From the IMG/VR virus record IMGVR_UViG_3300018915_000002: a DNA stretch of 64,000 nucleotides; one strand, 5' to 3'. The notes below the pieces were generated by a model. The model saw only the letters and a program-made list of their open reading frames with translations, did not search any database and was not told where the DNA came from. Below, piece by piece: positions 1 through 64,000 of this stretch. Made by a program: the position numbers and the translations under genes. The DNA is from a virus. Numbering within the stretch: the first letter of the stretch is position 1; each line of letters begins with the position of its first letter.

Positions 1-1
1 G

Positions 2-670
2 AATGTTGATGTTGGTGTCACCCCACTACGTTTTGCTCGGTGGCTAGGCACAGAAAACACCCGTGCTGATGAAAGTACTCTGCATCGTGAGGGCAATGTT
101 TATTCCGCCCGACTCAATCCCGGACAGCTCCAGGCTGGAGCAACCGGAATTCAACTCACTCCAACCTTCGAGGCTAACCTCCGCAATCTTCCAGAGGCAA
201 CCGGACTTCTTGGGCTAAATCAGATTGCTGGACTTGATCCACATATCCTGACCTTTGCCCTAAACCAGTTCACTGCCCCCACTGCTCCCGTTGCTTTTGG
301 CAATCAAAAGCTAACTGCACTCGCTGATCCGACCGCAGATACGGATGGTGTAAACCTGCGATCGCTTGAAGCTGCGATCTCTCAAGCCACAGCAATTCTG
401 AATCAACAGATTGCGAATATCCTTGCGCGTGACTTTTCTACTCCTTTAATGGGTGCGCGGGAAGTGGATGGCGACACCATCTACGACGTGACACACAGTC
501 TAGGCTCTCGCCTAATCCTGAAAGAAGTATTTGATAGCTCCACCGGCGAAACCGTCGATACCGATTTTGTTCGAGTTCAAGCGGACACCAATACCTGCCA
601 AGTCATCTTCCGCAACCAAGTTGGCATCCCCGCTAACCGCTACATCTTGATGCTTCACAAAGTGGGATAA
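2..670 (+). CDS. Virion/tail-fibre-associated protein, 5'-truncated by window edge
   Basis: The frame is open from base 2 into ORF 449..670. It contains NQKLTALADPTADTDGVNLR (fibre stalk-like motif) and a C-terminal YDVTHSLGS (HNLG-type) beta module. Confidence 0.6.
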   Translation, partial: NVDVGVTPLRFARWLGTENTRADESTLHREGNVYSARLNPGQLQAGATGIQLTPTFEANLRNLPEATGLLGLNQIAGLDPHILTFALNQFTAPTAPVAFGNQKLTALADPTADTDGVNLRSLEAAISQATAILNQQIANILARDFSTPLMGAREVDGDTIYDVTHSLGSRLILKEVFDSSTGETVDTDFVRVQADTNTCQVIFRNQVGIPANRYILMLHKVG

Positions 671-835
671 ATGCCTGGAAAACGTAAGCGATTCCCAAAC
701 TTTTGGTGGGCGGTTCATAACCTGATCGCCCACCCTCTGTCCGAGATTCTGTACTGGCTCGGATTAGAGGGGATTGGGACGCTCTTGCACGACGAAACCA
801 TGCCTGCACACGAGGAAGGGAAAGGTAGAGGATGA
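671..835 (+). CDS. Small phage hypothetical protein (54 aa, MPGKRKRFPNFWWAVHNLIAHPLSEIL...)
   Basis: Translated by hand. It starts right after the TAA at 670 and ends in an ATGA overlap with the ORF at 832. Confidence 0.65.
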   Translation: MPGKRKRFPNFWWAVHNLIAHPLSEILYWLGLEGIGTLLHDETMPAHEEGKGRG

Positions 836-1269
836 CGCAATGCTTTGATCATAAGAAACTGATTGGTGGTGCGGCTTTCCCCGGAATTGGAGAGGGTTTG
901 TTCCTGTTCACAGGAAACGATTCCGAGGTTGTGGGCGTATCTCTTCCTTCCATCCAATTTGCTCGGTTTGAGCAGCCTGTTCCTTCCTCTAATTGGTTTT
1001 TTGAGCATAACTTCGGTTCAATGCCCCTTGTGCAGGTCTATAACCTTTCAGGCAGTGTGATTAACGAAGCCGTTCACGTCAACGTCACATCAACTGCTGT
1101 CACCGTTTCAACAGAAGGGGGGGTTTTAATGGCAGGATTTGTCACCCTTCTGGTTGCAGGTGTAGGGGAAGGGGGGTCTGGTGGCGGTGGATCTGGAGGA
1201 TCTGGTGGTTCTGGAGGGACAGAATCAGGACAACCGGTTGCGACAAATATTGATGGAGGCGTATTTTGA
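832..1269 (+). CDS. Virion protein with HNLG-type module, Gly/Ser linker and C-terminal IDGGVF
   Basis: WFFEHNFGSMPLVQVY motif, GGSGGGGSGG linker, ends NIDGGVF. Confidence 0.6.
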   Translation: MTQCFDHKKLIGGAAFPGIGEGLFLFTGNDSEVVGVSLPSIQFARFEQPVPSSNWFFEHNFGSMPLVQVYNLSGSVINEAVHVNVTSTAVTVSTEGGVLMAGFVTLLVAGVGEGGSGGGGSGGSGGSGGTESGQPVATNIDGGVF

Positions 1270-2639
1270 CTTTTACAATCCAAGTTAAGCGATCACCAAA
1301 CAATACTCCTGCAAACCTTGCTCCTGGTGAGATGGCTTGGTCTGAATCAAGTCAGACGTTCTTCATCGGGACAATTGGGGGAGGTGTTCTTCCGATCGCG
1401 GGTTTAGGGTCTCCCTTAACCAATCGAGCAAACCACAAAGGGACTGATGGGGGCGCGGTAATTTACGCGGCTGACTTTGGGGCAGGGGGAGATTTAGTCT
1501 ATTCAAAACCTACCTACAACACAGTAACGAGAGTCTCTGGTACGGATACGACCTCAAAAATCCAGGACGCATTGAACGTCGCAGGTTCAAAGGTTCCCAG
1601 TGATGTCAACCTGGACTACGAACAATGCATCACCGTTGTTGTTCCTAGTGGCAAATACTTTATCTCTAGCCCTCTTGTCGTTCCTCCCAATGTTATTCTT
1701 GATGCGAGTAACGCCTACCTATTTAACTTCCTTGCTGACCCTTTTACGCCAGTCGTACAAGGGTCTCGTCATAGCCATTGCACCCATATTTCGGTTCACG
1801 GAAATAGCAAATCAGGTATCGCCTGGGGAGATCAATCGGCTGGAGGAGTGCGGTGTGATTCGCGGTTAGAGAGCATTTATGTTGAACACGCAGGAGTAAA
1901 TTATGACTCCAGTAGACCTGGAAATCAGCAAAAGTGTGGACTGCGTTTGAGTGGCTTGAACTTCCGACTAAATCGAGTTGAGATCAAGGAAGCTAACATC
2001 GGGCTGGACTTGTACCAAGCCTCAGATGTGCTTTGCCCCTCAGTTTTTATGATCGGCTGCTCTACCGGGATTCGCCTTGAGTCTTGCGAACAAGTCATCT
2101 TACCCCTAGTGGCATTGGATACCACAATCCAAACGGGTATCCAGATTGACAACTCGAATAATGTTTACATGCAAGCCAATGCCTTTGTAAACAGCGACGG
2201 CTATGGGACTCCGATGGAATACGGGGTGGTGGTTGGCCGTTACTCAGGGATGACGAACAAAAATATTGTTCTTGATTACATTGCCCAATCCACAGGTGGC
2301 TATGCCTTAGAGGTCGGAAAAACGGAAGATTGCGAATTCTCAATCAAAGCGACCAATTCCCGCACATTCTCGCAGACTAGTGGCAGAGGCACAGCGAATA
2401 GCCACTGGAATCCGCTGCCATCTGGGGCGCTACTTGCTCATGATCTTGGGACTCGTTATTTCCCTTACGGCAACGAGGGTACTCCGGGAAGCCTGATTAA
2501 GTACATGGAAGGGTCAATCGGTTACCTGAAGATCCGACTAACCCGCAATAAATCAATTGCCAGAATCTACGAAGGCACTCCTTACGGTGTTCTCCTCGAA
2601 GAATCTGGTCTTTTAGCTATGGATGGAGGAGTGTTTTAA
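1266..2639 (+). CDS. Tail spike/fibre with pectate-lyase-like right-handed beta-helix (putative polysaccharide binding or depolymerase)
   Basis: IYAADFGAGGD...DTTSKIQDALN...VVVPSGKYFISSPLVVP is the typical start of a beta-helix. The N-terminal IQVKRS..PANLAPGEMAW anchor motif is shared with the next two genes. Confidence 0.75.
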   Translation: MTFTIQVKRSPNNTPANLAPGEMAWSESSQTFFIGTIGGGVLPIAGLGSPLTNRANHKGTDGGAVIYAADFGAGGDLVYSKPTYNTVTRVSGTDTTSKIQDALNVAGSKVPSDVNLDYEQCITVVVPSGKYFISSPLVVPPNVILDASNAYLFNFLADPFTPVVQGSRHSHCTHISVHGNSKSGIAWGDQSAGGVRCDSRLESIYVEHAGVNYDSSRPGNQQKCGLRLSGLNFRLNRVEIKEANIGLDLYQASDVLCPSVFMIGCSTGIRLESCEQVILPLVALDTTIQTGIQIDNSNNVYMQANAFVNSDGYGTPMEYGVVVGRYSGMTNKNIVLDYIAQSTGGYALEVGKTEDCEFSIKATNSRTFSQTSGRGTANSHWNPLPSGALLAHDLGTRYFPYGNEGTPGSLIKYMEGSIGYLKIRLTRNKSIARIYEGTPYGVLLEESGLLAMDGGVF

Positions 2640-3626
2640 GTGTTAATTCAAATCAAGAGATCACCCAATAATGTCGCTCCAGCAAGCCTTGCGCCAGGGG
2701 AATTGGCATGGGTAGAGGGATCTAAAACTATCTTTCTTGGCTTGATTGGTGGAGGCATGGTCGCGATCGCTGGCGACGGTGCTGGCTACCTGAAAGAAAA
2801 CCAGCAAGTCACCTTGTCTGGAGATGCTAGTGGCTCAGGGAAGACAGCTATTAATGTCGCCTTAGCCAACGTCGTTACGGCGGGTACGGGAACGAAAGTA
2901 ACCTACGACAGCAAGGGACGTGTTACCGCCTCCGCCGCTTTGGGAGTGAGTGATGTTCCAGATTTGCCAACATCGAAGATCACTAACCTGCAAGCGACTC
3001 TTGATAGCAAGGCAACGCTGACCAACGGGAAGATTGCCCCAGAAGCACTTCCAGCACTTGCAACTACAGAGACCTTTGTTGTCGCCTCCCAAGCTGCAAT
3101 GCTTGCTCTCGCCGCTCAACGAGGCGACATGGCGGTGAGAACCGATGGGGCAGGCAGTTTTATTTTGCAAGGGGAAACGCCTGGAACCCTATCAAATTGG
3201 GTGCGCCTAAATCCTCCAGATGCTGCTGCATCGGGAGTTCAAACGGTCAACGGGATAGCAGGTCCCAATGTCACCCTTGGAGCCAGTAACGTTCCCTTTG
3301 CTCCAACAGGGAATATTGCGGCAACCAACCTACAGGCAGCCCTAGCTGAACTGGATAGTGAAAAGCTCTCAGGCAACCAGCCGATAACGGTTTCGGGGGA
3401 TGCAACAGGTACAGGGACAACAGCTATTGCTCTTACTCTTGCAAGTATTGTTACGGCTGGAACAGCTCCCAAGGTGACCTTTAACAGCAAAGGTCTGATT
3501 ACAGGAAGCTCTGCACTTGTGGCTGCTGATATTCCTGCGATCGCCATCACCCAAGTTACGGGATTACGAGCCGAGCTTGATAGCAAGATGAATTCCACCG
3601 CCACAATCGACGGAGGAACGTTCTAG
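2640..3626 (+). CDS. Tail fibre protein with internal duplicated repeat
   Basis: Two copies of NQ.[VI]T.SGDA.G.G.TAI...LA..VTAGT..KVT..SKG..T; VQTVNG motif; ends IDGGTF. Confidence 0.75.
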   Translation: MLIQIKRSPNNVAPASLAPGELAWVEGSKTIFLGLIGGGMVAIAGDGAGYLKENQQVTLSGDASGSGKTAINVALANVVTAGTGTKVTYDSKGRVTASAALGVSDVPDLPTSKITNLQATLDSKATLTNGKIAPEALPALATTETFVVASQAAMLALAAQRGDMAVRTDGAGSFILQGETPGTLSNWVRLNPPDAAASGVQTVNGIAGPNVTLGASNVPFAPTGNIAATNLQAALAELDSEKLSGNQPITVSGDATGTGTTAIALTLASIVTAGTAPKVTFNSKGLITGSSALVAADIPAIAITQVTGLRAELDSKMNSTATIDGGTF

Positions 3627-4132
3627 TGCCGCAAATTCTGCTCAAACGTACTAATACTCAAAATCCACCCACAGGGCTTGCGGCAGGAGAGGCAGCTTGG
3701 TCAGAAAACGGCTTCCTATATATGGGTCGAGCCGATGGTTCTGTTGTTCCGATCGCTCAGGTTTCAGGGCTGCTACGGGTTGCCTCGGAAGTTCTGTTCG
3801 CAGGAGCTTTGGTCAACATGTGGAACAATAACGGCACAGAGTCCGTGCGGCTTGCCAATGCCAATACTGGGCATTCAGCCCACGGCTATGTGCTTGGTGC
3901 TGTCGCTGCGGGTGCTAGTACCTTTGTTGTCACCACCTATGGTGGTATCAACCGTCAGGCAAGAGCGCCGGGAGGTGCGGCTCTCGTGACTGGAGAATAC
4001 GCCCTTTCGGGTGACGCAGGCAGAATCGTTCCAATAGCAAATGCGCCTCCTTCTTCACTGATTTATCAACAGGTAGGAATGGTATCAGGCGCTGACCTTG
4101 TTTTTAATCCTGGCATGGTGATATGGCGGTAG
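3626..4132 (+). CDS. Tail fibre-associated protein
   Basis: N-terminal ILLKRT..PPTGLAAGEAAWSE motif shared with the two upstream fibre genes; translationally coupled. Confidence 0.6.
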   Translation: MPQILLKRTNTQNPPTGLAAGEAAWSENGFLYMGRADGSVVPIAQVSGLLRVASEVLFAGALVNMWNNNGTESVRLANANTGHSAHGYVLGAVAAGASTFVVTTYGGINRQARAPGGAALVTGEYALSGDAGRIVPIANAPPSSLIYQQVGMVSGADLVFNPGMVIWR

Positions 4133-4872
4133 AAGTTAATCAAACAAGTGATACCCTGCAACTGAAGCATCAGCCTACTGGGAAGTGGTCTGAAGGCGTA
4201 ACCCTACTTCGCTTGGAGGAGGGGTTTGATATTCGGCTTGTTGACGAGCAGATGACGGAGATTGAATCCCTGGTTCAGGCTGTTGCTTCGCTTGCTACTT
4301 TATCTTCCGCTCAAGAAATCCAAAAGGGGATAAAAGCCGTTGAGGAATCCTTGGGGAAATTACTCACTCAGGAGACAAATCAATCAACTAGCATCACTAA
4401 CTTTTATCAGGCAGTATCCAATGCCGTAGCCCAGCTTACACAGCTTTCTACTGCTGCGAATGCGACCAATCAAAGCATCGCCTCTAACCTAACTGCCTTA
4501 TCAAATGCGATCGCCTCCCTCACCACCTCCTTGACTCAGTTATCTAGTGATAGCGGTTCATCTGCGGTTGCGGATACGGGGGAATCGGAGATTGACGAGC
4601 GGGTGATTGTGATTCCTAGTGCGGGTAATGTTCAGTCCGTCATCTTGCCCAATACGACGCGATCGCTCGTGTTCTCTGGGAGGAAGGATAGTCTTGGGAG
4701 ATCCCATGATATTTTCTGGTCGTTTCGGAACGACAATATGACTCAGGGGAAACACAAGATTTTATGGGCGTTTTGCGAATTTCAAAAAACAGGACTGAGT
4801 TTCAAAGATAAAGTTCTATACTTGTCTTGCGGTGCGCCAATTCAAATCGATGTGTGCGCTTACTACTCTTGA
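4123..4872 (+). CDS. Hypothetical virion protein with central coiled coil
   Basis: Heptad-like Ala/Ser/Leu/Gln stretch; lies in the fibre operon. Confidence 0.5.
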   Translation: MAVEVNQTSDTLQLKHQPTGKWSEGVTLLRLEEGFDIRLVDEQMTEIESLVQAVASLATLSSAQEIQKGIKAVEESLGKLLTQETNQSTSITNFYQAVSNAVAQLTQLSTAANATNQSIASNLTALSNAIASLTTSLTQLSSDSGSSAVADTGESEIDERVIVIPSAGNVQSVILPNTTRSLVFSGRKDSLGRSHDIFWSFRNDNMTQGKHKILWAFCEFQKTGLSFKDKVLYLSCGAPIQIDVCAYYS

Positions 4873-4877
4873 TCTAT

Positions 4878-4891
4878 CACGGCTCTCCGTG
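4878..4891. repeat. CACGG-N4-CCGTG palindrome #1
   Basis: CACGGCTCTCCGTG, intergenic. Confidence 0.8.
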
Positions 4892-4896
4892 GCGAA

Positions 4897-5574
4897 ATGC
4901 AATATTTAACTAATCACTCTAATTCTTCTTCTGGAACCCTTGAGATTATTCGTGTCGAATCACGAAAATACTGGTATAGGGGGTTAAAGCAGGCTGAGTT
5001 AATTATTCGGGAAAAAAAGGCAGCTTTGTCATCGAATCGGAGGGCAAGGGAACGGATGCTTCGAGACATTCAGTTGATCGAAGAGTCCTTAATCTATTTG
5101 CGCCCGATCTCCAAGATTCTTCGTCCTATCCCAATTTTGGGAACCTGGCTGTTTAATCGAGTTTGTGATCAAGACGATAAAATCGTCGATTGCAAAAATT
5201 CGATGATTGAAAACGAATCTTTATTCCGGGATTGTCAAACGGAATTAGAAGTTGCAACCCTAGAATACAATCGTATGCTCAAAGAGCATCCAGAGGCGAC
5301 CGAGTTAAGTTTCCAGGAGTTAGAGGCTCTGCATGGATCAATTGCCCTTCTAGCGCAAAAAGCCAGCTTTGTGTCTCATCGAATGTTTGCGATAGAGACC
5401 GGATTACCGATAGAAGCAGCGATCGCGTTACTCGAAGCTGATCCCGAAGAGCGCGAATATCTTTGGGAGCGAATTGCGAAGGTAAGAAATGAAATCGGGG
5501 TAGGCGAAGCTGCTGCTTTCATGGGTGCAGTCTCTCCCGACCAATTATTGGTTGAGGAGGGCGCTGTTGAGTAA
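4897..5574 (+). CDS. Helical/coiled-coil hypothetical protein
   Basis: 225-aa ORF in the operon. Confidence 0.5.
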   Translation: MQYLTNHSNSSSGTLEIIRVESRKYWYRGLKQAELIIREKKAALSSNRRARERMLRDIQLIEESLIYLRPISKILRPIPILGTWLFNRVCDQDDKIVDCKNSMIENESLFRDCQTELEVATLEYNRMLKEHPEATELSFQELEALHGSIALLAQKASFVSHRMFAIETGLPIEAAIALLEADPEEREYLWERIAKVRNEIGVGEAAAFMGAVSPDQLLVEEGAVE

Positions 5575-6760
5575 AAACATTAATGTCTATCCGGATGACT
5601 TTAGTCGCGTCATCACTAGCAATGGCGTGATTGATCCGAGTACTGCACTGGAAACCGCTGTAAGTGGCTTGGAGATGGCCGCCCGTGACACCGCTTTACG
5701 TCTTGTACGGCAACGCCAGAAAGCAGCAAGAGCGATTATCGCAACCCAAAACAAAGTAGTTCGTGCCTCTCACAGACGGATGCCTCCGAGGATAGTGGGT
5801 AAGGCTATTACCCCTTCCGTGACCCTTGGTTCGTTCGCCTTTATGCCTGGAACAAAAGGGTTGCAGGTATTTAACCTCCTGAATGAGATATTTCGTCGAT
5901 CCTCAAGCGTCCTTCCTAGTGAGCATGTTTATGGCTCGACTATTGGAAATGCCGAATCAGGGAAGTTTATTGGAGGTCACACGGATGCTATCGGAGCTGC
6001 CGTAATTGCCTCTATCGACAAGGTTCTGTACTTCCCTAATGAGCAAGTTAAGGGGCAAATAGCCAAGCTCTCCGAGCCGCGACTGTGTGCGATCGGGCAA
6101 ATGGGAGATAGGACGAGGGGGATAATTGCTGGGGGAGTTAATTCCTTTGGAGTACTAAAGCAAGATTGCCATGTCTACAATCACTCCAACGACACAATCG
6201 CCTTGCTTGCGAACTTCCTTCAAAGAACCCGTTTCGCCCCTCATGGTGGGTTATCCAGTAAGTTTGCTGGATACACATTAGGTGGAAGTGAAAGGGCTTG
6301 GGGCGGACAACTGATTAATTCAATTGAAAAAGTGGATTATGTCACCGCTTTGTCGAGTTCTCGCTATATCACTGGAACTAGTCCCCATGCCCACGTCATT
6401 CACGCGACATTTGGAAACGATGTAGCAGGACATCTTGCGGGGGGATCTAATTCTTTTCCTCCAAGCAGGAAGTGGAATACGAATGACATCACGGAATTTC
6501 CTTTCGCGACAGAGACCCCGTTCTTAAGCGCGACCAAGCTAACTAACGAACTCGCCTGTTCGTTTGGCTCTGGAAATAGTGAAGCGGGTTATGTATTTTC
6601 AGGCTTTGTTGATAGCAATCTTTCGACTTTAACAAATAGTGGCGTTTTCAAATATCGCTATTTCGATAAACAAGCTTTCTTAGTTGACTCTCGCTTACTA
6701 GAGCAGGCATGGGATAGGGGTGCGGTGTCGGATTACGGAGCAGGATTTAGCTATGCTTAA
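5567..6760 (+). CDS. Kelch-like beta-propeller virion protein
   Basis: Repeated blades GKFIGG, GIIAGG, GYTLGG, GHLAGG, GYVFSG. TTG start at 5567 chosen because of GAGGAGG at 5554-5560. Confidence 0.6.
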   Translation: MSKNINVYPDDFSRVITSNGVIDPSTALETAVSGLEMAARDTALRLVRQRQKAARAIIATQNKVVRASHRRMPPRIVGKAITPSVTLGSFAFMPGTKGLQVFNLLNEIFRRSSSVLPSEHVYGSTIGNAESGKFIGGHTDAIGAAVIASIDKVLYFPNEQVKGQIAKLSEPRLCAIGQMGDRTRGIIAGGVNSFGVLKQDCHVYNHSNDTIALLANFLQRTRFAPHGGLSSKFAGYTLGGSERAWGGQLINSIEKVDYVTALSSSRYITGTSPHAHVIHATFGNDVAGHLAGGSNSFPPSRKWNTNDITEFPFATETPFLSATKLTNELACSFGSGNSEAGYVFSGFVDSNLSTLTNSGVFKYRYFDKQAFLVDSRLLEQAWDRGAVSDYGAGFSYA

Positions 6761-8864
6761 AGCCAAGGTATTTTCTGCTATCCAAGGCAGTTTAAACAAT
6801 CTGTTATCCTCCGATGTCCCTAATTTCAGTCGCTCTACCCCAACCTGGGTAGAGACTTATATTGGGGATTCACTGAAAATTGAATCAGTCGAGGCTTATC
6901 AACCCAGCATTCATCCAGAAGATAGTGCATTAATCCTGGAACCTTCTGGAATTAACCTAATTACCCACAACAGGAGCCTATCGCATAGCTCTTGGATTAA
7001 GGGAACCAATGTGAGGGTATATCGGGGGGAAGTTGAATCTCCCGATACAACTACGTTCCAAGGTGACCGAATTGACTGGGGGAACGGAGAAGGGGCAACT
7101 CAGCTAATAACCCGGAAGTTGTTTTTAAGAGCGGGGAAAACCTATACCTTAAGTGCCTTTTTAAGGCTTCCCCCAGGAGAACAGGCATCCGACAAGGACG
7201 TGATGAGATGTGGGGGATCTGTCTTTGCTCTAAAGCGATTAAATGAAGCGATCAATCGCTATCGGATTTGCGAGTTTCAGTTCAAAACACCTGGGTCACA
7301 GCTAGTTCTTCCTTCGTATAGTCACAGCACGAGCTACAGCGTGACAGCGGTTACCCCAAATACAGTTACCCTTGCAATAACCGATGGAACTGTTGCGGCA
7401 AACCAGTTTACTGGGGGACAAGTTCAGTTTGGTACAGAAGCTCGTCTGTATTTAATCTTGGGTAATACGCCCTCCTCAGGCACGAATAACACGACAACCT
7501 TAACGCTAGATACAACGACGCTTGTCAGTGATGGGGTGACAGTGAGTAGTCCTGCGCGGCTTCATGGCGCTCCAGATCAATCCGTAGATTTAGAGTTCTA
7601 CTGCGAGAGCAGCTTGTCGCTTCATTTTGGGGGAATTCAGCTTGAGGAAAGGGATTTCCGCACCTCAATGATTTACCAAGATGAAGCCTTTGAGGTTAGA
7701 GCCGCTACATTTTTGTCATATCGCCGCAATCCAATTGGCAAACTCAAGTCGTTTGGAGTCTTTGTTGACTTAAAAGAATGGCGAGGGGAGGGAAACTTAA
7801 TAGATTTAGGGAACATCCAAGCCAGTATCACCAATAATCGCCTTGTTGTGGTTGCTGGTGGAGTGACGATGACTGCCCCTGAACCACTCCCAAAACGTTC
7901 CAAAATCTACATCCAGGTGTCCGCTGAGAATACTAATATCTGTGTGTACATCAATAAGATTTTGGTCGCCAAGTCCAACGTGTATGACTTTGCGGGAGAT
8001 CATCGCGCTGAATTTCACTTGACTTCAGTTGGAATAAGGGCATTCTATGCGATCGCATTTTTTGATCGCACTTTGCTGGATGGGCAACCTGCCACTAATC
8101 AACTCGCATCAAGTGAGGTTGCTGAATTGTTTGATACCAAGGTTCTCCTTGACTCCACGATGATTGCGGCAAATCCCTCTCCCTTCGTTTTACCTACTCT
8201 GACCGTCCCTCCGAGCCGACCACCCCTAGCGAGGTCTCAGATTAGATCATTTAATCCCACGTCTGGGATAGTGACGCTCTATGACCGTGCAGGGTTTGCC
8301 GTGAACACTCCGGTGGCAATTGTCCGTGGGAATAGCGTTGTCTATAACACACGTATTATTGCCATTCCTGCCTCATCCCCAAACGGAGTGCAGCTAGAAG
8401 TTGCTTATAGTATCGTTCCAGGCGATTACTTGGTCTATGGAAACGTTAATGAGCCAGGGCAAGCCACGGTACGTTTCCCTTACACTCCAATAGATAGTGC
8501 CACTATTTTAGATATTACTCCTAGCTTGAATCGACTAAAGATAGTCTCATCCTTGGCTTTCTCTCGTTCGAGAGCTTTTGTTACTTCAGATACCGATGAA
8601 GATATAGCTGAAGTCTCGATCACCAACAAGGATGACCAACAAGGTTTCTTGTTTGTCGATTCTCTTGATAGATTAGCAATTGGGCATATCATCTCTCAGC
8701 CAGAAGACGAACAAATCATCGATCCGAGCTGCTATGACGCATACCTGCTTCAAGAAATTGAAGGAGTGGAAATCGATGACAAATATACAAATGGGGTAAA
8801 AGTTATCAACCGTAATAGCGTCCCTATCGACGTTCAAGTCGCTATCCTGCCATCCGCATACTAA
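6753..8864 (+). CDS. Tail fibre/spike protein with carbohydrate-binding and LamG-like regions
   Basis: FSRSTP...LILEPSGINLI...TYTLSAF...GGIQLEE...TSMI pattern typical of phage fibre/spike proteins. Confidence 0.6.
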   Translation: MLKAKVFSAIQGSLNNLLSSDVPNFSRSTPTWVETYIGDSLKIESVEAYQPSIHPEDSALILEPSGINLITHNRSLSHSSWIKGTNVRVYRGEVESPDTTTFQGDRIDWGNGEGATQLITRKLFLRAGKTYTLSAFLRLPPGEQASDKDVMRCGGSVFALKRLNEAINRYRICEFQFKTPGSQLVLPSYSHSTSYSVTAVTPNTVTLAITDGTVAANQFTGGQVQFGTEARLYLILGNTPSSGTNNTTTLTLDTTTLVSDGVTVSSPARLHGAPDQSVDLEFYCESSLSLHFGGIQLEERDFRTSMIYQDEAFEVRAATFLSYRRNPIGKLKSFGVFVDLKEWRGEGNLIDLGNIQASITNNRLVVVAGGVTMTAPEPLPKRSKIYIQVSAENTNICVYINKILVAKSNVYDFAGDHRAEFHLTSVGIRAFYAIAFFDRTLLDGQPATNQLASSEVAELFDTKVLLDSTMIAANPSPFVLPTLTVPPSRPPLARSQIRSFNPTSGIVTLYDRAGFAVNTPVAIVRGNSVVYNTRIIAIPASSPNGVQLEVAYSIVPGDYLVYGNVNEPGQATVRFPYTPIDSATILDITPSLNRLKIVSSLAFSRSRAFVTSDTDEDIAEVSITNKDDQQGFLFVDSLDRLAIGHIISQPEDEQIIDPSCYDAYLLQEIEGVEIDDKYTNGVKVINRNSVPIDVQVAILPSAY

Positions 8865-8868
8865 TAAA

Positions 8869-9936
8869 ATGCAAAGACTCGTAACCCTCGTCCACACGGG
8901 CGCTCAAGGTCAATTGTCTCCTAACTGGGACAAGAATTTCTTGTTAAATCCTGGTTTTCGGATTTCTCAATCCCCTCTCGGAAGCTCCTTTAATTTCGCC
9001 GCCTCCACCGTTGCTTTGTTGCAATACACTCTCGACCAGTGGCTAGCTGCCTTTACCCCAGATGGAGGAACAACTGCCGCTGCCGTTGTCTCACGACAAA
9101 ACTTTGTGTTGGGGCAAGGCGTTGTCGCTAGGGAACCTGTCAACTTTTTGAGAGTTCAAAATAGCACGGTTGGGGTAAACCTAGGGGTTAACTCGTTCCA
9201 TAACATAATCCAAAGAATGGAGGGTGTTCGGACACTTGCTGGGGAGGTTGTTACCCTCTCGTTCTGGGCACAGAGTTCAATTCCTAATAAAGTGCTAGGA
9301 ATTTACTTCCTGCAATCCTTCGGATCGGGTGGAACTCCTAGTAATACTGTTGGACTTGTAGGGGGCAGTTGTGTTCTAAGTACGTCTTGGCAAAAATTCA
9401 CCCTAACGGCTAGGATTCCGACTCTTGCAGGCAAGGTACTAGGAACAAACGGGGATGATCATTTAGCCGTCATTTTTGTCCTCCAAGGGGGCGCAACGAT
9501 AATCGATCCCTTGTGCAGAACCACTGGAGGAATTGCTTGGGGTGGAACCGGGACTGTCGATTTCGCCAATATTCAGCTTGAAATGGGTTCAACTGATAGC
9601 GACTTTTTTGTTCGTCCACCCGAAGTGGACTTGCTCCGCTGTCGGCGCTTTTACTATTATCAAGCCAATTCGCAACATGCTTGGTATGCGATCGATGCTA
9701 CCTACTTAGAAGGCAGCAATTTCTTCCCGACTCCCATGAGAATCCCGCCCTCTTTGAGGTTTACTTCAAACGCTGGAGGCACTTTAGGGCTGATGCATAC
9801 GGTTTCGGGAGTTGTTGTCAATGACATCGGTGGTAGTCCTTCAACTCACGGTGTTACAGAACTGTATTCTGGTGCCAATCGTTTGTCTGTGGGCGGAATT
9901 TACTATGGTTTTATGGAAGCGAATGCAAGACTATGA
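8869..9936 (+). CDS. Tail fibre receptor-binding protein (CBM-like)
   Basis: NFLLNPGFRISQ...DQW...VTLSFW...NIQLEMGS...LLRCRRFYY, a common phage fibre-tip family pattern. Confidence 0.7.
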   Translation: MQRLVTLVHTGAQGQLSPNWDKNFLLNPGFRISQSPLGSSFNFAASTVALLQYTLDQWLAAFTPDGGTTAAAVVSRQNFVLGQGVVAREPVNFLRVQNSTVGVNLGVNSFHNIIQRMEGVRTLAGEVVTLSFWAQSSIPNKVLGIYFLQSFGSGGTPSNTVGLVGGSCVLSTSWQKFTLTARIPTLAGKVLGTNGDDHLAVIFVLQGGATIIDPLCRTTGGIAWGGTGTVDFANIQLEMGSTDSDFFVRPPEVDLLRCRRFYYYQANSQHAWYAIDATYLEGSNFFPTPMRIPPSLRFTSNAGGTLGLMHTVSGVVVNDIGGSPSTHGVTELYSGANRLSVGGIYYGFMEANARL

Positions 9937-10433
9937 CTATTAGCTATAAAAGAAACCGGAATTTTTTCCTTCGCTTTGTTGATGGCGAATTTGAAGGAAC
10001 ATCGTTTCCTGATGATATGGCGAATCCTGATCGCCAAGCCCTCCAAGAATGGCTAGATGCAGGGAACGAAGTAGAAGAAATACAATCCGCTGCTCCAGAG
10101 CCATCTGTAGACAAATGGAAAGGACTTGCCGCCGCATTCAAATTATCTGAACTCAATGGCATTCTCAAGGGACTTAAAGATGCAGGGGATAACCCAAAAG
10201 TCAACGCCATCTGGCGAATCTCCGATGACCTGACGTTAGTGATCTTGAACGATGTATTCAGCGACGATATTCGCACGAAGTCAATGACGCAAGAGTTCAT
10301 CGCTTTATTCCAGAAATTAGAGGAAGGGGAAGTAGTGGTGCCTGACTCAGCTCGGATCGAGATTCGCGAAGCTTTAGAAAGACTGGGCTTTGACTCAGTT
10401 GTTGAAGCCTTGTCACGGAATTCCGTGGTCTAA
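9933..10433 (+). CDS. Tail fibre assembly chaperone-like protein
   Basis: FPDDMANPDRQALQEWLDAGN motif, directly after the fibre-tip gene. Confidence 0.65.
   Translation: MTISYKRNRNFFLRFVDGEFEGTSFPDDMANPDRQALQEWLDAGNEVEEIQSAAPEPSVDKWKGLAAAFKLSELNGILKGLKDAGDNPKVNAIWRISDDLTLVILNDVFSDDIRTKSMTQEFIALFQKLEEGEVVVPDSARIEIREALERLGFDSVVEALSRNSVV
10414..10427. repeat. CACGG-N4-CCGTG palindrome #2
   Basis: CACGGAATTCCGTG, in the last codons of 9933..10433. Confidence 0.9.
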
Positions 10434-11521
10434 TTTGTCAGGTTCTTGAACACCAGTCTGAATATAGTAGTAGGCAATCCCCCTCGGACATTAGACTTGG
10501 CTGCAACCCCCATGCCCCCTTCTAATTCCAAGGGGATTGTCTCTTGCCCACCACCTGCACCAATCCCGCCCTCTACATAGCAGCCAAGCGTTAAATCCAG
10601 TGGAGGTAGGTAGAGTCTTCCTTCGTCACGAACCTTGTGCATGATTTGATTCGCGATCGCCTGAGCGTCCTGCCGTTCGGCAGCCATCACCGATACTTCA
10701 ATCGGCAAGTCAAAGTTCGCTACGGGATAATCTAGCTCTGATCTACCCTTCTCTGTCAGCACAGGCTCATACCGCAATGGGGCATGATATTCACGGATAT
10801 CCAGTTCTCTTAATACTACGCAAGGGGATTGCTCTATCTGGTAAATCCCCTCAGTGAACTCCACCTGGGGTTTTATTGAAAAAAGGAGCTGTATTGGCTG
10901 AGGTGGCAAAGGAGTTTCAGGACGAATGCTGTTACCCGATGCGATCGCCTTTATCGGTAGTCCTTCAAGCCCCCACACCTGCACATCTAACAGTTGCCCC
11001 ACGTTGTAGCCCTTGGGAATTTCTACTGACCCATCAGCTTTTAGTCGAGTGATGCGATTAAGTCGGTAGGGCTGCGAGAGCCAATTTGGAATAGCAAACT
11101 GTAACATATACTCGATTGGATCTATTTCAACCTCATACCCAACGATCAGTTCCTTGAGCGTCTTCCCCTGTTCAATCCGAGCGTGGAACTGCAACGCTCC
11201 AGCCCAAAGCCCAATCCCTTCACGAATCGTTTCTGGGGATTGATAGATGGCTTCTGGAGTAGGTCGCCATATCCCATCCCAGTAAAAGAAGCCTGGTTCT
11301 TGTCCTGACGGTCGATATCCGTTGGGGGCATAGACTGCAATGGTTATTCCCTCCTCTGGGTGTGCCTGAAACCCTAAATAGTGCCATGCAGATCGAGGAT
11401 GAACTACCGGGGTTACCACCCTCCCCTCTTCTTTGGCAATTAAGTTGTCTTTATAGAAGAAAACACCTGAATGTGGCTGCTGAAAGAGCGCGATCGCACT
11501 GAAATTGCGAATTATTTTCAT
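10430..11521 (-). CDS. Hypothetical protein, possibly virion (tail completion-like C-terminus)
   Basis: 363-aa ORF; function is inferred only. Confidence 0.4.
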   Translation of the reverse strand: MKIIRNFSAIALFQQPHSGVFFYKDNLIAKEEGRVVTPVVHPRSAWHYLGFQAHPEEGITIAVYAPNGYRPSGQEPGFFYWDGIWRPTPEAIYQSPETIREGIGLWAGALQFHARIEQGKTLKELIVGYEVEIDPIEYMLQFAIPNWLSQPYRLNRITRLKADGSVEIPKGYNVGQLLDVQVWGLEGLPIKAIASGNSIRPETPLPPQPIQLLFSIKPQVEFTEGIYQIEQSPCVVLRELDIREYHAPLRYEPVLTEKGRSELDYPVANFDLPIEVSVMAAERQDAQAIANQIMHKVRDEGRLYLPPLDLTLGCYVEGGIGAGGGQETIPLELEGGMGVAAKSNVRGGLPTTIFRLVFKNLTN

Positions 11522-11607
11522 ATTGTTATAACGAAACTATTGACACATAAGTAAAACTTATGAGATAATAGAGATATCAAAAGATTACTACAACTAAAGC
11601 AAAAACC

Positions 11608-11928
11608 ATGAACGCGATTATTTTCCTCGTCGTAACCGTGCTATTTCCTGTTGCTGATATTATCTGGCAAGCAAGATGTAATCAGAAGTTTGGGCAAATG
11701 GGTCATTTTATTGACATAGTGATTCACTCCTCCGACTTCTCTCACCTAGCCGCTGTCAGCATAATCGCTGCACTTGTTACAGTGTGCTTCCTCTTTGTTT
11801 GGGCTAAAGCCATGAAGTGGGCTTTCCCAAAACTGAATAAGTTGTTTGGAGAGGAGGTTGTCGGAACCTTTATCTGGTTCTGCCTCACCCTCTGGCCCAT
11901 CGCAGTTAACGCGATAAAGCATTTTTGA
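11608..11928 (+). CDS. Small membrane protein (about 3 hydrophobic segments), accessory
   Basis: Hydrophobic stretches; preceded by TTGACA-17bp-GATAAT and AAGCAAAAACCATG. Confidence 0.65.
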   Translation: MNAIIFLVVTVLFPVADIIWQARCNQKFGQMGHFIDIVIHSSDFSHLAAVSIIAALVTVCFLFVWAKAMKWAFPKLNKLFGEEVVGTFIWFCLTLWPIAVNAIKHF

Positions 11929-11942
11929 TAAAGAGTCCTCGT

Positions 11943-11956
11943 CACGGAGTCCCGTG
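11943..11956. repeat. CACGG-N4-CCGTG palindrome #3 (inside a longer hairpin)
   Basis: AGTCCTCGT-CACGGAGTCCCGTG-GTGAGGACT. Confidence 0.9.
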
Positions 11957-12023
11957 GTGAGGACTTTCTGTTTGTATGTCATTTTACGCTACAATGTGAA
12001 TAGCTACTTATTAAAGCAAAGTC

Positions 12024-12812
12024 ATGCACAAGAAACTGGATAAAACCCTCCGTCGCCGCTACTATCGGTGGCGGAACATGGAAAACAATTACTGGAAACT
12101 TCCGATTGAGGTCAGTGAAGATGGATACTTGATTGCTCGGTATAATTCCCTTGGTATTTCTTGGCGCGAGGAAAAAACACCAATTCTTGCATTTCCACCG
12201 GGATGCAAGGGAGAGGAGGGTGTTATGGCAACTGAATGGCAGAAATCACAACTGCCATCCTCGATGAATATGTCGGCATACCTGCTGTTTAAGCATTTTT
12301 GTCATTCAGATGACCCCGACGTATTTCTTGAACCAACTCCGATACCAGAGCGGTTAACTATTGCGATGGGGCATTACGTCTCTGTTGTGATGGAGTGCGA
12401 TCGCTCTATCACCATATATCCCACGCCAGCAGCCTTTGAGGAAATGGACGAGCTTCTCAAGATGAAGCCACTCGATGCTTCATACGAGTTGTTCGGTGAT
12501 CTGCTTCGCAATGGGTGGGATTCTGACTTTGAACTTTACGAGCAAGTAACCGAAGACGGAGCGTTTTACCTTGACGATGATCGAGGTGAAGGTTACTTCT
12601 GGGTATACGGCTGGAGCTATGACGATTATGTTTTTCGTCTCTTGCATGAAGATATCCTACTTCGTGGAGAAGCCAAGATGTCTTATTTTCGCAGTGACCT
12701 TAGCGATATCCAGCGGGATGTTTTATATCGACAGCAAAATGGAGTAGGTGATGAACCGTCCTTAGCTAAAAAACTTGCCGAAGCCTGTGGATATGAGGTG
12801 ATTATCGAGTAG
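12024..12812 (+). CDS. Acidic hypothetical accessory protein
   Basis: 262-aa ORF with AAGCAAAGTCATG leader and a downstream terminator. Confidence 0.65.
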   Translation: MHKKLDKTLRRRYYRWRNMENNYWKLPIEVSEDGYLIARYNSLGISWREEKTPILAFPPGCKGEEGVMATEWQKSQLPSSMNMSAYLLFKHFCHSDDPDVFLEPTPIPERLTIAMGHYVSVVMECDRSITIYPTPAAFEEMDELLKMKPLDASYELFGDLLRNGWDSDFELYEQVTEDGAFYLDDDRGEGYFWVYGWSYDDYVFRLLHEDILLRGEAKMSYFRSDLSDIQRDVLYRQQNGVGDEPSLAKKLAEACGYEVIIE

Positions 12813-12824
12813 CATTTGCTACGG

Positions 12825-12862
12825 AAAAACCCCTGTCATGAATCGCCATGACAGGGGTTTTT
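12825..12862. terminator. Bidirectional intrinsic terminator
   Basis: AAAAACCCCTGTCATG-aatcgc-CATGACAGGGGTTTTT between convergent genes. Confidence 0.8.
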
Positions 12863-12867
12863 CGTGC

Positions 12868-13395
12868 CTAAATTTGGTATTCCAGTTCTCTCCAGAAGTT
12901 CTTAAGCTCCTTCCTCGCCTCTTCCCTCGCATCGCGCAGCGAGTATTCCCAAGAGTGTCGTGCGGGAATTTGAATATGGGTGGTTGTCGCTTTCAGGAAT
13001 ATTCCATGATAGGCAAGAAACCCTCTCATCCGTTGCGTTACCTGGATTGTTGCACCTTGGTCTTGGACTTTTGCCACTGTTGTAGGACGACCTTTGGGGA
13101 TACCAAGTGTAGCGGTAAAGGTATTCCCTTGCTGGTTGTAGGTCAATTCGATATGATTGCGAATGCCACTGCCATTTGGCTCACCTAATCGTTTGTAAAG
13201 GTGCCTTGTTACTGCACTCAATGGAGGGGGTTGCCCACCTCTCCCTTGAGTCGCAAGGCGATCGCGATACGTGTCATCAAAAAACTGTGCTGATTGCCTC
13301 GCCCACTGCTCTCCTATACGAGGAACCTCTTTCTCAATTTCAGTGAGGCGTGTTCGTAGCAGGGGATAATTGTTTTTTTTGGTAGTTAACCGCAT
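12868..13395 (-). CDS. Phage virion morphogenesis/neck protein
   Basis: Basic protein with QPPPLS..T and AKVQDQGATIQVT.RMR.FL...IPAR motifs of tail-completion/neck families. Confidence 0.65.
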   Translation of the reverse strand: MRLTTKKNNYPLLRTRLTEIEKEVPRIGEQWARQSAQFFDDTYRDRLATQGRGGQPPPLSAVTRHLYKRLGEPNGSGIRNHIELTYNQQGNTFTATLGIPKGRPTTVAKVQDQGATIQVTQRMRGFLAYHGIFLKATTTHIQIPARHSWEYSLRDAREEARKELKNFWRELEYQI

Positions 13396-13839
13396 TTAAA
13401 TGTAGGGGCGTGGCGACATTGAATTGAGTTGAGACTGCATCTGACTCACCATACTCTGGAACATAAAGGCATGTTGAGCTACAACAATCTCCTTGAGATT
13501 TGCCTCTATCACCTGCCTGACAAATTCAGAAGGGGTAGCGCCAGTGGCTGTCCAGATGCCCTGCTGGTATTCGGGCTTAGCTAATTCCTCTTTGATCTTT
13601 TCAACAAAGATTGCCTTGATCTCCTCTTCAATCAGAACCTTTAATGGAGCTTTGACTGTTGACGACCTGCCAGAGTAAAGATCATTTTGGACTCTATCTT
13701 CTGTAAATGCTTTTATCTCTCCTTGGACTAACGCATCAAATTCCTCTGGCGAAATCAGCTCTAGAAATGTTTCCCGAATTCGATCAGATACACGGCTTTT
13801 GATGTCACGAGGCTTGGCAAGGCTTGAGTCGTCTGTCAT
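13396..13839 (-). CDS. Hypothetical protein
   Basis: ATG at 13839 chosen to avoid overlap with the divergent gene at 13873. Confidence 0.55.
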   Translation of the reverse strand: MTDDSSLAKPRDIKSRVSDRIRETFLELISPEEFDALVQGEIKAFTEDRVQNDLYSGRSSTVKAPLKVLIEEEIKAIFVEKIKEELAKPEYQQGIWTATGATPSEFVRQVIEANLKEIVVAQHAFMFQSMVSQMQSQLNSMSPRPYI

Positions 13840-13872
13840 CGTATTAGAACAAGAGAGCAACCCCTCGATCTT

Positions 13873-14316
13873 ATGACTAACTGGCTTGCCCAACAACCCA
13901 AGTCTTGGTTCTACCTCGAAGCGCTGCGGAATTGCGCCCGTGAAAAGGGCGATGATATTCGGATGTGCAAGAGATCGCTCGTCCAGGAATCGCAACCTGA
14001 ATATGGTGTACCAGCCGAGTATGGATGGGTTTGCCGCCCACTTGAAGGCTGGGTAATTACTAAGAAGCTAAGTGCGATCGCAATCAATCAAGGTGCAGGC
14101 GCAATCAAGGATTCAGAAGAGAATGCCTATATTTTCCCAATTGACTTTTCCCTAAAGGATATTGATGAATCGACCTACTTCTGGGTCAACACGCGGTTCT
14201 ATCAGGTGGAACTAATCTACGTTTGCCCACATAGGCATGACGTGATTTTGTACTATCAATTTCGGCTGATAGAGACTGATGAAACCATTGACGAGGCTAT
14301 ATCTAGCGAACAATAA
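13873..14316 (+). CDS. Putative head-closure/adaptor-like protein
   Basis: 147-aa beta-rich ORF next to the neck gene; the call is inference. Confidence 0.4.
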   Translation: MTNWLAQQPKSWFYLEALRNCAREKGDDIRMCKRSLVQESQPEYGVPAEYGWVCRPLEGWVITKKLSAIAINQGAGAIKDSEENAYIFPIDFSLKDIDESTYFWVNTRFYQVELIYVCPHRHDVILYYQFRLIETDETIDEAISSEQ

Positions 14317-14328
14317 CAGCTAAACAAG

Positions 14329-14360
14329 CAAGCCCCCTTGAATGTATTCAAGGGGGGCTT
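14329..14360 (+). terminator. Intrinsic terminator, related to 50563-50595
   Basis: AAGCCCCCTTGAAT-gt-ATTCAAGGGGGGCTT-type hairpin after the stop at 14316. Confidence 0.7.
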
Positions 14361-14433
14361 ATTGAGTTTAAATTATATGTAACAAGTCGTTAACAACAAA
14401 AGTCGCCTTCTATGAGGGCGGCTTTTCTTGTAG

Positions 14434-14447
14434 CACGGAACTCCGTG
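14434..14447. repeat. CACGG-N4-CCGTG palindrome #4
   Basis: CACGGAACTCCGTG, abutting a stop codon. Confidence 0.9.
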
Positions 14448-14726
14448 TTACGCTTCGGAATGCTTGGAAAACCCAACGATTTTTTGAGCTACTGCTACCT
14501 GCAACCCTTCCTCCAAGTCATCGAAGACCGAACCAATTTGGTTCTCGACGAGAAACTGACGGTGTTGGGTGTAGTCGCCTCCATTCTCATGGATGAAGCT
14601 TGGCAACAAAGTACCATCGTAAATTGCCTTGACAGCAGGCGTTCCCCGATCAACAGGAGCGCCGTAGGTTACGACTGGCGTTGAGTAGATGCGTCGGGAA
14701 AGTGATTCCCATGTATTGTCAGGCAT
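14448..14726 (-). CDS. Hypothetical protein
   Basis: Last gene of the coupled minus-strand run. Confidence 0.55.
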   Translation of the reverse strand: MPDNTWESLSRRIYSTPVVTYGAPVDRGTPAVKAIYDGTLLPSFIHENGGDYTQHRQFLVENQIGSVFDDLEEGLQVAVAQKIVGFSKHSEA

Positions 14727-15099
14727 TGCTATCCTCTACTTCTTTGATTACCTGTGCCAGCGCTGGAGGTTCCGCCCCATAAAGCTCTGTTTGTAGTTTT
14801 AGTTCCTCCCTAAAGACATCTATAGGGATATTTTCTTTTTTTGCTACACACCAGATTGCCCTCCACATCGCCACTCGGTATTCATAGGATGGTTCTACTC
14901 CACTGTTGACAACTTCCTGTCCGTCACGATAGGTTCCGTAGACGGCTATCTGCAATCCTCGCTCAACCATCCCCCAGTGCCGTCCGCACATTAAATACTT
15001 TGCGGCGATAGGGGCTTTGCAGCCTTTGGCATGACAGCGATGTACTACCCGATTTGAAGGATTTCTGGCTGTTCCCGTACTTGAAACTCTCTTGCCCAT
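14719..15099 (-). CDS. Hypothetical protein with Cys/His cluster (HRCHAKGC...MCGRHW)
   Basis: Putative Zn-binding motif; start uncertain. Confidence 0.55.
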   Translation of the reverse strand: MGKRVSSTGTARNPSNRVVHRCHAKGCKAPIAAKYLMCGRHWGMVERGLQIAVYGTYRDGQEVVNSGVEPSYEYRVAMWRAIWCVAKKENIPIDVFREELKLQTELYGAEPPALAQVIKEVEDSNA

Positions 15100-16031
15100 T
15101 CCTCTGGATTCCCTCCTTTTTTGTCTTCAAATTCTACTTGCCAGTTTGTGGATTCAGCCCCAGTTCCCGCTATATAGGGAGCCGAATCCACAGGGTTCGC
15201 GCCCATTTGCTTGAAGAATGCCTTGACACCATGCTCTCGACACTGGTGAAGAATTGATCGCCCCCAATTTAGGTTGAACTGTCGCGCTTTATGACCGGAT
15301 TCTCCGCCAATGATCACCCAGTCTACGGGATATTTATCGAGGTGCAGGTTCACGTCTCCCAGTAATGGCTCTGCCGAGATGAAGGTGTGCCAGCCCTGTC
15401 GCTTGAGTTGATGCATCATAGGCATCCGTTCATCCGCTCTGATTTGATCTTCCACGGAAGCGCCCAGCATCATGTTGGGAAGGGGAAATTGATCACATTG
15501 CTTCCCATCAAGTTTGCCGCCCACTTTATACTTATCGATTGCCTCGTTGATTACTTCAAAATGCTGTCCTGGAGGCAAGGATAAGTCCGTAATGAGGTTT
15601 ATCAGGGAAATATGGGAGTCTTTGTACTTAATAGCTGACTGAACACTGCTCCTCAGGGGAGAATCCAGCCATCTCAGAGCGCATTCTGGTCGTTTGGTTA
15701 GCATCAAGAATCGATGCAGTGGGCATAAGGCTGCTGTCAAGAATGCCATTGCGATCCAGTCGTCTGGAGACTCCTCGTGGAATGGATCGGTCATTGAAGG
15801 GAACCATGTTGTTGGTTTTGACAGCAGAGGTTCAATTAACCCCATTACGTGGAAGTTGAGTGTTCCATCCCATGCCGCGATCTCCTCTGTGTATTGAGGT
15901 ACTTTTGGGTTCTTCGCTAACCTCTTAGCAATCTTTTCGGCGTAGCATCTGGCGCAACCGGGGCTTTTCGGCGAACACCCTTGTTGATACCCCCAGGAGT
16001 CGCCTACCCACTCAATTGTGGTTTTACTCAT
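15045..16031 (-). CDS. DUF5131 / phage Gp37Gp68 family protein
   Basis: MSKTTIEW...GCSPKSPGCARCYA...SMTDPFHE...LTKRP...SAEPLLG...WVIIGGESG...FFKQMG. Confidence 0.9.
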   Translation of the reverse strand: MSKTTIEWVGDSWGYQQGCSPKSPGCARCYAEKIAKRLAKNPKVPQYTEEIAAWDGTLNFHVMGLIEPLLSKPTTWFPSMTDPFHEESPDDWIAMAFLTAALCPLHRFLMLTKRPECALRWLDSPLRSSVQSAIKYKDSHISLINLITDLSLPPGQHFEVINEAIDKYKVGGKLDGKQCDQFPLPNMMLGASVEDQIRADERMPMMHQLKRQGWHTFISAEPLLGDVNLHLDKYPVDWVIIGGESGHKARQFNLNWGRSILHQCREHGVKAFFKQMGANPVDSAPYIAGTGAESTNWQVEFEDKKGGNPEEWAREFQVREQPEILQIG

Positions 16032-16299
16032 CCTTCACCTCCTCGCCTGCAATAAATGCGCCAAAGTCTTCTAGTCCATTACCTGATGCATCCAGCATCC
16101 ATTCTTCTAGTTCCCGAATGGATGACATTGCAAATGCGATCGCGTGTTTTGCTCTGGTACTTTGCGATCTAAACAATTCTTCGGAGGTGCCTGGAAAATC
16201 GTACCCATTTGATAAGAGCCACAGCCGAGCCATTCGTTCCATGAGCGGATTGAATTGGCTGGGTATGGGATTAGCCGCTGTTCCTCTTAATGTCTTCAT
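16024..16299 (-). CDS. Hypothetical protein
   Basis: Coupled ORF between the methyltransferase and DUF5131. Confidence 0.55.
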   Translation of the reverse strand: MKTLRGTAANPIPSQFNPLMERMARLWLLSNGYDFPGTSEELFRSQSTRAKHAIAFAMSSIRELEEWMLDASGNGLEDFGAFIAGEEVKDE

Positions 16300-16301
16300 T
16301 G

Positions 16302-17687
16302 TTAATTTCCTATTAGCGATCGCACAATTGCTTCAGCAAGCTTGCAGGGAACGCCATTCCCAATCCCCTTGCAAGCCAATGTGTTCTTTACTGGCAACTC
16401 ATACCAGTCTGGTAACGTTTGGAATCGGGCAAGACACCGAGAGGTCATCTGCACGACTCTTGCCGAGTTTAAGATTGCCTTTGGCGTAGAGGCTGGACGA
16501 CGCATCTTCTCTGCCGTGATCGTGAACGACGGCTCATCCATTTCCCTGACTGTGCAGTCACGGATCGTGTTGACGACATCAATTAGCACGGCTTTTGACT
16601 GATGGCTGGGTTTGCCATCGGTAATTACAGTTGGTGCGGGTTCAGAGTACTCCCTAATCCCATCCCCATACTCCTGATTCGGGTTTTTGGACTGAATGAG
16701 CATAGCCCTTAAGGCTTGGTGGCTGCTAGTAACAGTGAGAGCCGGCTCCTCGTGTTGTCGAGTTGATACAGATTCGCCTCTATTTCCAATGCCACAGACT
16801 AAAACAGCCTTGGGTCTATTTCCGGTTCGCTCGGTATCACTTACGGTTGCCGCAGGTTCGTAGCCTTCACGGATAGTGAAGCTACTGGCATTTCCTCCAG
16901 GAACTAAGATTGCTCTAGCTTTGCTATTTGTTGCTGCATCAGCAGGGATTGTAGGTAGAGGCTGATCCCTTTTTCTTATCCCTGGAATCGTTGGACGGTT
17001 ATCTATTGCGAATTGCAAGAAGCTTTCCGAGCAGTTCGAGCCACCAATCCACAAATCCCCATCAATGTCTTGCCCTTTTTCAAGGGCAGCCCCTAGTCGA
17101 TCTAGCTGCCACTTGGCAAGCTTTGTTTCTGGCAGGGTTGGCAATAAATCCTCAATTGACTGATACCATCCCATCCAGTCCTGGGTTTGCGGCATTGGTG
17201 GTACAAATCCATGTCTGACCGCACGGAGAATCAATCTTCTACGGGTCTGAGGAACCCCGAAGTCGGCGGAATTGACTACCTGTCGGTCAATCCAATATCC
17301 GAGGCTATATAGCGTATCCTCTATTATTTTCAAAGACTTACTTCGCTTGTAAGCCTCGACGTTTTCCAGGATGAAATACTGGGGTTCTAAGGCTGTAATG
17401 GCATCCTCAATTGCAAAAGCGAAGTCCAGATCTAAGCCACTTTCCTTCGCGCCCTTCTTCGCTACGCTGAAATTAATGCATGGAGGGCTAGCCCAGAGGA
17501 TGTCGGGCTTCTCTAGTTTTCTAAAATCGGTTTTGCTCACCGATTGACATAGGACTTTGTGTCCTAGTTGACGAGACACTTCTGCGATCGCCTCATCAAT
17601 CTCAATTCCCCAAGCCAGTTCACAACCTGCCAGTTTTGCGCCAATGTCGGCTAGTCCAAAGCCAGTGAAAAGTGATGCAAAGATCAT
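16302..17687 (-). CDS. dcm: DNA (cytosine-5) methyltransferase with expanded, repeated variable region
   Basis: Motifs LFTGFG, ASPPC, ENV, VPQTRRR, ARFQT and GNGVP. Confidence 0.92.
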   Translation of the reverse strand: MIFASLFTGFGLADIGAKLAGCELAWGIEIDEAIAEVSRQLGHKVLCQSVSKTDFRKLEKPDILWASPPCINFSVAKKGAKESGLDLDFAFAIEDAITALEPQYFILENVEAYKRSKSLKIIEDTLYSLGYWIDRQVVNSADFGVPQTRRRLILRAVRHGFVPPMPQTQDWMGWYQSIEDLLPTLPETKLAKWQLDRLGAALEKGQDIDGDLWIGGSNCSESFLQFAIDNRPTIPGIRKRDQPLPTIPADAATNSKARAILVPGGNASSFTIREGYEPAATVSDTERTGNRPKAVLVCGIGNRGESVSTRQHEEPALTVTSSHQALRAMLIQSKNPNQEYGDGIREYSEPAPTVITDGKPSHQSKAVLIDVVNTIRDCTVREMDEPSFTITAEKMRRPASTPKAILNSARVVQMTSRCLARFQTLPDWYELPVKNTLACKGIGNGVPCKLAEAIVRSLIGN

Positions 17688-18505
17688 TCACTTCCTCCTT
17701 CACGGACTTCCGTGGTGAAGTTTAAAGCCCAGACCCAAGGGTTGGGATAAGCATGGCAGGGAATACCCTTGCGACAAGCATTGAGGGGCTTTTCGGGGAT
17801 GTCATCCTCGTCCCAAGGGTAGCAGATATAGTAAGCAAGGGTTCCCCCTTTACGGACGGGAGTCCATTTACCATTTATCTCGTTCCATAGCGATCTGAAA
17901 CTTCGTCGTCCAGCATCTCCGTCCTGGCTTGTGCAGGGCACTTGAAGTTCGTAGTTAAAGTATCGCACTCGGCTTTTAAACGGAGGGATTGCTCGCAAGA
18001 TTTCTAAGGGTTGTATTCCTTCTCTGATCGCATCCTCTTCACTAATCTCACTAATGCGCTGAACCCGAACCTCGGTGATCTCCCTCCAAATCCTAGCTGC
18101 CCACTTGGGCATGAATATTGCACTATGGCTTTCCGTTTCTTTGTGATGCGCCCAAGCAATCATCGCTCCCTCATTCTTCTTTGCAACCATGACTGTTTCA
18201 TGATCCGCGTCATAGTGCCAGCAGTGGTCGCTACCAAGGTAGAGCGATTCTTTACAGTAAAGGCGATCGCCTACTTTGTATGGAGCCTTCGATAGCATCA
18301 AGGGACTATCTATCAGTGGTGCGTTAGCTTTTTTGTCTCTCCGCCACACCCAAGAGCCATTCTCTAAAGTGGGCTGAGGATCGATTATTCTTCGGGTTTG
18401 AGTCTTGGGACTTTCATCTCTAAGCAATGCCTTGATCAGGTGCGGCTTAAAAAGTAAGCCGATATCCTTGCCAGTGGCGACTGGCTCTTTGTCGATGGTT
18501 TGCAT
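17684..18505 (-). CDS. ASCH/PUA-like phage protein
   Basis: KTQTRR...PY.VGDRLY.KE...IFMPKWAARI..EIT.VRVQR...ISEEDAI.EG...NPWVW. Confidence 0.8.
   Translation of the reverse strand: MQTIDKEPVATGKDIGLLFKPHLIKALLRDESPKTQTRRIIDPQPTLENGSWVWRRDKKANAPLIDSPLMLSKAPYKVGDRLYCKESLYLGSDHCWHYDADHETVMVAKKNEGAMIAWAHHKETESHSAIFMPKWAARIWREITEVRVQRISEISEEDAIREGIQPLEILRAIPPFKSRVRYFNYELQVPCTSQDGDAGRRSFRSLWNEINGKWTPVRKGGTLAYYICYPWDEDDIPEKPLNACRKGIPCHAYPNPWVWALNFTTEVREGGSE
17701..17714. repeat. CACGG-N4-CCGTG palindrome #5
   Basis: CACGGACTTCCGTG, just upstream of the dcm RBS. Confidence 0.9.
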
Positions 18506-18557
18506 AATGATTTTTGCAAAATACCTTAAAATTGTAACATCACACTAATTAAAAAAA

Positions 18558-19043
18558 GTGAAGCAGGTTATTGCACTTGGTATTGACCCTGGCTACGGAA
18601 TTTGTGGATACGGAGTGGTGGGATTAGAGGGCGGTGTTCAGTGGGGAACAATTGAGACTCCTCCAAATAAGCCATTCCCTAGGCGACTAGTGGAACTTGA
18701 TCAAGATATTACAACTCTGCTCAAGCAATTTCGCCCTGATGTAGTGGGGATTGAGGAAGATATGTTTTTGGAGCGCAATACCAATGCATCAACTGTGATG
18801 CAAGCCTATGGAGTGATTCGATGCGCGATCGCACGGTTAGACATTCCTGAAATTAAATTTTCTCCTCGCGAGATCAAAGAAGGCGTTTGCCATAGCCGTG
18901 CTAGTAAGTCAGAGATGATTCGAGCTGTCAAAGAACTGTTTGAGATTGATCAGCCGATCAAGGAAAATGATTCCGCAGATGGCTTAGCGGCAGCTTATCT
19001 CGCGCAAACTCGTTATAAACTAGAATTTTTGACCAATGGTTGA
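18558..19043 (+). CDS. ruvC: Holliday junction resolvase RuvC
   Basis: LGIDPG...GYGVV...PDVVGIEE...P.EIK...ASKSEM...DSADGLAAA. Confidence 0.92.
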   Translation: MKQVIALGIDPGYGICGYGVVGLEGGVQWGTIETPPNKPFPRRLVELDQDITTLLKQFRPDVVGIEEDMFLERNTNASTVMQAYGVIRCAIARLDIPEIKFSPREIKEGVCHSRASKSEMIRAVKELFEIDQPIKENDSADGLAAAYLAQTRYKLEFLTNG

Positions 19044-19656
19044 TCAACCCGCTCCTCATGATGTTGTCCTTGGTGGGCATCAAAAGCAAAAGATTGAATA
19101 TTCTTTACGAGATGATGTTGAGGCTGTACTGCGCCATTTAGAACAAGAAGATCGTCGAACAGACAATGAATTAGTTCGCGTTAAGCTTAACCACGAGCAG
19201 CGGATGATTGCATTATTAATGGAAAAAGGTTCCAAGAAGATGTTGGTTCCTTTGATTCAGTGGATAGACGCGCTGGAGGTAATGCAGCGCCAAAGGGAAG
19301 AACAATTGCAACAAGAGTGCGATCAGTTATTTAAAGAAAATCGCGCCCTCAAGGCGAAGCTGGCGGCTGTTCACTACGAATTGAGTGGGGAAAAGGAGAT
19401 AGATCGCGATCGCCTACTAAGCCTTCTAGATACTGAATTTGGCGACGAATTTAGGGATTTACTGGGCATCCTATGGCAGTCTGGGACAATCGCCAATTGG
19501 TATAGAACTGGAAGAAGAATCTCTGCGCCACGAGTACGGCACCTAGCCACTTTAATCGAGGAGTTCCAGTCAAAATACCCACACTTCTCCCGGAGCCGCG
19601 TCTATCGAGAGGTTCGTGGAGAGTCGTTATATGATTCATCGCTTGAAGATGACTAA
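19036..19656 (+). CDS. Hypothetical coiled-coil protein
   Basis: ORF coupled to ruvC. Confidence 0.55.
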   Translation: MVDQPAPHDVVLGGHQKQKIEYSLRDDVEAVLRHLEQEDRRTDNELVRVKLNHEQRMIALLMEKGSKKMLVPLIQWIDALEVMQRQREEQLQQECDQLFKENRALKAKLAAVHYELSGEKEIDRDRLLSLLDTEFGDEFRDLLGILWQSGTIANWYRTGRRISAPRVRHLATLIEEFQSKYPHFSRSRVYREVRGESLYDSSLEDD

Positions 19657-20096
19657 CCAATTACAACTTCGATTGCATCCTGTGCGGGCGGGATAGAAAA
19701 CCCAAAACCTATCTGGTTCTCGTCTACCTTAAAAATTTCACACTCAATCCTGTATCGGTGAGTTCCCACCAATTCCCACGCTGAGGCATCCACGTCAAGT
19801 GACTTTAACCCGTGGTTGACAATAATTTCTGTGTCCGTGCCATTGCCGATGCGTGTCCTAACTTTCCGAGGGGCGACAACCAGATTACCCGCGAACGGGA
19901 GGATGGCCTTGCTTCTTGCATCGAAGTAGTAGGGAACGATGCGATCGCTGCCTCGAACAAAAAAGACCCAACCGTCTCGCCTGAGGGCTTCACTGGTACT
20001 CAGTTCCGCAACGCTGGGCATCGTGTCATAGACTTCCCAGCGGTGCTGATCAACTATATTGAAGCGAACTTCAAGCGTGTTGGAGTAGCGAGGCAT
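19653..20096 (-). CDS. Virion protein with HNLG-type module
   Basis: IGNGTDTEIIVNHGLKSLDV...DENQIGFGFS.PP...IEVVI. Confidence 0.55.
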   Translation of the reverse strand: MPRYSNTLEVRFNIVDQHRWEVYDTMPSVAELSTSEALRRDGWVFFVRGSDRIVPYYFDARSKAILPFAGNLVVAPRKVRTRIGNGTDTEIIVNHGLKSLDVDASAWELVGTHRYRIECEIFKVDENQIGFGFSIPPAQDAIEVVIG

Positions 20097-20100
20097 TGGT

Positions 20101-20114
20101 CACGGAACTCCGTG
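20101..20114. repeat. CACGG-N4-CCGTG palindrome #6
   Basis: CACGGAACTCCGTG, 4 bp from an ATG. Confidence 0.9.
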
Positions 20115-20221
20115 GTAGAGCAAAAGCCCTCCGAGTGAATTAAATCACCCGGAGGGCTTTGTGTGTTGTCTAGGGTATTTTACCTTATGAAGGGCAAAGT
20201 TAAGTCAAGCTTGACGGAAAA

Positions 20222-20875
20222 CTAAAGGCTCCAAGGCTCTATATTGTCTTCTACTGTTTCTGTCTTTCCACTTTCAAAAGTATATTTCAGTAACACAAAA
20301 GACCAGCCCGACTCTTGATTAATAAAGTTTTTCTTTCTTCTCATCAAATCTCGCGCTCCTTCTAAAGATTGGGCTGCTCCGATAAAATCGGTAGAATGCC
20401 CTTCCCATACACCTGAGTGTATGGTTAATGTTTCTTCCACTAATTCTTCTTGAGATAAGACGATATAGATCTCTTGGGATGCTATTTGAATCTCGCTGAT
20501 GGCTTTACTTTCTTCTTCGTCAGGAATGGTTAGTTCTTCCATCACTTCTGGTCTATTCTTTTTCAACCAGTCTAGAGCGTGTTTTCCATCTACATAACAC
20601 TCTAATCCACACTCATCTTTTTTAGCGTGAACGTAGTCAAATAGCGGCTTGAGTACGCCATCTTCGTAGTGAAAAGCAACATAATCACCTGGATAATTGC
20701 CACCCCAATCATAATTTATTAATGCTTGCAATTCTTCGGTGTCAGCCACCCTCATAAAGTCCACTGCGTCAAAGTTTATCTCTATGACGTGATCGTCCGA
20801 ATGCGCTTCAGCAGGTATCAGGAAGTTTGTTTTTTCTTTGCCTTCGGAAGCTACTATTCCTAATTGTTCGTTCAT
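20222..20875 (-). CDS. Acidic hypothetical accessory protein
   Basis: TGTTACAAT promoter (20922-20930, minus strand), AAGGCAAAGCCATG leader, own terminator. Confidence 0.65.
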   Translation of the reverse strand: MNEQLGIVASEGKEKTNFLIPAEAHSDDHVIEINFDAVDFMRVADTEELQALINYDWGGNYPGDYVAFHYEDGVLKPLFDYVHAKKDECGLECYVDGKHALDWLKKNRPEVMEELTIPDEEESKAISEIQIASQEIYIVLSQEELVEETLTIHSGVWEGHSTDFIGAAQSLEGARDLMRRKKNFINQESGWSFVLLKYTFESGKTETVEDNIEPWSL

Positions 20876-20945
20876 GGCTTTGCCTTAAATCAACTAAGAC
20901 ACTAATTGCGTCTGTAATCTTATTGTAACAAATTACCATAGAAAT

Positions 20946-23900
20946 TTAGTTGCAAAACACGCGACCAATGGTTGGTTCAGTGAACGAAATAACAATCGTA
21001 TTCCTGTCGATATATCTCACATCCCCATAGGATTTATTCCCTTCTCCATCCACCGTATCCACATAAGTCACAGACGGATACTTGCCCAAATTATGATCAA
21101 TTCGCACCTCTAGGCTTAGTGTCTCAATGGTATGGGGGAAGTGCTTATCCCCTCCTTTGTCGCGAATCAAGTCACGTAGCGATCGCAGGATTTCGGTCAG
21201 GCTTTCAGGATCAACAGCAGGTTCAGAGGGTAGAGTTGTAATCACGGGTGTTGTTGGGATTAATCCAGACGTAGTGGGTAAGCCAGCCAGTTGCAGTAGC
21301 TCAGTCGTTAGATTTGGCAGAATTTCTTCTAGTAATACCTCCTCTTGTGGTGAACCTGCACCACTGGGTAACCTGAAGGGTACGTCAAAGACAAAGCCAA
21401 TTCGTGCTTCATCGGGTGCATTCAGCTTGTAGTAGTAGTTCTGGTGCTGAATCAGTTTACCTGCAAGGGATAGTGATGCCGACTGGATGTAGGTGTCTTC
21501 CTTGGGTTGAAAGACAAACTCCAGGTACAAGTCCGTCATCTTCTCCTCGAACGAGAAGATCTGCGATCGCCTGACATCCTTCCCGACTGGAATCTTTTGC
21601 CCTTGCTTCTTCCAGAACATCGTTACAGGCTGCAAGATGTAATATTCCTCGGTAGTTTCTACCAAGAGCTTCCATTGCTCTCCATCGCTTGCTTGGGCAA
21701 GTAGCGGGTAGGCATCAAAGATTGAGAAATCCCCTTCCTGTATCTCTAGCTTGTACTGATTAACGTTTGTTGGGGTTAGACTGCTCCACCCTCCGAATAC
21801 ATTACAGAGATATCCGTCAATTTCAGGTGTAGCAGACAGTGTCTCTACGGCGTTCCATTCCGATGTGTTGATACTGAGTGTCTCTATGGGGACAGCGACT
21901 TCTGTGATATCACCATCAAAACCAGAATCGTAGTAGTAAGGGTAGTTTTCGTAGCCATCGTTATAGGTAGCAACAAGAATGGGTTCTTCCAGCCCCATTT
22001 GAATGCGTGTCGTGGGGCTGATCCACACTCGTGGTGGATCATCCACTCCCGCACTTAGCGTTTCTCCCGTTAGCGTTGGCTCAGGATCGAACTCATTGAC
22101 TCCAAAATTGGCATCATCAAAGCCCTCGGTAATAGGATAGTTGCCCTGAGTCCTCGCCCTCTCAAACCCTTCAATGCTTCCAGCCTCAAAATCGATTGTG
22201 TCTGTTGCAGGACTAGATATTTCCTCTACTGGCTGAGTGACCGGTCTACTCACTGGAATACTAGGAGTAATAGGAGATGGCGAGAGGTCTTGGGTAATGG
22301 ACGCATTCTCAAAGCCATTTAGAACAGGGTAGTTTCCCTGAACTTGTCCTCGTTCAAATTCAAGTAGGGGAACGCTTTGTTCCTCTTCTGTTTCTGTGAT
22401 CACAGCCGCACTCTGGAAGTCACTAGAAGACAAGATAGGTGTAACTGGACTTTCTACTACAGCTTCGGCTACTTGAATTTGTTCAGGTCGGAAGACGGTC
22501 GCTGGTTTAAATCCAGGAACAGGAACACTTTGCTCCGCATATCCAGACTCAAAGTTTGGTTCCGAGACATCTGTGGATTCTGATCTGAGGAAGCTTGCTT
22601 CTATCCAGTCCCCTTCCGGCACCTCTTCTGCTGAAGCATCATAGAATCCCCCTGCATTAGGTCGTGGGATATAAATAGTCAGCGTTTCTTGGTATGTCTC
22701 TTCACTAGAAGTTACCTTTGGTGCGCCTTCTTCTTCATAAGGGACAAGTAACTGATTAGTTACAGAAGCAAGCGATCGTCCTAATGAGATGGTTAAGGTA
22801 TCGGGACTGGAATCAAACTTAATTGGAATCCCTTCCAAACACCCTGTCCCTGGATGCTGCACCGTAATCGTCTCAGTAATTGTCCGTTCCTCCCAAGGTG
22901 AATACCAATAGGTTGGGGCAATTTCCGTATAGTAAGGGAGATCTTTCGTACTGATACTGAGTGTCTCCCCTTTTAAAGTGGGAACTGGTTCTAGGTTTAC
23001 AGTTATTGAGAGGGATTCATGGTTTGCCCTCTCCCCAATTACCGTACCCCACGGCTGCCCGTCCCACCATTCTGGGTCCCACATCCCCCATTCAATTTGG
23101 GATTTTACGGTTTCTATAGATGTGTAGGGATCTGCAACATCAAAAGACCATAGAGTTCCGGCGTAAGCCCAGGTATTGGCAGGCAAATGCCAATCCTCCG
23201 TCGCCATGAGCTGACCCCATTGCATTCCATCAAACTCAAACTCGGTTACTGTCTGCTCTTCAACTGAGCGAGGAGTTTGGATTAGTGGTTGAATTGCAGG
23301 TTGCCGAATGCCTTGGAGCCAGCCAAATACAGTGGCAGTTGTTGTGATTGGGAGGATTTCTAAATTAAGGTCGAAAATGTCTGGGAATATTCGATTCCAC
23401 TCCGATTCCTGGAGGTAGAAGTGCATCCAGAGTTCGCGATCGCCCATCCGTGAGCGATCTAGATAGATATCTGGCGGCTCTACATAGTTGAGTGTTTGAA
23501 TGATTTCCCCGTCTTCAACCCTATCCTGCCAAGGCTCTCCAGGGGTGAGGCTACCTTCGTCCCCTGGTTCCACTAGCCCTCCCCACTCCCAAGCCCAATC
23601 CGCCTGGAGCGTAAAGTAGTCAGGTCGGTGGTGATTTCCCCAGTAGTTCCCCCACCCCAGTCGTTGTTTCTCTGGAAAGGTTTGATTTAGCGAAACATCA
23701 TACGGGGTATTCCAACCGTGCCAATTGGGTGGCTCGTCGGTTGGAGTTGTCCCAAACGGGAGGTTGAGCAGTAAGCGTTTTTTATCCTCGAAGCGCAACC
23801 ACATTGCGATCGCTTCTCGAATTCCCGCCTCACTTCCCTTGATTTGCCAGTATTTCCACGCCCGTTTAATTACATCAATTTTGGTAGCAATTGACCAAGT

Positions 23901-24155
23901 GGGTTTAAGTCCAACTCCGAGCCAATGACCGTCGAGAATTCCTAGTCCGACGAACTGCCCTAACCAGTCTAGATGCCCCCAACTCGCAGGATGATCCGGA
24001 TCGTAGAAGTACTCCTGAAGCCGAATCTTGGAATAGATCTCATCTAGTTCTGGTTGGATGCCCCAGTCGCAAATATGCCGCAGCAATCCACGTTCCTCGT
24101 CCACCATCCGGGCGTAGATGGGGAGCATGTCATAGAGTCGTCGGGAATAGGACAT
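20946..24155 (-). CDS. Baseplate wedge/tail protein (P2 gpI-like N-terminus), greatly extended
   Basis: LYDMLPIYAR.VD...HLDWLGQFVG...IKRAWKYWQIKGSEAGIREAI; acidic Pro/Thr-rich middle; C-terminal DHNLGKYPSV module. Confidence 0.7.
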   Translation of the reverse strand: MSYSRRLYDMLPIYARMVDEERGLLRHICDWGIQPELDEIYSKIRLQEYFYDPDHPASWGHLDWLGQFVGLGILDGHWLGVGLKPTWSIATKIDVIKRAWKYWQIKGSEAGIREAIAMWLRFEDKKRLLLNLPFGTTPTDEPPNWHGWNTPYDVSLNQTFPEKQRLGWGNYWGNHHRPDYFTLQADWAWEWGGLVEPGDEGSLTPGEPWQDRVEDGEIIQTLNYVEPPDIYLDRSRMGDRELWMHFYLQESEWNRIFPDIFDLNLEILPITTTATVFGWLQGIRQPAIQPLIQTPRSVEEQTVTEFEFDGMQWGQLMATEDWHLPANTWAYAGTLWSFDVADPYTSIETVKSQIEWGMWDPEWWDGQPWGTVIGERANHESLSITVNLEPVPTLKGETLSISTKDLPYYTEIAPTYWYSPWEERTITETITVQHPGTGCLEGIPIKFDSSPDTLTISLGRSLASVTNQLLVPYEEEGAPKVTSSEETYQETLTIYIPRPNAGGFYDASAEEVPEGDWIEASFLRSESTDVSEPNFESGYAEQSVPVPGFKPATVFRPEQIQVAEAVVESPVTPILSSSDFQSAAVITETEEEQSVPLLEFERGQVQGNYPVLNGFENASITQDLSPSPITPSIPVSRPVTQPVEEISSPATDTIDFEAGSIEGFERARTQGNYPITEGFDDANFGVNEFDPEPTLTGETLSAGVDDPPRVWISPTTRIQMGLEEPILVATYNDGYENYPYYYDSGFDGDITEVAVPIETLSINTSEWNAVETLSATPEIDGYLCNVFGGWSSLTPTNVNQYKLEIQEGDFSIFDAYPLLAQASDGEQWKLLVETTEEYYILQPVTMFWKKQGQKIPVGKDVRRSQIFSFEEKMTDLYLEFVFQPKEDTYIQSASLSLAGKLIQHQNYYYKLNAPDEARIGFVFDVPFRLPSGAGSPQEEVLLEEILPNLTTELLQLAGLPTTSGLIPTTPVITTLPSEPAVDPESLTEILRSLRDLIRDKGGDKHFPHTIETLSLEVRIDHNLGKYPSVTYVDTVDGEGNKSYGDVRYIDRNTIVISFTEPTIGRVFCN

Positions 24156-24210
24156 TAAACTAATTCGATTGCTACAATCGGTCTATCGTTTACTGGGAAG
24201 AAGTTGCCTC

Positions 24211-24564
24211 ATGACAAAGACAGTGGCAGTTTTTGCTTTCAAGGTTTGTGTTAAGTCAAATTTTCCTGAAAGGCTTGTCCCTCTGATCACAACAGCACTG
24301 CGTGGGGGTGAATCAATAACGTTTGTTGAGGTCGAAAACCTTTGTTTAGTGGCAAGAGGTCGCTTCATGACAGAGGTAGTGACGGCTTTTGTTTTCAAAG
24401 TCTGTGTTGAGTCTATTTCTCCCCAGCAAGTTGTCTCACATATTGCAGCAAGGCTACGAGATATTGAGTCGGTGACGTTTGTTGAGGTCGAAGAATTTCA
24501 AGAGCGGACAGGATTAATTTACTCTCAAACGGACAACGACATTAGCTACCACGGAACTCCGTGA
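24211..24564 (+). CDS. Hypothetical protein made of an internal tandem duplication
   Basis: Two copies of MT..V..F.FKVCV.S..P...V..I...LR..ES.TFVEVE. Confidence 0.55.
   Translation: MTKTVAVFAFKVCVKSNFPERLVPLITTALRGGESITFVEVENLCLVARGRFMTEVVTAFVFKVCVESISPQQVVSHIAARLRDIESVTFVEVEEFQERTGLIYSQTDNDISYHGTP
24550..24563. repeat. CACGG-N4-CCGTG palindrome #7
   Basis: CACGGAACTCCGTG at a convergent junction. Confidence 0.9.
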
Positions 24565-24565
24565 T

Positions 24566-24862
24566 CTAGTCGCTGATCTTCCAAAAGATTCGATTAAGGC
24601 TATTGGCAACGCGAACAGCTACGAATAAAGAGTTGAAGTACCCGTAAGGGAATTTGATTACTTTTCCGTTATGGTTTTCTTCCATGATTAATACCTCTAA
24701 TACTAGGAGTATGGCTCTTTTGTGGATTTCCACACTAAAATTCATGCGCTGAACTATTTTCTTTTCTAGTGTTTGACTTAAAATATCGAATGGGCAATGC
24801 TCCGGATGTTTAGCTACACCCAATTCAATTAATAAATCAATAAACGTTTTCTGCTTTTCCAT
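24566..24862 (-). CDS. Hypothetical protein
   Basis: ORF track. Confidence 0.5.
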   Translation of the reverse strand: MEKQKTFIDLLIELGVAKHPEHCPFDILSQTLEKKIVQRMNFSVEIHKRAILLVLEVLIMEENHNGKVIKFPYGYFNSLFVAVRVANSLNRIFWKISD

Positions 24863-24942
24863 AAGACACTCTAACTAAAAAAAACCACTGAGGAATGCCC
24901 CTCAATGGGTTTTATTGGTTGTAGTAAAAAAGCGATGACTTC

Positions 24943-25143
24943 TTAGTCTGGGATTTCGCTTGCGTTGATCAACGCAAGTAGAAACTCAACGTCAGCAAAT
25001 AGGCGACCTGGATCGCGATCGCCTTCTTCTGGCTCTCCGTTATTAATTCTCGCGGCTCGTTTTTTAACCGACGAGAGTTGTGATTTCTCATTGACTGTTA
25101 GAAATCGCCTCTGTATTGCGATCGGGGTTACTGTATTTTTCAT
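24943..25143 (-). CDS. Hypothetical protein
   Basis: Coupled to the upstream gene; hairpin downstream. Confidence 0.55.
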   Translation of the reverse strand: MKNTVTPIAIQRRFLTVNEKSQLSSVKKRAARINNGEPEEGDRDPGRLFADVEFLLALINASEIPD

Positions 25144-25145
25144 GT

Positions 25146-25982
25146 CTATAATAAATCCGACAATTTGTCGGTCATTGAATTCAATAATCCATCAGTTCGT
25201 TGTGCTATATCATCGCCAAAGCCATTAGGAGGCAAAGTTATTGATCTTGAGAAGTGAGGTGGCGAGTTCTGCTGCTTTATCTCTGTGGTATTCAGGAACG
25301 CCGCAAGTTCCTCTTCGTCAAAGAACAAACGAAAAGGAGCGTCATGCGGAACCTCTCCGGGCATTGACAGACAATCTCGCTGATAAAATCTCAGCCCAAG
25401 TATTTCGACTGCTTCTATTCCTCCTGGATGCCTCTCGTCAAGAAGTCGATAGAAAATTGGCAAACAAGCAACCGCGATGGGAGGCATATTTAGTGATGCT
25501 AATTCTTGGCGGAGATCGTTGGCTAAATCATCAAGCATCCCTTGAGATTTTGAATCAATAAATGGTTGATCGGGACTTTCAATCGCTGTAGGGATGTAGC
25601 TAAACTGAATTTGCTTTTTCCCTTCCACTATTTCATTAATTAATGAATCTCTATCGCTGCCGGTTGCCTCAAGATCGGCGCGTCTTTCTATTGCTCTCTC
25701 CTCTGGCTCTCCCTGTCGATGCCAAACAAACCCTGTGCCTTCCACTTGTTCAGCCTCAACCGGATCGAGGTGACCAGGGACAGGAGTCGCTGGAGTGAAC
25801 ACAGAGACCGTTGTTCCTAGGGGAAGTGATTCCAATGGTGTTGCTACCTTTGTCAGAGGGAAAACAAGATCTCTATTTACCCACTTGCGCCCGTCAGGAA
25901 AGTCAAGAAGAATTCGATTAGCTCCCAATGGATCACTCTGGAATGTATCTTCTACGATTTGGGCGAGTTCATAGCTGCTCAT
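25146..25982 (-). CDS. Hypothetical protein
   Basis: 278-aa ORF in the minus-strand run. Confidence 0.6.
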   Translation of the reverse strand: MSSYELAQIVEDTFQSDPLGANRILLDFPDGRKWVNRDLVFPLTKVATPLESLPLGTTVSVFTPATPVPGHLDPVEAEQVEGTGFVWHRQGEPEERAIERRADLEATGSDRDSLINEIVEGKKQIQFSYIPTAIESPDQPFIDSKSQGMLDDLANDLRQELASLNMPPIAVACLPIFYRLLDERHPGGIEAVEILGLRFYQRDCLSMPGEVPHDAPFRLFFDEEELAAFLNTTEIKQQNSPPHFSRSITLPPNGFGDDIAQRTDGLLNSMTDKLSDLL

Positions 25983-26134
25983 ATTGCCCTCGTTCCACCT
26001 CTTTTAACGTATTTAACTTGATCTAATTGGCTAGCCCAAAAAGCATTTAAAATCTCGCTGAAGTAGTGTCCGTAAAAGACGAGCCAAAATCTATTCCGAA
26101 ACGAGAATGACTTTTTTTCTTGATCGTTAATCAT
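25979..26134 (-). CDS. Small hypothetical protein (51 aa, MINDQEKKSFSFRNRFW...)
   Basis: Translated by hand; ATGA overlap with the start at 25982. Confidence 0.5.
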   Translation of the reverse strand: MINDQEKKSFSFRNRFWLVFYGHYFSEILNAFWASQLDQVKYVKRGGTRAI

Positions 26135-26158
26135 CAATAACAACTTGTTGTTTGACGA

Positions 26159-26542
26159 TTATTGTAACAGTTCTTGAGGCTCCATCTCTCTGATATCTTT
26201 TAGCTTGAAAGGGCAATCTGGGGCTAATCGAATGCCATTCTCATACATGATGGCAACCCACAACGTCCAAGTTGCCGCATTAACTCCTATGCTGATGCGA
26301 GGATAGTGAAAATCCCTGAATGTCCAGTCGTGGTTTTTGTCCTTCTTCAGGGTCTCAATCATGCCATCCATAGCCCCTTGCCACTGCGGATAATACAGAG
26401 ATAGCCTCTTTTGCATCCATTCGTTTACCTGAGGGGATTTTAGCCACGCTGTGATTTCTTCGTCTGTGGGTATAGGTTCGTACTGACTCAGTACAGGCTC
26501 GTGCTGAGTGAAGACAGGCTGACCTAAAAGTGTCTCATTCAC
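26159..26542 (-). CDS. Hypothetical protein
   Basis: Coupled ORF. Confidence 0.55.
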   Translation of the reverse strand: MNETLLGQPVFTQHEPVLSQYEPIPTDEEITAWLKSPQVNEWMQKRLSLYYPQWQGAMDGMIETLKKDKNHDWTFRDFHYPRISIGVNAATWTLWVAIMYENGIRLAPDCPFKLKDIREMEPQELLQ

Positions 26543-27120
26543 TGATCGCCCCCCCGATGAACTACATCTCTTTGACGAATGATATATCTACAGACTAGAT
26601 CTAGGTAGTTTAGTTTGTCTTGCTGGGTTGGGCATTCGAGCATTTCTTGATGAGGGATCGAGAAGTTTATGAATACTGGAAACCGATTAGACTCGCTTCG
26701 AGCAAACGCCACTGAGAAATTCATATCTTCTAATCCATCCTCAATGCAACTTGCGCCAACAAGGAAACCATTTGCTTCTAAAAGAGTCTCCAGTGTTGAT
26801 GTGATAAAGGTTACTTGTGCCTGCTTCTGTTTGTTTGGGGGGCAATACTTCGTCCAAGGCTTGGGTTTGACTTTGAATTCAAGCACGAGTGAACGGTCAT
26901 CCTGGTTGATAGGTATCCAGTTAAAAAAGCCAAACGGCTCCCTCCTTATCTGAAGTCGGCGAACTTCGCAAGATACTTCATTAGAGCAGGGTTCTCCCAC
27001 CCTCGTTAAAGGTTTTTGAGGATAAGAGATTATTTGCTTTCGATGAGGCGACAAATCCAAAGCTTCACTGTAGGTAAGGAAGTCCCACTGGCAAATCTCA
27101 ATTATCCTGCTGCGTTCCAT
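26539..27120 (-). CDS. Hypothetical protein
   Basis: Coupled ORF. Confidence 0.55.
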   Translation of the reverse strand: MERSRIIEICQWDFLTYSEALDLSPHRKQIISYPQKPLTRVGEPCSNEVSCEVRRLQIRREPFGFFNWIPINQDDRSLVLEFKVKPKPWTKYCPPNKQKQAQVTFITSTLETLLEANGFLVGASCIEDGLEDMNFSVAFARSESNRFPVFINFSIPHQEMLECPTQQDKLNYLDLVCRYIIRQRDVVHRGGDQ

Positions 27121-27147
27121 GCTCTGTAAAGGCTATTTGTGTGTAAT

Positions 27148-27564
27148 TCAAGGACTTGCGAACATATCTCGATCAATCGTGAGGCTCAGCCATCGAAATG
27201 GTCGATTGAAGGTCGCCACACAGCAAATCATACCCTCCTCTTCTACTCGCTGAACCTCCCATTTGATTGACCACCTTTCCACCCAAGCGCAGTCTGGAAT
27301 ATTGTCAGAAAGTTGAATGCCCATAGCTCTTAACTCTCCAGCTTCTATACATAGCGCTGGATCGTATTCCTCTAATTCAATCTTTTGAATGCTTTCTTGT
27401 AGAACAGCTTGTAAGTTGCGGATAAGAAGACTGCTTGTGACAGGTTGCCCTTCTTTTCGTAGCATCCCTTGCAATTGTTGAGCGGCAATTGCCTTGAATC
27501 GCTCTACCTGTTCATCTATTTGAGTTTCGCTCAAACGTACCCCTGGATTATTAATGTCGTTCAT
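27148..27564 (-). CDS. Hypothetical protein
   Basis: Coupled ORF. Confidence 0.55.
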   Translation of the reverse strand: MNDINNPGVRLSETQIDEQVERFKAIAAQQLQGMLRKEGQPVTSSLLIRNLQAVLQESIQKIELEEYDPALCIEAGELRAMGIQLSDNIPDCAWVERWSIKWEVQRVEEEGMICCVATFNRPFRWLSLTIDRDMFASP

Positions 27565-29810
27565 GGCTCAAAAATATCGATCGCACTTTCTTTACTTGCA
27601 TCCAATGCTACATCTTCCCCAACCGCACCACGACAATTGTGAGTGATGACAAGCAATCGCGTAACATTCCCTTTCTTCACGGCAAATGCCACGAACACTT
27701 GATATGGACTACGAGATGCTAATACTGGAGCGCGGAATCCTAGCGGATGCCCGTGGGAATAGAGGGCAACATTAAGCGATCGCTCTCTTGTTCCAGAAAC
27801 TGGCCTTGCCTCTAGCACCTGCCCAGGACTGGGGAATGCCAAATTCCGGGCTGCCAGCAATGGAACATCGCCACGAAAAGTGATGGGACCATTGTAAGCT
27901 TCTCCCGGTAGTTGGATGGGAGCATTGAATTCATAGGATTGGGTATTTGAGTCTACACGGGGAAGATGAGCCGCAACACAGCTTGCTCGTAGGGCGGAAT
28001 CAGCCACATGAACAGAGAGTCCTCCCCCTTGCGTATGGAGAAATTGCTGGACAGGGGAGACAATTGTTGCCCCGTTAAGGAAGGTTGGATCAGATGCGCC
28101 AACTCCTTGGTATTCGGCGTATTTTAACTGTAGCTGCCATGTTTCCTGACTTCTTGGCGGATAGTAAACCAACGCTTGCACTGTTTTACCTGCGGGGACT
28201 CCTTTGTAGACTGGGGCATCAATTGGGATTGACTTGCCTGCTGCATCGAGTCGTGTAACTCCTTGGATATAGGCAAAGCAACCGCGCTCCGACAAAGGAA
28301 TCGTGACCACCCCATTCGGGTCAGCCGTCACGTTGACGAGCTTATATATATAGTGAAGTGCCATCCGCTCACTGCCATAAACGACAAGGTACGGCTCTCC
28401 CTTTGCCGGTGCTTCAAAGGCATTAGGATCGTTGATCATCCCAAACCGGATGTTCTCTGGAGATAACGCCGCTGTCACACTACTCTGCCCGTACCAGGCT
28501 ACCTCTGCAAGGGAAAAAGGTACTGAGAACCCACTTCCACTGGGATAAATGATTGCTGGCACGAAGAATGCAGTAGAACCGGGACGAATTGAAGAGTTTT
28601 CTCCAGCAACCCACTGTAATGAGCCACTACCGCCCAAGTTGCTGAATGATCCTAATGACGATTGCTCTACTCCGTCGGTGGAGTAAATTCGGTGCTGGGT
28701 TCGATCAGCACTAAAAATCGAACCTAAGGGAGCGTTGGTATTTAAGCCAACGGCTAGGCGGGCTTTCCCAGAGCCATCATTACTCGCAACAACGATCTGT
28801 ACTCCTAATGTTTGGGTAATGTGCTCATTGGTAAAGCTGACCCTCTGGTCATTCCCCATACAGTAGCTTCCATTGGGTGAGGCTGCCGCCACCCCTGCCC
28901 GACCGGGATTTCCTCCAGCTTGCCCTGCGCTCAAGTTCAAGATAATCCGCTTATTCGTCTTCCCTCGTCCTGGGATTCCTGCACAAATTTCCCTGACCCT
29001 GCGCTCCACTTCTGCCCTTAAGTCCCCTGGCTTTGAAGAGGCAAGTGTCGCGATTAGGTCATTAGTTAGAGGTGCTTCTCCTCCAAACCCTTGAGTAAAG
29101 CCATCCTCAGAGAAATTCTGGATTCGTTTAATGGTGCAGATGGGCAAAACTTCAATTGATTCTGGTAACACGGTATATGCGAGTCCACTTGCCCAATTGG
29201 GATCTGCTGCCCAATACCGCAATCCAGGGGCAATGAGAAATCCTGTATCGAAATTGTTGACGATCGCAACTCGTCTATCTCCACTTGCCTCCAAGCTGGT
29301 GGAACCCAGGATATCCTCCGGTGTTAGTGGTTGTCCACTTAATGCCAACAGCCAGAACGAGCGATACTCTCTAGAGTTTTCTGTTCCTGGTGGTGCGATC
29401 GCTATCTGCCTCGTTTGTGGATCGCGATACCGAAAACTCTTTCCGATACTGGCATCCTGTGCCACGCCGACTTCCGCACCGATCACGACAAGGGATAGAT
29501 AGTCGTCCCTTTTGATAATTGCAGTCGGGTTGTCGAGAGGAGGAATGGAGATGGTGGCGTTAATAGGGATGGATTCAGTTGGGTGTGATCGTGCGATCGC
29601 ATTCCCCGTGATTTTCAACTTCCCTTCTACAACTTCTGCTTTTGGTTGTGTTTCCCACCCATTCTCCCGTGCCAACTGAAACATCCGAATAGTGGCACGG
29701 GAATTGAGGTCGAACTCCTCAGCCAAAGGGACTGAGGGCTTGGTGGGAGATGCTGGCGGGATTGGCTTGATCTGAAGCGTGTGGGACTTGAGAAGTAAGG
29801 GGTTAGGCAT
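27561..29810 (-). CDS. Large beta-rich probable virion (baseplate/tail) protein
   Basis: 749 aa, Gly/Ala/Pro-rich structural-protein composition; RDDYLSLVVIGAEV motif. Function is inferred. Confidence 0.45.
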   Translation of the reverse strand: MPNPLLLKSHTLQIKPIPPASPTKPSVPLAEEFDLNSRATIRMFQLARENGWETQPKAEVVEGKLKITGNAIARSHPTESIPINATISIPPLDNPTAIIKRDDYLSLVVIGAEVGVAQDASIGKSFRYRDPQTRQIAIAPPGTENSREYRSFWLLALSGQPLTPEDILGSTSLEASGDRRVAIVNNFDTGFLIAPGLRYWAADPNWASGLAYTVLPESIEVLPICTIKRIQNFSEDGFTQGFGGEAPLTNDLIATLASSKPGDLRAEVERRVREICAGIPGRGKTNKRIILNLSAGQAGGNPGRAGVAAASPNGSYCMGNDQRVSFTNEHITQTLGVQIVVASNDGSGKARLAVGLNTNAPLGSIFSADRTQHRIYSTDGVEQSSLGSFSNLGGSGSLQWVAGENSSIRPGSTAFFVPAIIYPSGSGFSVPFSLAEVAWYGQSSVTAALSPENIRFGMINDPNAFEAPAKGEPYLVVYGSERMALHYIYKLVNVTADPNGVVTIPLSERGCFAYIQGVTRLDAAGKSIPIDAPVYKGVPAGKTVQALVYYPPRSQETWQLQLKYAEYQGVGASDPTFLNGATIVSPVQQFLHTQGGGLSVHVADSALRASCVAAHLPRVDSNTQSYEFNAPIQLPGEAYNGPITFRGDVPLLAARNLAFPSPGQVLEARPVSGTRERSLNVALYSHGHPLGFRAPVLASRSPYQVFVAFAVKKGNVTRLLVITHNCRGAVGEDVALDASKESAIDIFEP

Positions 29811-29833
29811 TTTGAATAAGAGTGAATGAAGAC

Positions 29834-29847
29834 CACGGAACTCCGTG
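29834..29847. repeat. CACGG-N4-CCGTG palindrome #8
   Basis: CACGGAACTCCGTG. Confidence 0.9.
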
Positions 29848-29912
29848 GCGGAAAAAGCAAAAGCCCTCCAAGTGAATAAATCACCCGGAGGGCTTTGTTA
29901 ATTAATGGTATT

Positions 29913-30020
29913 TTACGCGATTAGACAGTCGTCTCGGTAAACTGGGTCGGAGTCGTCAGTATTAAAAAGATCGTCTAGTATAACTTCGGCAATCTTTTGA
30001 GCCCATTGTTCTTGGTTCAT
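29913..30020 (-). CDS. 35-aa acidic accessory peptide (MNQEQWAQKIAEVILDDLF...)
   Basis: Translated by hand; has the AGCAAAACCATG leader, a TGTTACAAC promoter-like box and a terminator. Confidence 0.55.
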   Translation of the reverse strand: MNQEQWAQKIAEVILDDLFNTDDSDPVYRDDCLIA

Positions 30021-30076
30021 GGTTTTGCTAGAAAAAGTACATCACAGACTTCTGCGCTGCCTCTGTTGTAACAAAA

Positions 30077-30940
30077 CTACACGAACAACTCCGTAAGAAC
30101 AAGTTGGCGCGATCGCCCGTTCATCTTCTTCTCGTACTGAATGCCCAATGCCCGACGATCATCACCTGTAACCTTTTTCCTGCCTGCGTCGTATTCCCAG
30201 CTCATAGAGTCGCTTGTATCGACTAAGGCATCAACCAAGGAGTTTTTGAGGGCAGTGTCCTTTAGTCCAAATCCGTGCAACCTGATGTCGTGTAATCCTT
30301 GAGCTTTAAGCTCTCGGCGAATCGCAAGTAGTATTGCTTCCAATTCTTTAGGTTTGTCGTTTCGGTCACGAATGCTGCCAACACCAAGCCACATCCCCGG
30401 CTTCAGGCGATCGCTATATTGTCGAACGTGTGCCACATATTCTTCAGGTTGATATCCCTGAAGAACTGGCATAAGATACACATCAATGCCACGGGCATCA
30501 AGTAGCTTCTTGATCGCATCGTAGCGGTAGACGGTTAAGGACTGATGCCCCTCTACCGTTTGCTTCATTTTCTCTAGCATGAATGGCACACACATATAGT
30601 CTTGGGTCACAGCGGCGAGTAAATTGCCATGTCGATGCCAGTGTTCGATGAGTGTCACATACTCTGCAATAGACATCTGCGTCCCCATCGTGGCGAGGCA
30701 GGTGAAAGCACCAGAGTCTAGAATCCAGTTCTTAACCGGGAAAGGAGCTTTCCTTGCTGCTCGTTTTGCGGCTGAACGCCTAGGCTTAAAGGGTTTTTTG
30801 CGATCACTGTTCCAATACCATTTGAGCCAGCGATGCCAGTTCGATCCCCCATTCGTCGCCTTCAAACGATTCACAGATACCATGCAGTTCTCAAACAGCA
30901 CGGCATCCGGCAAGTCGTGTACGCCGATGAAAAACGTCAT
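30077..30940 (-). CDS. DpdA/queuine tRNA-ribosyltransferase-like (TGT-fold) protein
   Basis: WILDSGAFT...QDYMC...MPVLQG...GVGSI...LHGFGLK...SDSMSW. Confidence 0.8.
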   Translation of the reverse strand: MTFFIGVHDLPDAVLFENCMVSVNRLKATNGGSNWHRWLKWYWNSDRKKPFKPRRSAAKRAARKAPFPVKNWILDSGAFTCLATMGTQMSIAEYVTLIEHWHRHGNLLAAVTQDYMCVPFMLEKMKQTVEGHQSLTVYRYDAIKKLLDARGIDVYLMPVLQGYQPEEYVAHVRQYSDRLKPGMWLGVGSIRDRNDKPKELEAILLAIRRELKAQGLHDIRLHGFGLKDTALKNSLVDALVDTSDSMSWEYDAGRKKVTGDDRRALGIQYEKKMNGRSRQLVLTELFV

Positions 30941-31003
30941 GTTTTTGATTTTTCGATTTCTTATATTGTAACTTAACCGATATTTTTCTCTGGAAGTAGT
31001 CGT

Positions 31004-31017
31004 CACGGAGTTCCGTG
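31004..31017. repeat. CACGG-N4-CCGTG palindrome #9
   Basis: CACGGAGTTCCGTG, between divergent genes. Confidence 0.9.
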
Positions 31018-31057
31018 GCAAGGTATATTAAAGGGAATTGATACAAGGATTAAACCC

Positions 31058-33082
31058 ATGACCGCAGTAGCAGAGCCGTTGCTTGCCAAGCAAGTCATCG
31101 TTGTGGAGGGAAGGCGTGAGCATTACTATAAATTACCATCACTGGTGGTTGCCGATGTCGTGCGGGAGCATGACAACGATTCTCTGATTCTAAAAACGCC
31201 AGAATCTAAGGAATTTGAACAGTTCCGATCAGCCGCCTTTTGCATCAACTTTGCTGAAGACGCAGAGAAAGCGATCGCTCTGCGGAATAAGTTCCAGGAC
31301 GCATTGACGAACCTCGCCGAGGGTCTGACGGAGATGATGCGCTATGACAAAGCACTGGAAGATACCTCGACACCCAGCAATCCTCTAACCCCAACTGTTG
31401 TTGCGGCTGAAGACCCAGAAAGGGGTGCGGGAATAGATCCCCAAACGTGGAAGGTACTTCAAACAGGGCAGGAAAACTGGTTTTTTTTCGAGGTCGAGAG
31501 GATTGAAGTCCTCCGACACATTGAAATAAGTGGCGAGATGGTATTGATTCCAAAAGGTGGCTCGACTGCTGCCCCGGTTCCGTTTGGCAACGCTTTCACT
31601 TGTGAGAGCGACGAAGAGTGGGAAAACATAAAAGAACTCAGTAATAAGGCTTTCGCAGCCCAAAAAGCATTTTTGGGACATCTTGCCTCTCTCGAAACCT
31701 ACTACAATCGCTCATCCAAACCTGCGATCGCGGTGGACATGGAGGTATTGGACGATGAAGATCCTTCTAGCGAATTGGTGTATGAGGAAGGGATTCCCAT
31801 CCCCCTTTCTGCCTCGTTGTTGGGGGTGGATGACGCAGAAGCCGCAAGGTTAGAGAGGATCTTGCTAGAACTCCAGCTCGAAAATCAGCAAGACCAAGAG
31901 GCTGAAGATCAGCAAGGTCAGGAGGCTGAAGATCAGCCAGCCCAAGATGACCTAATTAACGAAGACGGCGAGGAACAGGCTAGGGCGGTCATCCAGTTCC
32001 TGGTACTCAGCCAACAAAAGCGCGACCAAGCACTGTGGCTTTTGAAATATAAGATTCTAAAAGACAAGAAAAGCTCGGTATTTGGTGGCTTTGATAGTAT
32101 TTGCAAGCGTCTGTACCTAAAAGGCATTATTTCCTTCCAGCCAAATACCGCGAGGGAGTACGCCTTCGGGTTTGAAGAGCGACGGCAATTGGTCGAAGCT
32201 AAAATCGTGTCTCCAGAACAGCATCTATCTGTCCACGCCTTGTTGGGCATCAGGCAGTTAGGGGATGACATTGAGAAGAAAAAAGAAGCGGTGCAGTACT
32301 CCTTGGCCCATGAAGGAAGTATCACTCGCAAGGGGATTGATGCCTACCGCGATACTCAAAGAACGACTTCCGTCACTTCTAGGAGGAGTGCCACTTCATC
32401 ATCAAAAGGAACCAGCCAGTCTCCACCACCAGCGCAATCTTCCAATCCCGCACCCACTCCCTCAGCCCCAGCCCAGTCTTCTCCTTCAGAAATTGTTGCT
32501 GTTTCTCCTAAAGAGGAGATCAAGGAAGGAGATTTAGTAGAAGCTCTTCCTGGAGCGAAATACATTGGAGGCAAGGAGATTTTATTCGGGACAAAAGGGA
32601 CAGTTCACTCCGTTAATCAGCCCCCAAAGCAATGCTGCCTTATCCCCAAGGATAATCCAGAGGAAACGGGGTACGTTCTGTTAGAACACCTCAAAAAGGT
32701 TGCTCCTTCGGCTCCGGAGCAAAACTACTCTCAAGTGGTAGAGCAGACCTCGCACGAAGCTCAATTAATAGAAGAAAGAAATCGACTTGCGCGAGAGCTT
32801 GAAGAAAAAAACAAGTTACTTGAGGAACAAACGGCGTTAATCGAAGACGCAAATAAGAGGAATAATGAGCTTATTTGGCGGTTTCAGGAAATGGCAGTAA
32901 ATGCTGAGGACATGGCTATCAAGACCGTCCAAGAAGCAGGTGCGATCCTCCAAAAATATGAAGAGGAGTTCGGAATTACAGACAGAGATCCCGACGTAAG
33001 AAACTGTGTTGCTGACCTCTGGGAGGTTCTCCGAAGAGTAATCATAGATCCAGTAGAAGACAAGATTCTGAATAACAAATAG
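31058..33082 (+). CDS. Large hypothetical protein (acidic repeats, Ser/Pro linker, SH3/KOW-like region, C-terminal coiled coil)
   Basis: 674-aa ORF with QEAEDQ repeats. Confidence 0.6.
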   Translation: MTAVAEPLLAKQVIVVEGRREHYYKLPSLVVADVVREHDNDSLILKTPESKEFEQFRSAAFCINFAEDAEKAIALRNKFQDALTNLAEGLTEMMRYDKALEDTSTPSNPLTPTVVAAEDPERGAGIDPQTWKVLQTGQENWFFFEVERIEVLRHIEISGEMVLIPKGGSTAAPVPFGNAFTCESDEEWENIKELSNKAFAAQKAFLGHLASLETYYNRSSKPAIAVDMEVLDDEDPSSELVYEEGIPIPLSASLLGVDDAEAARLERILLELQLENQQDQEAEDQQGQEAEDQPAQDDLINEDGEEQARAVIQFLVLSQQKRDQALWLLKYKILKDKKSSVFGGFDSICKRLYLKGIISFQPNTAREYAFGFEERRQLVEAKIVSPEQHLSVHALLGIRQLGDDIEKKKEAVQYSLAHEGSITRKGIDAYRDTQRTTSVTSRRSATSSSKGTSQSPPPAQSSNPAPTPSAPAQSSPSEIVAVSPKEEIKEGDLVEALPGAKYIGGKEILFGTKGTVHSVNQPPKQCCLIPKDNPEETGYVLLEHLKKVAPSAPEQNYSQVVEQTSHEAQLIEERNRLARELEEKNKLLEEQTALIEDANKRNNELIWRFQEMAVNAEDMAIKTVQEAGAILQKYEEEFGITDRDPDVRNCVADLWEVLRRVIIDPVEDKILNNK

Positions 33083-33174
33083 TCTTGCTGGACTCCCTGA
33101 AACCCTCGCTCAATGAGCGGGGGTTTTTGCTTGTGATACTATAAGCAAATAAGCTGTCTATCAGCGCAAAAATT

Positions 33175-34209
33175 ATGACAAAAAAAATTGCCGTTAGCCT
33201 ATTTTCCGGGGTGGGCGGACTTGACCTCGGCGTTCAACAGGCGGGCTTCGACGTAAAAGTCGCAGTCGAGATTGATCCAATACACGCCGAAACCCATGCC
33301 AATAATTTCCCTTATACACAAATGCTCAACACGTCCGTTCAGAATGTGACTGGAGCAGAGCTTTTAGAACTGACAAAAAGTCCCATAGACCTACTATTTG
33401 GCGGTTCACCGTGCCAAGATTTTTCAATTAATGGAAAACGTCAGATTGGCAACCGTGCTGTCCTAGTCTGGGATTTTTTCCGCTTGATTGCACAGTGCAA
33501 ACCTAACTATTTCCTATTTGAGAATGTGCCTGGACTTTCTCAAGGGAAACTAAAGCCACTCCTTGGTATGTTTTTGTCGCAATGCAGAAACTGCGGTTAC
33601 CAAGTGTCACATAAAATATTGAACGCAAAGGATTACCTTGTCCCTCAGGATAGGAAGCGCCTAATTGTTTTAGGAGCAAAGGTGGGTCTGCCTTTTCCTG
33701 ATTTCCCGAAACCGATAAAGGGGTACGTGAGTGCGAAGGATGCAATCGCCGATCTTCCGCCTCCCAATCCATCGGGATTTGCTCCCTATTCGGTTCTTAA
33801 GCCCCCTAGCACCTATGTTGAGAAATTGAACTTTGGGTATCCCACCCCTGAATTCATCACTGCGATTGAAGGCACTGAGCATTCTCAAGAGGTTCGAGAA
33901 CGCTTTGCCTACACAATTGCTGGAGAGCGAGACCCCATAAGTCGGTTCCCTCGCTTGCATCCAGATAGAGTTTCTCCAACACTCAAAGCGGGTACACCAT
34001 CCGAAAGGGGCGCACACACTGCTCCACGCCCAATTCACTACAGAAGCGATCGCGTCATCACTCCACGAGAGGCGGCACGGCTGCAATCGTTCCCAGACTG
34101 GTTTCAATTTGCAGATACCAAGTGGTATCAACTCATGCAAATTGGTAACTCTGTTCCGCCTTGGTTGGCGAGAACTGTAGCAAGTCAGATTTTTGAAGTA
34201 CTCCGCTAA
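33175..34209 (+). CDS. dcm: DNA (cytosine-5) methyltransferase
   Basis: LFSGVGG, GGSPCQDFS, ENVPG, VPQDRKR, TPREAARLQSFPD, QIGNSVPP. Confidence 0.95.
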   Translation: MTKKIAVSLFSGVGGLDLGVQQAGFDVKVAVEIDPIHAETHANNFPYTQMLNTSVQNVTGAELLELTKSPIDLLFGGSPCQDFSINGKRQIGNRAVLVWDFFRLIAQCKPNYFLFENVPGLSQGKLKPLLGMFLSQCRNCGYQVSHKILNAKDYLVPQDRKRLIVLGAKVGLPFPDFPKPIKGYVSAKDAIADLPPPNPSGFAPYSVLKPPSTYVEKLNFGYPTPEFITAIEGTEHSQEVRERFAYTIAGERDPISRFPRLHPDRVSPTLKAGTPSERGAHTAPRPIHYRSDRVITPREAARLQSFPDWFQFADTKWYQLMQIGNSVPPWLARTVASQIFEVLR

Positions 34210-34818
34210 TCACCGAGTTCTGCGTTGCGAGGATGCGATCTCTATAATCAAGTACTGGGCTAGAAGTTTGAGGTTTAATTTTTGGTCTTCTGTTAGCTTC
34301 CTTGGCTGTTGATCGAGTACACATAGCGTCCCAAGTGGGTATCCTTCAGGGCTTACGAGCGGCACACCTGCATAAAAGCGAATCTTGGCATTACCTACAA
34401 CCAAGGGATTATCGGCAAACCGTGGGTCAAGTTCTGTATCCTCTATTTCAAGAATCCTGTAAGGGTCTAGAATTGCGTAGCTGCAAAATACTAAGTCTCG
34501 CGCTGCCTCGCTTGACTCTAATCCTATCCGGGACTTGAACAATTGACGATCTCCGTCACTGATACTCATTAAGGCAATCGGGCTTTCGCAAATAAATGCT
34601 GCTTGCTGTACGATCTCGTCATATTCCTTGATCGCCTCTGGCGTATTTAGTCCGTACTCCACAACCGCTCTTTGGCGGTGTTTCTCGTTAAACGGCTTAG
34701 GAGGTAAAGCTCCTTTTTTTGCGCCAAACCCTCTAATAATCAGCCAAATGCGCTTGAGGACAGCTTTTATCCGAGTGGCAATATTTTCTATCATTTGGAA
34801 CAATTGAATTTTAAGCAA
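34210..34818 (-). CDS. Stand-alone GAF domain protein
   Basis: AAFICESPIALMS...RQLFKSRIGL...FCSYAIL...DPRFADNPLV...IRFYAGVPL...LGTLCVLD..PR. Confidence 0.9.
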   Translation of the reverse strand: MLKIQLFQMIENIATRIKAVLKRIWLIIRGFGAKKGALPPKPFNEKHRQRAVVEYGLNTPEAIKEYDEIVQQAAFICESPIALMSISDGDRQLFKSRIGLESSEAARDLVFCSYAILDPYRILEIEDTELDPRFADNPLVVGNAKIRFYAGVPLVSPEGYPLGTLCVLDQQPRKLTEDQKLNLKLLAQYLIIEIASSQRRTR

Positions 34819-34826
34819 TATTAAGT

Positions 34827-35429
34827 ATGTCTTGGCTTGCTTGGTTTATGCGGCTCTTCAAGAAGCTGATTCCTGAAGAGAAGGACAATAAGATCCTAGT
34901 CGCAACATCGCCCAATAAGAGATCAGAGCTTAAGTATGCTGTCAATCATCGCCTAGGAGCATTACACGCATTTTACTTAATCAATGAAACGGATAGTAAA
35001 GGAGACATTGAACTTCATTTCGACGATCTTCCAACCCTCTACCAGGAATTCATGCACCAAAAACTCGCTCGGTCTATCGGAGTAAGAGATAGTGACCTGG
35101 AGCAGCAGTTGGCTGAAAGCTTCTCGAAGAAGCTAAACTACCGCCTTACAGTACTTCGGACGTGGAAGGTTCAGGGAAAAAAAGATCGAGAGCGAACGAT
35201 GCAAGAACTTAAATACGTCATCGATTTTGCTTGGGGGATAGAGAACCAATATGATCGCCCCTACAATTCCTTCAAGAACTTTGCCGTCTCCCTACTCAAG
35301 GAGGAACTCCCCTCTCACCACAATGACTGGGGCAAGTACCTTTGTGACCCCTATGCGATTGACTGGGTGAAGCGGCTGGAGGTGACCGCAAACGTCAAGG
35401 ACGCTAAGATCGTTTTTCCTTCTTGTTGA
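34827..35429 (+). CDS. Hypothetical protein
   Basis: 200-aa ORF. Confidence 0.55.
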   Translation: MSWLAWFMRLFKKLIPEEKDNKILVATSPNKRSELKYAVNHRLGALHAFYLINETDSKGDIELHFDDLPTLYQEFMHQKLARSIGVRDSDLEQQLAESFSKKLNYRLTVLRTWKVQGKKDRERTMQELKYVIDFAWGIENQYDRPYNSFKNFAVSLLKEELPSHHNDWGKYLCDPYAIDWVKRLEVTANVKDAKIVFPSC

Positions 35430-36006
35430 GCATATCTTCTAGATGCAAGCTCACAAAGTCTCCCCAGCGATCGCCTTTATAACTCTCCAAACTAGGGCGC
35501 AACAGTAGATGCCCTTGGTGGCTGGAGAGTTTTTTCATTTCATCCGCAATCTTTTCCCCTAGCTGAATAGCAATCCGTTGTGGTGCGCCGATCTGCATCC
35601 TGAATAACAGATGGAGACGGCGACTGTCTCGTTTCATGTGGTAGAGGCAGTGAAGCTCATGGCTCATATCCTTAAGTTTAAAGGGGATGATTGGCTTCCC
35701 CTGACTGTCCTTTCCTTCCCATCCAGTCAGCTTTGCAAGTCGCAACATGTGCTTGAAGGGAGAGCATGATGGCAAGGTGCCATACCATTCTTTTACTATG
35801 GGTTCCTCTGGAGAAATCGGAGTTGATTCCATGAAGTCTTGATTGCCATGAAGGAAGAACATTGATCGCTCTAGCAACGATTTTGGCTGCTGCGTTCGGA
35901 GATTCTCTTCTACGCAGAAACAGTCCTCTTCTTTTGTTGGCTGATAGACCATGACGTGAGGATTAGCCTCCCACCACAATGAATAGTTTGTTGGCTTTAG
36001 CTTCAA
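35404..36006 (-). CDS. Hypothetical protein
   Basis: 200-aa ORF coupled to the upstream membrane gene. Confidence 0.5.
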   Translation of the reverse strand: MKLKPTNYSLWWEANPHVMVYQPTKEEDCFCVEENLRTQQPKSLLERSMFFLHGNQDFMESTPISPEEPIVKEWYGTLPSCSPFKHMLRLAKLTGWEGKDSQGKPIIPFKLKDMSHELHCLYHMKRDSRRLHLLFRMQIGAPQRIAIQLGEKIADEMKKLSSHQGHLLLRPSLESYKGDRWGDFVSLHLEDMLNKKEKRS

Positions 36007-36344
36007 TCGTCATCTCCTTTTTTGATAAAGCGATCGCCAAACCCGATGACTGCACTTGCTGACCCAGCAAATCCTGAAATAATCTGCAAGGCACTCTTGA
36101 ATTCAGCGCCACGGAAGGCAACACTGATATCCCCTGTTTTGCGTTCATAATTGGCTCCAGATAGGAGAGCGGCAACGAGTCCAACCCCCCCTAATGAGAC
36201 AACCAAGGAATAGCGCAAGATAGTGATTCGGAAACTATTGCGTAATATCTTTTTCCCCTTGACCTTCAGTTGTTCAACTTCCTGTTCAATTCGCTCAAGG
36301 CGCTCCTCAGTGGAGTTTCCCTCGGTAGGTAATTCAGGTGGCAT
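36003..36344 (-). CDS. Small membrane protein (coiled coil plus 2 hydrophobic segments; holin-like candidate)
   Basis: TEERLERIEQEVEQLK followed by hydrophobic helices. Confidence 0.45.
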   Translation of the reverse strand: MPPELPTEGNSTEERLERIEQEVEQLKVKGKKILRNSFRITILRYSLVVSLGGVGLVAALLSGANYERKTGDISVAFRGAEFKSALQIISGFAGSASAVIGFGDRFIKKGDDD

Positions 36345-36352
36345 AGTTTCGT

Positions 36353-36366
36353 CACGGACTTCCGTG
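36353..36366. repeat. CACGG-N4-CCGTG palindrome #10
   Basis: CACGGACTTCCGTG, filling a 23-bp intergenic gap. Confidence 0.9.
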
Positions 36367-36367
36367 G

Positions 36368-37093
36368 TTAGGTGATTACTTGACGTTTGAATTTCAGAAG
36401 TGGCAGCAGCGCTCTATCTAACTCGGTTCCGCCACCTCCTCCAGTTTTACCATTTCCACCTCCTTTTCCTCCTGTTGATGGATCACCCACTCGGAAGCTT
36501 TGGCTGATTCCTCCTGGAAGACTTACTTGGGTTAGATCGCGAGTGAGTGTCCCCAGTTGGGCGAGGAGGTCACTGGGAGAAGCCTTTGTTGGATCTCCTT
36601 GGTAGTTCAAGAAGAAGCTCTTAAGGAGGTTTAATAGTGTTGCCGTGACGATTGGTGGAACTGGGTCATAGCCTGCGACATACTCGATACGATAGCGGCA
36701 TCGCTCTTGAGTTTGGAAAGCAACTTTAATATTGCGCCCTCCCTCCCAAAGCGCGTTGGTTTCAATTAACTTAGGCTTGGGAACGCCTTTATTATTAATC
36801 TCTCCTGCAATAATCCTTTTTACGGAGATTATCTCCAGTACAGGATAGTGTTCCACGGTTATGATGCCGTTGAGTTGGCAGTAGCGCTCCTGGACATATT
36901 GGGTTGGAGCAAGTCGATACGCCATCCATTCATCAAAGCGGACTTCAAGCGCTTGGAGCATGGACTCTAGGTTATCTTCATTCGGAATCTTTTCTGGTGG
37001 CATTCCAGCCGAAAGCAGAGATTGGCGTAACTCGTTGGGTAAAACATAGGCTAGGGATTGTGTTTCTGGTCCCGGTTGCTGATCATAAACCAT
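36368..37093 (-). CDS. Head-tail connector/adaptor protein
   Basis: YPVLEIISV...YRIEYVAGYDPVPPIV..TLL...LLPLLKFKR, downstream of the capsid gene. Confidence 0.75.
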   Translation of the reverse strand: MVYDQQPGPETQSLAYVLPNELRQSLLSAGMPPEKIPNEDNLESMLQALEVRFDEWMAYRLAPTQYVQERYCQLNGIITVEHYPVLEIISVKRIIAGEINNKGVPKPKLIETNALWEGGRNIKVAFQTQERCRYRIEYVAGYDPVPPIVTATLLNLLKSFFLNYQGDPTKASPSDLLAQLGTLTRDLTQVSLPGGISQSFRVGDPSTGGKGGGNGKTGGGGGTELDRALLPLLKFKRQVIT

Positions 37094-37141
37094 AAGGTTA
37101 CACAAAACCCGCCATAGAGGCGGGTATTAAGTAGAAGTACG

Positions 37142-37420
37142 ATGAACCAAAAACTAACGGAAGAAGAGTTTTATGCCTTGATTAAGCCAGGGCTGATTGT
37201 CCAGTTCTGTCGAGGGAGGGAGCCGATTAGGCACATCCGAGCCATCGTAGATGAAGAAGAAGTTGTTTTCCGTACTTGGAACAAACACAAACAGCAGTGG
37301 AATTATGAGGTGGAAAACTGGTATAGCCTATGGTGTGCATACGAGCTTGGCATCCTCGTCATCAAAGGGTTCGACAACGATGACCCTACTTGCTCTCCTG
37401 CTGTGCCTCAACATACTTAG
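37142..37420 (+). CDS. Hypothetical accessory protein inserted antisense in the head module
   Basis: HIRAIVDEEEVVFRTWNKHKQQWNYEVE. Confidence 0.6.
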   Translation: MNQKLTEEEFYALIKPGLIVQFCRGREPIRHIRAIVDEEEVVFRTWNKHKQQWNYEVENWYSLWCAYELGILVIKGFDNDDPTCSPAVPQHT

Positions 37421-37877
37421 TTATGGCATCCCGCTGACGATCATTTAAGAGTTCAGCAATCCGTTGCTTCTCTAGTGGGCGACCAGCAATTAAGACATCA
37501 GCTATAGCACCCGTGATACCGCGAATTGACGTGATTTCGGCGGGTTCTGCGGAGTTGAGGAATTCAATCACCTTGTCGTCAAGCGTGACAACTTGAGCCG
37601 ACTCCATAGCAGGGAGAGTTGGAGGTTCCCCAATTCCCATCGTTTCCGGTGTATCCACATCTTCCGCTTGTTCAAATCCCTTCGGATCTGGATCAGTCTC
37701 TGTTAAGGGACCCGTTGTCAGCATATCTGGCTCGATGACTTCAATATAGCCATTTTTCCTAAGCCAAGATTCTGCGTGTCCGGCCAAATCCATCCTTTTA
37801 GTCTTCTTGACTGTCCCATAAGAGGGAACCATAATCTCTGGTTCTGTCCAAAGCTTACTCGGTTTATATATGCCCAT
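37386..37877 (-). CDS. Head-associated protein with C-terminal helix-hairpin-helix-like motif
   Basis: FLNSAEPAEITSIRGITGAIADVLIAGRP. Confidence 0.5.
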   Translation of the reverse strand: MGIYKPSKLWTEPEIMVPSYGTVKKTKRMDLAGHAESWLRKNGYIEVIEPDMLTTGPLTETDPDPKGFEQAEDVDTPETMGIGEPPTLPAMESAQVVTLDDKVIEFLNSAEPAEITSIRGITGAIADVLIAGRPLEKQRIAELLNDRQRDAITKYVEAQQESK

Positions 37878-37997
37878 ATTTCGTGTAAGGGTAATTTTTG
37901 TTGTTCCGCACTATTTTTTTGGGTGTTACATAAGTGTTTTCCCCTTAAAAAGTGCCTTATCTTAAGCCTTCAAAGAATCGCTAGAAACCTTACCAGA

Positions 37998-39068
37998 TCA
38001 GGTTCTTACGACGTTCCAAGCACTACCTAGAGGCGCTCTCACATCGACTCTCCATACCCCGTTATTTTTGAGGTACAGGGTCCCAAACATTACCATCATC
38101 CGCTCCGTGACGAGGGGTTCGTTCGCCAAATACATGGTGATGTCAAAAAGTTGTGGATCTGGAGAATCCTTGCCCCCGTAGGGCTGCACGTAATGCCACT
38201 CGATGGCGTTCATGTCCATCAAGTAGATCCTCAAAATATCATTACCTTGCTGATCTGCCAAGTCTTGAAGGTAAGGGCTTCGGATAATTGGCAGTTCCCC
38301 AATTCCGGTCATGATTGATGGCACCGTAAAACCAGGAATAATTTCCTTCTCATCACCGAAACGAATTTGAGAATCTCCCAGTTCCCCCTGCAACGCAACA
38401 AATGCCGCACCGGTCATGAAGAGGTGGGTAATCCGCCGCAGTACGTTTCTATCTGTTGCGGCTCTCATGACGATCTCGTTGATCGTCTTCCAGATTTTTT
38501 GCGGCTGAGTTCCGGTAGTGTTGATCTCCCAGATATGCTCTGGAAGGGTCATCTGCTTCTCCAAACCATTGAATGCCAACGGGTTTTCGTCCGCGTCCCC
38601 AGAGAATAATTCCATCTCCAAGAATCGCCACGTCTCCGTGATCATATCGTCCGTATCCGTTGCTATCTCGTCGCCGTAAGGACGATTTTGTTGAGAGTGC
38701 ATCGAATGCGAGAAGAAGTCATACTTGTATCGAGCGGACAGAGCTTTAACGTCTTGTCCTGGATCGTCCAGGTTCAGGGGTAGATCCTGCTTCCTATTTT
38801 GTACGGCTCCTGAGAGATCCCCTCTATTTACATAGCCAACTTGAGGGCGCTTATCCCTAACGATCTTTTTGATCGTTGGAGCGGCGGCGCGTCTTTTGTT
38901 TGCAGGAGGAATCAACTCCCAAAAGATCGTCTCCTTCCTTCGATAGTCTTCTATCTCCGGATCGTAGTTCTGATTGATCGTGAAACCGCCTAAATTCGCG
39001 GCAGAACTTTGTAGTTCGGTGTAGACCTCTTTATAATTCTGGAAGCCAAGCGGGGTTGCAACAGCCAT
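37998..39068 (-). CDS. Major capsid protein (HK97-fold, SU10-like)
   Basis: 356 aa after protease/scaffold; LEMELFSGDADENPLAFNGLEKQ and GELPIIRSPYL motifs. Confidence 0.85.
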   Translation of the reverse strand: MAVATPLGFQNYKEVYTELQSSAANLGGFTINQNYDPEIEDYRRKETIFWELIPPANKRRAAAPTIKKIVRDKRPQVGYVNRGDLSGAVQNRKQDLPLNLDDPGQDVKALSARYKYDFFSHSMHSQQNRPYGDEIATDTDDMITETWRFLEMELFSGDADENPLAFNGLEKQMTLPEHIWEINTTGTQPQKIWKTINEIVMRAATDRNVLRRITHLFMTGAAFVALQGELGDSQIRFGDEKEIIPGFTVPSIMTGIGELPIIRSPYLQDLADQQGNDILRIYLMDMNAIEWHYVQPYGGKDSPDPQLFDITMYLANEPLVTERMMVMFGTLYLKNNGVWRVDVRAPLGSAWNVVRT

Positions 39069-39111
39069 GATTGTTCTAGGTAAAAGTCAATGAATCAGGG
39101 GAAAGATTGAA

Positions 39112-40866
39112 CTAGGAGGCAGCGACTACTCCACTGCAAGCGATATACCAATCCTTAAGACCAGGATTCCGACCTTCCAGTGAACAAATTTCCTCAACGA
39201 GCTTGGTGCGATGCGCCCCAGTTCCGCCAGATCTGCGGTACGCTTGCAATTCGCCCTGAGCTTGGATGTAGCGAACTTGATCGCCTGCCATCGCTTGCTT
39301 TTCGGTATCCCCCTCAGCCCCACTGGCAACTAAGTCCACCAGATTCCTCGTGATGCGAGGAGGTTGCCGCTTGGGATTGATGGCATCCAAGATTTCACTT
39401 TTTAAGGATTCGCGATCGCCCTTAATTACCTCAGCCATCGCTTGCACTAACTCTGATCGTTCCTGCTTGCGCTGCTCTTCCGTCTGAGCTGTCTGCCGCT
39501 GAGCTTGGACTTCCTTACGTTCTGCTTGGATTTCGCCAACAACTTTTGAAAGTTCACCAACCTCAGTCCTCAATTCCTTTTGCCCTTCAATAGCCCGCTT
39601 ATTGTCTTCGGCGAGTCCACTCAGGGTTGTGTTCATTTGCTGGAAATAACGTTCAATTTGTTCTGCGTCCATGTCAGTTTCTAGTGAGGTAGTTTGGGCT
39701 GATGATGCTGCGACCTCTAATTCCGAGGATTCCGTTGCGGAGGGGTTTTCCTCTGCTGGGTCTTCATCAGAGGAAGCAGCAATTCTGGTTTGGGTCTTCT
39801 GGTAGGTGGCACGAGCGGCGTAGAGGATATTCGCCCCAAGGATTTCCAGAGAATCGATATGTGAAACTCTCGTCCCTCCAACAATCGCGGGACGAGTAAG
39901 GGCATGAGCGTTCATACTCATGCCTAAGATGTCTTGATTTGAGGCGATAAGCTGAACTTTCTCGCCTTGGCTCCAAGGGAACAGGTGGCCTTTTACAAGG
40001 AACTTATTCTCCTCAATCCGAGCCGAAGTCATGATGCCGACGATGTGGTTATTGGCGTGGCACGACAGGCTATCGTCAGCATCCAGGGGAAGTCCACCTG
40101 ATGCGTTAATTGCCGTAGCTGCTGCTTCAGCGACATGGCGAGGCACATAAAGGGGGAGGTCTGAACCCTTTGACGGAGCGCATTCTGATGGCTCATCAAT
40201 ATAGAAAAGAACCCCTTCAATTGGCAGGCAATTAGGCATCGAACGAGGCGATCGCACGGTAGCTGCCGCCTCAATTTCATGAACCTGGCACGTAAATTCC
40301 AGTTCCAGTTCCTTTGGTTGCCCTTGCGCCTGTACAACATCCTCGGTGGTCACGGAACTCCGTGGTTCCTCTTTCGCTGAGGCGTACATCGGATAATTGG
40401 GAGGTGGAAACATCATCTCCCCGTCGTACCCTGGAAACTTATCAATTTGATCTTCTAGGAAGTCATTGAGGTCATTCAGGATTTCTTGTGCGATCGCACT
40501 TCTATCCTTCTCGGTTCCGTAGTAGCGATCAATTTGGGTTTCCGTCATCATGAAAAGCCCCATAAAACGTGATCGAAACGTTTCAATCGCCGTAGAAATG
40601 GAACTTTGCCAAGCTTTGCTTTTCAGTTCCTCTCCAGCTTGTCCCGCTGCGATCGCGTCAGGTTCGGCTTCTTCCCCTAATTCCTCAATGCGATCTTCTA
40701 GCTGTTCTCCAAGCTTTTCGATGTCCCCCAAGAAACCACGCAAGTCATTAACGCTGGTTACTTTAGCGTCAACCAGGATGCTTCCCACTTCTTTGAAGAG
40801 GGATTTCATGCGATCAGTATTGCGTTGGGATAGAACTCGTCCAGCCGCTTCAAGAGTTTTTGCCAT
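39112..40866 (-). CDS. Prohead protease fused to coiled-coil scaffold
   Basis: Lies between portal and capsid. AGRVLSQRN N-terminus, central SCH...IVG...KGHLF...LGMSM...GANIL domain, C-terminal coiled coil. Confidence 0.7.
   Translation of the reverse strand: MAKTLEAAGRVLSQRNTDRMKSLFKEVGSILVDAKVTSVNDLRGFLGDIEKLGEQLEDRIEELGEEAEPDAIAAGQAGEELKSKAWQSSISTAIETFRSRFMGLFMMTETQIDRYYGTEKDRSAIAQEILNDLNDFLEDQIDKFPGYDGEMMFPPPNYPMYASAKEEPRSSVTTEDVVQAQGQPKELELEFTCQVHEIEAAATVRSPRSMPNCLPIEGVLFYIDEPSECAPSKGSDLPLYVPRHVAEAAATAINASGGLPLDADDSLSCHANNHIVGIMTSARIEENKFLVKGHLFPWSQGEKVQLIASNQDILGMSMNAHALTRPAIVGGTRVSHIDSLEILGANILYAARATYQKTQTRIAASSDEDPAEENPSATESSELEVAASSAQTTSLETDMDAEQIERYFQQMNTTLSGLAEDNKRAIEGQKELRTEVGELSKVVGEIQAERKEVQAQRQTAQTEEQRKQERSELVQAMAEVIKGDRESLKSEILDAINPKRQPPRITRNLVDLVASGAEGDTEKQAMAGDQVRYIQAQGELQAYRRSGGTGAHRTKLVEEICSLEGRNPGLKDWYIACSGVVAAS
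40351..40364. repeat. CACGG-N4-CCGTG palindrome #11 (intragenic)
   Basis: CACGGAACTCCGTG, in a linker of the protease/scaffold gene. Confidence 0.9.
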
Positions 40867-41089
40867 AATACGCAAAAAGCGGGGGCAGATATAGATATAT
40901 CTGCCCCCGCTTGAGGTTTTTAAATTTTGGTTTGGCTCTAATTATAGAGCCAAGATTGTTGGTTTTGCACTAGATTCAACATTTTCGATAAGCGCTGCAA
41001 CCAAATCAGTGAGCCAATCAAGGAGCATTGAATAATTTCATGGTTACTTAAGGCAATTGTAGGCGTTCCTATATTCCCAAGCAATCTGC

Positions 41090-42610
41090 TCAAAAAAGGC
41101 TTAACTGAATTGGTTCTTCCCTTGCTGACGCTTGAATCGTTACCTTTTTCGCCTTAGCTGCCACTTGCCTTCCGGCTGAAGGGTTCATTTTAGTCGGCTT
41201 TTTTCCGCCCTTTTTCCCGTTTTTTTCTGCGGCAGGAGTATCCTCCTCATCCTTCTTGGCATCCTCCTTTTTCGTCTCAGCTTTAGGATCTTTTTCAGCC
41301 TCCTCATTAGGATTTGGCTCCTCCCCTCCTTCTGCTGGTGCCTGACTTGCGTCAGCGGCGAAGTTGTCTTCTCCAGTAAGTGGAGGAAGTCCAACGAATG
41401 CACGACCTTCGTTCCGGGTGACCAGTTTCGCGGTCTGATAAAGCATATTCGCCCGATTCGCTTCATCAATTTCTTTGGTGGGCTGATCATCGGCAAGGCT
41501 GATGCTAAAACCTTCCGCATAGAAGTTAATGACTTTGTTATTAATATGCTCTACAATTGCTTGAGCAATAGGAAGGATAGCATCTTGAAACGAATGCGAT
41601 TGTGCGACATCAGCCGTCGCATAACTATCCTCTGACTGCGTGCCGAAATCTCTATGGCTGAGGCCAAATTCTAGGGCAAGCAAATTTGTGAGGTACGTGG
41701 TATACCCCATGTATAGCTCTTCATCATTCTTTGCCCCAAATTTTACTACACTGACCTTCCCCCCAATAACCGGGATTTCGCCCATCCCAACCACTTGGGT
41801 GCGCCAATACTCCCGAAAAGCGTCTATCTCATTGCCATCAGCGTCTTCGAGGGAAATCATGTAGTCGCGCACGGCATTATTTACGGTGCGCGTCTGATAT
41901 CCATGAAGCCCTAGCCAATGATTCATATCGTCATAAGCCAACCTCACCGGGGAAGGCGGGACGATATCCTGAGTCGATGCTCTCGACTGAATCAGGAACA
42001 TATTTTTGTTGTAGATTGGCACCCAGTCCTGCGGTTTGGCTCCCTTTGGAACGTACCAGAACCGAGGGTCAATGCCTTCTCGACTCGCATCCCAGTTAGG
42101 GTCAAGCTTAACCTGAGTGCAATCAACTGCCCATAACCAAAATGGTTGCGACTTGTTGTCGATTGGTGGCTGGCGCTCTATTACACCCGTACCGAATACC
42201 AATAAATCCCTAACAATCGCTTTAACAAGCTTGGTGTAGGTATCATGAATATCCTGCGAGGGTTCCTTTAATGCGGCTGTTAGCTCCTTTGCCTTATCGT
42301 GTGCTGCCTCGTTTTCCTTGTCCTCGTCCGGTGGCTTGATCGTCCATTGCATCGATGCCACACCATTCCCAATTCGCTCGATCGCACGATCAAACAAAAT
42401 GGTTTGGCTCATTTGCTTCAAGTCTTCTGGGGTAATTGACCCTTGCAAAGACTTGTAGAAGAAGCTGCGCGGATCAAAATATCCTCCAGCATCGGCTTGA
42501 GTGCGATCGCCAAGTACACTCAAGCGACGGTCAGCCCCTTGCGTGAAGGAGCGAGGAGAAGGCACGGTTGTGGCGGCGGCGCGTTGGATGGGGCGGACTT
42601 TAGATGGCAT
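41090..42610 (-). CDS. Portal protein
   Basis: RAIERIGNGVASMQW...VRDLLVFG...PSPVRLA...EFGLS..DFG...ILPIAQAI...IN...VTRNEGRAFVGLPP. Confidence 0.9.
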   Translation of the reverse strand: MPSKVRPIQRAAATTVPSPRSFTQGADRRLSVLGDRTQADAGGYFDPRSFFYKSLQGSITPEDLKQMSQTILFDRAIERIGNGVASMQWTIKPPDEDKENEAAHDKAKELTAALKEPSQDIHDTYTKLVKAIVRDLLVFGTGVIERQPPIDNKSQPFWLWAVDCTQVKLDPNWDASREGIDPRFWYVPKGAKPQDWVPIYNKNMFLIQSRASTQDIVPPSPVRLAYDDMNHWLGLHGYQTRTVNNAVRDYMISLEDADGNEIDAFREYWRTQVVGMGEIPVIGGKVSVVKFGAKNDEELYMGYTTYLTNLLALEFGLSHRDFGTQSEDSYATADVAQSHSFQDAILPIAQAIVEHINNKVINFYAEGFSISLADDQPTKEIDEANRANMLYQTAKLVTRNEGRAFVGLPPLTGEDNFAADASQAPAEGGEEPNPNEEAEKDPKAETKKEDAKKDEEDTPAAEKNGKKGGKKPTKMNPSAGRQVAAKAKKVTIQASAREEPIQLSLF

Positions 42611-42671
42611 GGGCAACAAAAAAAACCGAAGCTTTGGATAAGCCCCGGTGTGGGTTTTGTAAGTTTTAGGT

Positions 42672-42685
42672 CACGGAGTTCCGTG
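42672..42685. repeat. CACGG-N4-CCGTG palindrome #12
   Basis: CACGGAGTTCCGTG, upstream of portal. Confidence 0.9.
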
Positions 42686-42695
42686 GTGAGATTAA

Positions 42696-42887
42696 TTAAC
42701 GTTCGCGATCGCTGGTATACTCAAATTCCCCTTCCTTTAATGGATAGCAGGCATCTTTTGCGTCTGGGTAGAAGCTGTATACTTTGCCTCCACTATCGTC
42801 TATTCCGAAGTATTGAACCCAGCCTTCTTCTCCTGGTTTTTCATCATTGGGGCGATAGAGTATCCTAACGATTCTTGCCCTTCTCAC
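42696..42887 (-). CDS. Small hypothetical protein
   Basis: Coupled to the upstream ORF. Confidence 0.45.
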   Translation of the reverse strand: MRRARIVRILYRPNDEKPGEEGWVQYFGIDDSGGKVYSFYPDAKDACYPLKEGEFEYTSDRER

Positions 42888-43915
42888 GACTCGCTCCCCT
42901 TTTCTCCTAATTGAGACAAGGTAACGTACTGCTCCATCTGCGCCAACTCTCGGCGCTCCTCTGGAGTGGATTCCACGAATGAGAACGTGTTGCTAATGCC
43001 AAGGTTGTGCATCAGCCGATTAATGCCCTTATTGAGGATGACAGCAAGAGGAATGATCATCTCCTCATACCCTCCGCAATCCCCAAGTGATTTTCGTAGC
43101 GATTTCTCCATGTCTGTCCCTTCTAATAAGGGGACGTAGATATGGAATAAAACCCTAAGAGTGGCTTCTGCTATCCAATCTCCATACCCCTGGATATCGC
43201 TTGTCTGCCCTTCCCCCAGGATAATGCCTGTAGAGGGAGCGGGTGGCACAATTATCCCAGAACTGAGGCGCTGAGGTTTCTTCTCCTCTCCAAATTGGCT
43301 TTGCCACAACGAGGCATACCCTGACTTTGGCTCTGGGATTTCTTCTAGGGCTTTCTGGAGGGTGAGTGAGGCATCGAAGATGTGGACAAAGTCCATCTTG
43401 GGCAGTGAGTTTCGCTCACTTGTTACACCCAGCTTGGTTGCGATCGCATCCATTATCTGGTTGATCGGGGAGGGCAGCCCCCACATCTCATCGTGAGTGA
43501 TGTCAAATTTCCCGTAGGACGGGAATATCGCAATTTTCTGATCACTCAAATAGATGTCCCCGTTCTCTCGGTGATGATATACCCATCGGAAAGTTTCTTT
43601 TGGCTCTGTACTAGACCATCCCTTCAACGGGAAGAGTTCAGCCGGAAAGCATTGCATCAGTACGAACTTGGCATTATCAGTGATAGCCGTTTCGTAAGTG
43701 GCGAAGTTTAGCGGCAGCATATCTAGTAGTGTCCGCCTGATGAAACTTTCGTAACCCATGCCCTCGCCTGGGTAGGTGATCGCATGTTGTAAGGCTGTGT
43801 CTTCTGAAGCTAGTTCCCACGGGATAGCGGCAATCCTTGCCGCTATTCTTTCTACTATCGCCCGGAACGCTGGCACAGTGTCTCTGAATCTCAGTATATT
43901 TTGCAGGCTTTGCAT
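42884..43915 (-). CDS. Diverged second portal-like protein
   Basis: Collinear motif matches to the adjacent portal: RAIVERIAARIAAIPW, FIRRTLLDML, LPSPINQ, SLWQSQ, IIPLAVILNKGIN. Confidence 0.65.
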   Translation of the reverse strand: MQSLQNILRFRDTVPAFRAIVERIAARIAAIPWELASEDTALQHAITYPGEGMGYESFIRRTLLDMLPLNFATYETAITDNAKFVLMQCFPAELFPLKGWSSTEPKETFRWVYHHRENGDIYLSDQKIAIFPSYGKFDITHDEMWGLPSPINQIMDAIATKLGVTSERNSLPKMDFVHIFDASLTLQKALEEIPEPKSGYASLWQSQFGEEKKPQRLSSGIIVPPAPSTGIILGEGQTSDIQGYGDWIAEATLRVLFHIYVPLLEGTDMEKSLRKSLGDCGGYEEMIIPLAVILNKGINRLMHNLGISNTFSFVESTPEERRELAQMEQYVTLSQLGEKGSES

Positions 43916-43978
43916 GGATAGATGAATAATTTTTATTCCATTCTTTCATGTTTTACCTATGTTGGGCGGTTGATTGAC

Positions 43979-43992
43979 CACGGACTTCCGTG
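43979..43992. repeat. CACGG-N4-CCGTG palindrome #13
   Basis: CACGGACTTCCGTG. Confidence 0.9.
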
Positions 43993-44051
43993 ACACAAAG
44001 AAACCCCGCACCTTTTGGGGTACGGGGTTGGGGTGTGCGATCGCGCACTAC

Positions 44052-44618
44052 CTAGATTCGGTTAATGCCTTCCTTGATCAATACGGCTTCTCCATCATCT
44101 GAAACATAGAATTCGGAATGGCAATTATTGCACTTAAGTTCAAAACGTCCAGGTTGATATTGCTCAATTAATTCTTCTGTGGCATCGGAGCCGCAACTGG
44201 GGCAGGGAGGTACATTGGGAACCTCATCGAAAAATGGGCTAACGATATCGCCTAGAATCTTTGCTTTGCCAGCAATGGAATCTGGAGCCGTTCGACGTTT
44301 CTCAGAGTCTTTTCTGCTTGATATGGCACCACCTAAAACGGCATCACTGCTACCTGGGACACCAAAGAAGCGTCCAGCATTTTCCATGTCTTTGAGCGCG
44401 TGTTCTTGGATTAACAGTGCAATCCTTGCTTGCTCTAAAGTGAACCCTGAGATATTTGAAGTATCAAACCGGGTTTCCTGCCATTCTCCTGTTTCGGGAT
44501 CTGTGAATTGCCAAAAAGAGCAGTAGAACTCTCTTTCGTTGTTAAAGGTGTAGGAATATTTGCGCCCCCTGTAGTAGTCTTTGATCTCGGTTTCTATTTT
44601 TAATTTTATCGGTTTCAT
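44052..44618 (-). CDS. Accessory protein with C-terminal zinc ribbon (CPSC...CNNC)
   Basis: CxxC pairs; AGGAGCAAAGCCATG leader. Confidence 0.65.
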   Translation of the reverse strand: MKPIKLKIETEIKDYYRGRKYSYTFNNEREFYCSFWQFTDPETGEWQETRFDTSNISGFTLEQARIALLIQEHALKDMENAGRFFGVPGSSDAVLGGAISSRKDSEKRRTAPDSIAGKAKILGDIVSPFFDEVPNVPPCPSCGSDATEELIEQYQPGRFELKCNNCHSEFYVSDDGEAVLIKEGINRI

Positions 44619-44680
44619 GGCTTTGCTCCTTTTGGTGCCACCCCTTTCGGAGTGGCTGAATCTTTACTGAATGCAGTGCG

Positions 44681-44950
44681 CTATTTGATTTTCTTGCCTA
44701 TCGCGTGGGCGAAGAAGGCTTTTCCGCAGACGTTTGAAATTGAATCTGCTTCTACCTTCCAGACAAACAACTCAAAGCCGCACTCAATTAGTTGGCGATC
44801 TTCTCGTGTCAGTTTTTTCTTGACCAGCCGTTCAGCTTGCTCAAGGGTTGATACATAGCCAAGAATCCCAAACATTTTTCCGAGTTCTGTATCTCGGACG
44901 TAATTAGAACATCTTGCTACGGGCAATTTCTCAACTGATTTTTTTGTCAT
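44681..44950 (-). CDS. Hypothetical accessory protein
   Basis: Coupled ORF. Confidence 0.55.
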   Translation of the reverse strand: MTKKSVEKLPVARCSNYVRDTELGKMFGILGYVSTLEQAERLVKKKLTREDRQLIECGFELFVWKVEADSISNVCGKAFFAHAIGKKIK

Positions 44951-44953
44951 GGC

Positions 44954-45574
44954 TTACACCTTCAAGTCAATGAAGTGAATAGCTTTCACCGCATCTAGAT
45001 TGGCTTGAATATCCAGGTGATCGCCTGCCAAGAAATCTTTAACTATCGGATTAGCCAGCAAAAGTCTCGCTCCAATAAACGCGGTTCTCTTCTTTCGGTG
45101 ATTGAGTAATCCCAATCCCGAAGGAATGTGGACGACGTTGTAAAAGGAGGAGTCTCCTTTTTGTACAATTGCCACATTCTGGTGAACCGAAGCTGTTGTC
45201 GTTCCCTTTGGTGGGATAGAAACAGCTTTTTTGTGGAACTTGATGTCGATATTTTCTGCTCGAAGGTACGAGGATAAATCTCGACTTATGTTGAGATGGA
45301 TGCGAAAAACCTCGCACAATTTGGCGTGTCTTTCTGGCTCTACTTGTCGAAACCAGCGAATGTCTCGCAGTAAGCAAGCGACTTCGCAGTTTGTGTAATA
45401 GCTCCCTGTCATCCTTTCTACGATGTTCGGATAGCGCTTTAAGCACTCCTCCCACGTCAGATGTTTGTAGTAGCCTACAAACTCTGCGCCATTGGCTATT
45501 TGCCAATCAAGCTGCTCAGGGAGAGCTTCACACTTCTTTCCATCTTTGAAAATAATTGGGACTTGGACGCTCAT
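44954..45574 (-). CDS. Hypothetical accessory protein
   Basis: TGTTACAAT promoter and AAAGCAAAATCATG leader. Confidence 0.65.
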   Translation of the reverse strand: MSVQVPIIFKDGKKCEALPEQLDWQIANGAEFVGYYKHLTWEECLKRYPNIVERMTGSYYTNCEVACLLRDIRWFRQVEPERHAKLCEVFRIHLNISRDLSSYLRAENIDIKFHKKAVSIPPKGTTTASVHQNVAIVQKGDSSFYNVVHIPSGLGLLNHRKKRTAFIGARLLLANPIVKDFLAGDHLDIQANLDAVKAIHFIDLKV

Positions 45575-45656
45575 GATTTTGCTTTAAACGCATACTATAT
45601 CATTGTAACATTATCACAAATGATATAATGAAAGGGTATCCTGTTAAAGCAAAATC
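45575..45656. promoter_or_regulatory. Back-to-back extended -10 promoters with identical TTAAAGCAAAATCATG start contexts
   Basis: ATTGTAACA at 45602-45610 (minus) and TGATATAAT at 45621-45629 (plus). Confidence 0.65.
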
Positions 45657-45974
45657 ATGAACCAATTCAAGGCGTTTGAAATAAGCGATGATGATCGCGC
45701 TACTGCCAAGAGGTACGGAGTATCCTTCCTGGTAGGCAATATGAGCGTTGGTGAAAGCGACCGCGATGTTGTCCGCGAAATCATTAGCCGCTGTAAGAAG
45801 GCGGGAACTATTGAGAGACCCCTTCGCAAGGTTCTAGCGAAGGCAGCAGTTGAAATACACCGCGAAAATCGCGGTTTGTACAACGATGTCGTCGCGGGAC
45901 GCATTGGACGCACAACAGTCTTCAGTCAAAGCAAATTAACTAAGGAGCAAAATCATGTACCAAAAAGGAATTAA
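45657..45974 (+). CDS. Hypothetical accessory protein
   Basis: Leader motif present. Confidence 0.6.
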   Translation: MNQFKAFEISDDDRATAKRYGVSFLVGNMSVGESDRDVVREIISRCKKAGTIERPLRKVLAKAAVEIHRENRGLYNDVVAGRIGRTTVFSQSKLTKEQNHVPKRN

Positions 45975-46275
45975 AGTCTTCTTCACAAAGTATTCCCTCA
46001 ATCGAATCATTGAGATCTCAATGGGGGGAGAAACCTCTATTGAGGCTGTTATCAGTGAAGGGGAGTATTCCTCTCCTTCACACGATGGATACCATTCCGT
46101 CTGGATTGAAAAAGACAAGGTATTTGAGACGGTAAGCGATCGCGACCTGCATTTAACCAGGGAGCTAGCAAGTCGTAAGGTACTGGAGGATATCCAGTTC
46201 CGCAAGAACTACGTTACCGCCCAAATGGACAGACTCAATCATTTAGAAGGTCTATTCAATAGCTTTGTCTGCTAA
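45955..46275 (+). CDS. Hypothetical accessory protein
   Basis: AGGAGCAAAATCATG leader. Confidence 0.6.
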   Translation: MYQKGIKVFFTKYSLNRIIEISMGGETSIEAVISEGEYSSPSHDGYHSVWIEKDKVFETVSDRDLHLTRELASRKVLEDIQFRKNYVTAQMDRLNHLEGLFNSFVC

Positions 46276-46290
46276 ACCAAGTTTCCTCGC

Positions 46291-46338
46291 CACGGAATTC
46301 CGTGGCGCTTTTTTTACTCTCTGCCACGGACTCCCGTG
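46291..46338. repeat. CACGG-N4-CCGTG palindromes #14 and #15 (tandem pair, each extended and followed by T-runs)
   Basis: CGC-CACGGAATTCCGTG-GCG at 46291 and TCTGC-CACGGACTCCCGTG-GCAGA at 46325. Confidence 0.9.
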
Positions 46339-46477
46339 GCAGATTTTTTTTTGCGTTTGATCGCACAAGGCTGTTAAAATAACCGCACAGCAAGAGTTAC
46401 TCCAAGCTCAAATTTCAACAAAAACCCGCGCCGGGGCTTCTTATCCAGGAAGCGTCGGCGCTTTTTATTTATATGCC

Positions 46478-46882
46478 ATGCGTCTCCAGAAACAGGTTTA
46501 CCTAAGTATCGGACCCGTTCGACAAGTTGACTACCCTTCCGATTTTGAAGGGGAGAAAAGTGGAGATGAAGATGATGAAAATTTCTCCATTAGTACCCAA
46601 CCTCGCTTCTTGACCAGTGACGAGATTGAGCTAGCAGAAGCCTACATCAAATCGATACCGGATGCTCAACGCCTCCAGTTCACGGGCGCAGTGATTGTAG
46701 ATCCAGAAGATCCTCTGCTTAATGCTTCTGTCGAAGATCTCAAAAAAATCATTGAGCAAGAAAAACTCAATATCCCCGTAGAGGCAAATGGCGGAACTCT
46801 CCCCCCACAAGCCATAGTTCTGGCGATTCGAGAGGCTGGCTACGAAGGCAACGGCAAACGAGCAATTGCTGGCGGCAGGTAA
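46478..46882 (+). CDS. Small protein preceding the sheath (C-terminal HeH/Rho-N-like helix pair)
   Basis: SVEDLKKIIEQEKLNIP...IVLAIREA. Confidence 0.5.
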   Translation: MRLQKQVYLSIGPVRQVDYPSDFEGEKSGDEDDENFSISTQPRFLTSDEIELAEAYIKSIPDAQRLQFTGAVIVDPEDPLLNASVEDLKKIIEQEKLNIPVEANGGTLPPQAIVLAIREAGYEGNGKRAIAGGR

Positions 46883-46936
46883 AAGCAGGCGATTCGCTCT
46901 TCCCAGCTAACAACTATTCAAATTAAGGCGTGAACT

Positions 46937-49900
46937 ATGGTAGTTACAACCGAAACTGAAGCGATTAAAATCTTCGGTCCACCCATTGGGGCTGCTGGTG
47001 TACGGATCATTGAAAGGATCGGGACTAATCGAATTAATGGACCGAATTTTGGAGGAGTTGCCTTTGCTGCCCCCTTGAAGCGTGGTCCTTCTGGTGTGCC
47101 TGTGCCTGTTGCAACTCGTGAGCAGTATGATCGCATCTTTGGTGATCCCCGCGATACCAGATGGCACCTGTTCGCTGATGGCAGCTTCCTCACCCCTGAC
47201 GTAATCGACGGCTTCTTCACGATGAGTGTTGGGGCTGGCACGATCTGGATGATTCGCCTGGACTTGGAAGGGGAAGGGAAACGAGCAGAGGCGACTCTTC
47301 GGAATCGTTACGGCACTGAAATTTTGAAGTTCACGGCTGCTAACGAAGGTCGTTGGGCAGGCTATGGTCACGAAATTGAGATGACTCCTCTCATCGTCAC
47401 CACCTCCAAGACATTTACAATTCATGCCCCAGATATTAAAGCGAACGAGCTAGTGGGCTCGATCGCTTACTTCTCCTCTGGTAGTGGCAAGGGGTACGAA
47501 ATTGTTGCCAATACAAAGGCTTTTGATGGTGGGGAAGTAATTCTTACGATTTCTTCTCAATATGACTTAATTGCCGATGGGGTACATGGACCCGTCACAA
47601 TTGCAGGAACGGCTCGTTATAGCCGCTTGCGTAGAATCCCTGGAACAATTGCAGTTCCTCTGTATTCCAACCTTACGGGGACAGCAACAACTGCTGACCG
47701 GACGATTACGGGTACGGGTACTCGTTTTGACACAGAGCTTCAGGTAGGCGATAGCGTCTACTACCAAGGGGAGTCACGCGCTGTTGAATCTATTTCAAGT
47801 GCAACTACCCTAACAATTAGTGAACCCTTTACCGCAGATGGAGCAGGCGTTACTCTTCAACGAGATAATCTCATAGCCACGGGAACAGGAACTGATTTTA
47901 CTACCCTGCAACCAAGCGATCTTCTCTATGTTGTTGTTGACGGGCGAACCTACAGCCGCACCGTTGAAAGTATTAACTCTGCCACGTCAGTAACGCTAGA
48001 GTCTAGCTATCCAGTAGACGTAGGAGCAGGCACCCAAGCGCAGGTTAATAACTTCTGGGTCACCATCGTTGGAAACACTGATTTGGCGGCTTCACTTAAT
48101 GTTGGGGATGCGGTGATTGACCCCAACCGTCGCGGCGAAGCGGTTCAGGTGGTTGAAATTGATGCAGCGATGGGACGGATTCGCATTGACGAGCAATTTA
48201 GCCGTGATTTCACGGATGCTCAACTCGTCAAACAAAATCAATCTGTCCAAATTTCCCTCGCCTCCCCCAAAGGAAAAGGACTATCTGTTGAGGTTGCACC
48301 AGGAATCAAGTATCCTGCTACCCACTTCTCCTTGATGTTCTACTTCAATGGCTCCCGCCTCAAGGAAATGGACATTGCGGACGCTTCTCTTGACCCAACA
48401 GATTCCCTGTATGTTGTTCCTCTGGTCAATGATCGAAATATTGCTCATCGTGCTGGAAACAAGGTCTACTACACCTGGATAGAAGTAGAAAACCTCTTTA
48501 GTGGATCTTACACAACTGCCCCAACAAATGATGTACGCCCCTGGAATGGGTCAGGCGACATTCTTGCTGTAACGCCTCGACGCATCTACAGCGTTGGCGA
48601 TTTTGACTACGAGAGTGCCATCAATGCTCCCTTATACCCCAATCCTTACAGGTTTGCGCGACAAACCATCCGGGTCAAGGCGGCTCAGCCTCCAGTTGTC
48701 CTAGAAGGGACACTTTCAACAACAGGGGTTGAGGTTTTTGGTAGTGGAACCAACTTCCGCAGTCACTTCAAGAAGGGCGACTACCTCTACGATCCAACTA
48801 GCAATAGTGTTCGCATGGTGCGCGTCGTGACTGACGATGCAAGGATGACTCTGGATACTCGATTTGCTGCTGACATTCCTGCGGGAACCGTTGGACGGAA
48901 GGCTGGATATCTGCAAGCAGATTTGGGCGTGGATTTGACCAAGACTTGCAAAACAGGCGATCGCTTTATTGTTGCCTTCCAGAAATTTTTGAGTGGCGGT
49001 TACGACGGCGATCTTGGAAATATCACCCCATTCCATTACACCAAGTTCTTTAATACCGATCAAGACATTCTAGGACGTGCTGTCTATGGTAGCAACTTAG
49101 GACTAGTTCGGATCGCAACCCCTGATCGAACTGATATTGCGACTCAACTCCAAGGGGCAAATTATGCCTCTCAGACGGCGTTTGAGTACGTTCCTATGAT
49201 TCCTCCCACTGTCAGCTCGGCAGAAGAGGCAGAGGCGTTCGTCAATCTAGACCTGGGAAGAGATAACTTCATCTCCCCTGTTTTCCCTAGTTATGGCTTA
49301 ATTACCAACCCCTTGACCAATAATTCAAAGCGTCTCATACCTTTGATAGGTGACATGATGGGCGTTGAGAGCTACTTTGCAAATCTTCATCGTGGGTATC
49401 ACTACCCTGCGGCCGGCATAGATGCCCGTTTAACGCGAATTGAGCAGCTTCCGGTCGATCTTTCGCCAAAAGACCAAGCAACGCTCAATAATGCTGGCAT
49501 TCGCCCCATTATACGCATGTTTGGTCGCACTATCCCGTTTGGTGCAGAGGTTCCGGCAACGGATAGCATTTACACGTTCTTGCATGTTCGACGAATTCAA
49601 AGCAATTACGTGCGCCTCCTAATGGAGTCGATGCCACTGATTCGGTCATTATTCAAGCCGAACCAGCCAGATTTGGCAGATCGCATCCAAATGATTTTGG
49701 ATAATTATTTCCGAGGAGAGTACAAGAACGGAGTACTAAATAATTTCCGGACTTACGAACAGGCGATCCAAATCACGGTGCAGTCTCCCTTAGCAAGGAA
49801 CAGCATCGAAAACGAGAATACCCAAGACATGATGGTCGCTTTAGCTAACGGAGACCTGGACGTTTACATCACTTACTTACCAACGGGTATTCTAAAGAAC

Positions 49901-49951
49901 TTGTATATCAATTTAGGACCCGATCTTGTCACCGCATCTTTCACCTCGTAG
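46937..49951 (+). CDS. Contractile tail sheath protein with inserted beta domains
   Basis: AGVRIIE...LKRGPSGVPV.V...FG...GFF...A.NEGRW...LSGGYDG...HYPAAG...LNNAGI.PI...LHVRR...LFKPN. Confidence 0.92.
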   Translation: MVVTTETEAIKIFGPPIGAAGVRIIERIGTNRINGPNFGGVAFAAPLKRGPSGVPVPVATREQYDRIFGDPRDTRWHLFADGSFLTPDVIDGFFTMSVGAGTIWMIRLDLEGEGKRAEATLRNRYGTEILKFTAANEGRWAGYGHEIEMTPLIVTTSKTFTIHAPDIKANELVGSIAYFSSGSGKGYEIVANTKAFDGGEVILTISSQYDLIADGVHGPVTIAGTARYSRLRRIPGTIAVPLYSNLTGTATTADRTITGTGTRFDTELQVGDSVYYQGESRAVESISSATTLTISEPFTADGAGVTLQRDNLIATGTGTDFTTLQPSDLLYVVVDGRTYSRTVESINSATSVTLESSYPVDVGAGTQAQVNNFWVTIVGNTDLAASLNVGDAVIDPNRRGEAVQVVEIDAAMGRIRIDEQFSRDFTDAQLVKQNQSVQISLASPKGKGLSVEVAPGIKYPATHFSLMFYFNGSRLKEMDIADASLDPTDSLYVVPLVNDRNIAHRAGNKVYYTWIEVENLFSGSYTTAPTNDVRPWNGSGDILAVTPRRIYSVGDFDYESAINAPLYPNPYRFARQTIRVKAAQPPVVLEGTLSTTGVEVFGSGTNFRSHFKKGDYLYDPTSNSVRMVRVVTDDARMTLDTRFAADIPAGTVGRKAGYLQADLGVDLTKTCKTGDRFIVAFQKFLSGGYDGDLGNITPFHYTKFFNTDQDILGRAVYGSNLGLVRIATPDRTDIATQLQGANYASQTAFEYVPMIPPTVSSAEEAEAFVNLDLGRDNFISPVFPSYGLITNPLTNNSKRLIPLIGDMMGVESYFANLHRGYHYPAAGIDARLTRIEQLPVDLSPKDQATLNNAGIRPIIRMFGRTIPFGAEVPATDSIYTFLHVRRIQSNYVRLLMESMPLIRSLFKPNQPDLADRIQMILDNYFRGEYKNGVLNNFRTYEQAIQITVQSPLARNSIENENTQDMMVALANGDLDVYITYLPTGILKNLYINLGPDLVTASFTS

Positions 49952-49971
49952 TCCTTTACTCCTACTAACAA

Positions 49972-50520
49972 ATGCGTAAGGCTGTCCTTTCCTCCAACCC
50001 ATTTCCTCAGGCTAAACAACGTTTTATCGTTGATAACTTAGATGAGTCTAGCAACGTCGTTACACGCGACACAATTGAGATTGCAATTGAGACCACTGAC
50101 CGCCCTGACGGAACCAAAGTCCCAATTGGGAGAACGAATCCAGGCGAATTCAAAATCTCAATCGATCTTGCTGATGACAGAGTTCGTCGTCAATACGAAA
50201 ACTGGGCAGATGCTTGTATTGACCTTGGTTCTCGCTATACTTATAGCAATTCAGGTGTTGGAATTTCTGAAGATTATAAGCGGAATGCAACGCTAGTTTA
50301 CTACCGACTTTTCCAATCAGATAATCCCGATATGCAGCCATTAAAGTATAGGTTGATTGGCTGTTTTGTGACCAGCAGAACGTTACCAGACTACGCGATG
50401 GATGGGAAAGACATGGCTATGTATGAGTTCAATATTTCATACGACGATGCAATGAGATATGATGATGCTTCTGGCTTAGGTTTGAATACCCAAAATGTTG
50501 CCGCGTTAGGTGGAGTATAA
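49972..50520 (+). CDS. Tail tube protein
   Basis: Follows the sheath; YENWAD...YKRNATLVY...YRLIGCF......D....MAMYEFNISYD. Confidence 0.85.
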   Translation: MRKAVLSSNPFPQAKQRFIVDNLDESSNVVTRDTIEIAIETTDRPDGTKVPIGRTNPGEFKISIDLADDRVRRQYENWADACIDLGSRYTYSNSGVGISEDYKRNATLVYYRLFQSDNPDMQPLKYRLIGCFVTSRTLPDYAMDGKDMAMYEFNISYDDAMRYDDASGLGLNTQNVAALGGV

Positions 50521-50560
50521 GGCAAAATATTCTCTCTTCCATTGCCTTTTCTTCTAAAAG

Positions 50561-50597
50561 AATAGCCCCCTTGATCAATTCGATCAAGGGGGCTATT
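50561..50597. terminator. Bidirectional intrinsic terminator
   Basis: AATAGCCCCCTTGATC-aattc-GATCAAGGGGGCTATT. Confidence 0.8.
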
Positions 50598-50621
50598 ACT
50601 AATATTTCAAAAGCTTATGTT

Positions 50622-51743
50622 TTATGGCTTTTGGATGTGAATTGACTGTGGAAGCTCTGGTAAGCCCAAAAGCTTACGGAGCCAAGGCATTGCTTGGCAT
50701 GATACTTTTTCGCTCCAAGCCGTGGCGTTGCCATCCTCCTTCCAACAGAAGTAGAAGACTCCACGATTAGAGAGGTAATCTTTATCGACTTCTATGTAGC
50801 CGATTCCAGGTAGGGCGAAGGACTGTCTTTCGCAGACTCCAATCCGGCCAAGCTTATTCTGTACCGACTCCAAGGAATCGCATACGATTTCATAAACGAC
50901 TGGCTTGTGAATCTCCATATCTATGGAAATGCGATCGCCTTCGATAGGCTCAATAAACGACTTGTCCAGTCTCTTGTCATAATCCAGGTGAGGACTGAGA
51001 GAATAAACTTCATCGTAGTCAAACTCGCCATCGGCAGCACCTGTGCAGTACCGCCATTTGTAGACTTGCAGGATAAAACCTTCAGTCCATTGAGTATTGT
51101 AGGGCGTGATCGCTTGGTCGATCATTTTTTGAATCTCAGCGTCCGTCGCTTTGACTTGAGCGAGGAAGGCCTCATGCTCCAGTTGCCTCTGTTTTACTTC
51201 GGCTTCTTTTGCGAAGAGATCGCGTTCCTGTTGCTCTAGAGTATCTTCGTATTCCTGTGCATCCCGCTCAAAATCGAGTAGGGCAATTAAGATGGCTTCC
51301 TCAACAGAAGCTTTTTCAAGATCGATGTATTTGAATGGGTCTTGTTGAGTCCATTTGTCTTTTCGCGCATTTAGCTGAGGCTGGATTATCTTCCACTGAC
51401 TTGCAACTTGGTTAGGACACGAAATTTTGATGAAGCAGTTATAAGGGAGCTTGATTTGAGCGAATGGTTCGATACGACTATATTTGTCCTGGCATTCCCC
51501 CTTCGTAATCCGCCATCCGGCGCTAGATCCAGTGCTATTCTTTGTTAATCGAATGTTGAGGCTTTGAATTACCTCATCAGAAACGACTGTTTTAAACAGT
51601 TGCCTGAACTCTTCAATCGCCAAGTCATTGAGTTCGGCTTTTTTTCTCTCCTCCTCATCTTGCTTGGCTTGAGTGTCAGATTCAATCCGTGAAGTAACAG
51701 ACTGAGCGCGATCGCGTAGTTCTTGCGAAAGTATTTTCTTCAT
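50622..51743 (-). CDS. Hypothetical accessory protein with coiled coils
   Basis: TGTTATAAT promoter (51790-51798, minus) and AGAGTAAAACCATG leader. Confidence 0.65.
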   Translation of the reverse strand: MKKILSQELRDRAQSVTSRIESDTQAKQDEEERKKAELNDLAIEEFRQLFKTVVSDEVIQSLNIRLTKNSTGSSAGWRITKGECQDKYSRIEPFAQIKLPYNCFIKISCPNQVASQWKIIQPQLNARKDKWTQQDPFKYIDLEKASVEEAILIALLDFERDAQEYEDTLEQQERDLFAKEAEVKQRQLEHEAFLAQVKATDAEIQKMIDQAITPYNTQWTEGFILQVYKWRYCTGAADGEFDYDEVYSLSPHLDYDKRLDKSFIEPIEGDRISIDMEIHKPVVYEIVCDSLESVQNKLGRIGVCERQSFALPGIGYIEVDKDYLSNRGVFYFCWKEDGNATAWSEKVSCQAMPWLRKLLGLPELPQSIHIQKP

Positions 51744-51822
51744 GGTTTTACTCTAAATTTTGCGATAGGTTTTGTACCTACATACCAAAATTATAACATT
51801 AAACCATGTCTGCAATTGTGAC

Positions 51823-51836
51823 CACGGAACTCCGTG
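51823..51836. repeat. CACGG-N4-CCGTG palindrome #16
   Basis: CACGGAACTCCGTG. Confidence 0.9.
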
Positions 51837-51901
51837 TCAAAAGAAAAGCCCCCCGATTGGGAGGCTATAGCACAGTAGAAAACTGGAAAGGGAAAACTGG
51901 A

Positions 51902-52312
51902 TCAAGCAGCCGTAGTTGGAGCAGCCATAGTTGGCTCTGTTGCACTAGGTGGTGGTGTTGTCCCTGCCTGCTGCTTGTGAAACTTCAGCAATTCTGAAAT
52001 CTGGCGTTGCATCAATACGCAGTTCAGATAGTGCCAGGTAGCTGGCTTATTTTTTGCAATCTTATTTGCAGAGAAACCGTCAATGAAGGGGTAGGCTTTG
52101 AGGATATCGGCTCCACTTGCCATCGCGTTGATCGCTTTCACAGCCGCGTCCGCCGCTTGGGCATTCGCTTTCTGCATTGCGATCGCTCTGTCGTGAGGCA
52201 GCAGAGAATGCTTCTGCTGCTCGAACACGTTTTTCGATGGCAATGGGGAGATAGGGTAGTCGGAGAGATCTACCTTTTGTGATTCGCCATAGGGAACTGG
52301 AGTGCTAGGCAT
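51902..52312 (-). CDS. Hypothetical protein
   Basis: End of the baseplate-J transcription unit. Confidence 0.55.
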   Translation of the reverse strand: MPSTPVPYGESQKVDLSDYPISPLPSKNVFEQQKHSLLPHDRAIAMQKANAQAADAAVKAINAMASGADILKAYPFIDGFSANKIAKNKPATWHYLNCVLMQRQISELLKFHKQQAGTTPPPSATEPTMAAPTTAA

Positions 52313-52314
52313 AA

Positions 52315-53070
52315 TTATTTTCCTTTGGGTTCAAAGTCAGTACAAAAGTCGCAAGTTAGGGCGCTAGGGTTCGGAGCGCATCTTATGTATCCGCTTCTAT
52401 TGTAAAACTTGCAATCATTGGGATAAATAATCTGCGGTATAGCAGTCTCTTCAGGATTGGGAGCAGAAGTAGATCTTGACGCAAGTCTCCCGTCCTCATC
52501 CCTCGACACGAACCGATCTGGTGTCTGCTCAGGATTAAAAGCAGAATCAGGAATTCCTGTGTTGGGCTGCAAAATGGCTGCTGCCGTTCTTTGCATGTAC
52601 TCACTATAAGCCTGTTCTAATTCTGTTCGGATGACTTCCTCTTCTGCTAGAGGAAGTAGCTGCACATAGTTGTCCGGGTCATTAGGACATCCACCGATGA
52701 ACACAAACGACTTGTTAATATCAGTTCGGAAGAAGCGATCGCCGACATTGCGCCAAGACTTGATCATTTCTTCTTCAGAAGAAGCGATTTCTATGGGTGA
52801 TGGCGCAAATTCCTCATCAAGATCACAGATTTCAATAGAGGATACGATTCTCGTGTCTTGAGTTTCTCCCAGATCAACCCCATCGGTCACCAGATCCCTC
52901 TTCGGAACAATCCCTCCCGGCTGGAAGAACTGCTCTTTCCCCCACGCCCGAAACCGCTCAAATTCCTCTTTGAGATGTGGCGCGGCTTTTAGAATCCCCT
53001 CTAACAACGTGTTTACGTTCATCTGAGCCAGTTCAGTTCGATGGTACTTTGAATTTCCAGAAGATTCCAA
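52315..53070 (-). CDS. Hypothetical protein with C-terminal cyanobacterial DUF6464-like Cys cluster
   Basis: CKFYNRSGYIRCAPNPSALTCDFCTDFE. Confidence 0.55.
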   Translation of the reverse strand: MESSGNSKYHRTELAQMNVNTLLEGILKAAPHLKEEFERFRAWGKEQFFQPGGIVPKRDLVTDGVDLGETQDTRIVSSIEICDLDEEFAPSPIEIASSEEEMIKSWRNVGDRFFRTDINKSFVFIGGCPNDPDNYVQLLPLAEEEVIRTELEQAYSEYMQRTAAAILQPNTGIPDSAFNPEQTPDRFVSRDEDGRLASRSTSAPNPEETAIPQIIYPNDCKFYNRSGYIRCAPNPSALTCDFCTDFEPKGK

Positions 53071-54203
53071 GGCTGGACATCGATGTCCTCCAAGGCTTCC
53101 CCCGTAACAGCGTGTTTTAATTGTACCTTTGGAACTGCATAGATAGAAGCTGGCTCATTCTCTAGGGCTGTAGCTACCGTCGCGTTGAATTGCTTATCCT
53201 CCCACTTCCCGTAAGGGGGGTTTACGTTCTGCTGAATGGCAGCGGCTGCTACATCAAAAGCCTGCTGATTACTTAAGCTCGGCACGATTCGGATATCAAT
53301 CACGCCGTCGATTGGGATTACTTCCGCTGGTCGTACATCCAATCTAGTGCCAATCATTATGCGGCTTAGTAGCTCGGATTCAATGTAGGCTGCTAGGTTA
53401 CCGGGATAAACCGCTAGGGTTGTTAGATCTGAGTAATAGCCCCCATCACCATACTGGATGCCTTGGATAACGTTTACCTTCTCGGCTCCTAGGTTGAGTG
53501 CTGTTCGGTAGTGGTCGCGCCCTGTGACGCACCGCTGTCCCATCTGCAACTGCTGTCGCGCTCGAAGCATTGCTTCTGGAATCGTCTCCTGATCTCTGCC
53601 TCGGTAGATGATCCGGGTGTTGGTTACCGAGCCAACGAACGACAGTAGTGGAGGAATAGTAATGAATTCATTGTCTGGGATCTCAGCCCTTAACCGTCCT
53701 TCCTGATTAAGTCTCGCGAATACCGTCCCCTCTTTTTCTTCCCCCCCAATCTCCAAATCAGTTGAAGTATAGGCAACCAATCCTGAATATGAGCGAGCCC
53801 CTATAGGCGTTCCCAAGGGAATCTGAGCCGAAATTCCAGAATCGATTGCGTCCTGGGTTCTCGTGAACTTCAGTTCAAGTACTGGATACTCTTCATCAGA
53901 TAACTCGATCCCCAACATTCGGTATAGTTGAAGATAGGTTCGGTCAGGTAAGAGGTTTAATTCGTGCGCGAATAGGCTAAGGAGGTGGACTTCTGCCTCT
54001 GTTAGCTGCCCGTAGCCGGATAGAGGGTTTCTACCGGAAAAGGGAGACTCGGAGCCATCAGCAAGCGGCTGAGCCAGCCGATCCATTATGGCAGCGTAGA
54101 GTGCGGCATCGTCTACGTTGTAGAGCCACGGTGCTGGAAGGAGGCGGGCTTCCTTCTCCAGTAGCGTCATCAAGGCGTAGTGCTGTTTGTATTCGACAAC
54201 CAT
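53019..54203 (-). CDS. Baseplate J / gp47-like wedge protein
   Basis: AHELNLLPD..YLQLYRMLGI...IPLGT...SVTN....RGRDQET..EAMLRA...RCVT..D. Confidence 0.88.
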   Translation of the reverse strand: MVVEYKQHYALMTLLEKEARLLPAPWLYNVDDAALYAAIMDRLAQPLADGSESPFSGRNPLSGYGQLTEAEVHLLSLFAHELNLLPDRTYLQLYRMLGIELSDEEYPVLELKFTRTQDAIDSGISAQIPLGTPIGARSYSGLVAYTSTDLEIGGEEKEGTVFARLNQEGRLRAEIPDNEFITIPPLLSFVGSVTNTRIIYRGRDQETIPEAMLRARQQLQMGQRCVTGRDHYRTALNLGAEKVNVIQGIQYGDGGYYSDLTTLAVYPGNLAAYIESELLSRIMIGTRLDVRPAEVIPIDGVIDIRIVPSLSNQQAFDVAAAAIQQNVNPPYGKWEDKQFNATVATALENEPASIYAVPKVQLKHAVTGEALEDIDVQPWNLLEIQSTIELNWLR

Positions 54204-54266
54204 ATTAAAAAGCCGCCTACTTTCGTAAGCGGCTGATAGCCTTTGTAAGTTTTGATGAGCGGATAT

Positions 54267-54470
54267 TTAGAACGCCGCGTTTTCTGGGGTTACTTCAACT
54301 GGAACTGGAACAATATTTGCTTTATCTTCCTGGAGCCAGAATCTTGATTCTGCTAGCGATCGCATCGCGGCACTGACTTCCGGTGTGGCGACACTTGTTC
54401 CTTGGAACGCCTTGATTTCAGCTTCAAGTTCTTGGATCTTTTCAATCCATTCATCATTTTTGATCATCAT
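54267..54470 (-). CDS. Small helical hypothetical protein
   Basis: PEVSAAMRSLAESRFWL. Confidence 0.55.
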   Translation of the reverse strand: MMIKNDEWIEKIQELEAEIKAFQGTSVATPEVSAAMRSLAESRFWLQEDKANIVPVPVEVTPENAAF

Positions 54471-54472
54471 GT

Positions 54473-54486
54473 CACGGAGTTCCGTG
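54473..54486. repeat. CACGG-N4-CCGTG palindrome #17
   Basis: CACGGAGTTCCGTG, 2 bp from an ATG. Confidence 0.9.
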
Positions 54487-54737
54487 GTGACGGGTTAACT
54501 TATTCTACTGGATGCGCTACGCAAAAAGCGCAAAAGCAAGCAGCGCCCTACATTGACGTGAATAGTCATATTTTGTTACAATTGATACAGGGAATAAGAT
54601 AGTTTGTCAATAAAAAAGGCACTATCTATCCAACCTCAGAACCTAGTCCCAGAGGTATTTTCAGGATTTTTTCGATAGTTCTAAAAATGACTATTTTTGG
54701 ACTAGGATGTAATCAATCACACTCAATAAAGCAAACC

Positions 54738-55604
54738 ATGACTTTAGTTTTTGAACAAAAATTCACTTCTTTCGAGAGTGCTATAGACTGCTTAATCGAC
54801 ATCGGCAAAGCAATTGACACCCCTTTTTTCCCGTCATCGAAAAACGTCAAAGATTTTGTATCTGAGTTTGCTCAGATACAGGTTGGGAGGCGATTTACTA
54901 ATTCGGGATTTGGACGAGCCGATCTTGCCCTGTGGTTCGATGAAGAAGAGCTGCGATTTACTTACTGTTCCACCTCTGGAACGGAAGTAGATATGCTAAG
55001 CAAATTCAATGATGAGATGGAGGTTTACTCTGTCTTTTTAAAGGTTGGGATTCCCGAAGATCGATGTCACCCAGGTGGAGGTCATTACGAAGCGATAACC
55101 AGTGCTGTTCAACAGTACAACTGGCATCGCCTCATTGGGAATTATCGTGCTGTGATGCGCGGAAAAGATCGTCCAGTTGAGTACCTCCAGACACCTATTT
55201 GGGTGCTGGATTATGTCAGTAATACTGAAGCGTACCAAAACAAACACCAAGTAGACCATGTGTTTAGCCGCTACGGCTTCAGTCCCTGCCATGCAACAGG
55301 ATACAAGTTTGCATGGAAGCATGAAGACGGTCGAATCATCCTTCAAAAGCGAGGGAATGTCGAAGACACATTCTACTTGACTCGCGAAGAAAGTGATCGC
55401 CTCCCAGCGTTCTGGTGGAGCTTCCGCCGAATCTGTGAAGAGTTACGCCACAAAACGTGGCAGAAGGCGGTAGGCATTGATTTATCTAAGCCTCGCAAAT
55501 CTTTAAGGGACTCAAGTGAGTCCGAAGAGGAGGTATACGATATCGAGGATTACGATCTGTCTGCTACTGACTTAGACGAAGAACCAGAGGAAGTCACCAA
55601 CTAG
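54738..55604 (+). CDS. Hypothetical accessory protein
   Basis: Start assigned from the AAAGCAAACCATG leader. Confidence 0.65.
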   Translation: MTLVFEQKFTSFESAIDCLIDIGKAIDTPFFPSSKNVKDFVSEFAQIQVGRRFTNSGFGRADLALWFDEEELRFTYCSTSGTEVDMLSKFNDEMEVYSVFLKVGIPEDRCHPGGGHYEAITSAVQQYNWHRLIGNYRAVMRGKDRPVEYLQTPIWVLDYVSNTEAYQNKHQVDHVFSRYGFSPCHATGYKFAWKHEDGRIILQKRGNVEDTFYLTREESDRLPAFWWSFRRICEELRHKTWQKAVGIDLSKPRKSLRDSSESEEEVYDIEDYDLSATDLDEEPEEVTN

Positions 55605-55632
55605 TGATGACTTAGAACCGAAACATAAAACA

Positions 55633-55662
55633 ACCCCGTACTCAACCCCTGAGTGCGGGGTT
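55633..55662 (+). terminator. Repeated terminator hairpin, copy 1 of 3
   Basis: ACCCCGTACTCA-accc-CTGAGTGCGGGGT. Confidence 0.8.
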
Positions 55663-55726
55663 GCTTGTTACAGGACGCTATGTATAATTTGTTACAATAA
55701 TATAAGGACATTTATGTAGCAAAACC

Positions 55727-56017
55727 ATGCAAAGATATTTGCTAATCCAGCTAACCAAGGTTGACGGCGAAAATGAATACACAGAAAAAATACTCACTGT
55801 CGTTGAAGACAGTGGGTCTGACGAATCAACCAAATTCCAAGAAGATCGCGCAACGGCTAACAAAATTGCCTCTATCTTCTTGACCCCTAATTCCGCAGGG
55901 CAAGAAGGCAAGAGGTGGATGTTTGAGGACGATAACCGAGAGGTTTACGTCGAAGATGTAAAGCCTGTTACAGAGGCTGATTATCAAGTCCTCAGTCGGT
56001 ATTTAAGTTCTTACTAA
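55727..56017 (+). CDS. Acidic hypothetical accessory protein
   Basis: TGTTACAAT at 55690-55698 and AGCAAAACCATG leader. Confidence 0.65.
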   Translation: MQRYLLIQLTKVDGENEYTEKILTVVEDSGSDESTKFQEDRATANKIASIFLTPNSAGQEGKRWMFEDDNREVYVEDVKPVTEADYQVLSRYLSSY

Positions 56018-56034
56018 ATTAGGAGAGTAAAACC

Positions 56035-56271
56035 ATGCAACGACTCACAAGCGAAGAAAAGTCTATTTTGCTGAGAAACCAAACTAATCCAGTTACGGCA
56101 GCATTAGCCAACAGCGTTCTGCCAATAGGCGAAGACACAGAATTTTACGAAGGTGCTGCGGCTGGAATCGTGGCGGTTTGCAGGCTTTTAGAAGCTGAAC
56201 AGATCACAATTCCTTCAGAAATTAACTTACTGTTAGAAAGCTGTGTACGCCGGATAGACGCACGTCAGTAA
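56035..56271 (+). CDS. Hypothetical accessory protein
   Basis: AGGAGAGTAAAACCATG leader. Confidence 0.6.
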   Translation: MQRLTSEEKSILLRNQTNPVTAALANSVLPIGEDTEFYEGAAAGIVAVCRLLEAEQITIPSEINLLLESCVRRIDARQ

Positions 56272-56312
56272 AAGTGATTGTCTATACCAGTAGATCGCGC
56301 CCATAAACAAAG

Positions 56313-56343
56313 ACCCCGTACTCAACGCCTGAGTACGGGGTTT
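56313..56343 (+). terminator. Repeated terminator hairpin, copy 2 of 3
   Basis: ACCCCGTACTCA-acgc-CTGAGTACGGGGTTT. Confidence 0.8.
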
Positions 56344-56350
56344 TATGCGT

Positions 56351-56364
56351 CACGGTACTCCGTG
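56351..56364. repeat. CACGG-N4-CCGTG palindrome #18
   Basis: CACGGTACTCCGTG, between a terminator and a promoter. Confidence 0.9.
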
Positions 56365-56421
56365 CTACATAGTACTACCAATTTGTTACAATGTATTTAT
56401 AATCCTTTGAGGAGCAAAACC

Positions 56422-56805
56422 ATGACAAAGTATCGATGGAGTAATGTCTATGAGTGGTTTGAAGACTACATTAATCGCTTGGTGTCAGAAGGCAATATTG
56501 ATGAGATTGCCTCAATTGCCAAGCAATTTGCCCTTCAAGACGGAGATGATGCAATCCGCCATTTCTTTGAATCAAAGATGGTAAAGGATGGCTTTTTCAA
56601 GCAGGACAAAGAAGAGTTTATTGAACAGTTACGCAATGGCATCAAGCAGCTTCCTGCCTACCAAGCAGATAACTGTGATGAGGAAGACGAAAGTCAGTGG
56701 ATTGACCTGGAGGAATGGTTGAACGACATTCACGCAGAAACCTTCGATAGCCTGTACGAATCTCATGACACGGCAGAAGAGGCGATCGCATACCTCAGGA
56801 ACTAA
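56422..56805 (+). CDS. Acidic hypothetical accessory protein
   Basis: Start from GGAGCAAAACCATG; promoter TGTTACAAT at 56384-56392. Confidence 0.65.
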   Translation: MTKYRWSNVYEWFEDYINRLVSEGNIDEIASIAKQFALQDGDDAIRHFFESKMVKDGFFKQDKEEFIEQLRNGIKQLPAYQADNCDEEDESQWIDLEEWLNDIHAETFDSLYESHDTAEEAIAYLRN

Positions 56806-56808
56806 AAA

Positions 56809-57033
56809 ATGAGCATCGAAGAAATCGAGATCATCGAACAACAGGAGTGGATTGTTTTAGCTGCCCATCCACCAGTCGTTTTGAAATGGGCGCAATTGTG
56901 CCAACAGTCAGAGCGACTGATCTCCCAACATCTACGCTATCGAGAGATGGCAGGAGAACCGCAATTGCTAGTTACAAGAAGCTTGTGGTCATGGGCTACA
57001 GGTGATGAAGCAGCTACCAGCACTGGAGAATAA
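56809..57033 (+). CDS. Hypothetical protein
   Basis: Coupled ORF. Confidence 0.5.
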   Translation: MSIEEIEIIEQQEWIVLAAHPPVVLKWAQLCQQSERLISQHLRYREMAGEPQLLVTRSLWSWATGDEAATSTGE

Positions 57034-57037
57034 TTCA

Positions 57038-57301
57038 ATGAAAAAAATCTCTTGGTTAGACAGCGGCGGAGTTCAATACTCTTCCATCCATATATCTGCC
57101 GATGAGGGGGAAAGCACCCTATGTGGCTATCCTCCCATGAGAAACCACCGCAGCAAAATCTGGCAAATAGCACAAGCCCCAAAGCGTAAGCAGGGGCAAA
57201 GCAACAGATGTAAAACGTGTTTCTCCAAGGCGCATCAAGCAGGCAATAAGTCTGTTAAAGACTGGTTTTCTGCACCGAGCCAAACCCTATTACAGGATTA
57301 A
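57038..57301 (+). CDS. Small protein with His/Cys motif (H...TLCG...CKTC)
   Basis: Putative Zn finger. Confidence 0.55.
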   Translation: MKKISWLDSGGVQYSSIHISADEGESTLCGYPPMRNHRSKIWQIAQAPKRKQGQSNRCKTCFSKAHQAGNKSVKDWFSAPSQTLLQD

Positions 57302-57305
57302 TGAT

Positions 57306-57503
57306 ATGTCAGTACCAGATGAAGTTTGGGTTGTCGCCTCAAAGCCTAAGTCAGGCTTGCCTAAGGCAGCCAAAATAGCCGAAGGGTTGTTTCATCTAAC
57401 ACCGGAGGATGCGAAGGCTCAACTGTCTGCAATGGAACACCCTGAATACTATGGTGTTTATCCCGCCTTACTTCAAATCCTAGAGCCAGTTCAAGACAAA
57501 TAA
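57306..57503 (+). CDS. Hypothetical protein
   Basis: Coupled ORF. Confidence 0.5.
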   Translation: MSVPDEVWVVASKPKSGLPKAAKIAEGLFHLTPEDAKAQLSAMEHPEYYGVYPALLQILEPVQDK

Positions 57504-57538
57504 CTCTTGCTCAACTGAGACTCTCCCACTAATTAAAA

Positions 57539-57573
57539 ACCCCGTACTCAATGCCTGAGTGCGGGGTCTTTTT
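57539..57573. terminator. Repeated terminator hairpin, copy 3 of 3 (bidirectional)
   Basis: AAAACCCCGTACTCA-atgc-CTGAGTGCGGGGTCTTTTT. Confidence 0.8.
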
Positions 57574-57578
57574 CTTGT

Positions 57579-57592
57579 CACGGAGTTCCGTG
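57579..57592. repeat. CACGG-N4-CCGTG palindrome #19
   Basis: CACGGAGTTCCGTG, next to the AIPR stop. Confidence 0.9.
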
Positions 57593-57593
57593 T

Positions 57594-58829
57594 TTAGTTG
57601 AGGCTCTTATTTTTCTCCCGAATCTGGGACGGGATGCGACCGTTTGACTCAGATCCTCGCCTGATCATTTCCCGTAGATAACGGGTTTCAAACTCCTTTG
57701 CTGAAGTGTAGAGGTTGATCCACACTTCTTCGTTCCTGAGGATTCCGCCTATATTGCGCCTATCCTTTTCCCACTCCTTATTAAGATACGAGGCGTAATC
57801 TTTCCAAAGTACATCGATCACTTCGCGGAGGAGATTGTCGTCCTGGTCAAGATCCTTGTCGAGTGGTAGTTGCCACTTGTCGTCCACAATAAAAGCCCGT
57901 AGGGCTGCCACGACAGGCAGAGCAAAAACACTAGGGATGGCAAAAGGAATCACGGTTCCGTCCACCAGCAGAGAATCTTGTTGAGTTCCCTCTGGCTTAA
58001 TTCCAGGTAGCTTCTTGGGGTTGCCTGCTACCTTTTGGCAAATCAATTTTTCCGCCACGACAGCGACAGGCAGGCAATCTTCGATCAAAGCCTCTGCCCG
58101 ATCAATCGTCTTGACATCCATAACCACAGAGCCACCCCCAACAACGGAAACAGGATGCTGTTTCTTTTTGGCATCGAATCGGATACTGTCCATTGCTGTT
58201 AGCAGCTTAATGACATGGACTACTGTCTGCCGCGTCGATTTTGTCCTGTTTTCTGCTTCTGCCTGGTTTTGGTAATACGAGATAGTTTTAAACCCTTGTT
58301 CCTCTAGAGCCATCTTCAAAACATCAAACGTTCCATACTTGAAAAGGATTGAGGCGCGATCCACCTTCTCTGCGGTATTGAGATGGACAACCGCGTTTTT
58401 GACGGCATCATCCAGTACCCCTACGTTTACGCGAATCACAACATACGCCTCGGTCAGATCGGCTGACTGCGTCCAAGCCTGTTTAATTGCATTGATAGTA
58501 TGACCCCCGTTTGCTACCCCGTGCAATTTTGGAAGCATCTTCACTGCGAGCTTACACGGGTTTCCTGCGGCATCATACTTGAATTCAGCATCTTCCGCTA
58601 TCAATACGATACCTAAATTAGACTTCAAGAAATCCCTTGGACTCTCCATTAACGTCTGGATCATTCCTTTGACAGTCTTAGATTGCGACTTTGCTCGACG
58701 CAAATTAGCGTCAAGAGGCATTTTGTCAAATGGAATGTTAGCAGCACAGACGATCGCTATGTAATATATTTCTTTTCCGTGCCGAAATTGATCGGCGGCA
58801 GCCACTGGGAATACTATGTTCGTCGCCAT
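57594..58829 (-). CDS. AIPR family protein
   Basis: DANLR...V.GM.QTL.ESP.DF...NLGIVLIA...GVANGGHT..AI...VVIRV...HLNT. Confidence 0.8.
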   Translation of the reverse strand: MATNIVFPVAAADQFRHGKEIYYIAIVCAANIPFDKMPLDANLRRAKSQSKTVKGMIQTLMESPRDFLKSNLGIVLIAEDAEFKYDAAGNPCKLAVKMLPKLHGVANGGHTINAIKQAWTQSADLTEAYVVIRVNVGVLDDAVKNAVVHLNTAEKVDRASILFKYGTFDVLKMALEEQGFKTISYYQNQAEAENRTKSTRQTVVHVIKLLTAMDSIRFDAKKKQHPVSVVGGGSVVMDVKTIDRAEALIEDCLPVAVVAEKLICQKVAGNPKKLPGIKPEGTQQDSLLVDGTVIPFAIPSVFALPVVAALRAFIVDDKWQLPLDKDLDQDDNLLREVIDVLWKDYASYLNKEWEKDRRNIGGILRNEEVWINLYTSAKEFETRYLREMIRRGSESNGRIPSQIREKNKSLN

Positions 58830-58959
58830 TGCACTAATTTAATACCGTTACAATTAAATGCTACCCTGAACTCAGGATCTGCGTAGATTTCTCTTTTCCA
58901 CAAAGCCTTAAATGTCTACAGATGTGATAACATAGTATTATGTAAAGCAATACCATGAC

Positions 58960-59343
58960 ATGACTGAAGTTCTGCTATCGATTCAGAAGAATCAACGCCA
59001 ATTCAACGCCAGTCTAATACAGGCTCCCAATACTTCCAAGCAGCACACGCATGGAAGTGTTGGCGATCGCACTAAGACTGAAGCCGTCAATAAAGCCTAT
59101 CGAATGGCGCATCAGAAGCGACTGAGTATCTCTCATGTATTTGATGAGGACGAGATGAGATCGCTCCCCGTCCATCAGTACAAGATTGGAGACTCAGTTA
59201 TGAGTTCTGCGCCAAAAGCACCCAATTGCGAAGGAGTTATCGATTCCTTTGAGGGGTGGAATGTAGACGGAGTTCCTCAGTACTGGATGGTCGGTGGAGG
59301 TCGTCAACTCGTTTTAGAGAATGAGATTAAGGTGATCAAATGA
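58960..59343 (+). CDS. Hypothetical accessory protein (C-terminal SH3-like region)
   Basis: HQYKIGDSV...GVI...Y...VLENEI. Confidence 0.55.
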   Translation: MTEVLLSIQKNQRQFNASLIQAPNTSKQHTHGSVGDRTKTEAVNKAYRMAHQKRLSISHVFDEDEMRSLPVHQYKIGDSVMSSAPKAPNCEGVIDSFEGWNVDGVPQYWMVGGGRQLVLENEIKVIK

Positions 59344-59477
59344 AAAACAGCGCCGCCATTATAGTTACGAAAGAAGAAGCCAAAAGGCTTCTAGAGTAAG
59401 GCTATTGTCCCCCTCACCTGAAGAGCCGATGGTAATGGGGCACTTATCGCCTTGTCGAAAAGCCAAGCGATTTCTAA
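59340..59477 (+). pseudogene. Degraded small ORF with two in-frame TAA codons
   Basis: MKNSAAIIVTKEEAKRLLE*GYCPPHLKSRW*WGTYRLVEKPSDF*, with ATGA coupling to the upstream gene. Confidence 0.35.
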
Positions 59478-59511
59478 TTGCAAAATGCCCGTGATTGCTG
59501 CCCTGCACTAG

Positions 59512-59973
59512 CTAAGTGCGGGGCTTTTTTGTGCCTAAAATCTGGTTTAGTGCTTCTTCGACCAGCGATCGCAGCTTCTCATCCGGAACCATCTGGGACA
59601 ACTGGGGCAGTATTCGTTCAGCCCTGCGACAAATCAGGATTTTCCCTGCTTTCGACTTCCGCTGCTGCATTGAAAGCCCAGCAAAAATGTGAGTTTGACA
59701 GAACACTCTGGCTTGATCCAGGTAGATGACAGACTGTTGAGCCATTTTGAGTTTTTCTGCTTCTATGTTCAGGTTCAGGCGATCGCCATTGAGTATCCGC
59801 ATCTTCTCTAAATTCTCAAGGAACGTCTCCTCAGACATTTCGCCATCAACTACCTTTCTTAGGAGAGGAGCGGAGATCGGAATTTTGATGAATTCTTCCG
59901 GGTCAATCCTTCGCCTCATCATCTCTTCCGTAATCCTTGTTAGAACCTCTTCCTGCTGCTTAGTAAGTTCCAT
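59512..59973 (-). CDS. Hypothetical helical protein
   Basis: 153-aa ORF. Confidence 0.6.
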   Translation of the reverse strand: MELTKQQEEVLTRITEEMMRRRIDPEEFIKIPISAPLLRKVVDGEMSEETFLENLEKMRILNGDRLNLNIEAEKLKMAQQSVIYLDQARVFCQTHIFAGLSMQQRKSKAGKILICRRAERILPQLSQMVPDEKLRSLVEEALNQILGTKKPRT

Positions 59974-60030
59974 GATTAGTTAAACGCACTGCTGCAATTA
60001 ATCGTAGCTTAAAGCCTGTACAGTGTTCGC

Positions 60031-60044
60031 CACGGAGTTCCGTG
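60031..60044. repeat. CACGG-N4-CCGTG palindrome #20
   Basis: CACGGAGTTCCGTG, between divergent genes. Confidence 0.9.
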
Positions 60045-60114
60045 GTGAGCTTTTGAGGATAGTAAATGTGATAACATGGTAGTAGGTAAAGCAAACCATG
60101 AGACAAGATAAAAT

Positions 60115-60600
60115 ATGACACCACCAGTAGCTGCAAAACTCCAAGTGATCACATGTATCGACAGAATGTCCATTAAGTATGTACAAAAACTGTGCAACGA
60201 GACCCGGATTATCTGGGATTACGCACGAAATCGGATAGTCTTACCATCGGAGAACTACTCCAACAAGAAATACTTTCCTGGGGGAATACTTCTTTTTGAC
60301 ATGGACTCTCTACGAGTCTGGAGTTTTGATTCAGTAGAAAGTGCGATCGTATTCCTTGAAAACAGGCTCAAAGGCTATGCTCAGTTTTTCCCCAAAATAA
60401 AGCCACTCAGCTTCTATTCCGAGAAGGCTGACGAACCAGAGTCCTATCACATATACGACAAAAACAACCTTGCCCACCTTACGACAGCATATTCGTCGCA
60501 CCTTGAAGTCTGCTATGAGAATCGGGCAAACAAGTATCTGTGGAGCAAGTTAAAGCTAAACCCACAGGATGAATGTGCTGAACACAATGGTGGCAGCTAA
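60115..60600 (+). CDS. Hypothetical accessory protein
   Basis: ORF after a promoter/leader unit. Confidence 0.55.
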   Translation: MTPPVAAKLQVITCIDRMSIKYVQKLCNETRIIWDYARNRIVLPSENYSNKKYFPGGILLFDMDSLRVWSFDSVESAIVFLENRLKGYAQFFPKIKPLSFYSEKADEPESYHIYDKNNLAHLTTAYSSHLEVCYENRANKYLWSKLKLNPQDECAEHNGGS

Positions 60601-60620
60601 CACGATTAAGGAGCAAAACC

Positions 60621-61025
60621 GTGAGCGAAATCACGAACTACATAGAAGTGAGTCATGAAATCACCAAGGAAGGATATCTTTCTATCAATGTTATTTTCAA
60701 CAGGATTCCGCCAGTTGAGCAATTTGGACAGAATTTAATTGTTTCTCAGACTGAAGCAAAGCAAGCTTTAAGTGGCTTACTTTGGCAATCCAACGATTAC
60801 CCTGATGATCTAAGAGAACAATTGGTTCAAGTCCTTGATTCTTGGCGCAATCCATCTCAAGGACATGGAAAGGGAAGGACGAGGGTTCTATTCTATTTCC
60901 AAAAATCAGATGATCCAGAATCTCGAAAACAGCAGGTGATTACCTACATGAAGCAGAGATGGAATGGATCTTTCTATCAGTCTGACTTTAACAGTCAGTT
61001 TCAGGTTGACGATATAAATCAGTAG
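60621..61025 (+). CDS. Hypothetical accessory protein
   Basis: AGGAGCAAAACCGTG leader. Confidence 0.6.
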   Translation: MSEITNYIEVSHEITKEGYLSINVIFNRIPPVEQFGQNLIVSQTEAKQALSGLLWQSNDYPDDLREQLVQVLDSWRNPSQGHGKGRTRVLFYFQKSDDPESRKQQVITYMKQRWNGSFYQSDFNSQFQVDDINQ

Positions 61026-61040
61026 CGACGCACCCTCCAC

Positions 61041-61054
61041 CACGGAACTCCGTG
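61041..61054. repeat. CACGG-N4-CCGTG palindrome #21
   Basis: CACGGAACTCCGTG, after a stop and before a terminator. Confidence 0.9.
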
Positions 61055-61123
61055 CCACACACAGCCCTCTAGACAACAGGTTTAGAGGGCTATTTTGTTA
61101 TAATGAAAAGTGACGCTATTTAA

Positions 61124-61429
61124 GTGAAAGCTATGACAAACATTCAAAAGCAATCAAGCCTGACTGAATGGCAACTGTGCCAGATATCAAGTGGCTGGTA
61201 CAGGTTAGTCTCTCCTCTGCCAATGAGTACTCATGGGGAAACTCTCCGAGATATCATAGTATCTACTTACGACAAAAAAACCTACGCCCTTTATTTGGAT
61301 GCCCTTGAAGAACTAAGGGGTATTCAAGAACGCGAAAGTGTCTTCCCTCGTGATGTTCCCGACACCTTTGTTGAGGCAATTGACCAAGCGATCCTGTTAG
61401 TCAAGCAAAGGCTTGAAGCTAGTTCGTAA
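61124..61429 (+). CDS. Hypothetical accessory protein
   Basis: TGTTATAAT at 61096-61104. Confidence 0.55.
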   Translation: MKAMTNIQKQSSLTEWQLCQISSGWYRLVSPLPMSTHGETLRDIIVSTYDKKTYALYLDALEELRGIQERESVFPRDVPDTFVEAIDQAILLVKQRLEASS

Positions 61430-61449
61430 ACAACAATCTATCGGCACTC

Positions 61450-61920
61450 ATGACAATCAGAATAAAAAAATTTACGCCTGAACAGTCTGCCGCACTTCGC
61501 GGCTACGAAAAGGCGGCAAAAGACTTCCCTGTTGGAGTGATATTTATCTTTAACAGGGAGACACTTGGAGGAACCCTCTGGTTTGACAAGGTTCCTTACC
61601 CGATCAACTCAGCCCGACAGCTTAAAAGAGTGTTCAAAGAGCTGTCTGCCTCACGAACAATTGAGTACGCACAGCCGATTCGCACTGAACCGGAAAAGCC
61701 CAAGTCAGAATTTGATGCCTTAGTAGCTCGTGCTAAGAAGGCGATCATAAATGACGAATCAGTCATTTATGATGTGGCTGATTATCGGGGGCAACTACTC
61801 GACAATGTCAAAAACACCCGCTGGTTTCTAGACGAGGTGTGCTTGCGCCTTTGCAATGACTATGCAAAGTACAGACACCTCACCTGCTATCTACCACGCG
61901 ATTCATTTTATGAGGTTTAA
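61450..61920 (+). CDS. Hypothetical accessory protein
   Basis: ORF track. Confidence 0.55.
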   Translation: MTIRIKKFTPEQSAALRGYEKAAKDFPVGVIFIFNRETLGGTLWFDKVPYPINSARQLKRVFKELSASRTIEYAQPIRTEPEKPKSEFDALVARAKKAIINDESVIYDVADYRGQLLDNVKNTRWFLDEVCLRLCNDYAKYRHLTCYLPRDSFYEV

Positions 61921-61938
61921 GTCAAAGGAAGCAAAACC

Positions 61939-62622
61939 ATGACTCAAGAATTAAGAATGCTGCTTAAGGTGAGCATTCATGCCATCAAATCCCATAAAAG
62001 TGACCTCTGGAACGCTACTTTTACAGGTGATGGCACAAAGCGTTCAGGAGCAACACCTTTTGAAGCTATCCGTAACTACCTTGATTGGGTAGAAGAAAGG
62101 CTGCAATCTAATGATACCGATGAAGCGATCGCCTCTGATTTAGGGATTGGGGTTGAGTGGATTGATTTGCTTAAAGAAGTCTTGAAAAAGGAGAGCGATC
62201 ACACTCAACCCCCCCCTATAACCGACAGCCCCTTGGAGCAAAGGATTATCATGCAAACCCAAGAAAAACTTGACAACGGAATCTTAGAGGTGGACTTAGA
62301 CCTCTATCAAAAATCTGAAGAATATCGAATTGAATGCGCTAAAATCTTTAGTCCTCCACCCCCAAGTGAGAAGTTAACGGTTTGGCTTGTTGAGTCTATT
62401 GATGGTGTTCCTGTCTCTTACGACTCACTAACTTACATACAAACAGTCATTGACAGACTGAGTGAAGGCATGGTTATCGCAACAAAAGCAGAATACGAAA
62501 AAGCCGAACAATATCTTCTAGCTACTCTAGATAATCACCAACCCACTGCGATGGAACTGTCCAACTGGGACACCGCCCTTGGAATTGCTTTCGGGAGCAA
62601 GCCCGAAACAACTGAGGCTTAA
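61939..62622 (+). CDS. Hypothetical accessory protein
   Basis: GAAGCAAAACCATG leader. Confidence 0.6.
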   Translation: MTQELRMLLKVSIHAIKSHKSDLWNATFTGDGTKRSGATPFEAIRNYLDWVEERLQSNDTDEAIASDLGIGVEWIDLLKEVLKKESDHTQPPPITDSPLEQRIIMQTQEKLDNGILEVDLDLYQKSEEYRIECAKIFSPPPPSEKLTVWLVESIDGVPVSYDSLTYIQTVIDRLSEGMVIATKAEYEKAEQYLLATLDNHQPTAMELSNWDTALGIAFGSKPETTEA

Positions 62623-62657
62623 AATCCTGTCCAAGGGTTTATCCGCTCATTAGGAGC

Positions 62658-62745
62658 TATCACCCCTGAAAACCAAAAAGACCCCCTAGGAAGCGATTCT
62701 AGAGGGGTCTTTTTATTGAGAAGAAATATCAATAATTGAAAGTGG
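62658..62745 (+). repeat. 88-bp direct repeat, copy A (terminator plus short inverted repeat)
   Basis: 81 of 88 bases identical to 63515-63602 by manual alignment. Confidence 0.9.
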
Positions 62746-62773
62746 GAGGTGCGATCTCATAACTCCATGTTGT

Positions 62774-62977
62774 CTAAAATTTTTTAGAACATTTCGGGCA
62801 AATCGTCGTTGTTTTATAAGATTCAAATTTGCGATCGCTGCAAATTTGAAGTCCTATTGATATTGCCGCAGATCTTTCTTTCTCCCAGTCGGGAAAAAGA
62901 TCGGCTGGAGACGCTTCACATAGTCGGCATCCAATTTCGTAATGCTGATGTTTTGAGCAAATGCCAGCCATGTTCAT
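62774..62977 (-). CDS. Small Cys-rich protein
   Basis: CSKH....GCRLC...CS...CPKC. Confidence 0.55.
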   Translation of the reverse strand: MNMAGICSKHQHYEIGCRLCEASPADLFPDWEKERSAAISIGLQICSDRKFESYKTTTICPKCSKKF

Positions 62978-63258
62978 ACTCTTTGAGTGTGATCGTGCCC
63001 TTCTTCAAAATGCAAACCTTTCTCTTCACAAATCAACCAGCATTTTCGCTGCATTGATACTACCCACTCCCCAAAATCAGTATCACTTACCCCACTGGAT
63101 ATCTCGCCAAGCTTTAGTGGTTCTTCTGGAATGACAATCAACAGTGCCTCCCATTCGTCTATCTCATTCTGTTGGAGCGTTCGCCAGTAGGAAGTAGCTA
63201 CAATCCACGGGATAACTATGCGATTGTATATTGGAGTGCTGGGTAGTGTTTCGGTCAT
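62974..63258 (-). CDS. Hypothetical protein
   Basis: ATGA-coupled to the Cys-rich gene. Confidence 0.5.
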   Translation of the reverse strand: MTETLPSTPIYNRIVIPWIVATSYWRTLQQNEIDEWEALLIVIPEEPLKLGEISSGVSDTDFGEWVVSMQRKCWLICEEKGLHFEEGHDHTQRV

Positions 63259-63514
63259 ACGCGATCACGTCAATTACTCCCAAATTCTACCCAACCCTAG
63301 CCGAATGCTACTCTCAGTAGATAGACACGCGATAAGCAGCCTCTAAGCGATCGCACAAGAAGGCACCTACCCAGAGCCTTACGCGACTCAACTAGCCGAG
63401 TCAACTCTTAAGTTGGGTACAACAACCGTCCATGTTGATAGCGACGGTAAGCTTTACTTCAATTAAGGTTTACGGCTTAAATCCCCTTTAACCGACCACT
63501 CCTTCTTCAGGACG

Positions 63515-63602
63515 TATCACCCCTGAGATTCAAAAAGACCCCCTAGAAAGCGATTCTAGAGGGGTCTTTTTATTGAGAAGGAATATCAATAACCGAAAGT
63601 GG
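63515..63602 (+). repeat. 88-bp direct repeat, copy B
   Basis: See copy A; ends about 80 bp upstream of the recombinase start. Confidence 0.9.
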
Positions 63603-63681
63603 TAGGGGTAAAGGGGGTAAAAAGCGGGGTTTTATACAATAGTAGTCTGCTACTATTGTATGAATTGAATAAAACCAAAAT

Positions 63682-64000
63682 ATGACCAAAATAGAGGATT
63701 TTGCAGAAGACTGGCTCGCAACAAAGAGCCGACAGACCGCTATTTCGTACAGAAATACGTTAAGGCAATTCATGCGGGAGGTCTGTACGGATTTTGAGGA
63801 TATCAAGTTAGGGAGTATTTTTCGATGGCTTGATGAATTGGATGTTGCTGATACCACTCGGAACAAGCACATCAATATTTTGAAGTCATTTTTCTCTGAC
63901 ATGGTGCGACTGGATACGTGCCCTATGACGAGATCGCCGTTTCCTCCTAGGCATCGGAAGTATTCTGATGATCATAAACGTGCAGAGCGAATACTTTCGC
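63682..64000 (+). CDS. Tyrosine recombinase/integrase, N-terminal core-binding domain (3'-truncated by window edge)
   Basis: Translated by hand: MTKIEDFAEDWLATKSRQTAISYRNTLRQF...ADTTRNKHINILKSFFSDMVRL...SPF...AERILS. This matches the XerD-like N-terminal pattern; catalytic residues are outside the window. Confidence 0.75.
   Translation, partial: MTKIEDFAEDWLATKSRQTAISYRNTLRQFMREVCTDFEDIKLGSIFRWLDELDVADTTRNKHINILKSFFSDMVRLDTCPMTRSPFPPRHRKYSDDHKRAERILS

Follow-up and report, generated by a model that had tools for sequence, protein, structure and literature searches.

The window, by which we mean the whole 64-kb stretch of viral DNA analysed, is approximately 92% coding and carries, among others, genes for a methyltransferase, a DpdA-like protein, a portal and a capsid-region protein. 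Distributed along it are 21 exact copies of the palindrome CACGG-N4-CCGTG, about one per 3 kb (Table 1). The null model for copy number, 100 dinucleotide-preserving shuffles of the window, gave a mean of 0.02 copies and a maximum of one. Sites with one or two mismatches number 8 in the window, against 15.3 expected by chance; because near-matches are no commoner than chance, each copy is either perfect or absent.

Table 1. The 21 exact copies of the palindrome in the window, with their surroundings (strand as + or −) and the relatives in which the position is kept.
Positions	Spacer	Surroundings	Kept in relatives
4878-4891	CTCT	5 nt past stop, 5 nt ahead of next ATG; tandem + genes	
10414-10427	AATT	convergent junction; last codons of + gene (SRNSVV-stop), 2 nt past stop of − gene	
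11943-11956	AGTC	tip of 16-pair terminator-like stem 11932-11967	
14434-14447	AACT	right after stop of − gene 14448-14726; then hairpin and promoter-like −10	
17701-17714	ACTT	terminal codons of − gene 17684-18505 (TEVREGGSE-stop); 13 nt before methyltransferase ATG, just upstream of that gene's AAGGAGG	
20101-20114	AACT	after terminator-like hairpin; 4 nt before ATG of − gene 19653-20096	
24550-24563	AACT	2 nt after stop of − gene 24566-24862; supplies stop of + ORF (HGTP-stop)	
29834-29847	AACT	~12 nt past 16-pair terminator 29896-29860 (−); 23 nt before ATG of 749-aa gene	
31004-31017	AGTT	divergent region, DpdA-like gene/674-aa gene; 6 nt upstream of TATATT −10-like hexamer	
36353-36366	ACTT	1 nt past stop, 8 nt before ATG	L121 (N5 spacer), L124
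40351-40364	AACT	linker (PRSSVT) of 587-aa capsid-region gene	L121, L124, L167 (position and frame)
42672-42685	AGTT	10 nt past stop of small gene; upstream of portal leader hairpin	L124 (CCCAG arms), L167
43979-43992	ACTT	9 nt past terminator 44029-44002 (−)	
46291-46304	AATT	stem of intrinsic terminator: 8 pairs and T run	
46325-46338	ACTC	stem of second terminator: 10 pairs and T9	L121, L167
51823-51836	AACT	10 nt past terminator 51866-51847 (−); 27 nt upstream of TGTTATAAT −10	L121
54473-54486	AGTT	2 nt before ATG of 67-aa − gene, divergent region	L121 (mixed arms)
56351-56364	TACT	9 nt past terminator 56313-56341; left border of cassette 56422-57503	
57579-57592	AGTT	11 nt past terminator 57539-57567; 1 nt past AIPR gene stop, convergent junction	L121 (one mismatch)
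60031-60044	AGTT	divergent intergenic region	
61041-61054	AACT	15 nt past stop; 8 nt before terminator 61063-61091	

Constraint extends beyond the arms. Spacer positions 1 and 4 are A and T in 17 of the 21 copies, which therefore take the form CACGGA-NN-TCCGTG, the DNA palindrome reaching into what would be a 4-nt loop; all 12 fixed positions of this form are kept within the genome, including the inner A...T, which is unable to pair in a hairpin. The commonest spacers are AACT (7) and AGTT (5), together 12, followed by ACTT (3) and AATT (2). AGTT and AACT centres are used interchangeably; the two are equivalent on DNA, though not on RNA. Outside the arms, position −2 is a purine and −1 a pyrimidine in 20 copies each, +15 is a purine in 16 and +16 a pyrimidine in all 21. 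The repeat is most likely a dyad-symmetric recognition site, (Y)CACGGA-NN-TCCGTG(R), one duplex form of which is GTCACGGAGTTCCGTGGT.

The flanking dinucleotides are direct, not inverted: on the + strand GT..GT occurs seven times, AC..AC once and GT..AC never (P ~0.006-0.009), and at 10 of the 21 copies the two dinucleotides are identical. Stems that G-T wobbles could extend are found at 13 sites on the + strand and at 3 on the − strand. The central dinucleotide shows no strand polarity in the window (AC 8, GT 6); counted along the sense strand, 8 centres are GT, 3 AC and 3 AG, which is not significant.

A crude ORF map places 14 of the 21 copies wholly in intergenic space, although non-coding DNA makes up just 8.4% of the window (P = 6e-11). 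Among the remaining seven, three (31004, 56351 and 60031) overlap only doubtful ORF extensions or short ORFs, and four (10414, 17701, 24550 and 40351) are coding and read in different frames. The copies are also evenly spaced. The longest stretches without a copy measure 5536, 5498, 5349 and 5284 bp, and but for the mid-gene copy at 40351 there would be one of 6319 bp; the coefficient of variation of the gaps is 0.54-0.60, and the largest gap, 5.5 kb, compares with ~10 kb expected under random placement. Spacing is more even than expected under both uniform and junction-only placement (P ~0.002). The even spacing, together with a conserved copy inside a gene, points to a need for whole-genome coverage rather than to regulation of single genes.

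A sequence-only reading had first drawn attention to the repeat, and its description stands. Each of its 21 start coordinates is an exact match; its spacer counts and the RY flanks it proposed are those given above; its division into 17 intergenic and 4 coding copies corresponds to our 14 fully intergenic copies, 3 on doubtful or short ORFs and 4 coding; its largest gaps of 5.3-5.5 kb, and a mid-gene copy splitting one of 6.3 kb, agree with the measured distances. It had also proposed comparing the spacing with random intergenic placement, and that comparison yielded the evenness just described. The scarcity of near-matches and the evenness of the spacing go beyond it, as do the coupling to terminators described next and the variants found in relatives.

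Ten of the 15 strong terminators in the window have a copy within 25 nt. Three copies (46291, 46325 and 11943) themselves form terminator-like stems with T runs, and two (10414 and 57579) fit a terminator weakly; the other 16 do not combine a GC-rich stem with a T run behind it, and six of these come after a separate terminator-like hairpin. The interval between a terminator or terminator-like stem and the copy that follows it is 9-15 nt in six cases (four called by the tool, 20101 by eye), and for this reason these copies are probably barely transcribed; six are past a terminator T-tract and upstream of the next −10. Terminators in the window vary from copy to copy, unlike the exact palindrome beside them. 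Each accessory gene tends to form a unit with its own promoter, palindrome and terminator.

With respect to start sites the placement is irregular. In eleven cases a stop codon is no more than 15 nt away or the copy runs into terminal codons; three copies are in divergent promoter regions without a nearby gene end. The next ATG follows at anything between 2 and ~140 nt (up to 394 nt for 24550, barring an unannotated small gene), and −10-like hexamers are 6 to >80 nt away. This led us to reject a promoter element or sigma-70 operator at fixed distance, since the distance to −10/−35 or to the start codon is not constant, and equally a Shine-Dalgarno function for the GGAG of the sense-strand motif, for which the spacing to ATG is too variable. 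Copies in such different places relative to promoters and starts, with one in mid-gene, fit no single role in gene expression. The idea that the repeat is a target of DpdA (7-deazaguanine transglycosylase), raised solely by the copy that abuts the DpdA-like gene, is without support.

A repeat borrowed from the host is ruled out: the 57 + 401 cyanobacterial genomes searched contain 0-2 copies each. HIP1 (GCGATCGC), the highly iterated palindrome of cyanobacterial DNA, is likewise palindromic and abundant in the window, with 57 copies; however, just 4 of the 57 are intergenic and HIP1 tracks coding density. HIP1 is, moreover, shared with hosts and distant relatives, whereas the 14-mer described here is intergenic, clade-specific and absent as a repeat from the hosts searched. 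Being neither host-shared nor independent of coding status, it does not belong with HIP-type repeats, and the contrast also argues against a HIP-like, repair-driven origin.

Close relatives from soil-crust metagenomes keep a palindrome at the same junctions, including the one inside the capsid-like gene. The positions listed in the last column of Table 1 are conserved in L121, L124 and L167, relatives whose genes share ~70% nucleotide identity with those of the window. The arms are those of the window in L167, and in L121 and L124 they are CACAG or CCCAG, changed on both sides. Three sites have mixed arms (CCCAG..CTGTG, CACAG..CTGGG) in which the mismatches are C-T or A-G and not wobble pairs, a pattern that suggests independent half-sites. 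At the mid-gene copy the dyad is kept while the peptide changes (PRSSVT, SQSPVT, SQDTVT). Where L121 still has CACGG arms, the site contains a mismatch or an N5 spacer, as expected of relics; 5-nt spacers occur at some sites of the relatives.

The motif is not enriched in more distant relatives of 188 kb; nucleotide and protein searches of phage and plasmid collections returned no close relatives; and a scan of IMG/VR with the exact 14-mer gave only isolated single matches, in line with chance, apart from a few loci that had two but were unrelated to the window. Peptide-pattern scans of IMG/VR with the portal alone, and of a metagenome collection with the 1069-aa protein, found no match. The circular 223-kb Nostoc plasmid pC052_F, a relative of the element, contains the core CGGAATTCCG 14 times, with flanks asymmetric in the same wobble sense as in the window (11 to 3). 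Its copies are mostly within genes and unevenly spaced. The plasmid carries a parA/ParB_N pair, and 5 of the 14 cores lie within 16 kb of parAB.

Taken together, the palindrome is most likely the docking site of a putative DNA-binding protein, a reading that rests on the fact that related phages have, at corresponding positions, either the palindrome itself or a variant that matches it. More specifically, and tentatively, we favor a dyad-symmetric site for a putative phage-encoded dimeric binder whose specificity would have co-evolved with its sites; protein binding, dimer symmetry and the roadblock or insulator role are what we infer. A structural hairpin alone would vary between copies, and exactness therefore counts for a site that is read by sequence. 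Such a protein would read the palindrome on double-stranded DNA as a symmetric dimer, with sites held at gene boundaries across a clade of ~220-250-kb cyanobacterial phage/plasmid-like elements and no stretch of the window longer than ~5.5 kb left without one. In sister lineages the specificity of the reader would have shifted (position 4 from G to A, position 2 to A or C), both arms following and unconverted sites decaying. Bound past a terminator T-tract or between cistrons, the protein could stop RNA polymerase from either direction, in the manner of a symmetric stoperator, and the sites would thereby probably mark or insulate transcription units.

Several observations count against the dimer site. 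A hairpin more readily explains the three copies that clearly serve as terminator stems followed by T runs, and also the 5-nt spacers at some sites of relatives; the direct GT..GT flanks misfit perfect two-fold symmetry; the copies on pC052_F are mostly genic and unevenly spaced; and placement relative to promoters and starts is variable, with one copy mid-gene. No helix-turn-helix, ParB, RHH or Y1 transposase protein was found among the window ORFs scanned (Pfam, ~60 ORFs; PHROGs, 30), so a reader encoded here is hypothetical, and no repressor was identified in the window. The earlier proposal of a dimeric protein bound all along the genome thus gains from the exactness, the symmetric arm switches and the even spacing, and loses from the lack of a binder in the window. 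Of the functions offered with it, a silencing roadblock agrees with copies so often lying 9-15 nt beyond terminator stems, and a role in genome organization or partition finds a hint in the plasmid relative with parA/parB.

An RNA-level element is unlikely. On this reading the palindrome would be a transcribed hairpin at transcript ends or between cistrons, serving as terminator component, 3'-end stabilizer or processing site, and an RNase or RNA-binding protein of the phage would recognize its exact sequence, as N recognizes boxB. The copies that are terminator-like stems, the eleven at gene ends, the tolerance of relatives for 4- or 5-nt loops with both arms changing together, the excess of GT over AC centres in sense orientation, and the G-U wobbles able to lengthen the stem on one strand are all in its favor. 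However, by itself the hairpin has little stability (about −7.4 kcal/mol); one stem sequence with its inner A...T across the copies is not demanded by structure alone; the copies between a T-tract and the next −10, and those in divergent promoter regions, are poorly placed for it; the wobble-competent strand is mostly antisense to local genes; the mixed-arm mismatches are not wobbles; and there is no Rfam match. A tRNA scan also returned nothing.

The sites might alternatively be loading points for a ParB/KorB-like silencing and partition protein. We consider it doubtful that some 100 of them anchor a ParB/KorB-like or other clamp that would silence and partition a ~243-kb phage-plasmid, every transcription unit lying within its reach, with specificity switched between lineages, arms following and old sites decaying. 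KorB at the OB sites of plasmid RK2, and ParB at parS, provide the model: a large replicon carries repeated copies of a palindromic 13-16-bp site at variable distances from promoters, and a KorB/ParB-family dimer silences genes and partitions the replicon. The site described here is similar in being palindromic, of that size and repeated; unlike them, it has ~10-fold more copies per replicon, and in sequence it bears no relation to any known parS or OB site. No ParB-family (ParB_N) gene was found in the 64-kb window, nor a homologue of the pC052_F ParB. In favor of a protein-read site, ParB_N is present on pC052_F with its cores and missing from two relatives that have no lattice.

Improbable, too, is a recombination signal at module boundaries, comparable to the PeSLs (promoter/stem-loop cassettes) of T4-type phages, in which the repeat, often along with a shared terminator, would supply short homology for the gain, loss and exchange of cassettes. 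The cassette 56422-57503 does lie between two ~55-bp modules of terminator and palindrome, the points at which homology with L121 ends, 46315 and 42667, are immediately next to copies, and the accessory units are built as such exchange would have it. Against this, relatives have the same gene order across 28 kb; individual junctions have retained their copies over long periods, and copies are present between and inside core virion genes as well; a stretch of 14 bases offers hardly any homology; neither the even spacing nor the exactness would be expected; and any exchange might be a by-product and not what the copies are for. The earlier suggestion that the sites explain a scrambled gene order is accordingly weak, cassette borders alone coinciding with sites, and the check it proposed on synteny breakpoints gave the two L121 breaks within an otherwise colinear order.

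It is very improbable that the palindrome is a selfish miniature element, REP/RAYT- or MITE-like, spread by a hairpin-acting transposase with GT..GT as target duplications. REP elements, which go with RAYT transposases, are short palindromes rich in GC that occupy gene 3' ends and convergent junctions and in some cases serve as terminators or mRNA stabilizers, and the copies here resemble them in being intergenic and near gene 3' ends; many are flanked by identical dinucleotides, and IS200/IS605-type genes are present in relatives. But REPs are longer, imperfect, degenerate and strain-variable, whereas these copies are exact, phage-specific and without degenerate members, occupy orthologous positions in diverged relatives (one mid-gene) with lineage-specific arms, and show no presence/absence polymorphism in a 100% identical contig from another sample; flanks in L167 are symmetric (AC..GT), and no Y1_Tnp occurs among the scanned ORFs. 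In these respects they do not fit the REP/RAYT family. Equally remote is a single-stranded DNA hairpin signal on one strand, for priming or replication, or a product of strand-biased mutation: the direct flanks, the + strand excess of wobble-extended stems, the same asymmetry on pC052_F and the regular spacing would suit it, yet the energy gained from terminal wobbles is negligible, L167 lacks the flank asymmetry, the central dinucleotide is not strand-polar, and we know of no system with single-stranded hairpin signals every 3 kb.

For the dimer site that we favor, the closest known parallel is the 17-bp repeat TGTTCGG-NNN-CCGAACA of Cluster O mycobacteriophages, present as 34 exact copies and 3 variants (Cresawn et al. 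2015, PMC4351075). The bases at its centre show a bias that does not follow the direction of transcription; its copies, many of them intergenic and some coding, have no fixed association with promoters, and a dimeric protein was predicted to bind them, with no function assigned (PMC4351075). Both repeats are dispersed, invariant and inverted, with few near-matches. They differ in geometry (6-N2-6 here, 7-N3-7 in Cluster O), in sequence, in host and in phage type, the present one being a ~243-kb myovirus-like cyanobacterial element; there is no sequence homology to the Cluster O repeat or phages, nor similarity to any phage-collection record. The stronger intergenic bias, even spacing, terminator coupling and switched arms seen here are not reported for Cluster O.

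Stoperators of Cluster A phages (L5 gp71) are similar in comprising many dispersed copies of a short site in short intra-operon intergenic gaps. They block elongating RNA polymerase and silence the prophage, and their coverage logic fits the even spacing found here. Stoperators are, however, asymmetric 13-mers, oriented with transcription and tolerant of mismatches (PMC4351075), whereas the present sites are palindromic, exact and without consistent orientation.

Dispersed exact palindromes of phages, the Cluster O repeats among them, have been without an assigned function for a decade. Arms switched at identical positions offer a way forward, in that a protein whose recognition residues change alongside them could reveal the reader, and a cultured Nostoc strain with a related 223-kb circular plasmid that has both the core motif and parAB provides an experimental system. 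If the sites do anchor a silencing and partitioning clamp, a giant cyanobacterial virus would offer a natural example of an operator network spanning the genome that has co-evolved with the protein reading it. Should they serve as roadblocks or insulators, they would reveal by what means transcription units are kept separate in a giant phage that has many self-contained cassettes.

The palindrome CACGG-N4-CCGTG is real and strongly non-random. All 21 copies listed in the sequence-only reading lie where they had been placed, compared to a mean of 0.02 copies in 100 dinucleotide-preserving shuffles; 17 take the form CACGGA-NN-TCCGTG. Left flanks are R-Y and right flanks mostly G-Y. The family lacks degenerate members, each copy being perfect or absent: allowing 1-2 mismatches adds 8 sites in the window, where 15.3 are expected by chance. 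On the basis of a crude ORF map, 91.6% of the window is coding and 14 of the 21 copies lie wholly between genes (P = 6e-11). The four coding copies are read in differing frames, which supports the earlier claim that the nucleotide sequence, and not a peptide, is selected.

The gaps from copy to copy show a CV of 0.54-0.60 and reach at most 5536 bp; random placement, whether anywhere or at the 73 gene junctions only, leaves a largest gap of ~10 kb. A value as small or smaller has a probability of 0.002 for the CV and 0.0017 for the largest gap. The gaps are thus more even than random placement would give, and the idea that sites are spread so as to cover the genome holds in the window.

Palindrome copies and other features of the window and its relatives. 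Sites are from syntenic junctions aligned across relatives with genes ~70% nucleotide-identical, on the strand aligned with the relatives; positions are in the window unless a locus is named.
Feature	Position	Strand	Setting	Window	L121	L124	L167
Copy	10414		coding; gene end, SRNSVV*
Copy	17701		coding; within tail TEVREGGSE*
Copy	24550		coding; ORF end HGTP*, stop codon supplied by palindrome
Copy	36353		between two tail-region genes	CACGG AAGT CCGTG	CACGG GAGAA CCGTG	CACGG AGAT CCGTG	not covered
Copy	40351		coding; linker inside 587-aa capsid-region gene	CACGG AGTT CCGTG	CACAG TCCC CTGTG	CCCAG GATA CTGTG	exact window motif
Copy	42672		portal leader	CACGG AACT CCGTG	none aligned	CCCAG TATC CTGGG	exact window motif
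Copy	46325		before sheath operon	CACGG GAGT CCGTG	CACGG AGTCT CCGTG	not covered	exact window motif
Copy	51823		terminator, then site, then promoter	CACGG AGTT CCGTG	CACAG TGGA CTGGG	not covered	not covered
Copy	54473		2 nt before ATG	CACGG AACT CCGTG	CCCAG CCAC CTGTG	not covered	not covered
Copy	57579		AIPR gene stop	CACGG AACT CCGTG	CACGA AGCT CCGTG	not covered	not covered
DUF5131	15045-16031	-	adjoins C5 methyltransferase
RuvC-like resolvase	18558-19043	+
DpdA-like gene	30077-31021	-	PF23859, E = 1.6e-24
Stand-alone GAF-domain protein	34210-34818	-	absent from 188-kb relative			kept
AIPR (abortive-infection-type) gene	57594-58829	-			kept
IS605-type TnpB	L121 11625-13016		between portal gene and capsid-region gene
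Group II intron RT/HNH	L124 4297-6027		between portal gene and capsid-region gene
IS607 TnpA + TnpB	L153 12026-13827 (pC052_F)		other (start) side of portal gene

Judged from the aligned junctions, the relatives keep their palindrome sites, and both arms change together. At the mid-gene copy 40351 a single reading frame is used in three phages, with peptides PRSSVT, SQSPVT and SQDTVT. The L121-type 28-kb segment holds nine sites (~1 per 3 kb), with the consensus AT-C[A/C]CAG-N4-CTG[G/T]G-AT, and L167 matches the window motif exactly at four sites in 16.5 kb. That L167, farther from the window than L121 by sheath identity (79% and 83%, respectively), keeps the exact motif suggests that the CACGG arms are probably ancestral and that the L121 and L124 lineages switched. 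CACGG-type sites left in the switched lineages have 5-nt spacers or a mismatch and look like relics. Mixed arms (CCCAG..CTGTG, CACAG..CTGGG) occur at three sites, where the non-complementary pair is C-T or A-G and not a wobble; in L121 such sites make up 2 of 7, close to the ~3.4 predicted for independent half-sites.

Tentatively, and with slightly less than even confidence, we read the palindrome as a site in duplex DNA. This is favored because the stem sequence is identical in every window copy (the many terminators of the window all differ), the inner A...T continues the dyad within the putative loop, AGTT and AACT centers are interchangeable among copies, and the arms behave as half-sites in relatives. 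Six copies lie 9-15 nt past a terminator or terminator-like stem, immediately after the T-tract and before the next -10, and should therefore be barely transcribed; three further copies are in divergent promoter regions. A role at the RNA level, as a transcribed hairpin, seems unlikely: copies 46291 and 46325 form classic terminator stems followed by T runs, 11943 is the tip of a 16-pair stem, many copies closely adjoin stop codons and a 5-nt loop is tolerated at some sites of relatives, but the bare hairpin is weak, at about -7.4 kcal/mol.

A copy lies within 25 nt of 10 of the 15 strongest predicted terminators of the window; by a rough estimate, ~4 of 15 are expected if copies are spread over intergenic DNA only. 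The geometry at such sites is a hairpin, a T-tract and, a few bases on, the symmetric site, from which we infer that a protein bound to the duplex would be a roadblock backing up the terminator from either direction. The accessory cassette 56422-57503, missing from L121, is flanked by two copies of the terminator and palindrome module. One terminator hairpin family (ACCCCGTACTCAA.GCCTGAGT.CGGGGT) has three copies (55624-55664, 56304-56344 and 57530-57570) within 2 kb of accessory cassettes, and the palindrome follows two of them. Another module is found ahead of two genes separated by 9.7 kb (20101-20175 and 29834-29905, - strand sense) and consists of a TAAAAT-like element, a 16-pair hairpin and the palindrome, with the ATG 4 or 23 nt later, an interval too short for a promoter. 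Its hairpins resemble those of leaders or attenuators, a hint of antitermination control.

The sequence-only reading also offered recombination at the sites as an explanation for scrambled gene order. Two homology breaks between the window and L121 do abut copies, but gene order is otherwise colinear with relatives, and there is therefore little support for this idea. A host repeat is ruled out, CACGGANNTCCGTG occurring 0-2 times per genome, not above a control pattern, in two sets of cyanobacterial species genomes (57, then 401).

The palindrome is confined to one clade. Enrichment is absent from two IMG/VR relatives of 188 kb, with portals 47-49% identical, in one of which an unbiased palindrome count found HIP1 alone; a relative with a portal 58% identical has TTCGGAATTCCGAA twice. 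The Nostoc plasmid pC052_F has 14 copies of the core CGGAATTCCG (15 with one CGGATTTCCG variant), compared to 1.3 matches to the looser CGGA-NN-TCCG in shuffled sequence. Flanking dinucleotides in the window are direct, not inverted (GT..GT 7, AC..AC 1, GT..AC 0; P about 0.006-0.009), giving a G-T wobble extension on the + strand irrespective of gene direction. The same kind of asymmetry is seen in pC052_F (11 to 3); L167 flanks are symmetric, AC..GT.

Searches of the 64-kb window with Pfam and PHROGs found no DNA-binding protein. On pC052_F, 5 of the 14 core sites lie within 16 kb of parA and a ParB_N protein; ParB_N was not found in two relatives without the lattice, and the window holds no homologue of the pC052_F ParB.

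The window encodes virion-type proteins (portal, sheath-like, baseplate-wedge, tail-fibre), two C5 methyltransferases, RuvC-like, DpdA-like, DUF5131, AIPR and GAF proteins and the N-terminus of a tyrosine recombinase (63682 onwards). Just upstream of the last is a 103-nt direct repeat (62647-62749 and 63504-63606, 88% identical) bracketing two small - strand ORFs. DpdA is a transglycosylase that puts 7-deazaguanine into DNA, and the DpdA-like gene suggests that guanines in the DNA of the element may be modified; the scan of ORFs in the window revealed no preQ0-synthesis genes. Mobile elements, each different, have inserted beside the portal gene in three relatives; the window, whose corresponding stretch is at about 40.9-42.7 kb, has none. 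The cyanobacterial octamer HIP1 (GCGATCGC) tracks coding density in the window (57 copies, 4 of them intergenic) and occurs 127 times in a 188-kb IMG/VR relative and 198 times in the Nostoc plasmid; the HIP1 signature of cyanobacteria is thus common to these elements.

A contig of 242,772 bp is on record as carrying the portal protein. Phage, plasmid and IMG/VR collections hold no close relative of the window; relatives are present in soil-crust metagenomes, and a contig of another sample shows 100% identity across 14.7 kb. More distant (sheath 56% identical) is pC052_F (NZ_CP040278.1, loci L153-L166), a complete circular 223-kb plasmid of the cultured Nostoc sp. C052; such elements can hence exist as plasmids. 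Besides parA/ParB_N, DndB, a WYL protein and a Cas5d gene, pC052_F carries homologues of this element's portal, sheath, capsid-region and baseplate genes; it has the look of a giant phage-plasmid and could be studied in culture.

Among known systems, REP elements and HIP1 are set aside, the window palindrome failing their key tests. KorB/ParB sites share with it a palindrome and a large-replicon setting. Stoperators share the coverage logic but, unlike the window palindrome, are asymmetric and oriented with transcription. The closest behavioral match is the set of 17-bp dyad repeats of Cluster O mycobacteriophages, with 34 invariant copies and 3 variants, no promoter link, predicted dimer binding and a function that is not known (PMC4351075). 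The palindrome belongs to a known but unexplained kind of repeat, to which the present analysis adds the even-spacing test, the pattern of half-sites and relics among sister lineages, a lineage (L167) keeping the exact motif, the flank asymmetry, and a plasmid relative that has both parAB and the core motif.

Follow-up and report, generated by a model that had tools for sequence, protein, structure and literature searches.

The stretch of DNA analysed here, 64,000 nucleotides in length and hereafter called the window, carries on its minus strand a head-morphogenesis module in which a gene of 343 codons, ORF343, precedes the gene for a canonical portal protein. The order of the module is a 188-aa protein, ORF343, a 63-codon ORF, the portal, proteins of 587, 356 and 163 aa and a head-tail adaptor. 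The features to which the text refers are the following.

46937-49951, orientation opposite to the head module: 1004-aa sheath gene
44052-44618, minus strand: 188-aa zinc-ribbon protein, first of the head module
44002-44029, minus strand: terminator-like hairpin of 11 pairs (7 GC) with a T-run, after the 188-aa gene
43979-43992: copy of the palindrome CACGGAANTCCGTG, upstream of ORF343
43940-43954, minus strand: leader motif AAAACATGAAAGAAT, 25-39 nt upstream of the ORF343 start
42884-43915, minus strand: ORF343 (P0001), 343 aa, 38.6 kDa, pI 5.0, ATG start
42696-42887, minus strand: 63-codon ORF whose GTG start overlaps the ORF343 stop and which fills the gap to the portal
42672-42685: copy of the palindrome CACGGAANTCCGTG, downstream of ORF343 and upstream of the portal
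42625-42649, minus strand: terminator-like hairpin with a U-run in the gap that separates the portal from ORF343, its end lying 14 nt short of the portal ATG
41090-42610, minus strand: canonical HK97-family portal (P0002), 506 aa, ATG at 42610
Directly after the portal, minus strand: 587-aa coiled-coil, scaffold-like protein
Next, minus strand: 356-aa major capsid protein, with a weak match to PHROG 212
Between the major capsid gene and the adaptor, minus strand: 163-aa protein
Last of the listed module, minus strand: head-tail adaptor, PHROG 442

Genomic context of ORF343

The product of the 506-aa gene matches Pfam PF04860 with an E value of 3e-20 and the PHROG portal family with an E value of 5e-29; a TTG codon at 42619, upstream of the annotated ATG, is also open. 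It is this gene, and not ORF343, that encodes the DNA-translocating portal of the phage. The window's portal sequence is carried by a contig of 242,772 bp, and the contigs of relatives measure 243-245 kb. Moreover, the cyanobacterial HIP1 octamer GCGATCGC is present at 57 sites in the window, against 0.8 expected. Its size of about 243 kb, the sheath gene and the HIP1 excess together identify the phage, which is known from metagenomes alone, as a cyanobacterial jumbo myovirus; the host is probably filamentous, rich in HIP1 and an inhabitant of soil crusts. No close relative emerged from tblastn searches of 50,697 deposited phage genomes, in which the portal returned just three weak portal matches and ORF343 returned nothing.

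The terminator-like hairpin that follows the 188-aa gene suggests that ORF343 begins a separate transcript segment. At the other end, the hairpin in front of the portal is kept, with compensatory changes in its stem, in all five relatives examined. In other words, ORF343 probably occupies a transcript segment of its own between two terminator-like hairpins and, as the conserved one parts it from the portal, co-expression of the two genes is not assured. The first-pass annotation had additionally described the gene as bracketed by palindromes. Both sites are real, but the bracket is not specific to ORF343, since CACGGAANTCCGTG is a genome-wide motif with about 20 mostly intergenic sites in the window against 0.06 expected; the palindromes were consequently rejected as borders of an ORF343 cassette. 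As for the 63-codon ORF, no counterpart is found in the related loci, where an unrelated 89-aa ORF takes its place in L013 and none in the others, and it is probably lineage-specific or spurious.

Homology to the portal and predicted fold

The 343-aa ORF had been aligned by eye, and in order, with the neighbouring portal. Comparison of single sequences gives little sign of such a relationship: BLASTP fails to link ORF343 to the portal at a significant level (best E 0.24), and P0001 alone has no Pfam match at E<=1 and no PHROG match, as would be expected of a chance similarity or of a decaying duplicate. Against chance stands the evidence from profiles. In particular, hhalign comparison of the ORF343 family alignment (A1) with one built from 17 portals of phages in this group (A2) gives a probability of 93.2% and an E value of 3e-7 over 306 collinear columns, spanning residues 2-337 of P0001 and 62-398 of P0002. 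With the addition of the short forms described below (A3) the probability is 95.6% and the E value 1.2e-8, over about 305 columns. The controls, consisting of reversed or unrelated alignments, are clean, with E values of 0.04-0.84 and no more than 48 columns. The collinearity is thus borne out, and all five matches picked by eye (FRAIVERI/FDRAIERI, LQHAITYP/LTAALKEP, PSP, SLWQSQ/EYWRTQ and EMIIPLAV/DAILPIAQ) fall within the hhalign alignment. Furthermore, the ORF had been described as ending where the VTRNEGR motif of the portal would begin, and the alignment does stop at P0002 residue 398, just short of that motif.

A hidden Markov model of the ORF343 family, searched against every ORF in the six frames of the window and of 14 related loci, finds portals alone besides the family itself (E 8e-7 to 9e-5) and, reciprocally, the portal model detects the short forms (E 4e-5). 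Four of the ten family members match PF04860 below threshold and in one register, residues 16 to about 162 being aligned with profile positions 3-146; specifically, the orthologs P0011-P0014 reach 12.8-20.5 bits (E 3e-4 to 0.07), short of the curated threshold of 39.1 bits. Joint alignment of 25 sequences with MAFFT reveals ten columns in which both families carry the same residue throughout, namely, in P0001 numbering, F17, D65, L67, E75, F84, L86, W100, S149, P150 and W204. The co-resident portal and its orthologs (P0019-P0044), adjacent to ORF343 and on the same strand, share these ten columns with it, but the identity of ORF343 to the co-resident portal is just about 16-18%.

The N-terminus of ORF343 lines up with those of its homologs, and the protein as a whole matches residues 62-398 of the portal. 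The parts listed below were delimited from the portal alignment and from the predicted secondary structure; we take their names from the standard portal topology, which ORF343 presumably follows.

Residues ~1-146: N-wing
Residues ~147-199: alpha-3 (stem down)
Residues ~200-240: alpha-4 plus clip
Residues ~241-266: alpha-5 (stem up)
Residues ~267-282: tunnel-loop equivalent
Residues ~283-305: alpha-6
Residues ~306-337: beta strand and one C-terminal helix (first crown helix)

Three features of P0002 are missing from ORF343, namely the 60-residue N-terminal extension, the crown beyond its first helix (including TxNExR...GGD) and the K/E-rich C-terminal tail. The absence of a complete crown is common to all ten long-form members of the family, which stop 6-20 residues past the first crown helix, at the point where portals run on with TRNEGR...GLPPL...GGD. 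In addition, the clip and tunnel signatures that are invariant in portals (GEIP, NDEEL and FGLxxRDxG) are replaced in ORF343, and its clip region retains a beta-hairpin-like sequence pattern.

Structure prediction leads to the same protein class. An AF2 model generated from the ORF343 family alignment alone is poor (pLDDT 52), yet its best 10 Foldseek rows and best 13 VIA-align rows (Z 5.2-7.0) are all portals. A second model was generated from the joint alignment, which contained true portals and thus biases the result toward the portal fold; with this portal-biased input the pLDDT is 63.6 (75-88 in the wing), the Foldseek E value is 2.4e-8 and superposition on the portal of Staphylococcus phage 812 gives a VIA-align Z of 13.5 with an rmsd of 4.4 Å over 212 residues. 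All 50 VIA-align chains listed for this model are portals, and in BFVD it retrieves portals or COG4695 only. A single-sequence ESM Atlas model, which uses no alignment, falls with PF04860 clusters at TM 0.55-0.58. Modelling is good for the wing and for alpha-6, which match portals with Z up to 13.5. The segment 158-244, comprising stem and clip, has a pLDDT below 50 in both ORF343 models, and we infer its portal-like geometry from alignment and secondary structure only.

Since hhalign, Foldseek, VIA-align and the ESM Atlas model, in other words profile, fold and language-model evidence, all return portals and the controls are clean, a chance similarity was rejected. ORF343 is almost certainly a paralog of the portal that this phage itself encodes, one that has diverged, has been retained and has lost the crown beyond its first helix. 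Over residues 1 to about 320 it belongs to the same fold class as the HK97-family portals (PF04860, COG4695; Z 13.5-12.0, Foldseek E 2e-8 to 7e-6), being collinear with them in wing, alpha-3, clip, alpha-5, alpha-6 and first crown helix. The nearest solved structure is the portal of Staphylococcus phage 812 (PDB 8Q7D/8QEM), and further portal structures are those of HK97 (8CEZ/8FQL), the Rhodobacter GTA (6TBA) and Agrobacterium phage Milano (8FWB). Unlike these portals, ORF343 is sub-threshold in Pfam, has a single crown helix and no N-terminal extension and has lost the signatures; moreover, it accompanies a complete portal as an additional copy, changes more rapidly and is lacking beside the portal in some relatives. 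Although it builds on the portal fold, ORF343 thus departs from several features that define a portal, namely a full crown, a Pfam score above threshold, presence in all relatives and the usual pattern of conservation.

Distribution, selection and regional constraint

The family comprises nine homologs of ORF343 with 49-62% identity and lengths of 331-356 aa, together with two more remote and shorter members (236 and 245 aa). The gene is intact in every relative found and lies directly upstream of the portal in eight loci (the window, L001-L004, L012, L013 and L014). Conversely, no copy adjoins the portal in L009, L010 and L011, in about 13 kb examined for each; these loci come from phages of the same group whose portals are further removed (42-55% identity). 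A sister clade carries the short forms, P0017 and P0018, which are devoid of residues ~147-270, that is of stem and clip, with wing, alpha-6 and C-terminal helix being kept. The gene for P0018, from one of the phages with more distant portals, has a TnpB element beside it and a GpA-type large terminase three genes upstream, and this terminase is counted as a link of the family to the head module; no homolog of the GpA-type terminase of L007 was found within the window. P0017 adjoins two integrases and replication genes rather than head genes, which counts against a role of the family in head assembly.

An exhaustive HMMER search of 1.84 billion representatives returned three relatives only, the membership was not enlarged by a profile search of 5.8 billion proteins and a scan of viral and metagenome contig collections disclosed no relatives. 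As so few relatives are found in very large searches, the family is tiny and its alignments are shallow. The ORF343 family predates the long-form clade and has been moved or truncated, being absent from the side of the portal in several relatives, and for this reason ORF343 is taken as accessory. With regard to its origin, the closest sequence relative found anywhere is the co-resident portal family; furthermore, the ORF343 family profile has no match at E<=10 among all PDB sequences, whereas the portal family does detect a solved portal, that of Staphylococcus phage 812 (E 5e-11), its sole PDB sequence match. These observations would fit a duplication within the lineage followed by accelerated divergence. 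Alternatively, module recombination may have brought in a terminase-linked portal.

The gene had been regarded as intact, and it is: no stop codons interrupt it in any of the six genomes for which DNA is available, although dS is saturated in most pairs, and where dS can be estimated dN/dS is 0.07-0.18. For the pair L004-L012 the values for ORF343 are dN 0.140, dS 0.80 and dN/dS 0.175, those for the portal are dN 0.009 and dN/dS 0.015, and that for the scaffold-like gene is 0.05. For the pair L004-L014, dN/dS is 0.13 for ORF343, 0.05 for the portal and 0.015 for the capsid protein. A decaying pseudogene was consequently rejected, given the intact frame, the maintained length of 331-356 aa and dN/dS values of 0.13-0.18 in the face of saturated dS. 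ORF343 is, instead, kept by purifying selection. Chance similarity and decay, considered together, thus represent an extremely improbable account of the gene.

The rate at which ORF343 changes differs markedly from that of its neighbour. It evolves at 3-10 times the rate of the portal, and its dN is 3-15 times as high in the same genome pairs; between the two closest genomes the portals are 98% identical and the ORF343 proteins 79%, and across the same six genomes the ranges are 78-98% and 50-79%, respectively. Moreover, the regional pattern of constraint is opposite in the two proteins. Mean pairwise identity in the six genomes is 0.64 in the wing, 0.69 in alpha-6, 0.50 in the clip and 0.43 at the C-terminus of ORF343, and 0.86 in the wing and 0.91-0.93 in stem, clip and alpha-6 of the portal. 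Specifically, ORF343 is best kept in wing and alpha-6 and worst in clip and C-terminus, and the equivalents of stem, clip and tunnel loop, which are the best conserved parts of the portal, are among its less conserved ones. In addition, the ortholog P0014 carries a natural deletion within the clip. Because of this inverted constraint, of the P0014 deletion and of the short forms that do without stem and clip, the function of the family would reside in the surface formed by wing and alpha-6, and not in a channel or in a terminase-docking clip.

These data bear directly on the possibility that ORF343 is an integral, virion-resident portal subunit, either mixed or alternating with the 506-aa protein in one ring or stacked on it as a second ring. 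Such a hetero-oligomer would be in keeping with the collinearity of the full wing-stem-clip core, with the acidic nature of both proteins (pI 5.0 and 5.2), with the strict adjacency of the genes in eight loci and with the beta-hairpin-like pattern kept in the clip region. It is, however, hard to reconcile extensive lateral interfaces with the dN of 0.140 against 0.009 in the closest pair, and the most constrained parts of the portal are the least constrained parts of ORF343. The clip deletion of P0014, the existence of forms without stem and clip and the relatives that have the same portal type and no adjacent copy argue in the same direction and make a hetero-oligomeric portal unlikely.

The loss of the crown and of the conserved clip and tunnel motifs, together with a constraint that is weakest on the clip, argues against ORF343 as a second, independent portal, in other words a homo-dodecameric channel for another vertex or for another capsid form. 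All core elements are present by alignment and a length of 343 aa is within the range of small portals, clusters of PF04860 proteins of about 355 aa being represented in the ESM Atlas. Nevertheless, a search of the window for a second major capsid or scaffold paralog found none and related phages are devoid of a copy beside the portal, so that a second independent portal is considered very unlikely. On balance, the data disfavour both an integral subunit of the ring and a second DNA channel.

Possible roles of a second portal-type protein

Taken jointly, the identity of ORF343 as a portal paralog and its action as an accessory factor of head assembly have about an even chance of being correct. 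In this proposal, ORF343 would operate at or around the portal vertex without serving as a DNA channel. Its portal-like surface, formed by wing and alpha-6, would bind the partners of the portal wing, which could be portal protomers, the scaffold or the capsid protein, and ORF343 could thereby nucleate, cap or limit the incorporation of the portal ring. The proposal that it binds the portal or the partners of the portal and acts in assembly is put forward because of its fixed place in the head module, of the wing-centred constraint, of the dispensable clip and crown and of the lack of a portal-adjacent copy in several relatives. The first-pass annotation had proposed three roles for the paralog, as a hetero-oligomeric portal subunit, at a second special vertex or as a dominant-negative decoy, and each of these is here considered less probable.

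The fast evolution, the patchiness and the dispensable clip would suit a non-structural role in conflict equally well. ORF343 might mimic the portal wing and act as a decoy for host sensors of portals or rings, or else poison the portal assembly of rival phages, from which the phage's own and far more conserved portal would escape; the short forms would likewise be mimics. Hosts are known to sense portals, as in the case of Avs4 and of RAZR, a ring-activated RNase (PMC13017515). The faster evolution in comparison with the portal, the patchy and accessory distribution, the loss of the channel parts in the short forms, the location of P0017 among integrases and non-structural genes and the putative transcript segment between terminator-like hairpins would all agree with such a role. 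On the other hand, portal sensors should be triggered, rather than blocked, by a protein that resembles a portal, a dN/dS of 0.13-0.18 denotes ordinary purifying selection with no gene-level sign of diversification and the position of the gene is fixed within the head module in eight loci. A conflict protein is, consequently, quite unlikely.

As a specialised paralog of a core head protein, ORF343 has its nearest precedents, in principle, in other large phages. In T4, gp24 is a vertex paralog of the capsid protein gp23 and has a defined structural place. A diverged paralog of the prohead protease is present in the giant phage SPN3US (PMC5694885). In both instances, as for ORF343, a core head gene of a large myovirus has been duplicated and a diverged copy is kept by selection near the original; the T4 and SPN3US cases, however, concern a capsid protein and a protease, and ORF343 concerns the portal.

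Tailed phages and herpesviruses are generally described as following the rule of one portal gene, one dodecamer and one vertex. In the open-access literature searched we found no phage with a second portal-type gene, and the clade of cyanophages of about 243 kb considered here has one, conserved and beside the real portal. The selected second copy and the wing-only short versions would therefore indicate that the portal fold can be duplicated and reused. If ORF343 is an assembly factor, it bears on the old question of the manner in which each capsid comes to have exactly one portal; as a virion component it would break the rule of one gene and one ring, and as a decoy it would be a response of a new kind to immunity that senses portals.

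A last observation regards the leader motif AAAACATGAAAGAAT in front of ORF343. As it occurs once in the window, it was rejected as a promoter common to other genes, and variants of it are present upstream of the orthologs in L001, L004, L012 and L013.

Palindromes, HIP1 octamers and the host

The 14-bp palindrome CACGGAANTCCGTG recurs at about 20 sites in the whole window, against an expectation of 0.06, the count being based on 37 strand matches at no more than one mismatch. Nearly all copies are intergenic, one being located within the gene of a 587-aa protein, at 40351. Example sites are the following:

10414, 17701, 20101, 24550, 29834: palindrome copies
31004, 36353, 42672, 43979, 46291: palindrome copies
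51823, 54473, 57579, 60031, 61041: palindrome copies

Probably, this palindrome is a transcription or RNA signal that the phage uses genome-wide. The cyanobacterial HIP1 octamer, GCGATCGC, is found in 57 copies in the whole window as opposed to the 0.8 expected, and it is present in intergenic regions of the related loci too; this occurrence points to a HIP1-rich cyanobacterium as the host.

Elements ahead of ORF343 and of the portal gene

Both the crown-less portal paralog ORF343 and the adjoining portal gene are preceded by an element found in the sequence:

43940-43954, minus strand: conserved motif AAAACATGRAAsAAT, upstream of ORF343
42625-42649, minus strand: terminator-like hairpin with a U-run, directly ahead of the portal start codon

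The ATG contained in the motif, at 43949, opens an out-of-frame ORF of 90 codons in the window and of only 3 codons in the related loci L004 and L012. In P0010, a homolog of ORF343, an N-terminal extension is in frame and starts with MKQW. The motif may have a regulatory function, or it may represent a short leader ORF. As for the hairpin, it is kept in 5/5 relatives examined (L001, 9108-9150; L004, 9073-9110; equivalents in L012, L013 and L014), with compensatory changes in the stem, and may act as an attenuator or leader rather than as a simple terminator.

Genes surrounding the portal

39112-40875, minus strand: 587-aa protein, between the portal and capsid genes
46937-49951, plus strand: sheath protein, 1004 aa
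30077-31021, minus strand: DpdA-like gene, 7-deazaguanine DNA modification (PF23859, E 1.6e-24)
33175-34209, plus strand: C5 cytosine methyltransferase gene (E 2e-62)

The 587-aa protein, whose sole Pfam match is a weak coiled-coil (DUF7491), is 70-96% conserved in relatives, with a dN/dS of 0.04-0.12. It is probably a scaffold, and perhaps carries a fused protease. In relatives, the gap separating the portal gene from that of this scaffold-like protein (58x aa) is a mobile-element hotspot (L012, 4432-6162; L014, 3396-4787; L001, 11632-12243; L007, 9062-10357), namely a group II intron RT with HNH, TnpB (OrfB_IS605) and a MerR-resolvase; a TnpB likewise adjoins the short portal-like gene.

The sheath is a decorated protein of unusual length, kept at 1004-1008 aa in all relatives, in which the sheath core (PHROG 23) is accompanied by tail-fibre-like segments (PHROG 1980, residues 305-358). 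The DpdA-like and C5 cytosine methyltransferase genes lie close to the head module.
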